DNA of 61,368 nt, the filler included, from Kipferlia bialata (Eukaryota): NCBI GenBank assembly GCA_003568945.1. It is 3 parts of 3 records of this genome, joined end to end, with 100 filler letters (N's around TTAATTAATTAA, not from the genome) between each part and the next. Parts side by side here need not be neighbours in the genome. Positions count along the whole stretch, not along the records: positions 1 to 20,395 come from BDIP01000376.1; positions 20,496 to 40,888 come from BDIP01000377.1; positions 40,989 to 61,368 come from BDIP01000378.1. One strand, 5' to 3'. Every line of letters starts with the position of its first letter. Positions within the stretch are counted from its first letter, which is position 1. Shown one piece after another: positions 1 through 61,368 of this stretch. The notes beneath the pieces are model-generated. The model was not told the origin of the DNA. It made no database searches and was given only the letters and a program-made list of their open reading frames with translations. The position numbers were made by a program, and so were the translations under genes.

Positions 1-78
1 GACTATTCTCCGATAGTGATCGGCGTCACGATGGGAGGGTTTGGTTTGGCCGGATCTGGAAACAAATATAGAACATAC

Positions 79-758
79 CCTGCGGGTGTATCTTCTGGGC
101 CGTCCGGCAGAGCTCCATCTCACTCATCTCCACTAGATCGGCGTCTGACAGACAGCCACACTGCTCGACCAGTGCATCCCTCCACCTGCACATGAGGGGC
201 GGTGGGAGACACATTCAAGGAGATTGACTTATCAAGAACACACCCAGAAGTGGCTGATATGCCCGTACCTTGCGTTGATTACAGTCACGAACTGGCAGGG
301 TGTGATCTCCACCAGTGTCTCGTTCAGTCGGGCAGACACAGTCTCATTCCTCACATTGCGGTCCCCAACCACAGCCAGGAAGGGCGCAGTGGACTCCAGA
401 ATGAGCCTGGAGAGGGACTGCGGCTTGATGACGGCGTTCTGAAGATAAATACTTGTGAGTGGACCCGTGAAAATGATACTGATACAGGCTATGACCGTGT
501 CTAAATCAGTACCTGGAACTTCTCCTGGAGAATTACATCGATCCCTGCCCTCAAAAGAGTCTGCTGAAGGGTCCGGGTAAACCTCATGACCTTGGGATCT
601 GCAAATAGAACAATCAGGTGCACGACTGGGCGGTAGGGGGCGGAAAACACACTAACTGATGCAGAGAGGTCGCTACATGATTCATGTGGACAGAACATCG
701 CATTGTTAGGGAACACCGACAGAAACTGAAGAGGTTTCCTCAGCTTCCGGCGTGTCAT
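79..758 (-). CDS. Spliced gene (3' end not resolved, probably runs off the window) with an HGTP anticodon-binding-like domain
   Basis: Exons 758-513, 438-269 and 185-79 join in frame through GT-AG introns. They give ...VVHLIVLFADPKVMRFTRTLQQTLLRAGIDVILQEKFQ|NAVIKPQSLSRLILESTAPFLAVVGDRNVRNETVSAR..., which resembles the His/Gly/Thr/Pro-tRNA synthetase anticodon-binding fold (L..AGI.V ... PF..VVG..E...TV..R). No synthetase catalytic domain lies upstream. Confidence 0.6.
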
Positions 759-1808
759 CTGCGCTACCGGTGGATAAACAGGCTAAGGAGATGATGGAGG
801 TCTGGAAGTGCAAGCCTAGACGCTATTCATTCACGGGACCCTCAATCCTTTTTGACCCGGCTTGTCACTATCCGTATCATCATAATTGCGGTCATTATCA
901 CATATTAATAGGCCATATCACACCTCTATGTGTAAACGCTATCAACAACGGGTACATGTAGGTGGCCCTTCGCCTCTACGACCTGAAACTCTGATATACT
1001 CCTTCTCTGACTCTTCATTTCAGGCAATATATATTCTCAAATTGACTGTTGTGAGTCTATTTTTTACGAGTATAAGCCACAGCTTCGCACAGGCGTCACA
1101 TATGGGGTTTGTAGAGAGCTGGAGACTGAAAATCAGGTAGCAAGACGAGTATGGAATGCAGACTTTGAGTCGTAGTGCGTAGTATAGAAACCCTTTCAGT
1201 TTTATGAGGAATGAGGGGACTGGTTGTCCTTTCATGTCTGTATAGTGTGTTTCCAATAATAGTACTCTCACTGACAATACTCGTTGAGATACAAGTCAAT
1301 ATCTGTAAGCTGTCTTGTGTCTGGCTATTATTTACACATATACTCAGAAGAACCGATACATATGTTACGCTAGTTCTCCCTAGTGCTCTTATACTTCAAC
1401 CACTTCAACCACTTGACTTTCAATTGACTCTTTACCAGATAACCCTGTAAGAACAACGTAGACTGTCTACTGGACAGATGTTGGTTACAGCGGGTGCTTC
1501 GACGCATGCTCGACTGGTATGTTGAGAGTGGAAGGTACTAAGACTCTTAGAGAGAGCCGGATCCTTACTAGTTACACCTGTCACACGTACATGAAGTACG
1601 TAATGTGCGGGTAGTGCCATAAGTGGAAACCTCGTAGATGGGTACAGCTTGGTTTCAATAGTGTTTTGAACAGCATGACTCGTGTACGTACAACTCTATG
1701 TCTAATTGTATTTCAGTAGATTACCCTGGTACAAATACCATTACGTTACTATCCCTATCACTTTCCAGATAAATAGACACATGATGTTGTAAATATAGCA
1801 TCTCTGTT

Positions 1809-2858
1809 CTACTCTAGAGCCTTCCTCTGTATCCACATGCTGCATCCCTTCATGCTAGTGATGTACTCAGGGCCAAGCAAGTAGGGGTCGACGTTGATTA
1901 CAAGGGAGATCAGAGGGGTAACCATCAGGAGTGTGGTGCTGTTTAGCCAAACTAGAGAGGCATCTATGCAATAGACGTCCCGCTCGTCTATGAGAGGAAG
2001 AGACTCCAAAAGTACCCTATCCTGGGACACTGTGTCATGGATCCAAAAGTCAAACATCGTTACCCACCGTCCGTAACGGCTTCTCTCATATCCTGTAACG
2101 AGGAGGTGGTAGGGACCATATAAGTGGACGATAGAAACGATTCTGTACGTATTGAACGCAGCTGGTATAGTACACCGGAAAGACCACAAGAATGGCTCTG
2201 TGCTCCATAAATGGTTCTTGTAGTATAGGTAGCAGGACTTGCCCTTTATCTGCCCGTATGCGACGTGACTTAGACCATGGTTTGTGACGCAATCGGTTAC
2301 CTCAATGGGTCTGGGACAAGTATCCATTTTTGTCCACTCACGTGTTGTCAACGACCACTCCCATGTATCATCGGAGTAGCCATAGTCATCACTGTAGCCT
2401 CCCGTGAAAACCAGCGAATCTGAAGTCGTGAACAGGTATGGAATGGTAAATGAGACCCCCTCTGCAAATGGAATACTCTCCCATTCTGCTGTAGCGATTG
2501 AATACACAGCTAAGAAATCGTGAGACCAATAGTATGTCACTACACAATCTGCCACACGCATCAGTGTCGCATCTGTGACTGGTGCGGCATCGTCAGTCAC
2601 TACATCAGGAAGAATTGTGGGACCCGCAATGCTAACCGAAGTGAATGTGAGGTCATCTGCAAGGGTTAAGATGGTCCAATGTTGCTTTGAAGCCCAACGG
2701 TACGTAACCATTGCTCTGTTGTCTCCTAGTGGTGCCACAGAAAGGATTTCCGCATACGTATCGGGAAACACATTACGTATCACGGAGCAGTCTGTGAACC
2801 AAGGCATGCCCTGCATACTCGCTCTGGGAGTATTACTCTGAACATTAGGGAATGACAC
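1809..2858 (-). CDS. Intronless 349-aa Kelch-like beta-propeller protein
   Basis: Long, non-repetitive ORF. It contains the Kelch-type blade LVFTGGYSDDYGYSDDTWEWSLTTREWTKMDTCPRP and a second degenerate blade (AVYSIATAEWESIP). Confidence 0.65.
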   Translation of the reverse strand: MSFPNVQSNTPRASMQGMPWFTDCSVIRNVFPDTYAEILSVAPLGDNRAMVTYRWASKQHWTILTLADDLTFTSVSIAGPTILPDVVTDDAAPVTDATLMRVADCVVTYYWSHDFLAVYSIATAEWESIPFAEGVSFTIPYLFTTSDSLVFTGGYSDDYGYSDDTWEWSLTTREWTKMDTCPRPIEVTDCVTNHGLSHVAYGQIKGKSCYLYYKNHLWSTEPFLWSFRCTIPAAFNTYRIVSIVHLYGPYHLLVTGYERSRYGRWVTMFDFWIHDTVSQDRVLLESLPLIDERDVYCIDASLVWLNSTTLLMVTPLISLVINVDPYLLGPEYITSMKGCSMWIQRKALE

Positions 2859-3876
2859 ACTAGGTCTTTGGGGTGTTTGTTACATATTCCATGTGTATTT
2901 GAGATGTACGATGGTGTTGTGTCGCTTGTTATACACTCAGGTGTCACTATACTCTCAATGGGAAACATCGGGCCTCTAGTTACTGGTTACCTGTTTGGTA
3001 TTACTTCGTTATTAACCTTGCTAGGATCTGGTATCTGTTGCAATATATGTACTGGTGGGCTGGAGAAGGCTATTATGGTACAGGGACGGAGTCTAACCAA
3101 TACTATCCTCAGGTGGGTCTCACTACCATAAGTATTTTTGATAGGAGCAAACTGTAGTTCTGAATATATACTAGAAGCCCTATGTATTAGAACTTCAAAT
3201 TTTGAAGGTATCACTGCGATCAAGGGGCTCCACTTCGGGGAAGTAGTCCCTGTTCATTGCTCGCAGTCTGCGATGCTCTCTCTGAGGGGCCTCACACCTA
3301 TATGATGAAGTGTAATGTAGGAAAGTGTCCCGGGTTGAAAAACCAGTGGAAGGCACTGATGCACTGGTATGTTGAGAGCTATGTGTGAAAACCACTTATT
3401 ATAGGCTAATGTCTATTACATCTCCTCTCTCCGTGGAATAATACCGTGTCTTGGTATTGGTATCGAATACTTTGCGTTTTTGGTTCAATCCAGTCAACGT
3501 ATTGTATACTTGAGTGACTCAAGTTGAGTCTATGGTATTGACCTGACTTGCAGACGATATATGTAGGCGACTGCTCAATGAAGGGTTTCTGAAGTGGAGG
3601 CGCTTCATAGGAGAATAGTGAATACTACATTCTGTTACTTGGAGGGCCGCTAGTAATTATGAACGATTAATTAATGAATTCATGTGAGCAGGTTGAGTAT
3701 TACTGTACTTTGAGTAGGATCAAAAATCTCATGGAATGAACTCATTGTAGCGATGAAACGTGATATATATATCTCCCCATATCGGTTTATCTTTGGCGTA
3801 TGATGCCAAGTAGTACAGCACGGTGAGTAATGGGGTAAGTATTATACATATAGGTGTATCGTGTAGAGATTAGGAA

Positions 3877-3925
3877 TGAACTGAAGGGTCCAGTGTGCGC
3901 GTGGGTTCGAACCCCATACAGGTCG
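3877..3925 (+). pseudogene. tRNA-like 3' remnant (Leu-like)
   Basis: T-arm GTGGG-TTCGAAC-CCCAT is preceded by ...AAGGGTCCAGT...GC, resembling the 3' half of eukaryotic tRNA-Leu. No D-arm or complementary 5' acceptor strand (GACCTGT) was found nearby. Confidence 0.35.
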
Positions 3926-4214
3926 TTATCCTTCTCTGAGCCCATAGGCCAATCCCCACTGGATACCGACAGGCATGCTGGCCTCAGTACGGTGGAAAGA
4001 TCCAGACTTGACAAACACATGCTTTCAACGGTTCAGAGAGAGCACAAACGACGTTTGAAAAGGGGTTCACCTCACTTCGTAGAATGGATGGCCCACAGAG
4101 TGCAACCAGTCTCAGCCCTCCATTTCATGGTGAGTTTGAAATGGCAAACACTTTCGGTCACATGGAGCAACCCAGAGTCACTCTCTTTTCAATTCGCCAC
4201 AGATTGATCTAAAG

Positions 4215-4442
4215 ATGACTGACATTGAGAAGATTGTTGCCGCTGATATGTTCTGGTGAGTGAGTATCATGTGCATGTGGTACTGTGATTCTGAGTCTGC
4301 ACGGGCCCTTTAGATTTTACACCAAGCTATATATATCCCAGGCCCCTCTTACCCCAGCAACCAGTGCGAGCAGGCTGCTGGCCCCCTCGGATGCACTGTG
4401 AAGGGTGTGTGTGGCAAGGAGGCCGACACCTCTGCCGCCCAG
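4215..4442 (+). CDS. hcp: Hybrid cluster protein (prismane/hydroxylamine reductase), N-terminal two exons only
   Basis: Exons 4215-4255 and 4358-4442 give MTDIEKIVAADMFCNQCEQAAGPLGCTVKGVCGKEADTSAAQ, the Hcp N-terminal Fe-S motif MFCxQCEQ...GCTxxGVCGK. The rest of Hcp is absent. Confidence 0.85.
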
Positions 4443-4504
4443 GTACTTAGATGTATCATTCACTGTACATTGTGTAGATTTAATACACACTTGCGTTTGG
4501 TAAT

Positions 4505-4551
4505 CCCCCCCCCCCCCCCCCCCCTCTCCCAGTCTCCCCCCCCCCCCCCCC
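4505..4551. repeat. Poly-C tract at the Hcp / MgsA-C junction
   Basis: Two C homopolymer runs followed by (CT)n, seen directly. Confidence 0.95.
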
Positions 4552-4580
4552 TCTCTCTCTTCACATCTCTCTCTCACCAG

Positions 4581-5201
4581 GCCGCCATGGACATTGTCTC
4601 AACACATACAGTGGCAGAGTTGCACCCACCACACTCCCTCATTAGGTACTGTATGTCTCTCTCTCTCTCTGCACCATCAATATATACTGCTACCCAGTAT
4701 GAAGGAGGTAAATATATACTTATACTCTTGTATCCAGTGTTGTCCGTCAGTCTCTCTCTCCCTCTCTGTCTATGTGTATGCACATTCCCTCACATTCAGC
4801 GATGACCACACTGGTAGACGTACAGGGGCTGGCCGAGAATACATTTGGCCTCATGGTGAGTAGATGTATGTGTATGTATAGGATATATCCCATACTCCCA
4901 GACTATTAGGGTTCCACAGCATTGGAATACAAATTTAGCATGTATAGTATGTTGTATCATATGAGAACTAGTATATGTACTATTGTTCCATATCTCACCC
5001 CAGACTTTGGCGGGTACCATAGTAATGAGTGTCTGCCGGAGGGACTGACAGACGTCAGGTATCTCATATGTACTCTCATCTATGAGTTTATACTCAATAT
5101 GGATATACGATTGCTGTGTTCTGTATATATCATTTAGACATATATACTCTACTGTGTATACTCATGTCAGGCTGTACTATGAGGAGGGTGGCTGGAAGTA
5201 G
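4581..5201 (+). CDS. MgsA/RarA/WRNIP1 AAA+ ATPase C-terminal-like segment (last four exons)
   Basis: Exons 4581-4645, 4800-4855, 5004-5058 and 5171-5201 are in frame: AAMDIVSTHTVAELHPPHSLISDDHTGRRTGAGREYIWPHDFGGYHSNECLPEGLTDVRLYYEEGGWK*. This matches the MgsA_C pattern P.HL...G.G..Y.YPHD..G....YLP..L....Y. Confidence 0.6.
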
Positions 5202-5931
5202 TAGTAGTTGCCTCACTCATATCGACATGGCGTTGGCGTAGCATGGCATACATCTACAGAAGAGAGAGGGGGAGAGAGAGAGAGAGACCGTGATGTGACT
5301 GAGCCTCTGAGAAGGCATCTCAGAACCCTCTGGACACTCAGCCCACACGTCATAGCGTTGTATCACATGACAGTTCCTGCTGCTGCTTCTTGTACAGTGC
5401 CTTGGTACTACTTCTGGCCAGTCAGCATCTCTTCGCCATCTGTGTGATGCCTTGCCTCCTCCAGGTGTGGAGAGGGTATCAGTATACTTAGAGACCCCTC
5501 ATTGATAATGATACTGGGACTGAGAGTGGAGAGGAGAGACTCATGATGCCAAGAGTCACGAGAGCTCTAGGTATATCAGTCCATTGATGTATGTACTGCT
5601 TTCCATCTAGTCAGTCATGGGACAGTCATGGGACACGTTCGAAGTCCCAGAGAAGTTCGGATTCTAACCCTGCATAATACTATGTTTACCATTGGTGTCG
5701 GTTCAGGTTATTTGGGACCAAGAGACTTCCATAGGAGCTCTTCTTTCTATGGGAAGCTCTGTCTCATACTACTCTTTCGTGACGAAGAATAGATCAGCCG
5801 GTGTGTTTGTTGGTTCAGATATATATATATATACAGATACATACAGATACTAGTATACACTAGGCAAAGTAGGTCAGGTATACAATTCCCAATGACAAGT
5901 TTACAGTTACGATCTATTGTTACATATTCTC

Positions 5932-5964
<33 letters not shown>

Positions 5965-5966
<2 letters not shown>

Positions 5967-6936
5967 ATCCCAGTCCACCCATGACGGGGCTCTCCCTCAT
6001 GGTGGGGGTCTGGGGTCTGGGGTGAGGGTATACATAGACTGTATATACATACAAATCCATCAATACAAAATGCATAATAGATATAGGAACATATGCACGT
6101 GGTGGGGGTCTGGGGTCTGGGGTCAGGCACTAACACTAAGGGACAACAAATATCAGTGATTATTAATAGGCACAACGACACTATCTTCAGAGACATATAC
6201 ATAACACATATAACATCTCACGTAGTGAGAGAGGACTGGGCCCCACCTGCTGACTATCTCTGGTAGGTACTCTGTGACGTCTGAGGCACGGTGCTGGGTG
6301 TGAGAGATATATACACTATGTAGACATATATATAGAGTTTTCCATATATATACAATACAAGATGGAGATATACATACATGTATCTGAAAGGATATATACA
6401 TTGGAGGCACGGTACTGGGGGGGAGAGGGATACATTTGTAGAATAGATATGTTGTAATGAATGCAAAGCACACCATATACAGTGTACAATATGTATATGT
6501 GTCCCAGTATCCATACCTGGTGCTATATAGCACATAAGTATATGCACATATATGTATCATATATGTACCTGGTGTGGCAGTGTGGCCACTGTCTGGGTGG
6601 CAGCAACGGTGGCAAACTCCTGAAGGGGTTAGAGTCTCAATGAATACATACACGCATATAGTAGTACATATATTCATCCTTAATCATCCTTACCCGCACT
6701 CTCTCCTCCAGCCACTAGGGGTGGGGGTCACAAGGCTCTCTCTCTCTCTATATATATATATACATATACATATTCATATCTCTATATACACCTATACCTG
6801 CACTCTCTCCTCCAGCCACTGGGGGTGGGGGTCACAGGGGTCAGACACGTCCTGAGGTAAGAGAATGAGACAAGAGAGAGAGAGAGAGAGAGCATAGCAG
6901 CAACGTCCCTCATCTCAGAGGGGGCAACCTGGGTAA

Positions 6937-6979
<43 letters not shown>

Positions 6980-7568
6980 GGGGGTCACAGGGGTCAGACA
7001 CGTTCTAGGGGGTGAGCCAACACAAGACAACACATAAGATATCCATACACATACTGATTTGTATATACATATACCATATATATGTGGAGAGAGAGACAAG
7101 GGAAGTTGCATACCTCGAACCCCTCCTCCAGCAGCTCTGCCTCCACACTCTTCCTGAGGGCACGGAGGGCAAGGAGGTATCTGGAGTGAATACATATATG
7201 GGTATAAGTACACACATTTACAATACTTGGCAGCACAGCATACTGGAGCTACATACCTGGCCCATGAGTTGACTGCAAAGAACACCACCTCGAGTCTGGG
7301 GGCACGGCCTGAGGTGAGATATAGTATGTAAACAGACATGAGTATACATATATACTATATAATTTTGTATATATGGAACACATCAGTCTGCGTACATGGC
7401 CTGGGAGACGAGTGTGAGTATGTATACACCTTTACATATACATATACACTTAGTAGTGTACCTAGTGACACACTTGAGCTGACTGCTGAGACATACTCCA
7501 GCACCACCCCCTCATCGGTGGCATGGATGTCTGGTATGCAGTCAACTAGAAGACCGGCACCCTTAAGT

Positions 7569-7605
<37 letters not shown>

Positions 7606-8710
7606 ATGTGGCATGGATGTCGGGGATACAGTCAACTAGAAGACCGGCACCCTTATAGTGAGATAGACTATATATAGATATATATGAAGACAGAGGGAGG
7701 GGGGGAGGTTTAGAGAGGGAGGTTTAGAGAGGGGGGAAAACTCACCTTGGTTGGTCCCAGGGCAGAGGAGAGACGACGGCGCTGGAAACCTGTGTAAGTC
7801 AAGATACACCATACACGAACTATCTATTCTCCATTGTTAAGAGATACCTGTTGACTTGACCAGCTGATCTCTCTCTCTCTGTCTCTCGGTACATATATAC
7901 ATATAGCTCTATATACATAGACCTACCTGTTGACTTGACCAGCTGCTCTCTGCTCTGTGGGCCATGCCTCAGGGCACGCAGGAGGCGGACCTAGAGGGTA
8001 ACATAATGTGTATATATACATACTCATATTTATATATATATAGAGAGAGAGGGGGGGGGGGATGAAATGTCTCAGGGCACGGAGGAGGCGGACCTAAGTG
8101 GTTAGGAATACACTCATGTATAGTTAAAGTATACATGTTTATGCACAAAGAGAGAGAGAGAGTTATAGTGTCTCAGGGCACGCAGCAGGCGGACCTAAGG
8201 GGTTAAGTGTACATACAGTATATGTATACATATATATTATACATATTTGTTGTGTTCGTATATATGTATAGAATGAATATATATACACTGTATGTATAGC
8301 GTGTACCTGGATCCTCTCCACGCTGTGTGCGTAACGGGAGCTTCTCTCTTCCTGATGGTGAGAGAGGAAGAGCATACACTTGCAAGGAGTATCTCAAACA
8401 CAAGTACTATGAATAATGTACACTTCTAAGTAAGAGACATGGCAGTCACTACTGTGCTCTTTATAGCCCTAACATATCAATTCATCAGAAGTGAGGATTG
8501 GGTATGCGAGGATAGTGGACTTAAAGTATAGTATACACTATTATGCATATTATATATCGTACACAAGTATAGTCACTATTACCTCAGGAGTGAGGATTGG
8601 GTATGTGAGCACTGTGGATCCATTGGTGTTGAAGGGCAGGAGTCTGTCTGTGTCACCAGGGGTGTCAGAGGCAACCTGGAGTTATAGTATACACATACAT
8701 AGAGAAAAAG

Positions 8711-8748
<38 letters not shown>

Positions 8749-11725
8749 CTCTCACCTGGAAGGAGTCTGCAAAGAGACCTGACCTGACCAGATCGGACAG
8801 GGCAAACAGACCGCCTGGGGTAAGTATATATACAGTAGTGCATAACTACATACACTTGTATATACTAACAACACAACTGGTCGGACAGGGCAAACAGACC
8901 GCCTGCGGTTGATTAAGGTAAATGTGTGAGTGTGTAACTGTACCATTGCAAACACATACGATGATTGTGGCATACAATTATATATATGTATTATCATATA
9001 TAGATAGATATATACCTGGCATTGTGAGCTTCTTGCCCAGGGCCCTCATGACACAGGGACCAGTGGAGGCCTAGAGCATTAAGGGTGTAGAGGGAGAGAG
9101 AGAGAGAGAGAGAGAGACATGACACAGGGACCAGTGGAGGCCTGGATATTAAGGGTGTAGAGAGAGAGAGAGAGAGAGGGAGAAAGAGAGAGAGAAGACA
9201 CAGGGACCAGTGGAGGATGGAATTCTATATTATATATTGTATATATATATATGCATACTCATACCTCCTTGATGTCCTCTGGGATACCTGTCTCTCTACT
9301 AATATATATACATATGCTATACATATACTTATAGTATCCTACCTCCTTGATGTCCTCTGGGATGGCCACGTCCATCTTCTCCAGGGTGTGCAGGAGCCTG
9401 TAGGTTAGAGTAGTATGTGCAATATATATATATATATATACAACACAGACTAGGGTAAGGCGGAGCCTAGGATAGAACATATATAGTAGACAGTCGAGTA
9501 AGACCGTTCAATATATATATACACATATATTCAGCTATACCCACTCACATGTGGTGCAGGATGTGTGTTGGATCTAGTCTGGCAGAGTATTTACAACATA
9601 GACACTACATACGTATTATATATTCTATATATATACTCATAATGTATAACACATATATAATATATGTACATACATGTGGTGCAGGGTGTGTGTTGGATCA
9701 AGTCTGGCTGGGGCCTGCAGACCCTCAGTCTCTGAGGGGTTAGAGAGGATAGGATATGCCGCAGGGAACAGGGGGGGTAGTGTGTATACAGTAAGACGTG
9801 TGATATACTTATGTACTGGGAACTATACAGAGAGAGAGAGAGAGAGAGAGAGAGTACCTGATGCCGAGTACTCCTCTGACTGTGACAGGTCCAGACCAAG
9901 GGTGTCTAGGTCCCTCTCGTTCTCATAGACTGAGGGTCAGATTAGACAGATGGACTCTCTTGTGGAGACATAAACAGATGCTATACATATAACACATAGT
10001 ATATATAGTCAGAGTCCCTCTCGTTGTCATAGACTGAGGGTCAGGTGGACTCTTTGAATAATTCATATATGGTATATGAATTGAGTATATATACAAATAT
10101 ATAGTATATTTTGAGAATATATATATATAGTATTATATCTGTGTATATACCTGGTGACACTATGGGTGCTGACCCTAGACCGGCCCCATCACCAAGGGGG
10201 ATGGTGAGGGAGGGGGAAGTCTTAGCTAGCGGTAAGGGATAGAGAGAGTGTGTGAAGGAGGGAGAAGGAGAGAGACATGAACAATCATCACCAAGGGGGA
10301 TGGTGAGGGAGGGGGAAGTCTTGGCTAGTGGTGAATATGAATAGAGAGACAGGCGGGGGGAGAGGAGGAGAAAGAGAAAAGGGGATTTAAGAGGGATGGT
10401 GAGGGGGAGCCCTTAGCCCTAGTGGTAAGGGAAAGAGAGAGAGGTAAAGCCAGAGAGACCAAGGAGCATTGCAATAACCAGCCACACCATATAAAGATAT
10501 AAAATTCCATGTATATCTATACATATATATATATCAATGCATACCTGGGCTGGGCCGTCTCTTGGTGGGAGGCCCCAGGGGGTCAGTCAGGGATGGTCCT
10601 AGACTGTCAGTCAATGAGGGTCCTCCTGTGTTGTTGTTGGCAATGGAGTCAGCAGGGAGGGGGAACTGGTTCTCGACAGAGCCAAGGGACCCTGAGGTGG
10701 CAGAGAGGGAGAGAGATATATAAAGAGAGAGAGAGAGAGAGAGCGAACCTGCAGAGGTGGCAGAGAGAGAGAGGGAGTCTGATCTGCCGAAGGGGTCTGA
10801 GGGGAAGCCATAGTCAATGCCTGGGGTGATGTATATAGAGGTAGAGAGGGGGAGAGAGAGACAGAGAGCGAAGGAGTCAGACGGGTAGTCGATGTACATG
10901 GGGAGAGGGCATCAAGAAGGAATAGTTGATACACCAAAGAAGTATTAATGAAATAATGAACAGTATGAATATACATCATATACATGTGAGTGTGTCTCCA
11001 CGGGATAGGGTGGATACTCATGACTACCGTTAGAGGAGTAATACAATATGTATACATATATTGAAGAGTACACATACCTGTGAATGTGTCTCTGGGGGAT
11101 AGAGTGGAAGGGCCACCTACATAGTTGTCCATGCCTGGGAGGTAAGGGAAGAAGGTGAGAGGGGGACAACGGAGAGACCGAAGGGGAGGGGGGGAGAGAG
11201 GCAGAAATAGAGGGACAATCGAGATAGGACGAGGTGGTAAGCGTCAGAGAGAGAAAGAGAGAGAGAGACAGTGGGGGGGAGAGAAAAATATCCATCCCAA
11301 GAGCTTAAGCAACCGAGGAGAGTGTGCATGTGTATAATAATAGTAACTGGAGCAGAGATTAGGATATCTACATAGACATATGTATGTATACCTAGATCAA
11401 TGGACAGAGGCTGTGGCTGGAGGGAGTCACTGGCGTAGAGAGGGGGGTCGAGGGAGGGGAAGGTGCCCATGTCCCCTAGACCACCCATCTCACCCACCCC
11501 CAGGGTACCCACCCCTAGGGAGCCTAGACCAGCTGAGGGTGGGGCACCGGCACTCCCATACCCCTCATCCTTGTCTGCATAGCTTGGGAAGACAGGGGGT
11601 GCGGGGCCAAGGGTACCTGAGGGGCTGTAGAGATCACCTATCCCAGTGGGGTCTGAGGCATGCACATCCTCTCCCTCCCTCTCTCTCTTCTCTCCTAGTG
11701 TAGTGGTACTGTCACTCGCGTCCAT
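5965..11725 (-). CDS. Multi-exon hypothetical protein with a long P/S/G-rich disordered N-terminus and a winged-helix-like segment
   Basis: ATG at 11725 (MDASDSTTTLG...). Consecutive in-frame exons give VRLLRALRHGPQSREQLVKSTG|FQRRRLSSALGPTK|GAGLLVDCIPDIHATDEGVVLEY..., and the last exon ends PQTPTMRESPVMGGLG* at 5965. Not every junction was verified. Confidence 0.65.
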
Positions 11726-12006
11726 CTGCCTGCGAGAGATACCTTGTAAGGTTGGAGAGAGGCCATCTTCCCAGTAAGGTTGCTAAGGCACACCAGGTTC
11801 GCAGAGAGGGTTCGCAGCCATATACATATTGACTGGGTTCGCAATAGAGTTACCACAGTGACAACCCCCCGCTGGAATCAAAATGGACCCTTTTGCTAGA
11901 TCCTACACTAAAAACTGTTTTTGTCACTAGGGGTGCAGTGATGAGAGGTGACATCAGAGAGAGAGAGAGAGTGCTTCTACAGCGTCCAGGAGAGAGAGAG
12001 AGGGAA

Positions 12007-12082
12007 ATGGCAAGGCTTCTCGCTGCGCTGCTTCTCTTGGTAGTGGCCTGTGTGGCCATTGAGTTTGACCTGCCCAGTGGAC
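12007..12082 (+). CDS. First exon of a secreted/type-I membrane protein resembling the p24 (emp24/gp25L/TMED) family
   Basis: MARLLAALLLLVVACVAIEFDLPSG, followed by a GTACGT donor. This is a signal peptide plus an x-F-x-L-P start like the first GOLD-domain strand of p24 proteins. No further p24 exons were found. Confidence 0.45.
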
Positions 12083-12370
12083 GTACGTGCATCTGTAGTA
12101 TCAATAGTATAGACGAGTGTTCTGGACCTCACAGTGCGGTATATGCATCAGGGTGTATATTGTAGTGATTCGTGTGTTACAACGTGTGTGGCTGTATGTT
12201 GCCTCTATTGATGGTTTGATGAGTCCAGTTACATATATATGTCTCTTCCAAAGTGTATCAGTGAATCAGTGTATGTGTATGTACAGTGGCGAGTACTTTG
12301 GCTTATGTCTCTTTATCTCCCCTCTATCCCGTTGGGTAGTATTCTATTTCCTTCATCCTTTCCCTTGTTG

Positions 12371-12373
<3 letters not shown>

Positions 12374-12406
<33 letters not shown>

Positions 12407-12450
12407 CCCCCCCCCCTCTCCCCCCCCCCCCCCCCCCCCCTCCCCCTCCC
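12374..12450. repeat. Poly-C tract between the p24-like exon and RTCA
   Basis: About 75 nt of nearly pure C, seen directly. Confidence 0.95.
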
Positions 12451-12571
12451 CCACGCCTCCACGTCCACTCTCTCTCTCCCTTCACATCACCCCAGGTTGG
12501 AACCTCCTCCCTCTTCTATCTCTCTCCTCTAGTATATATCTCTATAAGGGTCCAACCCCTCACTCTCTCAG

Positions 12572-14434
12572 GTTGGCACCTCCTCGCTCACCCTCCTGCC
12601 TGGTAAGGGCTACCAGAGGCACATTGATGTGTCCATTGCCACAGCAGGCAGTGTGGGTCTGGTGTGCCAGGTATAGACAATCTCTCTCACTCTCTCCCTG
12701 TATGCCTATATCTTTGCTCCAGGTATAGACATTCTCCCTCCCCTCTATGTATACTATGTGTGTTGTTGTGTATGTGCACTCACCCATAGGCCCTACAGAC
12801 TGCCTACCTTGGCCTTGGTACCGACATCCACTCTCCACCTATAACCAAGGGTATCAAGGGTGCACAGACAGCAGCATCTGAGGGAGAGAGAGAGGCAGAT
12901 GGACAGGGTGTGCACACAGTCAGGATTAAGGGGGGTGCCACATACGGCATGTTTGCACCAGGTACTCTACTCTCACCCTCCGTTCCCCCCCCTCTCCACT
13001 GCCATGTAATTTTACAAAAGATCCGTCTAGTGTCGTATAACCCTCCCTTTCTCTACCCCCTTTACTAAGTCATTCCCCATGTGGTAGAGCACATCGTTCT
13101 GATATGGAAGTCGTATCTGCTGCACACTTATTCCCAGGTGTCAATGACCTCAACCATGTGACCTACCCCTATCTGGCCAGGATGGGGCTGCACTGCCACA
13201 TAGAGGTGGAGAGGGAGGGTATGTGTATACTCTACACTATACCGAGATTCATAGCTGATAATATGTGGGTGCTGCAATACCATTAGAAACATTTCTTCCC
13301 TCACCATCAGGTTTTGTCCCTAAGGGCGGTGCTATATGTACTCTATCTGCTAGGAAGGACCCAGAGATCAGACCCCTTGTCATTCGGGAGAGGGGGAAGG
13401 TTATTAGGTATGGTACAGTTCTCTCAGCCTCACTCCATGTATTGCCCTATTGAGTATGTCTCTTCTCTTTATCTATGTTGTCTGTTCTCACTCCTAGGTC
13501 TGAGGTCCACATCATGGCAGCGGCACACTACGAGAAGGTACAGTGTATATGTGTGAAATTTACCATCCAACTTCTATGCATTCCTGATCCAATGCTTACT
13601 CAGAATACCTCCCGTATTGAGAAGGCCCTGCGCAACAGATACAAGCAGCTGTGCAAGGGTGCCCCTTCCAATCCATCAACCACACCTGACTTGGAGTCGG
13701 TGCCACTAGAGGTATGTATATGTGTATATGTATATATATACCTGTTTGTCACACTAGAACACAATACTCTCTATCACATCAATACCAGTTTACTCTATAA
13801 CAATGCCTCCGTTCATGTCCATGCCTCCCACTCTGAGGGTTGGCCTCTACTATACTATTGATAGTAATCCACTATATACGCCCTCTACTATTCTGACCCC
13901 TCAGGTCCATGTCTCCCTCTCTGATGTGGTTAGGGGCAACCCCAACTGTAACTATGTCTCATCTTACTAACACTATTCCTTTCTGATACTCCCAGGTCCA
14001 TGTCTCCCACTCTGATGTGGTTGGTGGCAACCCCAACTGTGTGGCCATAACTGGACATACAGTGTTTGAGAACGGGGTGTTTGCATCAGACACTGTGCTG
14101 AAGAAGGGCAGGAGGGACACAGAAGAGGCACTAGGTACACTATAATATCTAGTGTCTCAATGAATATGCCTTTTAGTTGGATATCCACTAATTAGAGGTC
14201 GCAGAGCCGCAGAGGCCCTGTATGCCACGCACACCACACCTGCAGTGGTGGACACACACACCGCAGACCAGCTGGTAGGGCTACTATATACTGTATCTAT
14301 GACCTGCCTTTATCTGTCATCGAAATTCGGTTGCTGCCATTAACCTATTTCACTCCCAGTTATGTCTCTCTTTCTATCTATATGCGTATGTACCTGACCC
14401 CGGGTTGCTGCACTTGCCCTATGCGATGCCCCCT

Positions 14435-14473
<39 letters not shown>

Positions 14474-14852
14474 ACATGTGGCTTTAACACACTAGGTTGC
14501 CGCCCTTGCCCTGCCTCCTGCTCTCTCTCTCTCTCTCTTTCCCCTCTCTCCACTTGTACAGCTAACCCCAGGTAGCTGCCCTTGCCCTCTGCCCTGCCCC
14601 CTGTACATTCACAGTGGACAGCATCTCCAGCCACTTCTCGACAAACTGCAGGTATGTATCCATGGCGCTCTGCTCATGCGAATAAACGATAGTATGATGC
14701 ATGATATACTCAGCAGACTGCCCAATATACGTTGGGATGTCATCACTCTATCACCCTATCTCACCCCCAGCATGATGCAGTTCTTTGCCCCTGATCGGAA
14801 GTTCTCTTGGACCCAGGAGGGAGAGAGACTGTGGAGGGTCACGGTGGAGTAG
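12572..14852 (+). CDS. RTCA: RNA 3'-terminal phosphate cyclase, N-terminus missing
   Basis: Spliced exons give GTSSLTLLPG...IATAGSVGLVCQ, IKGGATYGMFAPG, YPYLARMG, REGFVPKGGA, VVDTHTADQL and ISSHFSTN. The last motif carries the catalytic His (codon 14632-14634), which Rcl1 lacks. Stop at 14850-14852. The N-terminal GEGGGQ motif was not found. Confidence 0.85.
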
Positions 14853-15062
14853 ATCCACAATAGAGTCATCGTTATTATGAACCAACCCATATTTGAACCA
14901 TATTTGCCTCATGTTATTAATGAGTACATAGTCCACACTCTAAAGAGAAGGGGAACTGATTCTGGTTCCCAATGTAGCATACTCTGTACTGTACATACAC
15001 TGTACTGTACATACACTGTACTCTGTATGATAGTGACACTCACTGTATCCATCTGCCTCTAT

Positions 15063-15405
15063 TCAGAATGTGGCTATGGTCAACTCATCCTCTCTGGTCA
15101 GTGTCTGAACAGACACGCCCTGGGGTGGGTAAGATAACATACATAATATACATATACACTATGCTACTCTACTTAGGTATCAGACACACCCTGGGGTGGG
15201 AGAAATAACAGATATACTATACTATTCTACTACTCTACTACTCTCCTACTTTACTACAGTACCAGGTTATGAGTACCTCCTCTGCCTCTCCATCCTCTGT
15301 CACCCTCTGCACCACCCACATGAAGGGACACCCACAGGCAGGGTTGTATGTCCTTTCAAAGAGAGCCATGGTGTATAAGTGGGCGTGCCACTTGTCGGCC
15401 CAAGT
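15063..15405 (-). CDS. Last two exons of an unidentified gene running into the gap
   Basis: TWADKWHAHLYTMALFERTYNPACGCPFMWVVQRVTEDGEAEE|GVSVQTLTREDELTIATF* with consensus splice sites; convergent with RTCA. Confidence 0.5.
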
Positions 15406-15493
15406 CTACATGTTAGTGTGGAAGGGAGAGAAGGGGGAAGGGGGGGGGGGGGGAGGGGGGGGGGAGGATACTTGTGCTCTCAGATACTCACAT

Positions 15494-16269
15494 NNNNNNN
15501 NNNNNNNNNNNNNNNNNNNNNNNNNNNNNNNNNNNNNNNNNNNNNNNNNNNNNNNNNNNNNNNNNNNNNNNNNNNNNNNNNNNNNNNNNNNNNNNNNNNN
15601 NNNNNNNNNNNNNNNNNNNNNNNNNNNNNNNNNNNNNNNNNNNNNNNNNNNNNNNNNNNNNNNNNNNNNNNNNNNNNNNNNNNNNNNNNNNNNNNNNNNN
15701 NNNNNNNNNNNNNNNNNNNNNNNNNNNNNNNNNNNNNNNNNNNNNNNNNNNNNNNNNNNNNNNNNNNNNNNNNNNNNNNNNNNNNNNNNNNNNNNNNNNN
15801 NNNNNNNNNNNNNNNNNNNNNNNNNNNNNNNNNNNNNNNNNNNNNNNNNNNNNNNNNNNNNNNNNNNNNNNNNNNNNNNNNNNNNNNNNNNNNNNNNNNN
15901 NNNNNNNNNNNNNNNNNNNNNNNNNNNNNNNNNNNNNNNNNNNNNNNNNNNNNNNNNNNNNNNNNNNNNNNNNNNNNNNNNNNNNNNNNNNNNNNNNNNN
16001 NNNNNNNNNNNNNNNNNNNNNNNNNNNNNNNNNNNNNNNNNNNNNNNNNNNNNNNNNNNNNNNNNNNNNNNNNNNNNNNNNNNNNNNNNNNNNNNNNNNN
16101 NNNNNNNNNNNNNNNNNNNNNNNNNNNNNNNNNNNNNNNNNNNNNNNNNNNNNNNNNNNNNNNNNNNNNNNNNNNNNNNNNNNNNNNNNNNNNNNNNNNN
16201 NNNNNNNNNNNNNNNNNNNNNNNNNNNNNNNNNNNNNNNNNNNNNNNNNNNNNNNNNNNNNNNNNNNNN
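15494..16269. other. Assembly gap (776 N)
   Basis: N run flanked by poly-G and poly-C/CT tracts. Confidence 1.
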
Positions 16270-16307
16270 GACTTCCTTCTCTCTCTCTCCCCCCCCCCCC
16301 CCTCTCT

Positions 16308-16342
<35 letters not shown>

Positions 16343-16378
16343 ATCCCAAGTCTGCATGATGTGTTTATGCCACTACCG

Positions 16379-16418
<40 letters not shown>

Positions 16419-16419
16419 G

Positions 16420-19400
16420 GTCTGCATGATGTGTTCATGGGACTACGACACAGACTGCGCACCATCCCAGACTTCCACTCACAGGTGTGCCCTTCCTCTC
16501 TCTCTGCTTCTCTGTCTTCCCCCTCACCCCCAGCACCTCCTCAACACCCTAGACGTGTGTGACTCTGTGGTCAAGAACTGTGGCCCAGATGCAGCATACC
16601 ACATATCAAGGTGCTCACAAGTAGACTTATACCACTAACACTACATGCTACCTTTTCTTTTCTCTCTTACCCTTAGACAGAAGTTTGTGACTGTCCTCTA
16701 CACCCTCCTCCGTCTGAGGCGCCCCAGTGCCACAGTGCAGACCAAGCTGCTCAGACTCATCATGTACTGGATGGGTGAGGCCATATATGAATATATAGAC
16801 CAAGCTGCTCAGATATTCGATACATATATAGTCACTCTTCTCCCTCTCCCCCTCACCCCCCAGTCACCTACTCAGCCACCGAGGCGCCTGGTATCCACAG
16901 GCTGGTGGAGAGGCTCAACTCAGAGGGGGTGCAGTTCCCACCCCCAGACAACGGGTATGCACGCAGTATGTGTATATGTCAATATCCTTGGCTACTTGCC
17001 TTACCACTAGCCAGCCCCCGGCCCGTCTCCCTGCCCCCCAGCCCTCTGCCCCTGCCCTGCCTGCCCTGATGCCCGCACCCCCGCAGAAGGTGGGTGATGT
17101 ATAGTACATGCCTATGGTATAGAATGAGACTGAGATAGTACTGTATGTTACCGATATGTTGTAGTGACCCTACCCCTCATCCCCCAGGTGGAGTCCTTGG
17201 AGACATGTGCCGAGGTCCTGGCCTCAGACTACGAGGTGGGGGAAGTGTGTACTCTACACTGTATATAGGTACCATCTCTATACGCATGTGTATCCGTTCG
17301 TGCCTCACCCCAGACCCTGATTGCTGCCATTGTGACTCAGAGACGGACAGGCATCTCCCCCAGTGAGTGTGCCACCCAGTGCAGTCAGCAGATGGAGGTA
17401 TGGATATACAGACAGGTTGATAGATAGATAGCAGATGGTGGTGGGGATTGTGTACACGGATACAGATATAGAGAGAGATGCAGTGCACACAGCAGATGGA
17501 GGTGGGTATACTAGTACATATATAGAGATGCAGTGCAGTCAGCACATGGAGGTGGGTATTGTGTATACTGATGCATATCTAGAGACGCTCTCCTTCTCAA
17601 GTGTAATCACCACATGGACGTGAGTGAATGTCTGTGTCTCCACTAACGCTGTTTGGTTGTATATTCTCTCTCTCTCGTTCTCAATACTAATCCCCCAGAA
17701 GCTGTCTGCCTCCACTGACACTGTGCACACTGCCATCAGGACATCCCCCCCTCTGTCTGGCGAGACACTCAACGCAGCCATAGCCCTGGTCACGTCATGT
17801 ATGTGGTAGGCTAATATCTTATACAGTGTACATGTATTCCCTATCTATATTACACTACTCAACGCAGCCATAGCCCTGGTCACATCATGTATGGGGTGCT
17901 ACTACATATCTGCTCCATGTTAAGAGTGTATTGGGATGTATATATACATGTATGTGTGTGTATGTACGTTGTGGTAGTCTGTTAGCATAGAGTGTACATA
18001 CATGTGTTTGTAAACCCTTTGACCCCAGCCCGTGAGTGCCTCATCTGTTTGAGAGAGGGCAGGTGGCCGCCTGGCCTCACTGTGGCACCCCCTGCATCAG
18101 GTGGCATGACAGGTATGTACCCTCTCTCTCTCTGTCTCGCTCTCTCTGTGTCTCTCTGTATGTAGTCATCTCTCCCTCACTCCAGACCCCCAGCTGATAG
18201 GGTTTGAGGACATGGTGTCACTCTCTCTCTCTCTCTCTCTATCTATATCTATGTATATATATAGTGTGTACATATCTTACTCCAGACCCCCAGCTGATAG
18301 GCTTCGAGGACATGGTGGTCAAGGAGCCATCCCCACCTAGGTGTGATTCTTCCAAGGATACACATATACATATGTGTATGTGCATCTCCAATCAAATACC
18401 TAACCCCAGGGATGTCCTCCAGGGCAATGAGTCTCTGGTGGCCTTTGAGGCACTAGGAGAGCTGGCCCCGGCACAGGTGGACGAGGTATGGGGTGGTATA
18501 CATACCTTGTGAATCTTGCTCTGGCTCTTGCTCTCTATATCTGTCTCACCCCTCAGTCCCATGCCCTCCCTGCCCCAGTCCCTGAGCAGAGGCCCAACCA
18601 CCTGCTGCCGGAGGGCAGGCCATTCAGTGTCAGCGAGGTAGGGTCACATTGAAATGTACTGTCTGTTCTACTCCTAATGTCTCCCATGTCTGTGTATAAT
18701 TCTCACTCCAGATCACCACCGGTGAGCCTGTCGGCTCCTCTGCACCCCTCGACAGCAGCAACGAGGTAGACTAGTACACTATGTATTCATAGTATATGGA
18801 TATTCTTGTGTTGGGTCGTATCGTGTAGAGTGACCCCAGGTGACTGAGCTTCCCCCAGAGATGCCTGCTGCCGTCACCTCCCTGCCCCCCACTGCCGCAG
18901 CTGCTGCCTTTGACTCCTCCTTCTCAGGTCTCTCTCTCTCTCTCACCCTTATACACACACATCTCACCCTTCTGAAAAGGTATTTATCTGTCTCTTTACA
19001 TGTATATCTGCCTCACCCCAGAGACGGCCTTCGAGAGTGGCTTTGAGACCAGTGACAGCGAGGGCCCTGCCCCCTCCCACCCCCAGCCTGTGCATGTCAT
19101 ATCCACATCCGCACCCATACACCCCCCTAAGGTGGGTGTACTTACACATCTACCTCACATTGTACACCCCCCTAAGGTATGGGTGTGTACTCAATCATGG
19201 CATAGTATGGTGTACATATTCACTCTTCATTCTTCATACATCTCATCCACACTCACCCCCTAGGGCTATGCCCCCCCCCCAGACAGATGCGGTCACTGTG
19301 TCCCTCTCTCATACATACTCATTCTCTACATGGGTGTATACTAGTGTGTACTCACCTTAGGGCTATGTCCCCCCCCAGACCGATGCGGTCAGTGAGGTGG

Positions 19401-19465
19401 AGCCTGTGGAGACCAAGCCCGACGACCCCTTCGCCGAACTCATGGCAATCCTCGACAACAAGTAG
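16420..19465 (+). CDS. VHS-domain endosomal adaptor (TOM1/GGA-like), 5' end in the gap
   Basis: Exons give LNTLDVCDSVVKNCG, VQTKLLRLIMYW and RLNSEGVQFPPP (VHS signatures). These are followed by a Pro-rich linker, a helical GAT-like region and an acidic disordered tail ending KPDDPFAELMAILDNK* at 19465. Confidence 0.8.
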
Positions 19466-19836
19466 GGGGGGAGGTACAAGGCCTAGTAGAGAGGGATGGA
19501 GACTTTGGTGGACGGTCTCACAGTCTAAAAATAGAAAAGACACCACATGTAATAGATATATATTGTTCAGTGACTGCTTGTAGCTACTCACGCCACATTT
19601 CTTGTTGGAGGTGGTTACATTTCATATCACCTCTTCGACCATTATGACCGTATCATACGGTCACCGTATGCTCTGTAGAGGTAAGAAATAGAACTCAAAT
19701 TCTACCCGTCACACATGACAATCTATTGTCCAAAACACACGCTAACACTAACGAATCACACTATCAAACTTCCTTCTAAGTAAAGAGCTCTAACACTACT
19801 TGAAATGGTCTCTCAACCATGCTGGCAGGGAATGGC

Positions 19837-20240
19837 TCACTTTCTCTTCACGAATACCACCACCCCCGCTACAACTGCCACCACAACCACCCCACCCACA
19901 CCCCACACCCAGTAGGGCACACCCAGGAGGCCAGAGCTGGTGGATAGGCCGATAATAGGGTCGTGGACGAGGTTGCCTGTGTGAGGGGGGGGGGGGACAA
20001 TGCTACACTAATCTACTTCCTCAGTATACATTTGGTACGCAATATCTACTCGATGATCTAGTACCTGTGAAGTGGGGGTACATGATGACAATGTTGGGGT
20101 TGGCGCTCTCCTTGGACTCCTGGGGGGGTAAGACAGGCATGTCACAGTAACACTGATACTCGATAGTGATACATTTCCGACTTACATACCTCATCGATCT
20201 GTGTGACTGGCTGAACTGTGCCAGAGTCAGCCTCGGCAGC
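19837..20240 (-). CDS. C-terminal three exons of a single-pass membrane protein with a YPHF...LVHDP motif
   Basis: AAEADSGTVQPVTQIDE|ESKESANPNIVIMYPHFTG|NLVHDPIIGLSTSSGLLGVPYWVWGVGGVVVVAVVAGVVVFVKRK*, in frame, with a hydrophobic helix and a KRK stop-transfer tail. Confidence 0.7.
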
Positions 20241-20395
20241 CTGGGGTGAGACTCAGACTCAGATTACATATATCAATGCCAAGGAGGTACAGGTAAATGA
20301 ATGCCCAATGGAGGCCATACTCCATGGACAAAGGATAAGAGGGTAACATCATATATGGGGGGGGGGGGGGGGGAACCCCCCCCCTTGGGGGGGAT

Positions 20396-20495
20396 NNNNN
20401 NNNNNNNNNNNNNNNNNNNNNNNNNNNNNNNNNNNNNNNTTAATTAATTAANNNNNNNNNNNNNNNNNNNNNNNNNNNNNNNNNNNNNNNNNNNN
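20396..20495. other. Artificial contig linker (N44-TTAATTAATTAA-N44)
   Basis: A six-frame-stop 12-mer at 20440-20451 centred in a 100-nt N block; an identical block occurs at 40889-40988. Confidence 0.95.
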
Positions 20496-20745
20496 CCCTT
20501 TTTTTTTTTTGTTTCCCCCCCCCCCCCCCCCTCCCACCCAACCTTCTCCCGCCATTTCAATTGTCACTGATACCATATACCACATATCTATCTCTCCCCC
20601 AGACCCTCAGTCTCTGTACACCTCTCATCTACACACTCTTATATCGGTGTAGTATCAAGCTGTTCTCTCTGGAGCTCCCCCCCCCCCCTTATCTCCCTTG
20701 TCTCTCTCTTACCCTCAGTGCCTTCAACATGCTGTCCCTCGACCA

Positions 20746-20785
<40 letters not shown>

Positions 20786-20803
20786 TACCCTTCCTAACCT
20801 CAG

Positions 20804-22068
20804 TGCCTTCAACATGCTGTCTCTCGAGGTGGCAGAGAGGTCACTGGAGCTCAGAGTGGAGAGGTACATAGACACACTATGAGATATACTGTATCACATC
20901 TACTCAGTAATATTATATACTATTCTTATACATGTATACTTGAGTCACTGGAGCTCAGAGTGGAGTGGTATGGAATTGTGGCATTTGGTGTAGAGTCTAT
21001 ACATGAGGATATAGGATTAGAGGCATAACTGGGTTTCATTCCAAGTACAGTGGTCTGCCCCTCTCCCCCACGGTCACTCTCTCTTTTCTTGTGTCTTTTC
21101 CCTTCTCTGCCGCTATTCTGAGAGAGATTGTCGCCCATAGCTATAAATTGTTTGTCATTACTATAGTGTATTCCAATATATACATTAGTATAGTAATAGT
21201 AATAGTAATAGTCTCCATCTCCTCACCCCAGGGAGGATGGTGTTTACACCCATATGATCCAGTGGTGGATAGAGCCTAACTCTCTTTCTCTATATATTGT
21301 GGTAAATGTTGTAGTTTCCTCACCCCCAGGGAGGATGGTGCCCACACTCACATCGGCCTCAAGTGCAGTGTGGGACTGGCACTGGCTAAGGTAACATACA
21401 CACATATATATATATGGATATATATATGGATGTAGAGTAGGGTCAGATTGGGCAGTGTGGGACTGGCACTGGCTAAGGTATAGCCCATTCATACTCATAT
21501 ATATATGGATGTATAGTGGGGTCAGATTGGGCAGTGTGGGACTGGCACTGGCTAAGGTATCACACATGCACACATATCGGTCGCTCTCTTTCATGTATAT
21601 TCTCACCCCCAAACAAATGGTAATGACCTCCATGTACTCTATTTATGCCATAATTATTGAGGAGGTATTGACTAGTCTCACCTTAGGTCAATGGCAATGA
21701 CCTCTACCATTTTCTATTCACTATTATTGTAGAGAACATAGATTTATATATACTTGTCTCACCCCAGGCCAATGGCAATGACCTCTATGGGGTGTGGACA
21801 GCTGGACAGCCAGGACCCGTGAAGGCGAGTATACGTTCAGGTTCAATTATATACTAGTCATGTCCTTTGTGTCTATATACTTTCACATATATATATATAT
21901 CTATATCCATATGGGGTGTGGACAGCTGGACAGCCAGGACCTGTCAAGGTATGAGTGATACTGGAGAGTTGAGCATGCTCTCTCATTCTCTCTCTCCCTC
22001 TTTTATAATGAACCTTACAGTCTAATATCCAGATCACTCTCTCCACAGCCTCTGAGGAGTCCATACTA

Positions 22069-22119
<51 letters not shown>

Positions 22120-25100
22120 CTCTCCGCATGTATCTTATCCTTAGATCACTCTCTCCATAGCATCTGAGGAGTCCATGCGTGGCCACATTGTGGTGGTGCC
22201 AAAGCTGTCCATAGCAGGTACAGGAGTTCTAATTCTCTACCTATATATATATATATATATATGCATGCGTATGTATATTAATATATATGTATGGTTGTGC
22301 CTAGGCTGCCCATAGCAGGTAGTGTATACGGCTAATCCCTTACTATGTACAGTCGGTTTACTTCTATACAAATTGGTTGATTGGCCACATCGTGGGGGTG
22401 CATAGGCTGTCTATTGCAGGTACAGTATGCCACTCTCTCTCTCTCTCTCTCTTCGTATATATATGTGTATGTATGTGTGCACTCCTCCTGCATTTCACGC
22501 CAATGTGTATAGCTGTTAAGTGGTAACTCTGTCACCCTCACTGACATCAGGCCAGGAGATGCACCTGAACGGTCTCAGCATGATCACAGTCAGGTACCAT
22601 GCTTCGCCAGTATCTAAGTGACGTGATGTGTCAGTCTGTATATCTTACACACTGTGGTGCCTATGTGGGCCCTGTTCTGCTCACAAATACTCATACGTAT
22701 ATGATGTATCATTTGTCCTAGTCTATACGCCTAACCCCCAGTGGTGCCAACGTGGGCCCTGCCTGTGAGTGGCGTGACAGGCTGGCCAACTGCATCGACA
22801 CCGGGTACAACATGATACACTTCAGCCCAATCCAGGTAACAGAGTGTACACATGTACTGAGTGCTCTCTTGGGTATATATGTCTGCGTGTAGATACTCAC
22901 CCCAGGAGCCCGGTGAGAGTGGTTCCTGTTACTCCCTGTCCGACCACCACCTGGTGGCAGACGCCATTGCAAGGTATCCCATGCATATATATATTTCTAT
23001 ATATATAATGGGTATACTCACTGTTTGTCATATATGAGTATGATCCATATCATATAGTATAGACTTCTCCCCCAGTGGCACCAAGGAGGACAGGATGCTC
23101 TAGATATTTACCATATACCTACACACTCACACACACATATATATATATATATGTATGTGCTATGTTCTTCTTCCACTGATTAGTCTATCACCTTACTCCA
23201 GTGGCACCAAGGAGGACAGGATGGTCTAACTACTCACTCTCTATAAGACATATCTATATCGTAGATATAGTAGATGTGTACTTTCCATCAGTGGCACCAA
23301 GGAGGACAGAATACTCTGTGTATTCTCATCATTCAATTTACTATAGGCTATACTATTCACTATACTATTGGCCTATTACATATGTCTCACCCCAGTGGCA
23401 CCAAGGACAGGATGCTCTGTCTATTCACCATACATACATATATATAAAAACATAGATATTAAGGTGTCTATATATGTGTACATACCCCTCTCACCTTTAA
23501 GTGGCACCAAGGAGGACAGGATGCGTGCAGTGGCCAAGGGGGTGGGGCAGATACACGAGTCAGGTACATACACTACACTAACCTCATACCTCTTCTGTAC
23601 TCTCTCTGCTATATGCTTACCCTATTGACGTAATTTGTCTCGGTCTCTCAGATACACGAGTCAGGAATACATGTATGCATACAGAGTCAATGTGCACAGT
23701 GTCTCACCTTATCAACGCTGAGTTGTTGGCACCCTATGTTCTGTGTTCCTACTGTCTCCTTCCTTCTGACCCCAGGTGCTCTAGCTGTTGTCGATGTCGT
23801 GTGGAACCACATTGCATCTTCCTCCCCTGTCCTCAGGGAGAACCCAGAGTTTGGGTACACAACAAAGGTATAGTTGTTATTGAACAGAGGTATCGCGGTG
23901 TATGTCTGTCGGTCCTGTCTTTGTGCTCCCCCTCTTTCTCTCTCTCTTCTTATACATACCTAGATACTTCATATCCTTGTCGTGCCCCTACCTGGTCCCT
24001 GCCTTTGTCCTCTCTCTCTCTCTCTCTCTCTCTCCATCTCTTTATCCCTCTATCTATATGCATATCCCTCAATATTCTCACCCCAGTCCTGCCCCTACCT
24101 GGTCCCTGCCTTTGTGCTTGATGCCCACGTCATAGCACTCTCCAACGCAGTGGCTCAGGGTACGCATATTCTTACATATGTACTGATGAAGATTCACTAC
24201 CCTCTCACTTGATTAGTAATGGTCTTGCCTTATGTATGAGTGGTATTTCTCAGTCTGTATTGCACTTTCTCCTTCTTACACCCAGGCCTTGTGCCCAATG
24301 TGTCCGAGAACCCCAGGCAGTGCCACGACTGGGCAGAGAGGGTACGTGCACTCAGTGTATCACTTTCCCATTTCTTCTGGAGTTCTCTCTCACCCTCTAG
24401 TGTATATAGGTATATTTCTCACCTTAAGGTCAACCGCATTGTGCGTGACTCCCTCCTCCCCTCCCTCAGACTCCACGAGTACTTTGAGTTCAATGTCACA
24501 GAGCACAGGGACGAGATTGGAAGGAGGGCTAGCTCCCTTCTGGTCATTGCCAAGGAGGTACTGTATAGTGTTAATATACATATATTGGTGTTGTACGTAT
24601 ACTAGGAAGAGTCGTTGATTGGAATGCCGCCTCCCCACTGGCGATGGCCAAGGGCTTCCCTTAACTCAACACATATGTATTCTTGAAGCCATCGTTATAC
24701 CTCCTCTCACCCTAGGCCTGGCGCGACTGCCGCAACCGCGGTCCCTCCTCCTACCCCCCCAACTACTTTGGAGACAGCCTGGCACCCAGCCTGGATGACC
24801 TGGAGGTAGGGGCTTGTATGATTATGGATAGATGTTCATTTGTCATGTGGTTCTATTCGCTGGGTGACTCTACTGGTAAATGTATTGTGTACGCATATCT
24901 TTCACATTTTCCTCTAACCGTCAGGACGGCGTTGCCCACCAGATTGTGACTGCTGGGTACAGACTGTCCGGAAAGAGGTTTGGCGCCATGATCCAGCTGG
25001 ACAAGGTGTGTGTATGAATATTCATATGCTGACTCTCTCCATCTCTCTCTCTTAATCCCTCTCCCTCTCTCTCTCTCTCTCTCTCACCCCAGGCTGCCGA

Positions 25101-28100
25101 GGCCATCGGTGCAGCTGCTGCCCCTCTCTTTGACTCCCCCCCCACTGTTGACTTCATCGAGAGTGCCATCCTGATGTCAATCAGACTGGCCAACGGGTGG
25201 CTGGCAGAGCAAGTGAACAAGGTATACTCGTGTGAATTGACGTATATACATAGTCATAATCGGGCACTGATATTTGTGTATACCTGTCGATCTCTCTCAG
25301 GAGATTATTCTTCTCTGCTGTCCTAACACCCTCAGGACCTTGAGAATGCCGCCTCTGCCCTAGCTTCATTCACAGAAGTATATAGACTATATGTTGACTA
25401 CTTTCATATTTTCATTCTGATGTTATAACCCCCTCAGGACCTTGAGAATGCTGCCTCTGCCCTGGTTGGGTCTCTGTCCTACCAGTGGCTGAACCCAGAG
25501 GGCAGGCTCTACAACAAGCAGGTGTGTAATACAATATATATAAGCTATTCTCATAGTATGCATGGCAGTGTGGATAGAGCTCTACAAGAAGGACATGTAG
25601 GTGTGTTTCTGGCTCTACTTGCCCTAGCATCACATGTCTCCCTCTCTCCCTTACCCCCAGGTCACTCTGAAGGACAGGATGTGGGACCCATACTTCACAG
25701 CATACAGGTACGTACATACAAACATACATACATACACACAGGTTCAGTAACTCACTGTATAGATGTGAATATATATATCCATATACACAATAATACAGTA
25801 GTTTAGTATTGTACTGTCCCTCATATCAGGCTCAAGACTGCCGACCAGCTTGATGACACTGTGGAGCCCCTGCAGTCCAAGGACTTTACATGGGTGCCAG
25901 GTATACACATTAACAGATACACTATCGCTTGTATGTATGTGCAATGAGAGAAAGATATATATAGCGCGAGCTTCACTTGGGTGCCAGGTGGTTATAGAGT
26001 CATATACACACATATACATATGGAGACATATAGATATACTGATATGTCGATAATAACCCTATCGCCGTCCCAGTCTAACTCTAAATATGCGTGTAACATA
26101 TACCCATATCCTCACCCCAGGCCAGGAGAGACTGGCCGGTCTGGATGGGTACCTATATATATCTTTATATATACTTTAAATTCTATATATGAGTACACTA
26201 ACCATAGGCCAGGAGAGACTGGCTGGTCTGGATGGGTTATATATATATAAGATGTCTATAGACAATGAATACATATCAATAGAATAACCCCTAGGCCAGG
26301 AGAGACTGGCTGGTCTTGATGGGTACCTAGCCGTTGCCAACAATGGATGGCTCTTTGGGGGTGACCCATGCATGGACTTTGCAGCATGGCCTAACAGGTA
26401 CATCCACGGAGACAAGTCATATATACACTCTATACATCCTGCAGCTCGGCGTAACAAGTATTCAATTCTTCAGTGATAGAGTTGTATTCCAGTGACGTAT
26501 CATTATAATTAATATCCTCACCCCCCAGGTCCTACCTTCGCCGTGACATTGTCATCTGGGGGGACAGCGTAAAGCTCAGGTAGGTCGTAGAGCTTTGCTC
26601 TGTCTTCACTCTTTCATATAGTTGATCTTTCATTCCTGCTCTCTCTCTCTCTCTGCCTCTCCGCTTATCCCTAGATATGGCTCCTGCAAGCAGGACAACC
26701 CACCCCTGTGGGACTACATTGAGTCATACACTAGGCAGCTGGCACAGGTACAAGACATATGTGTTACTTCAAATATCTAATAGTTATTGATAGTTGGCTG
26801 ATCTTGATCCATACACAAGACTGGTACCTAACCCCCAGACCTTCGATGGGTTCCGCATTGACAACGCCCACTCCACACCCCTCCCACTGGCCAAGTACAT
26901 GCTGAGGAGTGCTAGGTACTATATTAGTGTATATAGAAGGAAATACTACAATATACAGCATATATGATGACTCCGCTATACTCATACCACTGGCCAAGTA
27001 CATGCTGAGGAGCGCCAGGTACTATGATTGTATTGAGTATATGTATTCTTTGTCTCTTCTATTTCACCCAGGCGCATAAGAGTAATTGTTTCTCCCGATA
27101 TTGTCTCTCTCTCTCTTCCACTCTCTCTCCTTACCCCAGGGTACTACCCCCTCCATCTTCTCTCTCTTTCTCTCCCCCCTCTCTCTGTCCTTACCAAAGG
27201 CGTGCCAATCCCTCCATCTTCCTCTTTGCCGAGCTCTTCTCTGGGGCCGAGGCCAAGGACATCGAGTTTGTATCCCAGCTTGGTGTGGTGTGCCTAGGTT
27301 AGTACATGACATATACACAAATATGTATTTAGTAGGAGGTATTCTGTTATATATTCAGTTTGTGTCTCAGCTCGGTGTGGTGTGCCTAGGTTAGTGTTAT
27401 GTGCATATATATCCTGTCTCACTGTATATATGTACATCTACCCCTCCTCACCATCAGTGACTGAGCAGGTCCATGTCACACATATATATATATATATGCT
27501 TTCTGTACCATATCACTATGTATATACATGGACATACCCTCTCATACTTATCCACCCTCACCCCCAGTGACTGAGCAGGTGCATGCCAGGAGTGCAGGAG
27601 ACCTATCAGGTAAGGAGGCACTCGATAGTATTGGAGTATTGGTATAGACTGCGACTTACCTTTCTCTAAAACATGTACACTTCTAGTAACCCACTTTCCC
27701 TCTCAGGCACTGTGTATGGTCTAGGTGCCGTATATATACATACTTATATGGGTCTCTTCATTCAATATCAATTAGTACTAGCGTGTCTCCTCACCCCACA
27801 GGCACTGTGTATGGTCTGGGTGCCACATACATTAATATACATGAATATATGTGGGTAGCACTCTATTCATATATTCCAATGATATCTACCGTGTCTTCTT
27901 ACCCCCCCAGGCACTGTGTATGGCCTGGGTGCAACCCCCTGCGGCATGCTGCCCAACGTGCCAGCTCACAGGTATATTTGTCTAATCAGATATTTACATA
28001 TATATGTGTAGTTTACTTCACAGGGGAGAGTATAGAGACCATCTTTATTGTATCATTTGCATTGTTCTCTGTATCTATGTATGTATTACTGACACTAACC

Positions 28101-31100
28101 CCCCAGGGTCAACAGGAAGGAGACCATCCCCACCGTGCTGTATGATGTCACCCACGACAACAAGCCACCCATGCTGGTGGTGACAGGTAACCCTATCTAT
28201 CAATGTACTTATCTTCTGCTTCATCTTCCTCACTATCACTTTATGCATGTCATATCCATTCTGACCCCATGTGATGTAGTACACTATCTTAGTATATGTT
28301 CCTATACATATGTACCTATCCCAGGTGATGTGCACAATGCCGGCCAGACCAAGACCCACCATGGTGTGGGTAACCAGCTGGTACTGGCAGCACTGGCAGC
28401 AGCTAGCAGGACAGTGTCAGGTATATATATGTATTTATTATAGTATACGGCAAATGTATAATACAGACTTGTATTATAGTTGTTTAGTATGGTGGTACCG
28501 GCAGCACTGGCGGCAAGGCTAACTCTGCTTCTACTATCCTCACCCCCTCAGGCTCCACCATGGGAGTGGACTTCCTAGTGCCAGAGCACGTCAAGGTAGG
28601 GATACAGTGGTTCAGTGGATAGATACAAATGAGTTTACTATATTGCAACAATGGTAGTACCTTTCCCTCTTCTCTAACCCATAGGTGACTGACAAGCGTC
28701 TGTACAAGGCCTTTGCCAAGCACGCCAGAGTCGGCATCCAGAGACCTAGGTTTGTGTGTGTATACTCCAACATATACACGTTTGCTATACTATATGTTGT
28801 ATACTTTTAGTAGGCATTGGTGTGTACTTCCGACTATGTATGTCTCACCCCAGGGAGGTCCTCAACAAGCTGCACACCTACATGGAGAAGGCAGGGTACC
28901 ATCAGGTAATGTATCAATATGATATATACTGTAATCTGTACACTATGCTCTATTATATACACCTACATGGAGAAGGGAGGGTACCATCAGGTCGGTATAT
29001 CACTAGATACACACTGTTATGAATTACCTATACCCTGTGGAATCCACTGCCCCCTAATCCTAGGCCTACAGCCACTGTGAGGGAGGCATTGTGTCTGTGT
29101 CTAGGTTCAACCCTTTAACTGGCGAGTCATTCATGGTGGTGACCAGACCAGACTTCCCAGACAACCAGACAGGTACAAGTATTGGAATACCCCTCATACT
29201 ACTTATAGATGGATCGTGTTCTCCATATATGGGAGATTGTGTACACTAACCCTGTAGGCCTTCCCCCCCCCCCTCCCTGCACATTAGTGATGTATCATAC
29301 AGAATATATATGAATATATACATATGAGTATGTGTGAGTTCTTGTGTTCACTCCCCAATATATTTATGCTAACAACAGGCATTCCCCCCTCCCTGCACAT
29401 TGGAGGCCAGGTCACACAGACATTCCTGGCATCCAGCGTGTCAGTCAGCCACGAAGTGAGTATACTACAGTGTTATCTATTGCATCTGGAGATATTATAG
29501 CATATATAAATATATATGTATAGGTATGTATAGGTATGTATACAGACATTCCTGGCATCCAGCGTGTCTGTCAGCCACGAGTAATGGATATGGTTTCTAT
29601 ACATATACACCCATATTCACAATGAAGACTGCTTGTGTATCTAGAAGTGTGTCCTTACCCTCTAGGCTGCCCGTTCCTATGTGCGTGACGAGACCACCGT
29701 GACAGGCCTCGACATCACATGCCACACGCCACACTGGGGGCTAGGTGTGTGGTTCTATACAATTTTTTCTGTGTAGATTATGTACATACATATGAAGCGG
29801 GTGAGAATGTGCTATATGCCACACACAAATACTTATTCTCTAACCCCCATGCTTTGGTGAGGACCCTCTCCCTGGCTGCGATGCACTGTTCCTGGGGGAC
29901 ATGGGAAGGTGTGTCCATGTATATAACAAAACACAGTATATGGATAAGCTCTTAGCCTCTCTCCTAGGATTGAGTATCCAGTCATTCATTTTTGAATGAA
30001 TGAAACTGAACTTGTGTGTCATATGTGTATATTCTCCTCCCTCACCCCAGGATCGAGGAGGTGCCCTGCCTGCCAGACTCCACATCCTGTGAGTGCAGGT
30101 GAGGGAGACACTAGTATACATGAGAGAGTGTGTACTGATGTGTGTATATCCCAGTGACACTGTCTCATTTCCCTTTCTGTTATTTGTGCAAGATACTCAC
30201 TCCAGGCTCATCTTCCACCCCTCCTTCACCCCTGGCTCTGTCATTGTATTGAAGACTAGGAGTGGGTGTGACAGGTCATACTCGAGGATCAGGTAGGGAG
30301 TATAATGTGGATATATATATTCATACACATGTATTTACATATATACATACACACTAGAAGTGGGTGTTAAGGGTCATACTCCAGGATAAGATGGGAAAGG
30401 GTGTGGATACCTTATGTTCCCTTTCAAACGTATCTAACACATCAGGTCCCTGATCACCGACACCTCCCTGGTTGTGTCTGAGGGTGGACAGCCCACGTCA
30501 CTGCACGGACAGACTATCAAGAGGGTGGGGCCATACATATCCGTAAATATATATCTAGTATATGTATTGCTACCATGGAAGGATAGTTCACAGACAATCA
30601 AGAGGGTGGGGTTTGGTGTAACACACACATATGTGTATATATACACAAGTCATATGTATATATATGTGGGTGATTCTCACCCTAGGCTGTGACTGGTCTC
30701 TCCTGTGCCGACATGCCCACTACTTTCTCTCTCTCTCCCCCTATCCTCTTATCTAACTCCAGACAATCAAGAGGGTGGGGTTCAGTGTCACATGTCATTA
30801 GTGTTATTTTCATCATCTCACATGTACAGGTTTGGGAAACTGGTCTCTTAGACTTCAAATACTCTCTCTTCCTCCCTTTCCCCCTATCTCCTAACCCCAG
30901 GCCGTCACCGGTCTCTCCTGTGCCGACATGTCCACCGCCTTGTATTGCTCTGACTCAGAGGAGAGGGAGGAGAGGGGGCAGGGGGTATATGCAGTGCCAG
31001 GTATAGGATATATGCCTCATTACATGTCAAGAGTTGTGATGTCGTACTGTAGTCCTACCACTCCCATTTGTATGTAATGAACGTATGTCTCTAACCCCCA

Positions 31101-34100
31101 AGGCTGCGAGCCCTGCTGGGCTGGCCTCGAGGGCATTGGTCCCGTCCTTGATCATGTCATCACCAGTGGAGACATGGGACACCCAATTGCCGGTAACATC
31201 AGGTATGTCAGAGGAAGTGTGTAAAGTGTATTGTATTGATGAATAATGTGGAGTATCTTATCCCCTCTGACCCCTCAGGGAGGGCAACTGGCTGTTGGAC
31301 TACCACATCAGACGGACTGAGAACATGCACGCCCTACACGAGGCACTCAAGGTACACATGTCACAGCTTGTCACAATCATCTGTGTAATATGCATGTCAC
31401 TGACCGTGTTAGGGTGCTGCCAAGGACATCAAGGCCCTGCCCTCCTGGCTGAGGCCCTGGGCTGTGAGTGTCACGCTGCAGTACACAAGACACACCATCA
31501 GAGACGAGGTATGATTGCGATCATGCAGTAAATTATTGTACTGGAGTGTAGTATTTTCTATATATTAGATACCGTTGTTAGTATTCACCCCAGGCTCTGC
31601 GCCGTCTCACCCCCCCTTCCCTTGTGGTCAGGAGGGACTGGTTCATATCCGAGCTGGTGCTGTCCAGCCTGCAGTTCTTCAGGTTTGATATGTGTACCTA
31701 TAGACTCTTACATGGACCATGTCGGGTATGGATATACTTACTATATATATACAGCCTGCAGTTCTTCAGGTTATATATGTGTACACATATACTATTGATA
31801 GTTATTGATAGTTATTGATAGATACTGATACTGATACTGATACAGCCTGCAGTTCTTCAGGTGCGTATAGTATTCATATACATAAACATCTGTGTGCAGT
31901 TCTTCAAGTGAGGGTGAACATGGGTGTTTCTATCTGTCTCTGATTCCTTGGGCTGTCTACAGTTCTTCAGGTGTGTATCCTACTGATTGATGAGATATTC
32001 TTCCCTTCTCCCCCCTCTGACCCTCAGCCTGCAGTTCTTCAGGTATGATATGTGTACATATATACTGTTTATCCGTCTCACACACCCCGGGTTGTCTTCA
32101 GTTGTTCATGTGTTGGTGTGCGCGTATGATGTAGCATTGCCTTTCGGTATTTGAGTCCCTCCCCATCTGACCCCCTAGGTCTCTGAAGTCTGACCCCATT
32201 GTCGATTCCACACTCGTCAGGTACCAAGGAACTAAGAACAGCGTGTCCTATACCTATCGCGTTGGCGTAGTGTTCTAGATAGCATATCACCAACCCACCA
32301 TATCACCCGCTTTCTTTTCATTTTGTGTGTATTATTGTATGTCTTACCCTCAGGATGGTCCGTGCCCAGCTGCCGAGACACGAGGACATGGACCATGTCG
32401 GGTGTGGCTATAGATAATATACATAGATATTTATGTATTATTATTATATGTATACTGTATATATATACTTCATACAGATGTATATATATATATAGTTGCA
32501 CGAGGACATGGACCATGTCGGATATGTGTCTCGATGGTGCAGATAGATCCATATATAGTGATATACGACCTGTTTGACAACACTTTTACAGCTTTAACGA
32601 GTATTTGATGTTCGGTTGCATGACCTAACCCCCAGCACCACCGCCACTGGGACCTCTGCGGTTGAGGCCTTTGAGGCTGAGACGTCCCTCGGGTCCATCG
32701 CTGCTGGGTTCCCCCACTTCTCAACGGGTATGTGTATAGATATAGAGATGGATACACGTATTTGTTTGTATATATAGAGAAAGACAGGGTTCACACACTT
32801 CTCAACAGGTATGTGTGTATATTGATGTATAGATGACTCATATATATGTATGTATATATCTAGAGACAGGGTTCCCCCACTTCTCAACGGGTATAGATAA
32901 ATTCATAAACTACCAATATACTGATGCTGTCTGCGACTACACTGTTCTCACACCCATGCATATGTTGAGCCTCTTAACGGCTTCTAGCCAATCCGTATAC
33001 TCTCTCTCATACTAGTTTACTCTATTTACATATACTCTAATGGTATATATACCCTCACCCTCTAGGCATGTTCCGTTCCTGGGGCCGTGACACCTTCATC
33101 TCAGCACCTGCCCTGCTACTGAGGACACAGAGATGGGCGGCATACAGGTGAGCACACAGAGTGTATGGTGTGATACAGGAGGATATATATAGTATATGTG
33201 TATTGTATATGTAGGACACATAGATGGGCGGCATACAGGTATGCACCTTAATAGACATCAGATATACCTAACCACCCACCGGGAATCCTCCTGGGTATAG
33301 ACCATAGTAAGACACAGGATCAATACCACTATATATGTTTGTGTAACATCCAGAGGCATCATCCTTGGCGCCTGGTCAGACATGGCCTCATATATACACT
33401 AATATTCCATATATATATACCAGTATCTATACATTTGTATACACTGTAGCAGTCCCTCACCCTCCAGGGGCATCATCCTGGGCGCTGCCTGTCTGGTGAG
33501 ACACGGCCTCATCCCCAACTTGATGGCAACATGGGGCAGCAGATACAACGCTAGGTACGTGACACTCATAGCCTCCCAGTACATGCCTTAGCCCTCGTAG
33601 CACCATTATGATATTCTTAACATGTATATACACAGACTCTCACCCCCAGAGAAGCTGTCTGGTTCTGGATGCACTCCATCATATATGTATATATGTATAT
33701 ATATATACAAATCCTATACTATTATACATTCATATTCTACAAGTGTGTTTAGACCCTCACCCCCAGAGATGCTGTCTGGTTCTGGATGCACTCCATCATC
33801 AGATACGTCAACGAGGTGGGAGGGAGTGATACATATCAGAACTTGCCCCCTGTTAATAATCCACTTCCCCAGGGTTTTGACGGCCCTCCTCTAATACTCA
33901 TGACATGACCTTTGTACCTATTTGTATATATATGAGCATCTATAAATCCTAACCTTTTGGCCCCTTCATCCTGACACTCCACTTTCTGATGTATCAATCT
34001 CTCTCTCTCTTTCTATATATATATACTCACCCCCAGGCCCCCGATGGCCCCTCCATCCTGACCCTGCCTGTTGTCAGACAGTTCCCAAGTGACAACCAGG

Positions 34101-34807
34101 GGGACTACTCAACTGCCAGAGTAGGGGGGAAGGTACATAGTAAGCGGTTATATGTAGTAAACAGACAATCCTTGCATAATTGTTTCTTAGTATATTCCAG
34201 TAAGACTACTCCACTGCTAGGGGGGAGGCAAGGTACATAGGAAGTGTCTATAGATATAACATATATTCCTTATATATCGTAATGTATCTGTAAATATTCC
34301 GAGGGACTACTCAACTGCTAGAGTGGAGATGAACACTTAAGAGTCTACTTGTTGCCAGACTTATACTCACTACCCAGGACGTCCACTTCATCAGGTGCCC
34401 AGAGACAGGCACAGTGGCATCATCACAGGTAGTGTATGGATGCATCACGATATATATATATATACATTATAGAAGAGAGTGAGAGAGGCAAGTGCTAAGA
34501 AACAGGCACAGTGGCATCGTCACAGATAGTGTATAGATGTATGCTCATATATATAATATATATATATACACATTATAATAGAGAGAGAGAGAGGCACAGT
34601 GGCATAATCCCGGGTATTGCTTTAGTATGTGTATCAGTATCAGTATTCAATATTCTATTTGTTATGTCCACCTTTGAGAGTCAAAGCTTATTTGTAATTA
34701 TTTGTGTGGACCATCACAATTCTCATCCATCAGCACGTTGTCCCCCTCTCCACCCTTGTGGCCGAGGTTCTGTACAAGCACCTGGTCGGCATAGACTTCA
34801 GGTAGAT

Positions 34808-34844
<37 letters not shown>

Positions 34845-37800
34845 TATGTGTCAATATTAACCAGGATAGTACTTGTTTATAGTTAGCTGTACAAGCACCT
34901 TATCAGCATAGACTTCAGGTACATAGGCATATGGTACACTGTCTCTGTACTCAATACTATCTGAAATGCATATGGACACTCGTGCTCTACATATATATGT
35001 ATACACACTCATTTCTTACCCCAGGGAGTGGAATGCCGGCACCCAGATTGATGAGCACATGAAGGACGGGGGGTTCAACGTGCACGTGCATGTCGATAGG
35101 AACACAGGTATTGCCCATTTCTTTATCTTTCTCTCTCTCTCTAAATACATACATATATGTCTATCTATTGTTCCGGTTATGTCATCTATATACATTCCTC
35201 ACCCCAGGCCTTATGATGGGAGGCAATGACCTCAACTGTGGAACCTGGATGGACAAGATGGGGTCATCCTCGAAGGCCGGGAACAAGGTATGGGAAGAAT
35301 GGTATACACTACTTCCTCATATGACCACACACACAACTCATTAACTGCACACCCATATCTCTCTCACCCCAGGGCCACCCGTCCACCTCCAGACAGGGTG
35401 CCCCCATTGAGCTGACTGGTCTGCTGTATGCTGTGCTGGACAGTGTGGTGGGACACCCGGAGTGGTACGTGTATACGTGTGAGTATGTATATAGTTATAC
35501 TGATGTATATACGGATATTTACCTTACCTTCAGGTTCACCCCCGTGACCACTGACCTTGACAACATGTTCAAGCAGACACACACAGAGATGCCTGGGTTC
35601 AGCAGGACAGCTAGGTGTGTGGGTATCTCTGAAACACTGTGTCATTGTACTGATATCTACCCTTGGTATACTTGGTATACTAGTATCTACCCATTGCCTC
35701 TGTGTGCACAATTGGACATATACTATGTATTGGATTCAGCAGGACAGCTAGGTATTGTAGCACCTATCTACTCTTACCTCTCTACTCCGCCTCAATGTAC
35801 AGAATGATACGCTGTTCTTTCCCTTACACTCACCATCTAGACACGCCCCTCGCAATGCCTCTCTCATGCTCCGTCAGTGGAGGGCCAAGATCCTGTCCAC
35901 GTTCGACAAGCTGCACTACGTGCCTGAGGTATAGGGATATACATTTTATGAGTCTTTATGAGTACATATATATATGAATTGGTATTAGATATTTTGTGTG
36001 GCTGTGCCTATTGTATTTCCTCTTCTGTCTCTATCCCTCTCCTCACCCTCCCCAGTCTGTGGATGCTGCCAGAACAACTCTATATATATCTACCTTACCT
36101 TATACCTTTCTGATAAGCAGGCTTTGACCACATCTCACATCTCTATCCCTCTGCTTACACCTCAGTCTGTCGATGCTGCCAGGAGACTTGGCATCGATGA
36201 GTCTCTGGCCAATGTCAGGCAGATGTACAAGGTATGCTGACTAGTATGTATATACATAGAGAGAGAAAGAGAGTAGACAGACTGATACTATTTTCTGTGA
36301 GTCCGTTGATAATGTCAGACAGATGTACAAGGTATGGGTGATTATTCTTCTCCAACAGTGTTCCTCTGTGTAAATGTCCCAATCTCCCAAGACCGCTAGT
36401 GTCAATTCAATACACTGTATGTTGACCCATACCCATCCTTGACCCCCAGGACACCTTGTCTGTTGACATAGTGGATAGTATTGATAAGCACACTGCATTA
36501 GAATACACACCCGCTTACTCTCAGGACACCAACTCAGTTGACTACACTATAACAGAGTACACTATTGTAATCAGAGTATGACTATACTAGCTATGTATAT
36601 ACTCCTCTCTCACCCCCAGGACACCTACTCTGTGGACTACCATGGGTGCACTCCCTGGCCCGACTACCAGCTCAGACCCAACTTCACAATGGCAATGAGC
36701 GTGGCACCCAGCCTGTTTGTCAGGTATGTATGTATTTATGTATGCATACGTACTTATAGTTTGTATCTGTATGTGTTACTATGTATACAATGGCAATGAG
36801 CGTGGCACCTAGTCTCTTTGTCAGGTAGATATATGTATGCATATTTACAATATGTGTGTCCTTTACTATATATGTAATGAATGGCAATGAGCGTGGCACC
36901 AAGTCTCTTTGTTGGTATATGTGTGTGTATTTATATATTTCTCTCTATCTACCCCTAAAGACACTAATATGTATGTGTTACAGTACATGTGTCCATTCAC
37001 TACTCCCACCCCCAGGGGCCATACCCATCCCAGATATGTATATATATATACATATATATCACACTTAGTCACCTCTTACCCCAAGGGGCCATGCCCGTCT
37101 AATAAACATATACGTGTATGTGTTTCATTATGTATGTATATGTATATCTGTATATACATCCATCCACCTCTCACCCCCAGGGGCCATGCCCGCCTTGCCC
37201 TGGAGAAGGCCACAGAGGCACTGATATGCCCATCATCAATAGGTATGTATATATATATATATATATCCATATATATATACTCTATTATTACCATATATGT
37301 GTGTATATGTCTATAATACTTGTGTTATGGAGAATGCTACATAGGCACTCATATGCCCATGTCTATGTATCATCTAGCATAGGTGGCACCATATACACAT
37401 GTGACATATTGTATTGGATGTTGCACCTGTGAGTACTATTCCATATGTCAGATATATCCCCATTTCCTCGTATGTGATGTATGTCCAGTGCATATACCCC
37501 TCTTCTGACCCCCCAGGCACCAAGACCCTGGCACCCACAGATGCACAGTACAGGCCAGCATACGACCAGGTATACATATATGTATGTGTGTGTGCATGTG
37601 TATACTATTCATTTAGTAAGTTTTCATCCTGACATCATATGTATACTTGTCAATAAACAATAGTATCTAACCATCCCAGGGCGACACCTCTCCCACCCCA
37701 TGGGTCACTATGTATACTCATTTACACTGTATATATATATGTATGTAAATTTCTATATCCCTCCTGACACCCCAGGGTGATACCCATGACCACGCTACTG

Positions 37801-39548
37801 TCGTGTATTAAACGCATTTGTGTATATATAGGTATATACTGATATCTTACCATCCCAGGGCGATACCCATGACCACGCCACCTCCTGCGGTGCCAACTAC
37901 CACAATGGCCCAGAGTGGGTGCACATGTTTGGGTACTACCTACAGGCACTGGTTAGCACACAGGTATAGTGATAAGTGTATGAGTGTCTCTTTTTACGCA
38001 TAGCACCCAGGTATAGCAATTAGTAGAATTCTGGTATATTCACCATATATTATTCACTCTATCCATCTCACCCCCCAAACTGTCCCCCCCGAGTATAGTG
38101 TATATATGTGTGTACGTGTGTACTATGCGTCTGTAATATATACCGTATATACTACCCCACCTCACCCCCCAGACTGTCCCCCCTGAGTATAGTGTATATA
38201 TATGTGTGTGTGTGTACGTGTGTACTATGCGTCTATACCATATACCGTATACACTCTACCATCTCACCCCCCAGACTGTCCCCCCTGAGGATGTGTTCTG
38301 TGCCCTGTCCACACAGCTCAGGACATACATGCTGAGGTATGTGTATATATACTATATATATAGTTGTATGTATAGATACATATATCCCTATGGATATATC
38401 TACAGTTACATATGTATACAGTTACATATATATCCCTATGGATATGTACGTTATATATATATATACGCACATATATGTGCCCTGTCCACACAGCTCAAGA
38501 CATACATGCTGAGGTATGTATATATATACTATATATGTAGTTACATGTATATATATTATGTATTGTATTATTATTTATACTATATATGTGTATATGCCCT
38601 GTCCACACAGCTCAGGACATACATGCTGAGGTACTATTACATATATATACTATGTATATACTATATATATATATATCCCTATGTATATGTACGTTATAAA
38701 TATATGTATATATATGTGTGTGTTCTGTGCCCTGTCCACACAGCTCAGGACATACATGCTGAGGTATTAAGTGCATATATGTATGTATATATAGTCATAT
38801 ATACTACTCAGGACATACATGCTGAAGTAACCAATACATATATATATGTATACCATTTTGCTACTATACTCAGGACATATTTGCTGAGATACAATCACTT
38901 TACTCAACTTCTCCCTCCGTATTTCAACTACTTGTAACCCTCTCCCCTACTTCCCCCATTTTAGGTGCACTGGGTTCAATGGCGACTTCATTTCCCCGCC
39001 TTATACATATATCTATATATATATACACTATATGTATATACTACTATATCCACTGTTGGTGATCTCTTACTCTACCCCTCAGGTGCACTGGGTTCAATGG
39101 CGACTTCATCTCACTGCCTGAGCTCACCAACCACAACGGGGAGAGGTGCCCTGGATCATGCATGGCGCAGGTGGGTGGATATATATGCATATGCATATAT
39201 AGGCCTTCTTCTTCTACTTGTCTACTTGAATGAATATACATAAGGAAGAGAGGTGCCCTGGGTCATGCATGGCCCAGGTGGGTAGATTGATGCTCTCTAT
39301 ATTGCTATATACAACCACAAGTATTCATTGTGTATACAGATACATGTCACTTACTCTCTAGGCCTGGGCCGTTGCCACTATACATGATGCATACTTGCAG
39401 TATACACACCCAGTCTTATTGAGTACTTCGATATATTTACATATATATATACATGTCACTAACTCTCTAGGCCTGGGCCGTTGCCACTGTGCTAGATGCC
39501 TTCTGCACTGCAGCAGAGGCAGACGACAATGAGTACATGGCCCTGTAG
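20804..39548 (+). CDS. AGL: Glycogen debranching enzyme (4-alpha-glucanotransferase/amylo-1,6-glucosidase), roughly 60 short exons, extreme 5' end missing
   Basis: Spliced motifs in the expected order: GYNMIHFSPIQ, DVVWNH, ANNGW, YLRRDIVIWGDSVKLRYG, FDGFRIDNAHSTP, AELFSG, DVTHDN, AGFPHFSTG, RSWGRDTFIS, RYNARDAVWFW, NCGTWMDKMGSS, DYQLRPNF, NYHNGPEW, LPELTN, SCMAQAW. Stop at 39546-39548. Catalytic acidic residues of both domains are present. Confidence 0.97.
23076..23563 (+). repeat. Four acceptor+exon-head copies preceding the complete AGL exon 23502-23563
   Basis: AG|TGGCACCAAGGA(GGA)CAG at 23076, 23202, 23292, 23396 and 23502; only the last continues to a donor. Confidence 0.95.
31594..32042 (+). 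repeat. Five exon-tail+donor copies following AGL exon 31594-31682
   Basis: (CCTG)CAGTTCTTCAG|GT recurs about five times in the downstream intron (one copy ends CAA|GT). Confidence 0.95.
38079..38889 (+). repeat. Two head copies and five tail copies around AGL exon 38275-38336
   Basis: ACTGTCCCCCC.GAG upstream; (TGCCCTGTCCACACAG)CTCAGGACATACATGCTGAG|GT repeated downstream within TA-rich DNA. Confidence 0.95.
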
Positions 39549-39555
39549 AGGGAGG

Positions 39556-39593
<38 letters not shown>

Positions 39594-39670
39594 AATGAGT
39601 ACATGGCCCTGTAGAGGGAGGGGGAGAGAGAGAGAGAGAGAGATGACAATGAGTACATGGCACTGTAGGG
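39524..39670 (+). repeat. Triplicated AGL stop-codon segment
   Basis: GACAATGAGTACATGGC(C/A)CTGTAG followed by G/GA repeats, three times in tandem. Confidence 0.95.
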
Positions 39671-39674
39671 TGAG

Positions 39675-39710
<36 letters not shown>

Positions 39711-40888
39711 ACAAATGGTGAGGTTGAGAACAAGAAACCAGTTGTGTACTCTTAATTGATTTGGTAGTATGATGTTGCCAAGTAGTATCCATACATTTGT
39801 AGCAAGGTCAGGGTAGGATACTCTGCCTAGTCAGAGCGTTAATAGATGGAAGGTGTAATATTATCTTTCGTCTGCCACTGTATGTCCCTCAATCACACTC
39901 GCATCGCTATTCATTGCTCTAGCACTAGTAGTACCAGTGGTGCTCCCATACCTGACGTGCTAGCACAGAATGTAGTGGCAGGGAAGGTATCAGTGTCTAC
40001 TGCATATCTGTATACCATAAATTTTACTGATACTGATACTGAGGCCTCTGTGCTAGCACAGAATGTAGTGTCAGCCAGGGCCTGTAAGGAGGGTGTATCT
40101 GAGTTGGGGTCTCTCAACCAAGTCTCCTGGTACCAGCTGTAGGGTCATGAGTAGAGATACATAGTGTGTGGAATAGAGTAGAGTCTACTGACTCACCTAC
40201 ACCCTTGTGCGTCTGGGCCAAAAACAGAGCTTCAAAGAATGGAACGTCTCTAGCACTGGAATAGGTGGATTGGCTCGCCTGGGTTAAAGACAGGTACTGA
40301 TACTCAAGGGGCAGGTAGAGTATGCTGTTATATGACTATGGTGAGGGTATTCTTGTCCGTGGCGGCGTATTGCGAGTGATGGAGGTTTGGAGTTACCTGA
40401 ACTCAGTACAGACTCGGAATATCTATACTTCTGCCCTTATCAACATTATAGGGGGTTCTGTGAGGTACTGGAGCTCTCTCTTCGCTCTATACTCGCTGTA
40501 GGGAGGTAGAGAGGAAGGAGAGTTCAGCGATATTCTACATTCTCTTTGACATATATTGAATCAGACGTATACATACCCATGATATGCCCATCATTGAATA
40601 CATATAGCTTACGTCACGATAGATACGTGTGTATACGTGTTGGATGTGTGTATCTAACCCTCCTCCTCCCCCCCCCCCCTCTGCTCTCTCAGCGGTGTGT
40701 GTCAATGTCAATGTGTGTGTATATATGTGTATGTATATGTGTATGTATATGTATATGCCTCTCAGAGGCCTATGTGCCACACACCACTCACTGTGTCTCA
40801 GCTGGTTTATACAGTATCCCCTGCATGTCACTCTGTATTTACGCCTGATACATGCCCCCCCCCCCCCCCCCACCCACAAAACTCTCAT

Positions 40889-40988
40889 NNNNNNNNNNNN
40901 NNNNNNNNNNNNNNNNNNNNNNNNNNNNNNNNTTAATTAATTAANNNNNNNNNNNNNNNNNNNNNNNNNNNNNNNNNNNNNNNNNNNN
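40889..40988. other. Artificial contig linker (N44-TTAATTAATTAA-N44)
   Basis: Same 100-nt block as 20396-20495. Confidence 0.95.
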
Positions 40989-41057
40989 CCCTCTAAAACC
41001 CCGGTGCCCAGCCCCCCCCCCCCCCCTTCCCCCCTTCCATATTCCTCCTCCCTACTC

Positions 41058-41088
<31 letters not shown>

Positions 41089-41201
41089 ACATATACTCTC
41101 TTACCCCCCCAGGACCTAGATGCCAAGTTCCCCCCCCCCCCCATCTCTCATACTCTGTCTCTCTCTCTCAATAGGTATATATATACCCTCTAACCCATCA
41201 G

Positions 41202-44200
41202 GACCTCGATGCCAAGTTCCCTGGCATTCCCTTCCTCACTGGTGAGGCACTGGGCAGGGTGCAGAGTGACGTCACTAGGTGTGTGTGTCACTCTATTGTG
41301 ATATAAAGTATATGTATATAGTATTCATGTGTATAAGCCTTCCTGACCTGTGAGTACATCACTGGGCAGGGTGGGGGCTGAAGTCACTCTGTAGTGTATT
41401 CTCGACCCTCTTCTACACACTTACCCCAAGGCTCGAGGCCTATGCCGCCCACCAGACCTCTGCCATAGAGACAGAGACAGACAGGGAGAGAGAGAGGGGG
41501 GTGGAGGGGCAGAGCATAGTGCCATACATGAGGATGAGGTTGGGGCTGGTGAGTATGTGTATATACAATTCATATATACTCAGTAACTGTGAATTTTATA
41601 CCCTGACCTCCTGGAGATTTCCGCAGTGCACCCACACCCTGTCTTCCGTACACACACGCAAACAGACGTCTATTGAAACATTCATATTCCTATATATACT
41701 GTGTGTATCTATGTAATCATCACATTGTCTTCCCTCTCACCCCAGTGCACCCATGTCCTGGACTCCATCCATACACAATCATACATATATATACATACAC
41801 AATCATATATATATATATATATATATATATTGTATTGAATATATATACTTCCCTCTCACCCCAGTGCACCCATGTCCTGGCCTCCATCCAGGCCAAGGTC
41901 AAGCATATCAGGTTCATATAGTGTAGTATATACACCATATATGTATATTATGTACTAAGTATGGTATATGCTGCTGTGTATGATATGTGTCCTGGCCTCC
42001 ATCCAGGCCAAGGTCAGGCACATCAGGTGGGTATATGTTTTAGATCTATCTATACTATTTACTATATACTTTGTGCAACATATCCCTTGTCCTCCATCCA
42101 GGCACATCAGGTGTAGTCAACCTATTATATCTCTAATACATATTTGTATATAATAGTATTGATGTATGTATTACTATTGTGTAGGATTCATAGATATGCT
42201 ATTCCCCCACCCCCAGGACAAAGCTATCTCGCAACGCACAGTTCCTGGGCATCCAGCCATCTCTGACAGGTATACTAGTGTGTGTCTATATTGTTGTCCC
42301 TCCTATATATGTAGAGTATCTATATAGTGTACATATACTTCTCTACCTCTCCCTCACCCCCAGGCAAGTCCTCCCCCCTCCCCCTCCTGTCCGAGGGTGA
42401 GAGAAGGGGCCTGAGGGAGATGCTATCGGGTGTGGCATCCGTCATACTATCGGCAGTCGAGATTGGCAGGTATAGTACATATGTATAAACTGGAAGTGTA
42501 CTCTCTATGTACAACTAACCCCTAGGTTTGTGAGATCTGAGCTGGACTCCAAGGCCGAAGAATATATACATAATGTGAATTTACTGTCATGTATACACGT
42601 ATCCTATCCATATATTGCTAACCCCTAGGTTTGTGAGATCTGAGCTTGACTCCAAGGCCGGCCCCATGTACCTGCCCAGGCCCCTAGAGAGTGAGGGAGA
42701 GGGAGAGGGAGAGAGAGGTGCCTACAGAGGTGCTGCCTCACCAACCGTCACCAGTCGTGACACCCCTACCCCCACCCCCACCCCTACCCACCCCCTTCGG
42801 ATGTACACCTCTGCCCCCCTACCCCCCTCTGTCGTGATAGGTGCAGTGCCAGAGGGTGCTAGACTCAGGGGAGTGGAGGGAGGGAGGGTGCTGGTGACGG
42901 GGGGGAGGGGGAGTGGCAAGACAACGCAGCTCGCAGGTACGTGGCTAGATATGGATATATCTTTGTTTCATTTTTCTATGTGTGTTTCCTGTCGCGGTAT
43001 CCTGCCTTTATGTCCATATGTCTCTCTCCACCTGTCTGCTAACGTCAGCCCTCTGTGCCTCCTGTGACACCCCCACCTTCTGGGTCAACGCACCAGTGGA
43101 CACAGGTACTGGAATAGTATGTACATGTATTGAATGCACCACACCTCTGTCACTTCAGGTGCCCCCCTCTCTGGTGCCAGGGAGGCTGAATGTAGACTAT
43201 ATATATAGCAGATACAGTATATATTCATGTAGTATATAGTTATATACCTCCTTACCCCAGGTGCCCCTCTCTCTGGTGCTAGGGAGGCACAGTGGGACGT
43301 CATACTGAGGTGGGTATATATGTATTTGTAGTGTTTGTGTATTTGTATACTATATGTATACCCCATCCCACACTCACCCCAGACAGCTCTGTGTTGATGT
43401 CATTCTGACCACCCATGCCTCTGATATATATGTATATGTGTGTACCGAATTATATATTAATGTATTCAATATATAGTACACTATACTTTCCACCTCTCCC
43501 TTATTCCTAGGCAGCTGTGTGTTGATGTCCTCCTGGCCACCCATACCTCCGATATGGACAAGGCCCTTGAGATGCTCAAGGGGGTGTTCAATGCCGATAC
43601 AGGTATGTATGTAGTATGGTATATATATAGTGTATTATATAGGTAGACATACTAGTATATGTATATATATATATATACTCAAGGGGGTGTTCAACACTGA
43701 TACAGGTATGGGTATTTGTTGCGTGTATATATACCTGGGCCCATCTCACCCTGACCACATTCTCTCTCTATATTTGAGTATATATGGATATTCCACTCAC
43801 TCACATCTAGAGCCACAACTACTCTCTCCCCCCCCTCTCTCTTTATACTAGTGACTAACATCTAGACCCCACGTGCCTAGGCCCCTCCCCCCCCACCTCC
43901 CCCTCTGCCATCTGTGGAGTCATACAGGATGCCCTGGCACAGTGGGAGGGTGACTGTACACTGGTGGTGGAGGATGTGGTGAGAAGGTATATATATATAT
44001 TACATATATATATATCATATATCATATGCATATTCATAGTGCACTGGCACAGTGGGAGGGAGAGTGTGTGTTGGTGGTGGAGGATGTGGTCAGAAGGTAT
44101 GGTACATTTGGGTATTGTATAGTTTAGTGATATACATGCACATAGTATCTTTGTATTATTATAGTGTATGTATTGTATATGTATACATATACTGACACCC

Positions 44201-46765
44201 AGCGACGTCTCTGTCCTCTCCCTCCTGTCCCACTCCTTTGGCACCCACAGAGTGTATGCCTCCCTCTCACACTCTGTGTCTGTGGGTGAGGCAGAGGCAG
44301 AGGTGTTCCCGTGCTATGTGACTGTACCTGTATCCACACTAGATGGAGAGCAGAGGGCAAGGCTGGTGGAGACATACGGAGGTGGGTACATCAGAATATG
44401 ACTCTCTCTTTCTCTCCCTCTACACATATGATACTGAGTGAGTACCGACCCGAGTCCCTGCCTGACTCATTCACTCTCTCTCTCTCTCTCACTCTCTCTC
44501 TCCTATATCTATGACACCAGGCCCCCCCTCCCTGTCCAAGTCCATGCCTGACTCCACTCCAGGGGCACTGGCACTGGCATGTGTCACGCAGGGGGATGAA
44601 GGTATTGGTTGTGTATATACATATGTAGCATATATAGTATATATATAGTATATATGAAGGCATGCATCTCTGGAGCACTGTCATGTGTCACAGAGGGGGA
44701 TAGAAGTGTGTGTTTGACCCCTATATGTATGTATGCATGTCTCACCCCAGCATCCCTCCCCCCGGTGTCTTCTCCATCATGTGTATAATATATATAGCAT
44801 ATGACACTGTGTTTGTATGACAGTATATATTGGATACATCACATGTATGTATTTACATATCTCATCACAGCCTCCCTCCCCCCCGGTGTCCCCTCCATTC
44901 TGTCCCTGCTGTCGTCTCTATCCCCCCTGGGTGCATCAGTCTCAGTCACGCAGTGCATGCACGTGTGCCTGGCATTGTTAGCCAAGAGAGGGCCAAGGTA
45001 TGTTATATATATATACACATATGATTATATAGAGAATGGTATGTGTCTGCTACGCAGTGCATGCAGTGCATGCATGTGTGCCAAGCTCTACTGGCTAAGA
45101 GGGGTCCTAGGTATATTGTATATTCTTACTCAGATATAGACATGTATACACTATGTCCCATGTCTATTCTCTCTGACCCCAGCGACAGACACTACCCTGT
45201 GACTGATATAGATAAAGATGAACATATTTGTAATATACTCTATCGCACTATGTAAATACTCTACCTTCATCTCACCCCCTAGGGACAGACACCACCCTGT
45301 GACTGAGTTACAGGCCACACTCATGGACATCGAGACATTGATGAGGTATTATATAGAGTATATAGTAGTATAGTGTACATGTACATGTGTATATAGTATG
45401 TATAGTATGCTGTGTTATGTATCGTATGGGTTACAGGCCACACTCATGGACATCGAGACATTGATGAGGTATAATATATACTCAATATGTATATATACTC
45501 AGATGGGCTCACACTGGTGGACATCTAGACATTGATGAGGTGTGTGTATAGTATATACTCATAACATATACTGTATTATCCATATAGTACATTGTATACC
45601 AACTCCACTTGATGTACATGGAGTGTCTGGTGTTCATGTGTGTCTCTATTGAGAATATCACGTATTATTAGATATTAATTCTAATATTGAGTATACTAAT
45701 GTTGAGAACTGGCATTCTTTCACCTCCCGACGCGACCCTCCCCTCCTATATTGATAGACATACACACACACATTCATGTATGAATATATATCTGATATAC
45801 ACTCAATCTGACTCCCAGCCCCGACCCGTCCCTCCCCTCCCCCTCTGTGCATCAGGATGACATGGGGTACAGGCCCAGGGAGGCACTTAGCCTGTCCCTG
45901 GCACCCATGGTATGTATATATACTATATATATACATATATTCCTATGTATACATTCATATATATACATATGCCTTTATGAAATCGGGTACAGACCCAGGG
46001 AGTCACTGTCTCAGACTCCAATGGTATCTATATGTATCTATATGTATACATACTCCCGTGTCATTACCGCCCCCTCCACCCCCAGGTCTCTGTGCGCAGC
46101 GTGTCCTCCCCCTTCGCCCTCTCTCTCTCCCTCTCCTCTGCACCCTCTGTATCCATGGCCAGACAGTGCATGACTGTCAATGGACTGGCCAGAGAGATAG
46201 TGGCACAGACAGTGGGAGAGGAAGGTAGGCTGACGCTCTCTATTTAGGGGCATACACACACATATATATATACAGTGCATGTTAGTGAAGGGACAGACAG
46301 TAGAGGAGGAGGGTACGGTATATATATTAGTGTACATATGGATGATGAGAGAGAAGAAGGCACACACTGTTGGAGATTAAGGTGTGTATTGTGAGTGTAA
46401 GCATACACCTATAATGATGTGTATAATATATACCATTTGTATACTGCATATACAATGTCAATCTCACCCCCCAGAGTCCACCAGGCACTCCACCCTGTGC
46501 CACACCATATATATGAATATATACAGTGTATAGTATATAGTGTACAGTGTATAGTGTTGACTGTATCAATCTCACCCCCCAGAGTCCACCAGACACTCCA
46601 CCCTGTGCCACACCATCCTGACAGGGTGTCAGTACATGGCTCAGGCAGCAGGGTGCATTGTAGAGAGGTACCTATATATTATTTTATACATATTTATATA
46701 TATGTACTGACTGGGTGTCAGTACATGGCTCAGGCAGCAGGAGCTATAGTGGAGAGGTATGTATG

Positions 46766-46811
<46 letters not shown>

Positions 46812-46959
46812 TGTCAGTACATGGCACAGGCAGCTGGCACAATTGTAGATAGGTACAGATATATATACAGATATATATATATGCATATACATATATATAC
46901 TGACAGGGTGTCAGTACATGGCACAGGCAGCAGGGACTATAGTGGAGAGGTATGTAGTG

Positions 46960-46990
<31 letters not shown>

Positions 46991-49900
46991 GAAGAGGTGG
47001 ATGGATGTCAGTACGTTGCACAGGCAGCTGGGTGCATTGTAGATAGGTATGGATATATCGTGTAGTGTGCTCTATATATACTCTCCTCGTCACCCACTGC
47101 CCCTAGTCTGGCATTAGTATTCTATTGATATACCTATACCTATATATGTATTATATAGAGTATCACCTTTGAATTCATATCACTAATACACTCAATATGC
47201 CCCTTACCCCCAGTGCCCCCACCGTGACCTCTGTCCTCTGTACACTCCACACAGCACAGGCAGTACACACAGGGTATGGATAGTGATTATATATAGTGCA
47301 TAATGTATATGGTATATATGTATATATATATATCTATGTAATATATGATCATGGACTCCACACAGCACAGGCAGTACACACAGGGTATGGATGTATGGAT
47401 ATAGATATAGTGCATACAGTGTATATATAGTATATATAGTATACAATGAGGATATACACTCCACACGGCACAGGCAGTGCACACAGGGTGAGTGTAGAGA
47501 CATTAGTATTGTATATATATATGGTATATATGTATATATATCTGTATATACATATTAGATATACACTCCACACAGCACAGGCAGTCCACACAGGGTATGA
47601 GAGTATAGTATATGAGTTTTTGCTATTATGTGTGTCAGCACAGGCAGTACACACATGGTGAGTGGATGCCATGGCTCTCTCCTAGAGTATATAGTATAAT
47701 AACGCACACATGTACAACACATATATCCGTACTATACCCCTCACCCCCCAGTTGCTCCAAGTTCCTGCGCCCCCCTGCCTCCTCTGCCTCTGTCTCCCAC
47801 CCTGTCCTGTCCCCTGTGGTGGCACTCCCCTGGCCCAGTGCCATGGACATAGTGCCCTTTACTAGGTATCATATACATTGATATATATAAGGCATATAGT
47901 ATACATAATGTATATGGTATATATAGTATCTATAGTTGTGGCACTCCCCTGGCCCAGTGNNNNNNNATATGGTATATATAGTATCTATAGTTGTGGCACT
48001 CCCCTGGCCCAGTGCCATGGACGTAGTGCATATTCACAAGGTGTGTAAGTGTGGATATATATATTCTAATTCACATTGTATATACTGCATAGTATGTGTA
48101 CATTGATGACACTACCATGGCCGTAGTGCCCTATACTAATAGATAGTCTGTTTCATAGATATATGTGTCACATATCTGTCCCTAACCCCAGACACTCTGT
48201 GACCCCTGAGGGTGTGTGCCTTCCCTCCCTGGAAGTGTGTGGACCAACACTCTACAGGTATATATATATGTGTTATATACAGTACATCTTACGTGTATAG
48301 ATACACTCCCCCCCTCCCTGTGTGTGGACTCCCTCTAGGCTGTACGTGTGTCTATATGCGCATATATACCTGTATACTCTACCCCAGGAACACCCCATCT
48401 TCTGCTGATGAGAGAGGATGTGTATATACAGTGCCTATACCTATATTATATACCAGAACTGTAATTCCTATGAACTCTACCTTAACCCCCCAGGAACACC
48501 CCCTCTCTCGTGCTCATGAGAGTATACAGATATACATTCGGAAACGTAAATTCATGTGTATAGAGTACAGTACTAACTCTAGGAACACCCTGTCCCTAGT
48601 GCTCATGAGAGTATACACATACATATATTCATATATAGGAGACACAATGTTTATTTATATATACACAATAGTACTACATGTTTCTCACCTCTTAGGAACA
48701 CCCTCTCTCTCGTGCTCATGAGAGAGGTGGAGAGACAGAGGGCGGTGGAGAACACGTGGAAGAGCAGGTATGGATTGATATGTGTGCATAGGGTGTACTC
48801 TCTCTCTATATATATACATATATTGCGGTGGGCAACACGTGGAAGAGCAGATATGGATTGATATGTACATAAGATAGTACTCTCTCTCTATTTGTATACA
48901 CATATACCTGTATATATATATTTATACTCACCTCCCAGGATGCCCCCCCTGTCTACACCCCCTCCCCTCCCCCTCCCCCTGCCCGACTCTGGTGTCACTC
49001 TGCCCATGCACCACATGCACACAGCTGTGTATGCTGGACTGGAGATAGCCAATAGGTATAATATAGTATCATATATATATACAGTATAGTATATGTTTGT
49101 TATACCTTGCCCATGCACCACATGCACCATGCGGTGTATGCTGCACTGGAGACAGCTAACAGGTATAATTTAGTATAGATACACCATATAGTGAATATGG
49201 TATATATACGTAATACCCTGCCCCTGTACTACGTGCACAAGGCGGTTGACAGTGCACTAGAGACAGCCAATAGGTATATACATACAGAAATGAACACACA
49301 CATATATATGAAATGCATAGTATATATAGTACATATAGTATATTTATGTACTGCCCATGCACAAGGCAGTGAACTGGAGACTCACAACAGGTATATATCA
49401 TTACCACGTGTGTCTTTCAGTGTATATGTCTCTACCCCCAGCCTCCTCGACCCCACCCGTCCCTTAGTGTATATATATGGATGAGTATATAAAGTATATA
49501 AATGTGTAGTATAGTGTATGTCTACAGTGTGTGTGTCCTCACCCCCAGCCTCCTCGACCCCACCCGTCCCCCCTCGGTGACACTGCTGCAGACACTGGTG
49601 GAGCTAGGTATGTATGAATGTATATATAAGAGTATATATGATCATCTCTATTTGTATGCAGATGTATGTATATCTACATGCTGGATATGAGCAGAGTGTG
49701 AATAGTGCACATACACATACCCATGAGAGTGTTTTGTGGACTTATCCCATGACCATCTCTCTCCCGTATCTATCTCTCCCTCCCCTCTCTGACAGTAGGC
49801 TATGCCCACCTGTCTGTGTGTCTGTCCCACACTAGTGATGAGACAGGGTCTGACATGCACAAGGTATAGGGTATATATACTATATATGCGTGAATGCATA

Positions 49901-52900
49901 TGTATTTATTAGTATATAGTGGTGGATATATGTATATATGTGGTATCTAACCCCTAGACCAGCCTGTGCCTTGCCTCCTGTGACATGGTTGTACTCTAGT
50001 ATATATGTATACAGTGTATATATAACATAAAGAGTGTTATTAGTGTTTATGTATCTCTCTTACACCAGACCAGCCTGTGCCTTGCCTCGTGTGCCATGTC
50101 TGTGTGCATGAGGGTGCTGGAGATGGACACAGCCAACAGGTATATACAGCATAATACAGTGTGAAGTGTATATATGTATGTATAGGTACTATACCACAGC
50201 TGATGATGGACACTGCTGACAGGAGTATATTGTGTATAGAATATGGAGTACGTATTTACACGAAACTGTAGCCTCTTCCTTTCCCCAGGATACTCTCTAC
50301 TCCCCTTTCCCAAGTTTGTAGCATACACTATTATATATATTTCTATATACATATAGATAGATTCTCTCCCTTACTCCAGGACCCTGCCCTTCCCCTCCAA
50401 GGCTGACAAGGATACATCCTCCTCCAACACTGTAGGCAGAGCAAGGAATGTGCAGAGAGCAGTTAGGGAGGTAGGACGTACTACAGTACAAATATCACAT
50501 ATATATGAATGTATATATATATATATATATATGAGGGAGGTGGGGGACACTGTAGTGGTGGTCTTTCTGTACACATAATGCACTGTGTGTATGTCTCTAT
50601 GTCTACAATAGATCTCACCCCCCAGCGCTCTGTCGAGATCAGATACGGCATGGGTCTGTGCCTCATGTTGCAACACCCTGGCACTGTCTCTCCCAAGCTG
50701 GCAGAGATCATGCACCGGTGCCACAAGGGTATGGAGGGACATACATGTATCCATGTCTTTGCACGTCCACATACACATTGTGTATAGACTATATGTTTTG
50801 TCTATCCAATATTTACCCCCCCCCCCTCACCCTCCAGACATGGACTCCAAGGGCGGGGCCTCTCTCAAGGCACAGCCATTCAAGGTACATATATATACTC
50901 AGTAGTGTATATACGTATATATATTATTATTATCAAGGCACAGCCATTCAAGGTGGGTGATGGTCACTGTATACTATGTGTACTACATATTCATGCACTC
51001 TCACGTACATCTATCTGTATGTGTTTCCCTATACAACTTTACTCCAGCTTGCTGGACTGTATACTGTATATACCTGTATATACTCATACTCTCTCTACTG
51101 TCTACAATACCATATAGAGTCTTACCCCCCAGCTTGCCGGTCTGCAGAGGACTGTCCTTGACATGCTCATGCACTCGGTGCTAGGTATGGGTATACATAT
51201 TGTGGATATAATTATATATGTATATGCATTATGGTGAATAGTATACACGACTGTGCTCGACATACACTCGGTGCTAGGTGGGTGTATGTATGCATATAGA
51301 TTATATTTGTATATACACATCTCCCCCTCACCACAGACATGGGCCCTGCCCCCTGCACCCCCAGGGCAGACATGGACGCAGCTCTCAGTGCACTCAGGTA
51401 TACTTATATATATATATGTATATATGATATATTCATTCATATGCGTATATTCACTATTCGTGTATACACCAATGATGTATGAGTAGACGCAGCACTCAGT
51501 GCACTCATCTGGGTATCTGCTCATATATATATGTGTGTATATACCATTACCGCGGCACTCAGTGTTCTTAATCCTTCGAGTCTATATAGACGCGGATACA
51601 GTTCACAGTGTCATATAGACCTTTGTATTACATTTACCCCCAGGCGTCTGTATGCGGTGCACTCCCTAGCTCAGTCAGAGGCAGAGGGAGAGGCAGGGGC
51701 GGTACATGCTCCAAGGTGGGTCTAAATGGATACGTAGTATATATATATGTATCCACCCATACACGTACCCTCATCCCAGGCACTCACCCCTACTCCTCGA
51801 GCACCTGTCCCCTGTATCAGAGGATGGTGAGGAGGGAGAGGAGACAGACCCCCTGGCAGAGAGGTGTGATGCACTCAGAACACTGGCTCAGACAGCAGGT
51901 ATGGGGTGTATACACTGTCTATACTGCATGATCACATTATAATTCACATTAACTCTCACCCCCTGTGTATTATTTAGTGATACATGAAATTTATATATAT
52001 ATCCATGATATAGTCTCTCTCTCACCCCAGTCACAGTCAATGTGACCCTGTCCCACACCCACCCAGACCAGCCCTGCATAGTGCACGGGGTGGCACACGG
52101 GCTAGGTACAGTCTGGATAGTATATATAGTATATATTAGTGTATATGATAGTGTTGATTAATATATTGTGTATGTGTCTAGTGTATTGTGTATATACTAG
52201 CCATGTATAGTGCACGTGCTAGGTATGTGTGTTCATTGAGTGTTTAGTGCATGTATAGGGTATGCGTCTATGCACACACTCACCCCCAGCCTCTGACATT
52301 TTGGCCAAGTGCATCATGTACTATATGTACATACTATATATACTATATTTCATATGTTTTTGTATATCCACTCATATCAGCCTCTGACATCACTGCCAAG
52401 TGCATCCTATCCCTTAGGGCCGGTGTCAGATCACCTGAGACAACCAGAGACGTGTCTAGGGTGCTGCACTTTGGGGATGTCATCAGAAGGTATACCTATA
52501 TAAGACACACGGATAGATGATATGGAATTGATACCTGCCTCACCCCCAGATGCGCTTCCTCCATAGGCGAGACCGGCCTCTCCGCCCCCTCCCTCCCCTC
52601 CCTCACCCTGTCCCTATCTAGTGACATGCTGCAGACAGCACTGGAGAGAGGGATGATACCGGTGGATCTGAAGGTATATAGATAGTATATATATAGATAC
52701 ACATATATATACATGTTACAGATAGTACTGGAGGCGGAGGCGAAGGAATGATACCCATGGACTTGAAGGTATAGTATAGACATAGGTTTAAGACCTTATT
52801 GTCGATATTCCTATATTCAATGGATCAATCTATATCATTGTGTCACTGACCTCAGTCTCCGAGGTCCTTTTCTGAGGATACTCTCCATCATATATATATA

Positions 52901-55900
52901 TATTAATATATACTTATTGTGTTGGGGTCGTAGTCTCTGCGTGTATATGTGTGATCCCAACCATCAGTCCGAGGTGCTAGGCCTCAGGATGCTCTCCTGC
53001 ATACTGTCTCCCTCTGTGCCAGGGTGTGCATCCATCATGGGGTCAGTGGCACAGGCATCTGTGGAGGGTATGTATATACAGTGTATAAATATATGTCCTA
53101 TATACTATATAGTATATATTGTGTATTAGTGTATGGCCCAGGGTGTGCATCGGTCATGGGGTCAGTGGCACAGGCATCGGTGGAAGGTATGATAAATCAT
53201 ATTCTATGTGCACACATACACAATGCACCAATCACAGACTGTGCGTCCATCCTCACAGTATAGTGTATATACAACCATGTCTGCATATGTTGGTCTGTAT
53301 ATTCAATTTTATATGTATATACTAATTCCCAGCCTGTGCCTCCCTGCTGTCTGGCATGCTAGACACCACCCCCTGTATATATAGTGTTATATATATGTAT
53401 ATATGTCTGGCATGCTAGACACCACCCCCTGCCCCACCCTTGGAGACTCACTGGTCATAGACACACCCCTGGACCTGGGCAGGCACCTCTCACAGTGCAT
53501 GGGTACTACCACATCTGCACCATCTAGACTGTCTAGGCCTGATGGTATGTCCCTAGTCAGTGCACTGACCCATGTGCACATACCAGAGGGGGACCTGCAG
53601 GCACTGTGTGCTATGCTGGAGAGGTACTAGTTCATAATTATATGAATATTCTGTATATATACTGTATATATGAATATACATTATATGAATATACTATATA
53701 TATATATATATACGTAATGTCCCTTGTATGTCAGTCTGGGGTGGTGAGTGGCATATTGCATAGAGTATATATATTATACATTGTATAGTATAGTATAGGT
53801 GGTATAAGGTATATATGTAGTATGTGTGTATAGTGAGGCATCATGGCCTTTGTGTATCAGTCTGGAGTGGTGACTGGCTGCAAATGCTTATAGACTGCAC
53901 ATACTTATACACTCACACCTCCAGGTCCGACCCCCGCGTTGCTGTCTCCCTCTGTCTCTCCCACCTGCCCAGTGACAGAGAGACAGAGGCAGAGGCAGAG
54001 GGGGAGAGTGCCTGTATCCGTGCCCTATCATCTGCTCTGGATAGGTGCAGGGAGGGGGGGTATGCTATGCTAGGTACGGTATTGTATATAGTGGCATATG
54101 GTATGTATACATAGTGTATCTTAGCCATGCCCCCTAAATCCCCTGTTCACCCAGGCCACCTGCTCTTCGTGTCCGCTGGCGTCTCTCTCTCTCTCTCTCT
54201 CTCTGTATATATATGTATACTCTAATACAAGGCCACTCCCTACTCTCCATGTTCTCCGCTATCCCTCTCTTTATCCATCTTTCTCTCTCTCTCTCTCATA
54301 TGCCAGGCCACTCCCTCCTTACCATGTCCTCTGAGCCCATCTTAGTCAGACACCCATCCATTCTGTGCAAGGGGGCACTCATAGCCAGTCACCCAGTCCC
54401 AAGGTGTGTATGTATATATACATGTATAACCATCAATATGGATATATTACTTAGTACTGGTATTGTTTCATACTCCACAAGGGGGCACTCATAGCCAGTC
54501 ACCCGGTGCCTAGGTATAGTTTACTATGAGTGGTATATGTATGTGTGTATATACCCTTATCTTAGGTGTCTCCTGGCCCATGCTGCAGGTGTATTATATG
54601 TTATGTGTGTATATAGTATTGCATATATATAGATTACTACACATTTAGGTGTACAATAACTCCAGGTGCCTTCTGGCCCATGCTGCAGGGGTGGCACACG
54701 CCATGCACAGACAGACAGGGGAGGGTATGTTACCAGTTACTAATGTGTATGCATATACATAAGTTCTCTATCTTGAGTATACATACTCATACGTATTGTC
54801 ACGTACATATGCGTATATGGCTCCAGTACTTGTAGGGTGTATAGTGTATGTTCAAGTGTTTACTGGAGTATGTATATCCCCACCCAGTCTCCCCACCTCT
54901 CCCTGTCTCTGTCATGCTCTAACATAGCTTATAGCTTAGTATAAACATACTCAGTATACATATACGTGTCTACCTCCTAACCCTCTCAGCCCACATATCC
55001 CTGTCTCTATCCTGCTCTGACATAGCTCATAGCTTAGTACACACATAGTATACATATACCTGTCTACCCCTTTACCTCCAGCCCACCTCTCCCTGTCTCT
55101 GTCATGCTCTGCTGCCCTGGAGGCACAGACCCAGGCAGGGGGGGACACGGCTAGCCACATGGTGAGTGCATGTATATATATATATATATACATGTATATA
55201 CACACGCACACACACACACACATATATATATAGAGAGAGAGAGAGTGATACATATGTACAGACCCAGGCAGGGGGGGACACGGCTAGTCACATGGTATGT
55301 GCATACATGTATACACATGTTTATATACAAATATAGACACATACACACATATATATATACATATGTACAGACGGGGGGGACACCGCCAGCCACGTGTAGC
55401 CTGTATGTATATGCTCTGTATGTATATGCTATGCATCCTCATTCTCTCTCTCTCTCTCTGTATAGGTGTATATATAGGTGTATATATACCCCATCCTCAC
55501 CCAGGGTGCATTGTCGGCCTACGCTACCCTCGATGACCATTCTCTCTCTCTCTCTCTCTCCTCATATCAGTGTGCCCTCTCCGCCTACACTGCCTTCCAT
55601 GGCCTGTGCATGAGGGTGTCTATATATATATACTATGCGGCCTGTGCATGAGGGTATGCATCAGTATGGACAAGAGTGACACAGAGAGAGAGACATACCT
55701 AGGCCAGGCCAAGTGGGCACATGAACACCTGGTCGAGACGAGACAGGTGAAGTATGTGTCTATCATACTGTACTTTCATCCCCCCACCCCAGACCCTGCT
55801 GACCCCCTCCCCCTCCCTGCACCCCTTACTCGGGTGCGTGTCTGCCCAGTACTCCAACACACTCACGGACAAGACCAGGGGGATCAAGGGTACGGGTTGT

Positions 55901-57401
55901 GCTATATGGGATGTGATATGTATATATGTGCCCTTCCATAAGTATCTCTTCTTGTGTGTACTCATATTATGTATAGAGTCTTCTTGTTTCTCTCTCTCGG
56001 CATCCGTATATCCATATCCATATATACACACTCACCCCCGGCCATCTGCCCCCCACCCCTGAGCACTCTCTATATCTCTCTCTCTCTCTCTCTCTCCATC
56101 CATATGTCTATACATTGATCTTACCCCAGCCCTCTGCCCCCCCCTGTGTACCCTGTCCCAGAGACAGTGGGCAGAGGTATACGCCCCACACACAGTGTCT
56201 AGCCCTGAGACTGCCAGGACACCCTCTCTCTCTCTCTCCCTAGCCCTACCCTCCCCCGATAGTGCCTCTGGCCTATCAGCCACAGGTGGTGAGGGTGAGG
56301 GGGAGGAGTGTGGTGTCAACAAGTGGCTAGACGACGCAGAGGTCGACATATGCCCATGGTGCAATGCGGTGAGTGTATTTGTAATACCATTAGTACAATA
56401 TACACCTATGCACTAACCGACCCCTTAGGTCTGTGGCATGACCAACAGGAGACATATACACACACACACACACATATGTATACATCATACTGCCAGGTAG
56501 TGTACTATGCACTATCTAACCCCCCAGGTCTTTGGCATGACCAACAGGAGGCACCACTGCAGGGCCTGTGGGGGCATCTTCTGCCAGGCATGCAGTGCAC
56601 ACAGGGTGACAGGTATACACACACACACACATATACACCCATACACACACATATATATATATATAGAGGTGGATAGATATATATAGTATGGTTTAGAGTA
56701 TAATTTGCATCTATGCGTATATATACTCTGCCAGGCATGCAGTGCACACAGGGTGACAGGTGGGTGTATGTATACATATATGTATGTACGCATAGTATGT
56801 GATACTGTATTGGCATAATCGAGTTGTGTGCTCTGTTTGTATTGTTGTACGTATCTCACCCCCCAGGCGAGACCTCTCTGCAGCTGGTGACACCAACAGG
56901 CATCATGGGCGAGAAGGTATATATATACACACATACATATATATAAATATATATATGCATCCACTATACATATATAGTGGATACTATGTAGTAGTTAGTG
57001 ACACCCACAGGCATCATGGGCGAGAAGGTACTGGAGTAATATACACACACTCATGCACTATAAATGTGTATATATTGAGTAATTATATATTATCATATGT
57101 ATTATATCATTGTATATAGTTACATTGTAGTAGTATTGATTCATTCCATGTCTTTTCTATGTTGGAGGCTCACTCCCTATAATTGTACTTGTGTTAATAT
57201 CTCTCTATCCTCTATATCCCCCCAGGAGCGTGTCAAGGGTGGCCACAGGATATATCCATATATATATGTACCTATATTCAGTGCCTGTATATATACCATT
57301 TTATGTATATATACACATGTATATTCACCCCCCAGGAGCGTGTCAAGGGTGGCCACAGAGTGTGTGACAGATGCTACAAGGAGCACAAGAGACACCAGTA
57401 G
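41202..57401 (+). CDS. Large multi-exon protein: P-loop NTPase (STAND-like), long helical region and C-terminal FYVE zinc finger; 5' end missing
   Basis: Walker A RVLVTGGRGSGKTT (~42885-42926), Walker B-like CTLVVEDV (~43955-43978) and a TPGALALA helix motif (~44555). The FYVE finger is KWLDD..CPWC|..RRHHCRACGGIFCQACS|...HRVCDRCY with all 8 Cys (56324-57377). Stop at 57399-57401. Frame continuity was not verified at all junctions (one is unresolved near 45343-45820). Confidence 0.7.
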
Positions 57402-57967
57402 AGAGGGAGAGAGACAGAGAGAGAGAGGGATGGTACCGAGTAGGTGGTGGCCGTGAAAGAGGTGATATCTGTACAGGTCACTGAGAATCAAGAATTGACA
57501 AGAATTTAGCGTTAGAAGAATAGACATAGAGTTGAACAGAGTAGATCTAAGTGCACTTGTATTGCATACCAGCCTAATTGGCCCCTTCTTCAGTGTCTCT
57601 GGTCTATCCATTGTGGTAACAGGCTATATTTGCTTCTTCAGTCTTGCTACCACAACTGTGTTGTCCAGAAGTTCAACTCTCTCTCTCTCTCTGTACTCGA
57701 AAGAGGATATCTGACTTCCACTGCCTCCCTTCTTATCTCTTCTCAAGCAATGTAGAGATGGTGACACTTCCTTTACACCCCCAATACATCATGACTCTAT
57801 GTCTATGTCTATGTCTATGTCTATGTCTATGTCTTGGATGTGTCCACAATGCCTACAGGTCCCTGATGTAGGCCTCCCTGGTCTAGAGGCAGTCTCATTT
57901 ATATATAGATATAGAAATTATTAGAAGCATAATAGACAGTAACACATGCAGTGTCTATCTATTGTCC

Positions 57968-59894
57968 CTACAGGTCTCTGATGTATGCCTCCCTGGTCTC
58001 AGAGTCAATCTCACCAGCCAACAGCCACCTGAGGTGTCAGTACTTACAAGTGGTAGAAAAGATACATTGAGAGGGAGAGAGTCAGAGCGTGAGTATATAT
58101 GCATTACTCTTTCTCACCCCTCGTGTGACACCGCACACCATCCAAAGGCTCCGACATATAGTCATATATATATATGTCATATATAAATATATATAATATA
58201 TATATAAATATATATAATATATATATAAATATATATACATGGGGTAGGACAGATAAGAGAGGGAGGGTGGGGGAGAGAGAGAGTATACAAAATATTCCTC
58301 ACCCCTCGTGTGACACTGCACACCACCCAAAGGCCGATGCAGAGAAACAGGCATCGGATATCAGGATGCCACAGCCGTGTCTGCTGGGGGTAAGGGAGTA
58401 GAGACACATATACATACACATATAGGAAACAAACATATATATATATGGTGACTGGTATATGCATATCCTATGGATGGATACTATGATGCCACAGCCGTGT
58501 CTGCTGGGGTGTGTGGAGTGATAGAGACACGTATATCAGTAACAATGGTGGATAGAAATGAATACAACATTATGCTACTCCCACCTCTCCCCCCTGCCCA
58601 TAGATGACACTTATACATTCATATACTTATATATATATATATATATACATATATGTATGAATAGAATAATATTATATATATCGTAACGTGTCCATACCTC
58701 TCCCCCCTGCCCCTAGTTGTGAGTACCACACCCAGTCTGGTGTCCACATGCAGGGAGCAGCCTGGGGGGTTAGAGAGATGACACTTACATATACTGTGTA
58801 TCACACATATACATACCTGTCCTAGTCAGTGGTGACACCACGTGCAGTCTAGACAGGGGTGGGGGGTGGGGCATATCAGCCTCACTCTCACCCTCACTCT
58901 CACTGTCTACCTTCTGCCTCTCTGGTAGCTCAATAGGCAGTGGGAGGGAGAGAGAGAACACATCCCCAGAGGGTGAGGCAGATAGGTACAGACCCCGGAT
59001 AGGGTGGAGGGAGAGAGTGTACTCCTGCGAGTAGTCTCTCTCTCTCCCCCCCTCCTCCTTCTTAGAGTATCTACCAAGGGGGGCAAGGGAGAGAGGCAGA
59101 GAGGTGCTGGGGGTGAGGGTGTACACGTTTGCAGTCCCCTCTCCCTCTGGCTGAGCGAGAGAGAGAGAGTAGGACAGGATGCGGTGGGTACAGAGGATGA
59201 GGACGTGGCCTAGTAGCCTGGCCTCTCCCTCTCCCTCTCTCTCTCCCCCTGTCTCCCCTCCCATTCCCTCCTCCTCAGGGACTAGCAGTATCTGTCTGGG
59301 GAGATCGCCAACAGTCACTGGGGTGAGAGAGGGAAAAGCACTTTTCATTATCCTCACAAGTTTATACACATGCATACAAATGATTCTACCTGGTATGGCT
59401 GCAACCTCCTTCTCTCCCTCCTCCTTCTTCTCCTCAGCCTTCTCTCCCTCTCCCTCTCCCTCTCCCTCTCCCTCAGTCTCCTTCTCCCCCTCAGTCTCTC
59501 TCTCCACATCTCTCAGACCGACAGGGACAGTAGCAAGAATGGACAGACCAACCTAGGGTGAGAGTATGAAGTATACACCCACATATATATTGAATAGTAT
59601 ATATGCTAGGCTACTATATTCTATATATACTGATAGGGACAGTGGCAAGGGTGGACAGGCCGACCTGTTTTTGGGGTACACCTAGTAGACATTCACTAGT
59701 GTATATGTGTAGGCATTAGGTATATATAAGTATATACAGGTATATATATAGATATGTACCCTGTGTCCAGGATAGGCAACACCTAGGGTGAGACAGAAGA
59801 TTATAGATATACAATAACACATGTATGTGTGAATGATACGTAAATTATACCCCACTTCCAAGGTGACTCTCTGCCTGTATGTCTGTCCCCACAA

Positions 59895-59934
<40 letters not shown>

Positions 59935-60685
59935 GTACATATAATATACAGTTACTAATACCAATCACTCACCCTATGCCTCTCTGCCTGTATGTCTGTC
60001 CCTACCACATTCACTGAGTAGGAGGGAAAGGGTGTCTGGTACCGGCATAGAGTGACAGCTACTCCTAGGGTGAGACATATATGTATATATATATATATAA
60101 TACATAATATACAAATATATGTGTTGTACTATACATATATCATAGTGTCACGGCAATGTCTGGGTAATAGGTAGATGCATATATATATATATATATATAT
60201 ATCGAAACTGCACCTGATCACCCTCAACTGTAAAGTATAATCAATACAGGTCACATGAATATTTACATGTATATATAGTGTACTTGTGTGTGTACTTGTA
60301 TATACAGTTTGTGTACCTGGTATCTGTGAGTGTGTCCACCGCCAGCATATGCATACAAATACACACATATATACACATACATATATACAATACTACATAT
60401 ATATATACATATATACCTGGTATCTGTGTGTGTGTGTCCACTGCCAGTACAGGCTCACAGGGCAGGGTGCCACAGACCTGGAGTGAGGGATAGGTACTTT
60501 AACATACAGTAGTCCACCTACATATACACACTATATATATACTCACACTGACAGGGTAGGGTGCCACAGACCTGGAGTGAGGGATAGTGGGAGAAGCAGG
60601 CATAGTCAAAATAGTGGGTCATCTCCCCCTCCCCAATATCTCTATATCTCTATAAATAAAATATGCAGATAGAAATGTACACACT

Positions 60686-60717
<32 letters not shown>

Positions 60718-61136
60718 CAATTATACATATATACATATACACGTACTGAGAGTGCATCCTCTGCCAGTGGGTCATCTCTCTCTCTCTCTCTCTCTCTCCC
60801 TCCATATATATATATACATATACATACACACACACACATATATATATATGCATACCCATACCGACAGTGCATCCTCTGCCAGTGGGTCCTGCCTCTCTCT
60901 CTCTCTCTCTCTCTCTCTCCACACACACACATATATATACATATATATACGAATATATATACTCTTACCGACAGCGCATCATCTACTTATATATGTACTA
61001 ATACTATCACATATCCATACCGACAGTGCATCCTCTGCCAGTGGGTCATGTCTGACAGCCAATAGGTGGTTGCCTGACCCCCTAACACACCCCGTCACAT
61101 ACACACAGTCCATGGAATCATCATCAGAGGGGATGG
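57968..61136 (-). CDS. C-terminal part of a multi-exon protein, possibly a beta-propeller/WD40-like
   Basis: In-frame terminal exons CSLHVDTRLGVVLTT...|RHGCGILISDACFSASAFGWCAVSHEG|WLLAGEIDSETREAYIRDL*; upstream exons have short beta-like segments (YTLSLHPIRGLYLSASPSGDVFSL). Continues beyond the window. Confidence 0.55.
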
Positions 61137-61322
61137 CTGGTGTGAGTATGAGACTATATACATATATATACATGCTATACATATATGTAGTAGTTGATGT
61201 ATATACTATGTACATAGACAGTCCATCGAGTCGTCATCGGAGGGGACGGCTGTGGGTGAGTATCAGCACAGATGTATAGGGAGATGACAAACTATGTGGA
61301 TAGGGAGAGGAGGGAAGGATGA

Positions 61323-61354
<32 letters not shown>

Positions 61355-61368
61355 AGAGAGGGGGGGGA

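What the first reader, a model, noticed from the sequence alone, without database searches (positions are those of the whole stretch)
5965..61256. Pervasive 'exon shadows': introns packed with truncated tandem copies of the flanking exon ends plus splice sites
Seen: in nearly every gene from about 6 kb onward, on both strands, introns read exon|GT..[exon tail|GT]xN....[AG|next exon head]xM..AG|exon. Examples are 4 heads at 23076-23420, 5 tails at 31752-32042, 5 tails at 38477-38889, 3 heads at 48388-48610 and 4 tails at 46707-47045. Copies are about 10-50 nt and dissolve into TA/CA/GA microsatellite. Many keep perfect splice sites; the 23396 copy has CTCACCCCAG while the real exon uses CTCACCTTTAAG. 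Inference: correct mRNA needs the first donor joined to the last acceptor across many decoys. That implies strict exon definition or nested, inside-out splicing in which the inner tail and head copies are joined first.
Basis: partly seen in the sequence, partly recalled or inferred. Interest (0 to 1): 0.85.

Follow-up and report, generated by a model that had tools for sequence, protein, structure and literature searches.

The report
Introns stacked with old exon ends
In this stretch of the genome of the free-living protist Kipferlia bialata, most introns hold extra copies of the neighbouring exon ends with good splice signals that the one messenger RNA examined ignores, and the copies differ from the real exons mainly at silent codon positions, so they are likely leftovers of other versions (alleles) of the same genes captured by imprecise recombination.

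Summary
Real and pervasive. The window is Kipferlia bialata. 94 of 152 modelled introns hold 156 copies of a flanking exon end, 154 with the stated polarity; each copy adds about 100 nt. DNA contigs reproduce the copies; a spliced RNA contig of the 64-exon glycogen-debranching gene joins first donor to last acceptor, even using a weak GC donor or a weak acceptor over consensus decoys. That fits exon definition. Nested or recursive splicing does not fit: only 12 of 74 decoy-bearing introns are balanced and no donor is regenerated. New here: copies differ from the exon about four times more at fourfold-silent than at first/second codon positions (two expected for simple neutral duplicates), also copy against copy, while their intron sides are mostly unrecognisable. 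Best reading: junction pieces of diverged alleles added by imprecise homologous recombination, now decaying, implying past genetic exchange. The scan found single-locus analogues before on other DNA (annelid PRPF6, RPL12). I found no paper describing this architecture.

The parts
20804..39538 (+). Glycogen debranching enzyme gene, 64 modelled exons (42-129 nt), 63 introns (61-746 nt), 37 introns with exon-end copies; 5' start lies further upstream
   Evidence: Pfam hDGE_amylase and GDE_C on single exons; 1617-codon open frame; RNA contig offsets and joints; copies
21825..22144 (+). GC-AG intron: weak GC donor used; tail copy 21910-21948 with consensus GT donor ignored; head copy 22033-22064
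   Evidence: RNA joint 21822-22143, skip 320; donor scores 2.3 vs 10.1 bits
22974..23501 (+). 528-nt intron with four head copies (23076, 23202, 23292, 23396), all with AG, no tail copy; spliced to the last acceptor
   Evidence: RNA record positions 4418-4486 and 4356-4417 are contiguous across it; scores
31683..32178 (+). Intron with 4-5 tail copies; the copy at 32025-32042 also has an acceptor-like motif before it
   Evidence: RNA length offsets
38337..39082 (+). 746-nt intron with five tail copies and one head copy
   Evidence: lies past the last listed RNA anchor (37960), so splicing here rests on the open frame
41202..57401 (+). FYVE/AAA_16 protein gene (KIPB_002335); 35 of 45 modelled introns with copies; first 36 exons identical to the public protein
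46668..47213 (+). Intron with four tail copies whose differences lie at third codon positions in 11 of 14 variable columns, in mosaic patterns
48258..48695 (+). Intron with three head copies (48388, 48494, 48583)
6247..11134 (-). Minus-strand gene of unknown family, 13 of 18 modelled introns with copies
12572..19465 (+). Two plus-strand gene segments either side of an N gap; 6 of 21 modelled introns with copies
58303..61136 (-). Minus-strand gene segment, 3 of 5 modelled introns with copies; more copies by eye up to 61256

Best explanation
The copies are 17-54-nt ends of the flanking exons, added in steps of about 100 nt together with their splice signal, that the messenger examined ignores, likely because this spliceosome pairs each acceptor with the next donor across the exon, and most copies likely came from other alleles of the same gene through imprecise homologous recombination and are now decaying without a function. 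Shown: the anatomy (first donor, tail copies, core of normal intron length, head copies, last acceptor), the RNA product for one gene, the silent-site excess, the decay by frameshifts and stops. Inferred: exon definition as the molecular rule. Inferred, less sure: origin by one-ended repair of breaks in the microsatellite-rich introns from a homologous chromosome whose exons match but whose introns do not; synthesis runs through the donor allele's intron a few tens of bases into the next exon, and is joined to the untrimmed other end, leaving old intron half + foreign exon end + foreign intron. The same event with the sister chromatid, or later slippage, gives the minority with a matching intron side. 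Unequal exchange between alleles after a local duplication would give the same signature and is not separated here. The reading needs about 0.13-0.17 silent divergence among alleles and past genetic exchange.
For: Splicing: RNA offsets match the first-donor/last-acceptor model at 16 of 16 anchors from 24428 to 37960 once two exon ends mis-set by one base were corrected; 9 listed joints and contiguous pieces confirm exons 1-12, including the GC donor and the four-decoy intron. Decoys are as strong as real sites (GT kept 64 of 78, AG 52 of 60; score at least that of the own real site in 31 of 64 and 24 of 52). Intron length = 108 + 102 x copies, r 0.87; spacing median 101 nt, 110 of 138 within 80-125 against 50 expected from random-length duplications. 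Exon side 85-95% identical, intron side about 0.45 against 0.3 background right past the junction; intron side recognisable in 30 of 138. Differences: 112 of 541 fourfold sites against 110 of 2023 first/second positions; corrected ratio 4.3 (bootstrap 3.2-5.8), 6.8 (4.0-12.7) in the enzyme gene; copy against copy 46 of 179 vs 41 of 716. Simple duplication predicts at most 2; simulation of detection bias gives 40-43% synonymous against 54% seen, 156 of 287; trinucleotide-aware null p 0.002; alignment-free window 72 of 353 vs 70 of 1250. Internal control: copies with a matching intron side give ratio 2.0 (13 of 122 vs 20 of 383), the others 4.3 (99 of 419 vs 90 of 1640), p 0.0014. Decay: 24 indels, 17 of one base, and 4 stops. 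Context: metamonads lack NHEJ, rely on homologous recombination, and Fornicata have lost Rad51A and keep two Dmc1 (PMC8516963, passages).
Against: No second strain or allele was available, so allelic origin is inferred from one genome; DNA run X1 lists no differing letters over 20.6-40.5 kb, so the needed diversity is not seen in this sample. The narrow 100-nt period is not explained by the model (uniform breaks would give shorter spacers than the observed 53-83 nt) and does not track exon length (rho -0.05). The control class is small (26 copies). A direction-of-change test did not separate fourfold from first/second positions (p 0.88). Strong donors are not depleted after decoy acceptors (6 in 3916 nt vs 27 in 16718), which a strict exon-definition filter might predict. 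One intron has a head copy before a tail copy at the lower threshold (30686, 30760). RNA support is one contig of one gene; other models rest on open frames and, for 36 exons, the public annotation.
Confidence: 0.55

Rival explanations
1. Spare parts: copies arise by local tandem duplication and stay under weak, indirect selection because breaks in the microsatellite spacers are often repaired by annealing exon end to copy (or by conversion of the exon from the copy), so the copy's letters enter the coding sequence.
For: Would give a silent-site excess without allelic diversity; mosaic patterns between exon and copies at 46707-47046 suggest conversion; single-strand annealing is available in metamonads (PMC8516963, passages).
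Against: Copies with a matching intron side show exactly the neutral ratio of 2; frameshifts and stops are present; replacement changes are barely more conservative than random (mean BLOSUM -0.27 vs -0.58, SE 0.16); nearest and farther copies show the same ratio.
Confidence: 0.15
2. Plain splice-site minisatellites: local slippage duplicates of about 100 nt, neutral, ignored through exon definition, with the intron side scrambled by fast microsatellite mutation; the silent excess comes from faster substitution at exon fourfold sites than in intronic copies.
For: 30 of 138 copies keep a recognisable intron side and several arrays are found by Tandem Repeats Finder with periods 70-111; two copies follow the stop codon where there is no splice site (39581, 39635); precedent in human F7 intron 7 (PMC1557585, passages).
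Against: Ratio 4.3 and copy-copy ratio near 5 exceed the ceiling of 2; the class with matching intron side shows no rate excess; 25 of 34 copies with at least 97% exon-side identity have no recognisable intron side.
Confidence: 0.2
3. Nested or recursive splicing: inner decoy pairs are joined first or decoys serve as ratchet points.
For: The core between last donor-like and first acceptor-like site has normal intron length (median 106); decoys keep strong signals.
Against: Balanced in 12 of 74 introns; the four-head intron has no decoy donor and its exon starts TG; no enrichment of GT starts or branch points in exon ends; decoy dinucleotides are lost at roughly the neutral rate (14 of 78, 8 of 60).
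Confidence: 0.05
4. Assembly artefact of short reads in repeat-rich DNA.
For: Draft short-read assembly with N gaps; only contigs, no long reads, were laid.
Against: Separately built contigs of X1 up to 4.4 kb match without differences; copies are diverged from each other and codon-patterned, which mis-assembly would not create.
Confidence: 0.02

Closest known systems
Human F7 intron 7 37-bp minisatellite spanning the donor site (PMC1557585, passages read) and variable tandem repeats at exon-intron boundaries of human duplicated genes (PMC2812944, passages read)
   Same: Repeats carry the exon end plus splice site into the intron; the site next to the real exon is used although the copies are as strong.
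   Different: Single loci there, 62% of introns here; both donor and acceptor sides; the intron part of the unit is mostly not repeated; fixed period near 100 nt; differences are codon-patterned.
Exon definition versus intron definition (PMC3488318, passages read)
   Same: Innermost acceptor-to-donor pair across the exon is used; exons are short and narrowly sized (no internal exon under 39 nt among 144).
   Different: Here in a protist with ~100-nt basal introns and a reduced spliceosome (87 of 174 proteins found, no snRNA candidates; PMC6679479, passages); intron definition is the usual expectation for such short introns (own knowledge).
[quoted passage not shown]
   Same: Duplicated exon sequence ends up in introns; strong AG|G context (AG before the donor in 124 of 142 introns).
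   Different: That model puts the downstream exon's head at the intron start and the upstream tail at its end; here the order is reversed and the duplications lengthen existing introns.
Recursive splicing at ratchet points (recalled) and introner elements (recalled)
   Same: Extra splice sites inside introns; many short introns with uniform phase.
   Different: No AG|GT ratchet signature; copy-free introns form no sequence family (best cross-hits equal to simulated).

Membership tests
Splice-junction minisatellite (F7 intron 7 type) | First unit spans the exon-intron boundary | tested here: met
   138 of 155 copies reach within 4 nt of the junction
Splice-junction minisatellite (F7 intron 7 type) | Whole unit, intron part included, repeated head to tail | tested here: not met
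   Intron side recognisable in 30 of 138 copies only
Splice-junction minisatellite (F7 intron 7 type) | Site adjacent to the real exon is used | tested here: met
   RNA contig, one gene
Splice-junction minisatellite (F7 intron 7 type) | Pseudo-sites work when the authentic site is mutated | not testable with these tools
   needs minigenes
Exon-definition splicing | Acceptor paired with the next donor across the exon regardless of stronger sites in the intron | tested here: met
   GC donor 2.3 vs decoy 10.1 bits; acceptor 3.8 vs decoys up to 12.2
Exon-definition splicing | Cross-exon U1/U2AF/SR complex | not testable with these tools
   biochemistry needed; whole genome not held
Nested or recursive splicing | Matching inner donor-acceptor pairs or regenerated AG|GT donors | tested here: not met
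   balanced 12 of 74; GT start 8 of 44 vs 17 of 108; branch-like tails 0 of 46
Nested or recursive splicing | Intermediate junction or lariat reads | tested here: inconclusive
   only contigs were available
Introner elements | Dispersed family of similar introns | tested here: not met
   58 copy-free introns, best cross-hit median 24 vs 23 simulated; window only
Rogers tandem-duplication intron gain | Downstream-exon head at intron start, upstream-exon tail at intron end | tested here: not met
   opposite polarity in 154 of 156 copies; head before tail in 0 of 29 pairs

The most novel reading that the evidence does not exclude
K. bialata introns grow genome-wide by a recombination-driven process that stacks junction fragments of other alleles at a ~100-nt pitch, so a single homozygous genome stores a fossil population sample of its own genes (evidence of cryptic sex and high diversity), made harmless by strict exon definition in a reduced spliceosome.
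Probability: 0.4. Interest if true: 0.9.

Novelty: new variant of a known kind. Interest (0 to 1): 0.76.

Why it matters
It gives hundreds (genome-wide probably tens of thousands, extrapolated from 62% of introns here and 124,912 annotated introns) of natural splice-site competition experiments in a lineage with a reduced spliceosome, and points to exon definition with ~100-nt introns. If the allelic reading holds, it is a new route of intron growth and a way to read past recombination and diversity from one genome of a protist with no described sexual cycle (own knowledge). It also warns annotators: the public protein model appears to use one tail copy (53141-53185) as an exon.

Tried and rejected
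No whole genome held, so all counts are for this window. Run search: no RNA holder listed on record; X2 is RNA by guess, and its contig is spliced. No contig with a decoy junction was seen (1 contig laid in 20560-24700; 13 in 20600-40500, the others short partial matches); contigs drop rare forms, so this is no evidence of absence. Second strain: exact 28-nt pattern 0 hits and P0001 patterns 41 candidates, none confirmed, in metagenome contigs; single exons were too short for locus search. Homologue search with a 43-aa exon found nothing. Protein atlas unreachable. No tRNA and no Rfam match. Segment B2 (53925-57401, 11 exons) kept 4 stops and differs from the public model, so it was dropped from all codon tests after (13 copies; 12 of the 138). 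carry copy lists made before two one-base coordinate fixes (13537, 55703). Tests that did not discriminate: direction of GC/AT change, exon length against decoy distance, strong donors after decoy acceptors. Strong acceptors before decoy donors look depleted (1 in 4977 nt vs 26 in 16718) but the comparison region may hold undetected copies. Introner family, recursive routes and detection bias were tested and rejected. Zhuo et al. 2007 (introns from tandem arrays) was not held; only its title was seen in a reference list.
Full report
Source and genes. A 102-residue exon translation matches one database protein at 100%, named KIPB_002335 of Kipferlia bialata, a free-living fornicate. No whole genome was held. 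The gene at 20.8-39.5 kb is a glycogen debranching enzyme. I modelled it as 64 exons giving 1617 codons without a stop. Exons are 42-129 nt; 62 of 63 donors are GT, one GC; 63 of 64 acceptors AG, one AT; a branch-point-like motif sits 7-10 nt from the intron end in 60 of 64; exon ends are strongly AG. A splice model trained on this gene, then curated, gave seven more segments; the first 36 exons of the FYVE gene translate identically to the public protein over 1123 residues.

The observation. Aligning each exon to its neighbouring introns found 69 copies in 37 of 63 introns of the enzyme gene, all from the adjacent end of the exon, against a chance rate of 0.4%. Over eight segments there are 156 copies in 94 of 152 introns, 154 with the expected polarity, about 3 expected by chance. 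Copy-free introns have a median of 94 nt and length grows by 102 nt per copy (r 0.87). Junction-to-junction spacing has a median of 101 nt (quartiles 90-111); 110 of 138 fall in 80-125 nt where random-length duplications that include just one splice site would put about 50. No copy covers a whole exon (maximum 83%). Tails precede heads in 29 of 29 pairs, with one exception at a lower threshold. Contigs of DNA run X1 reproduce long stretches without differences, so an artefact is unlikely, though X1 may be the source sample.

How it is spliced. One 5210-nt contig of run X2 covers exons and skips introns. Its coordinates agree with the first-donor/last-acceptor model at 16 of 16 anchors between 24428 and 37960 after two one-base corrections, and one search lists 9 joints (2 more dropped at repeats) and pieces for exons 1-12. 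The weak GC donor at 21824 (2.3 bits) is used and the consensus GT decoy at 21948 (10.1 bits) is not; the acceptor at 23502 (3.8 bits) is used past four decoys of 3.7-12.2 bits. The contig shows no letter differing from the real exons, so the copies do not supply the main message. Decoys keep GT in 64 of 78 and AG in 52 of 60 and often outscore their own real site; losses are near the neutral rate. Pairing each acceptor with the next donor explains all of this. Nested splicing needs matched inner pairs, found in 12 of 74 introns; recursive routes need GT-starting exons or branch points in exon tails, and neither is enriched. Rare use of decoys cannot be excluded with contigs.

Where the copies come from. 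Identity is 85-95% on the exon side and drops to about 0.45 (background 0.3) just past the junction; only 30 of 138 copies have a recognisable intron side, and only 9 of 34 whose exon part is at least 97% identical. Differences from the exon are codon-patterned: 156 of 287 synonymous, against 27% for random change and 42% if exon and copy simply diverged for equal times (p 1.5e-5; p 0.002 with trinucleotide context). Fourfold sites differ at 0.207, first and second positions at 0.054; corrected ratio 4.3 (3.2-5.8), 6.8 (4.0-12.7) in the enzyme gene; copy against copy 0.257 and 0.057. Simulation shows no detection bias and a fixed-window count on 125 of 126 copies agrees. A neutral duplicate of the same chromosome cannot exceed 2. 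The 26 copies with a matching intron side give 2.0, the other 100 give 4.3, with equal first/second-position divergence. The copies themselves decay (24 indels, 4 stops). The simplest joint reading is that most copies descend from versions of the exon that were coding long after they split from the present exon, that is other alleles, bringing their own unrelated intron sequence. Mechanism (inferred): breaks in TA/GA-rich introns repaired from the homologue, one end copying the donor intron and some 30 nt of exon, the other end left untrimmed. PMC8516963 (passages) reports no NHEJ in metamonads, reliance on homologous recombination, and loss of Rad51A with two Dmc1 in Fornicata. Unequal exchange between alleles after local duplication fits as well. 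Against: no second allele is listed in X1, no second strain was found, and the 100-nt pitch remains unexplained. Rivals are indirect selection on copies as repair templates and plain minisatellites with unequal mutation rates.

Known cases. The closest is the human F7 intron 7 minisatellite, where the first donor is used over identical pseudo-sites (PMC1557585, passages), and tandem repeats at human exon-intron boundaries (PMC2812944, passages). Rogers-type intron gain has the opposite polarity (PMC2891723, passages). The K. bialata genome paper reports 124,912 GU-AG introns and has no occurrence of 'duplicat' in its main text (PMC5874029, passages and one methods section); PMC6679479 (passages) reports 87 of 174 spliceosomal proteins and no snRNA candidates; PMC10711314 (passages) only cites the intron count; PMC3488318 (passages) defines exon and intron definition and notes that uniform intron phase is rare. 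Ten full-text searches showed no listing describing this architecture; I saw most hits as listings only, subscription journals are missing, and I did not open any supplements, which could bear on the claim. Earlier notes of this scan describe single-locus analogues in animals and nothing on this genome.

Verdict. Observation confirmed; exon-definition-type choice well supported for one gene (about 0.85); allelic-capture origin likely but unproven (about 0.5). New variant of a known kind, interest 0.76.

Noticed in passing
window 29745-29850 (+): A GT-AT intron in the enzyme gene: RNA length offsets and frame fit an acceptor ending in AT, not the next AG 11 nt on.
   Followed up: partly
window 53333-53418 (+): 26 nt of exon are duplicated around 30 nt of TA-rich filler with no second acceptor motif; a 44-nt GT-AG cut would keep the frame and add four codons, a possible nascent intron. 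The public model instead uses a tail copy (53141-53185) as an exon and enters at 53418.
   Followed up: partly
window 39581-39658 (+): Two copies of the last 24 coding bases and stop codon follow the gene end, separated by GA repeats, where there is no splice site.
   Followed up: partly
whole window: Intron phases are nearly uniform (52/43/47 of 142) and the enzyme gene has 13 introns per kb of coding sequence with strong AG|G context, which suggests lineage-specific intron gain rather than ancestral introns; positions were not compared with other species.
   Followed up: no
whole window: No modelled internal exon is under 39 nt among 144, about 54 expected for random intron placement; a possible 23-nt exon near 59784-59762 (-) was left out of the models.
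   Followed up: partly
window 30760-30774 and 32025-32042 (+): Two tail copies are preceded by acceptor-like motifs, forming 12-15-nt pseudo-exons that the RNA offsets show to be skipped.
   Followed up: partly
window 46707-47046 (+): Copies 1 and 3, and 2 and 4, resemble each other (period about 190 nt): a pair was re-duplicated, then partly overwritten by exon-like letters.
   Followed up: partly
window 55503-55532 (+), by eye: A strongly diverged head copy below the detection threshold still encodes the same first five residues as exon 55571.
   Followed up: no
window 4214-5201 (+): Short intron-containing gene with a weak Prismane (hybrid-cluster protein) match, E 0.002, apparently truncated at about 100 codons; no copies in 4 introns.
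   Followed up: partly
window 16420-19465 (+): Gene segment with a faint VHS-domain match (E 0.05).
   Followed up: no
window 15493-16269, 20395-20496, 40889-40999, 47960-47966: N gaps; two hold a short A/T spacer typical of contig joining, so order across gaps is assembly-dependent.
   Followed up: no

Follow-up and report, generated by a model that had tools for sequence, protein, structure and literature searches.

Why should partial copies of exons, lodged in the neighbouring introns, differ from the exons themselves mainly at synonymous sites? The question is raised by the window analysed here, a stretch of 61,368 nucleotides from Kipferlia bialata. We call such a copy a shadow, meaning an intronic partial exon copy of 15–59 nt of exon sequence together with the adjoining splice signal. 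For six gene models (165 exons, 159 introns), a codon-blind alignment of each exon with its flanking introns yielded 195 matches at a score of at least 11. Those scoring at least 13 with a low-complexity share below 50% were retained as 166 exon/shadow pairs; a score of at least 13 was reached by 1 of 330 non-adjacent exon/intron controls. Within the six models of this one window, 96 of the 159 introns (60%) hold at least one shadow, and the feature reaches beyond the span 7462..58014 proposed in the first-pass annotation (Table 1). One model, that of the gene at 20804..39548, is anchored by RNA and the other five are predictions; the name given to the anchored gene is our assumption from its motifs, as is the FYVE-like zinc finger that we presume at the end of the predicted gene at 41202..57401. 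A gene predictor run without constraints took shadows in as micro-exons, and the RNA lengths ruled that model out.

Table 1. Shadow-bearing span, gene models and selected shadows, in window coordinates.
Feature	Position	Strand	Basis
Whole shadow-bearing span, 166 shadows	6100..61249		Codon-blind search
Predicted gene A, 20 exons, 16 shadow pairs	5965..11132	-	Predicted model
Acceptor-side shadow of exon start 7561-7518; 3 differences, all third-position	7608..7651	-	Alignment
Predicted gene B, 10 exons, 5 shadow pairs	12572..14852	+	Predicted model
Predicted gene C, 16 exons, 7 shadow pairs	16420..19465	+	Predicted model
Glycogen-debranching-enzyme-like gene (presumed), 64 exons, 68 shadow pairs	20804..39548	+	RNA-anchored
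Donor-side shadow of exon end 21786-21824; 2 third-position differences	21910..21948	+	Alignment
Two acceptor-side shadows (26121-26155, 26208-26237) of exon start 26295	26121..26237	+	Alignment
Donor-side shadow of exon end 26877-26915	26980..27018	+	Alignment
Donor-side shadow of exon end 27265-27297; 3 third-position differences	27357..27389	+	Alignment
Acceptor-side shadow of exon start 30901; exon letters in mRNA contig	30686..30736	+	Alignment, mRNA contig
Two donor-side shadows (36787-36824, 36880-36912) of exon end 36686-36723	36787..36912	+	Alignment, mRNA contig
Exon end 38292-38336 and array of five donor-side shadows	38292..38888	+	Alignment
Predicted gene, 47 exons, 60 shadow pairs	41202..57401	+	Predicted model
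Exon end 46615-46667 and array of four donor-side shadows	46615..47043	+	Alignment
Diverged acceptor-side shadow of exon start 55572; Leu codon with two synonymous changes	55506..55538	+	Alignment
Predicted gene E, 8 exons, 10 shadow pairs	57968..61136	-	Predicted model

The arrangement of the shadows is regular. In 163 of the 166 matches an exon start is copied upstream or an exon end downstream; 65 are anchored at the acceptor and 78 at the donor, the median period is 103 nt, and the spacer to the nearest shadow measures 43–97 nt in 111 of 126 cases. Each shadow covers about 40% of its exon and has one splice site only, and the median intron length is 95 nt without a shadow and 262 nt with one. 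Duplication of a whole exon with later loss was ruled out by the strict one-ended polarity, which fits tandem duplication. A 15-nt unit at 32028-32042 comes near to being an exception to this polarity, and the segment 53332-53418, in a predicted model, is a candidate new intron formed by tandem duplication. Microhomology at the junctions was judged by eye.

The exon part of the pairs is about 91% alike. Over 4738 sites we counted 414 mismatches, of which 96, 68 and 250 fall at codon positions 1, 2 and 3 (60% at position 3), and which divide into 231 synonymous and 183 non-synonymous changes. Divergence amounts to 5.2% at 0-fold sites (159/3057) and 20.3% at 4-fold sites (174/859), a ratio of 0.257 (bootstrap 0.21–0.32; p=1e-9 against 0.5). 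The first-pass annotation had described this bias from ten codon examples, all of which were recovered with an offset of at most 5 nt and translate identically in both copies in the exon frame; the codon-blind tally makes the bias stronger than it had been noted. Its remark that replacements are often conservative is also borne out, single-base replacements being milder than random (BLOSUM +0.30 vs -0.37, n=104, p=6e-5). The ratio is 0.20 in the RNA-anchored gene alone and 0.29 across the five unanchored models, 0.24 on the acceptor side and 0.27 on the donor side, 0.245 with a single pair per exon side, and 0.277 using all 195 matches. CpG decay and base composition were ruled out as causes, the ratio being 0.28 with CpG sites removed and 0.245 after base standardisation.

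The simplest mechanism would be ordinary duplication within one chromosome, the shadows keeping older exon versions while selection acts on the exon only. Young units with a similar flank do exist, and exon codons are somewhat more often preferred than shadow codons (0.68 vs 0.61). However, this one-copy-constrained null, simulated with the same scoring, gives a ratio of 0.50–0.63 (lowest value 0.43 in 180 replicates) and a third-position share of 42–46%, against the observed 0.257 and 60%. In 27 trios of one exon and two shadows, differences private to a shadow are silent-biased too (28/470 at 0-fold vs 27/137 at 4-fold sites; ratio 0.30, p=1e-5 against 1, p=0.04 against 0.5), and on the shorter shadow branch alone 6 of 12 differences are at 0-fold sites, where 77% are expected (p=0.034). 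Splice signals, moreover, survive despite near-saturated flank divergence. We reject same-chromosome duplication as most improbable, unless intronic copies mutate at less than half the exon silent-site rate. Third-position divergence is near-uniform over pairs, with a dispersion of 1.09 compared to simulated values of 1.03 for a constant allele distance and 1.3–1.5 (+/-0.12–0.2) for same-chromosome copies of mixed age, which weakly favours the constant allele distance. Columns with three different letters occur at 4/141 4-fold and 0/491 0-fold sites, with 3.8 expected under independent divergence of the copies.

The comparison with the one-copy null supports the claim of the first-pass annotation that protein-level selection marked the shadows themselves. 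This selection seems to date from before the copies came to lie in introns and not from later, because the shadows contain 7 stop codons and 5 of the pairs carry indels. The 0-fold divergence for shadows of rank 1, 2 and 3 is 0.037, 0.058 and 0.052, farther shadows seeming only slightly more decayed, which speaks against the allelic origin favoured below.

Shadows lie on the same DNA molecule as their exon, and in the one gene examined at the RNA level they are left out of the main mRNA. Read-derived contigs were compared over 20801-40800. The shadow-free model of the gene at 20804..39548 fits 16 of 16 anchor offsets of the spliced contig (run X2), and the anchored lengths show introns removed whole. 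The main mRNA contig carries no shadow letter and has the exon letter at 35 of 35 listed differing positions (9 from one doubtful pair), with the limit that contigs drop rare variants and do not display minor isoforms. At 36787..36912, where each shadow has 3 third-position differences and one 4-fold site shows three different letters, the contig likewise has the letters of the exon. DNA contigs of 0.8–4.5 kb at single-copy depth (400–499) cover exon and shadow together with the spacer between them, 0 other letters being listed, and 35 of the 67 pairs in the interval fall within one listed DNA contig.

These contigs bear on two further explanations. Tandem joining of two haplotypes by the assembler, a danger that the first-pass annotation had raised, would suit the allele-like differences, and the DNA run may be the assembly's own source; yet single-copy contigs span the pairs, and the sole discrepancy concerns a variant unit that the window lacks rather than one it has in excess, namely an extra copy, near 26892-27001, in the repeat of exon end 26877-26915 found in a contig of single-copy depth. 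We regard an assembly artefact as scarcely credible. The shadows could also serve as coding sequence in a minor transcript, in another life stage, or through programmed DNA or RNA rearrangement dropping one repeat copy. Direct protein-level selection would then produce the bias, shadow splice sites score near the real ones (median 6.6 vs 8.6 for acceptors, 5.4 vs 6.9 for donors), and minor forms could escape the contigs. Against such hidden use stand the 16 matching anchors and 35 exon letters of the mRNA contig, the missing second splice site, and the frameshift or stop that, in 115 of 126 cases, would result from simply splicing at the shadow site. Together they make it very unlikely.

In the DNA run no more than 8 other letters are listed over 20 kb, and none of them falls in an exon. 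The strain thus looks haploid or homozygous, and any exchanges between haplotypes would have to be historical, a point against the allelic origin discussed below. A metagenome scan with one exon of predicted gene B returned a single match, a bacterial contig unrelated to the locus.

The intron side of the shadows is largely intact. AG is present in 56 of 65 shadow acceptors, a branch-point-like motif in 52 of 65 (background 15%), and GT or GC in 61 of 75 shadow donors; neutral decay at a mere t=0.4 is computed to leave AG at 48%, the motif at 40% and GT at 49%. The motif is identical between shadow and real site in only 13 of 49 cases. Between shadow and real site the flanks share 47% identity at acceptors (39% with unrelated acceptors) and 51% at donors (37% with unrelated ones), values that were measured ungapped and that slippage in C and TA runs also lowers. 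With signals that are intact yet mostly unlike those of the real site, each copy resembles a junction that was still functioning as it diverged. The shadows at 26121-26155 and 26208-26237 are each preceded by their own AG and their own, differing branch-point-like motif, and the shadow at 21910..21948 has a GT donor where the modelled real site has GC.

Among 18 pairs with an identical exon part, 13 show no more similarity in the intron flank than unrelated introns do (z<2). Such pairs accord with the allelic origin proposed below; they would also be explained if the shadows were old tandem duplicates whose exon part is refreshed repeatedly by ectopic gene conversion from the exon alleles of other haplotypes, while the flanks escape and drift. 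Repeated refreshing would also account for the gap between flank and 4-fold divergence, and would give a silent bias because the donors are alleles. An old unconverted flank should, however, lose its branch point and AG/GT, whereas the shadows keep altered forms of them, and we consider this history unlikely.

The first-pass annotation had offered two origins, unequal exchange between diverged alleles and a reservoir of exon-end cassettes. The reservoir would require that array contraction or conversion often moves shadows into the functional position, keeping them coding- and splice-competent. This would account for the silent bias and the kept splice signals, and has a parallel in the amphioxus mirages, described in passages of PMC3087553 as length-unstable, even somatically. 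The gradient it predicts toward the splice site is gone once anchoring bias is corrected (p=0.5–0.9; 0-fold 51/954 vs 47/853, p=0.92), the apparent fall of 0-fold divergence being an anchoring artefact. The stop codons (7), replacements (183) and indel cases (5) also speak against it; swapping frequent enough for selection would be expected to erase the 20% silent divergence, and conversion within one chromosome should give a ratio of 0.5–1, not 0.26. With no shadow letter in the main mRNA contig, the reservoir is unsupported and in our judgement improbable. We are similarly doubtful of the wider idea that the intron is a stack of spare exon ends and splice sites which came from other haplotypes and are still swapped into use, by contraction or directed rearrangement, at a rate that lets selection keep them usable, as genome-wide junction-rebuilding cassettes.

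The other origin, from diverged alleles via unequal exchange, appears to fit best. Every unit combines an exon end with a splice signal, the tandem polarity is strict, the differences are mostly silent, and the signals are intact but altered. We think it probable that shadows are tandem duplications across a splice junction, produced by recombination or repair between haplotypes about 15–20% apart at silent sites, and decaying thereafter; the allelic source is inferred from this one genome rather than from a second haplotype or a related strain. The likely trigger would be repair of DNA, or recombination, that brought together two strongly diverged haplotypes of one gene. Because exons would be the sole well-matching islands between such haplotypes, strand invasion or unequal exchange would begin inside an exon, copying would run some 45–95 nt into the donor's intron, and rejoining to the recipient end would then occur without homology. 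The resulting duplication of about 100 nt would span one splice junction and leave two junction versions side by side, one used and one stranded in the intron. Exon and shadow would differ at birth by the allele distance (about 15–20% at 4-fold sites, with few amino-acid changes); neutral decay of the stranded copy would follow, with a fitted mean age of about 0.03–0.06 substitutions per site. Selection would filter the products: duplications within the exon or reaching the next splice site would break the gene, very short ones would compete in splicing, and a narrow period would remain.

A simulation of allele origin with parameters hand-picked from a grid of 24 (silent divergence 0.15–0.2, omega 0.1, age 0.03–0.06) reproduces d0, d4 and the third-position share. 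Some arrays would also grow through ordinary copying of an existing unit: one unit of the 38292..38888 array is 93% alike over 80 nt including intron flank (38299/38476) and, judged by its sequence, is a young expansion, so that same-chromosome copying also happens. Counting against allele origin, flanks are near saturation though 4-fold sites differ by only 20%; a single allele distance does not explain both, unless intron turnover is faster or conversion is limited to exons.

If the allelic reading holds, the introns of one apparently haploid genome preserve a readable sample of further alleles of its species, with other functional branch points and donors for a given exon among them. The silent divergence of about 15–20% among recombining haplotypes would be evidence that this lineage, sampled once, underwent sex or hybridisation in the past, and the duplications would provide a mechanism for intron lengthening and turnover, in line with the difference in median intron length. 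In 60% of introns, splicing passes over strong decoy sites that lie some 100 nt off, and gene predictors will mistake shadows for micro-exons.

Exon-like copies that lie side by side and differ mostly at silent sites are familiar from mutually exclusive tandem exons. There each copy carries an acceptor as well as a donor, whereas shadows have one splice site, a fraction of the exon and strict polarity; the main mRNA contig, blind to rare isoforms, contains exon letters only. One-sided invasion, or aborted synthesis-dependent strand annealing between homologues, combines homology-started copying with non-homologous joining and gives a duplication with donor-derived sequence. The proposed origin of shadows may resemble it, as a donor-derived duplication left by non-homologous joining. 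One-sided invasion is described as single experimental events, and we know of no genome-wide intron-building process of this kind; a full-text search for it matched no paper on every term.

In the Rogers model, to which PMC3265369, PMC4974935 and PMC2891723 relate, introns are gained by tandem genomic duplication. Shadows share with it the tandem duplication of sequence bearing splice signals, which could create new introns (the candidate at 53332-53418). In that model, duplicated exon sequence yields a new intron between two used halves, whereas a shadow is an unused copy inside an existing intron; splicing from the donor of the first copy to the acceptor of the second was not seen in the anchored gene, where the lengths correspond to whole introns removed.

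The closest counterpart lies in the amphioxus mirages, which passages of PMC3087553 and PMC3902484 describe as tandem units across the 5' or 3' exon boundary, many with AG/GT and with normal splicing undisturbed, 10–160 bp long, 81–100% alike, in concerted evolution and reported at single loci. Those passages do not mention codon-position bias, and the keyword passages of PMC5874029 and PMC6679479 do not mention duplication; a full-text literature search, whose coverage excludes most subscription papers, returned no description of silent-site bias in such copies. Like mirages, shadow units span either type of boundary, measure about 100 nt and come several per array, many but not all keep AG/GT, and normal splicing is undisturbed (one gene, one contig). 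Unlike mirages, they pair an alike exon part with a flank of 47–51% identity, few units being alike throughout, and they occupy 96 of 159 introns rather than single loci, with a fourfold bias toward silent sites in the exon part; this density, the bias and the independently evolved splice signals are not described in the mirage passages. The mechanism generating mirages is called unclear in PMC3087553, and the allelic origin proposed here, if true, supplies a testable one.

When every exon was aligned with the introns on either side of it, 195 matches reached a score of at least 11. We retained 166 pairs of an exon and a shadow (a short intronic copy of the neighbouring exon's end plus the adjoining splice signal), with scores of at least 13, reached by 1 of 330 non-adjacent controls, and a low-complexity share below 50%. 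The silent-site bias of the copies is confirmed: all ten codon examples quoted in the first-pass annotation are in the sequence and synonymous, and the 414 mismatches of the 166 pairs are distributed 96/68/250 over codon positions 1/2/3. Divergence is 5.2% at 0-fold (replacement) sites (159/3057) and 20.3% at 4-fold (silent) sites (174/859), a ratio of 0.257 (bootstrap 0.21–0.32); the ratio is 0.277 with all 195 matches, 0.28 with CpG sites removed, 0.20 in the RNA-anchored gene and 0.29 in the other genes. Simulations with identical scoring in which only the exon is constrained give 0.50–0.63, with a minimum of 0.43 in 180 replicates, so that the observed third-position excess exceeds this null. 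The null is equivalent to shadows being older exon versions, a reading that its rejection makes highly unlikely.

The analysis rests on six gene models with 165 exons and 159 introns. For the 64-exon gene, 8 listed pieces of one 5210-nt contig from run X2 provide 16 anchor points, all fitted by a hand-curated, shadow-free model with one constant offset. Because this contig skips introns exactly, it is spliced, the RNA status of X2 being otherwise a guess; the RNA anchoring extends to this gene alone, the other five being predicted models. By their motifs, the anchored gene is putatively debranching-enzyme-like and another predicted gene putatively FYVE-like. The window is eukaryotic; its introns are short, GT-AG and rich in TA and CT repeats, with a branch-point-like motif near the AG, a style reminiscent of the fornicate Kipferlia. 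A codon-blind self-comparison shows most of them to contain short direct repeats spaced by about 100 nt. The median intron measures 95 nt without a shadow and 262 nt with one. Nearly all matches (163/166) are exon starts placed upstream or exon ends placed downstream and no match (0/166) is tied to the other splice site, a one-ended polarity that has the layout of a tandem duplication spanning a single junction. The copy takes in about 40% of the exon, the repeat period is 91–114 nt (interquartile) and spacers are 43–97 nt in 111/126.

Individual features of the stretch, with a reading where one is offered
Position	Observation	Reading
1840–2900 (minus strand)	intron-free, fewer repeats; resembles one long reading frame in a single exon; genes nearby differ	
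20440–20451; 40933–40944	identical 12-nt AT-only linker between N runs	scaffolding mark, not biology
20804–39548	64-exon gene anchored by RNA	
21825	modelled GC donor, outside RNA anchors; shadow downstream has canonical GT donor	
~26892–27001	one X1 contig, depth 479.7 (single-copy; total 979), 5 substitutions and 1 inserted base relative to the exon-end/spacer/shadow unit	probably one more unit of the repeat, lost from the window by collapse
29745–29850	intron must end AT, not AG, for frame and RNA length to fit	
32028–32042	donor-side shadow preceded by its own branch-point-like motif and AG; potential in-frame 15-nt micro-exon	ruled out in main mRNA by length
38536–38652	one single-copy-depth DNA contig joins across 115 nt within the array of five shadows, with 22 nt on its short side	may reflect an additional unit, a contracted array or mis-mapping
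39515–39668	last exon's end with stop codon and GA-rich 3' flank, three tandem copies	duplication not confined to splice junctions
53332–53418	identical 26-nt duplication inside apparent exon; TA-rich filler of ~30 nt that begins with GT	perhaps an emerging intron of ~45 nt alongside a 4-codon duplication, or a captured allele having an intron there
53717–53752; 53843–53878	mutually alike intronic repeats; match only about four codons of modelled exon	putative remnant of another version of the exon, or missed exon

Splice signals are retained in the shadows: acceptors keep AG in 56/65 and a branch-point-like motif in 52/65 (background 15%), and donors keep GT or GC in 61/75. On average the flanks do show homology (p=2e-6 and 5e-5), with 47% identity to the own real flank and 39% to unrelated acceptors at −18 to −3, and 51% and 37% for donors. 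Neutral decay at t=0.4 (identity that low takes roughly twice this divergence) would retain AG in 48%, the motif in 40% and GT in 49%. Where the exon part is identical (18 pairs), the flank matches no better than unrelated introns do in 13. The appearance is of an exon part and a splice signal that each evolved in use, apart from today's junction. Slippage in C and TA runs depresses ungapped identity, which tempers this reading; yet excess identity is almost absent also in the bases adjoining AG (−3 to −6). That exon alleles converted old duplicates, which we consider unlikely, would account for the flank gap but leaves unexplained the branch points that are kept yet different, identical in only 13/49 cases where shadow and real site both have one.

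The DNA contigs of run X1 over 20801–40800 (0.8–4.5 kb, depth 400–499) span pairs at single-copy depth without other letters, at least 35/67 pairs lying wholly within one of the contigs listed; X1 is possibly the source of the assembly, and this tests the assembly step rather than the sample. Haplotypes stitched in tandem by the assembler, an artefact raised in the first-pass annotation, were not borne out, and we regard an assembly artefact as almost certainly not the cause. Eight other letters occur among the X1 contigs listed for this interval, five of them in the variant contig over ~26892–27001, and the strain looks haploid or homozygous. In RNA, the exon letter was found at all 35 shadow-differing positions with a listed piece, 9 of them from one doubtful pair; shadow letters are thus absent from the main contig of this one gene, a result concerning the main form only, as contigs drop rare variants. 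Hidden coding use of shadows is compatible with contigs that lose minor isoforms, and we judge it quite improbable; the nearest shadow's splice site, if used, would cause a frameshift or stop in 115/126.

Among 27 trios of an exon and two shadows, the changes confined to a single shadow favour silent sites (28/470 0-fold vs 27/137 4-fold, ratio 0.30; p=1e-5 against neutral and 0.04 against 0.5), and the shorter shadow branch shows a weak silent bias (p=0.034). Three-letter columns occur at 4/141 4-fold and 0/491 0-fold sites, where 3.8 are expected if copies diverged independently, which suggests that the copies came from many sources and not from two parents. From pair to pair, third-position divergence varies little (dispersion 1.09; weak support). 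The shadows do undergo decay, with 183 replacements, 7 stop codons and 5 indel cases. The proposal that shadows form a reservoir swapping into the working exon position predicted a gradient toward the splice site, seen at first and gone after the anchoring correction; within-chromosome conversion would moreover give ratios of 0.5–1, and a swapping rate high enough for selection to act would wipe out the 20% silent divergence. We consider a reservoir doubtful, and the first-pass interpretation as a whole is supported in part.

On balance we favour, with moderate confidence, the reading that shadows are junction copies captured by exchange or repair between diverged haplotypes. Exchange or break repair would begin in the exon, the only well-matching island, with copying running on into the donor's intron before rejoining without homology (junction microhomology was judged by inspection). 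Two junction versions would then stand in tandem, one working, joined to the rest of the exon, and the other stranded; selection would purge duplications that lie within an exon or extend as far as the next splice site. A simulation fitted over a grid of 24, with silent allele distance 0.15–0.2, omega 0.1 and post-capture age 0.03–0.06, reproduces the numbers. Against haplotype capture, divergence in the flanks far exceeds that at 4-fold sites, the run search and metagenome scan turned up no second haplotype, the trend for farther shadows to be more decayed is weak, and some young units are alike throughout, indicating that same-chromosome copying occurs too. The only metagenome match, L001:5001-5099, is a GC-rich bacterial contig and spurious for the shadow question.

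In the full-text literature searched, largely open-access papers, we found no description of a silent-site bias in such copies. As far as the accessible text on amphioxus mirages (tandem units across exon-intron boundaries) describes them, shadows share their layout. They lack the similarity along the whole unit that marks mirages, and go beyond them in density and in silent-site bias.
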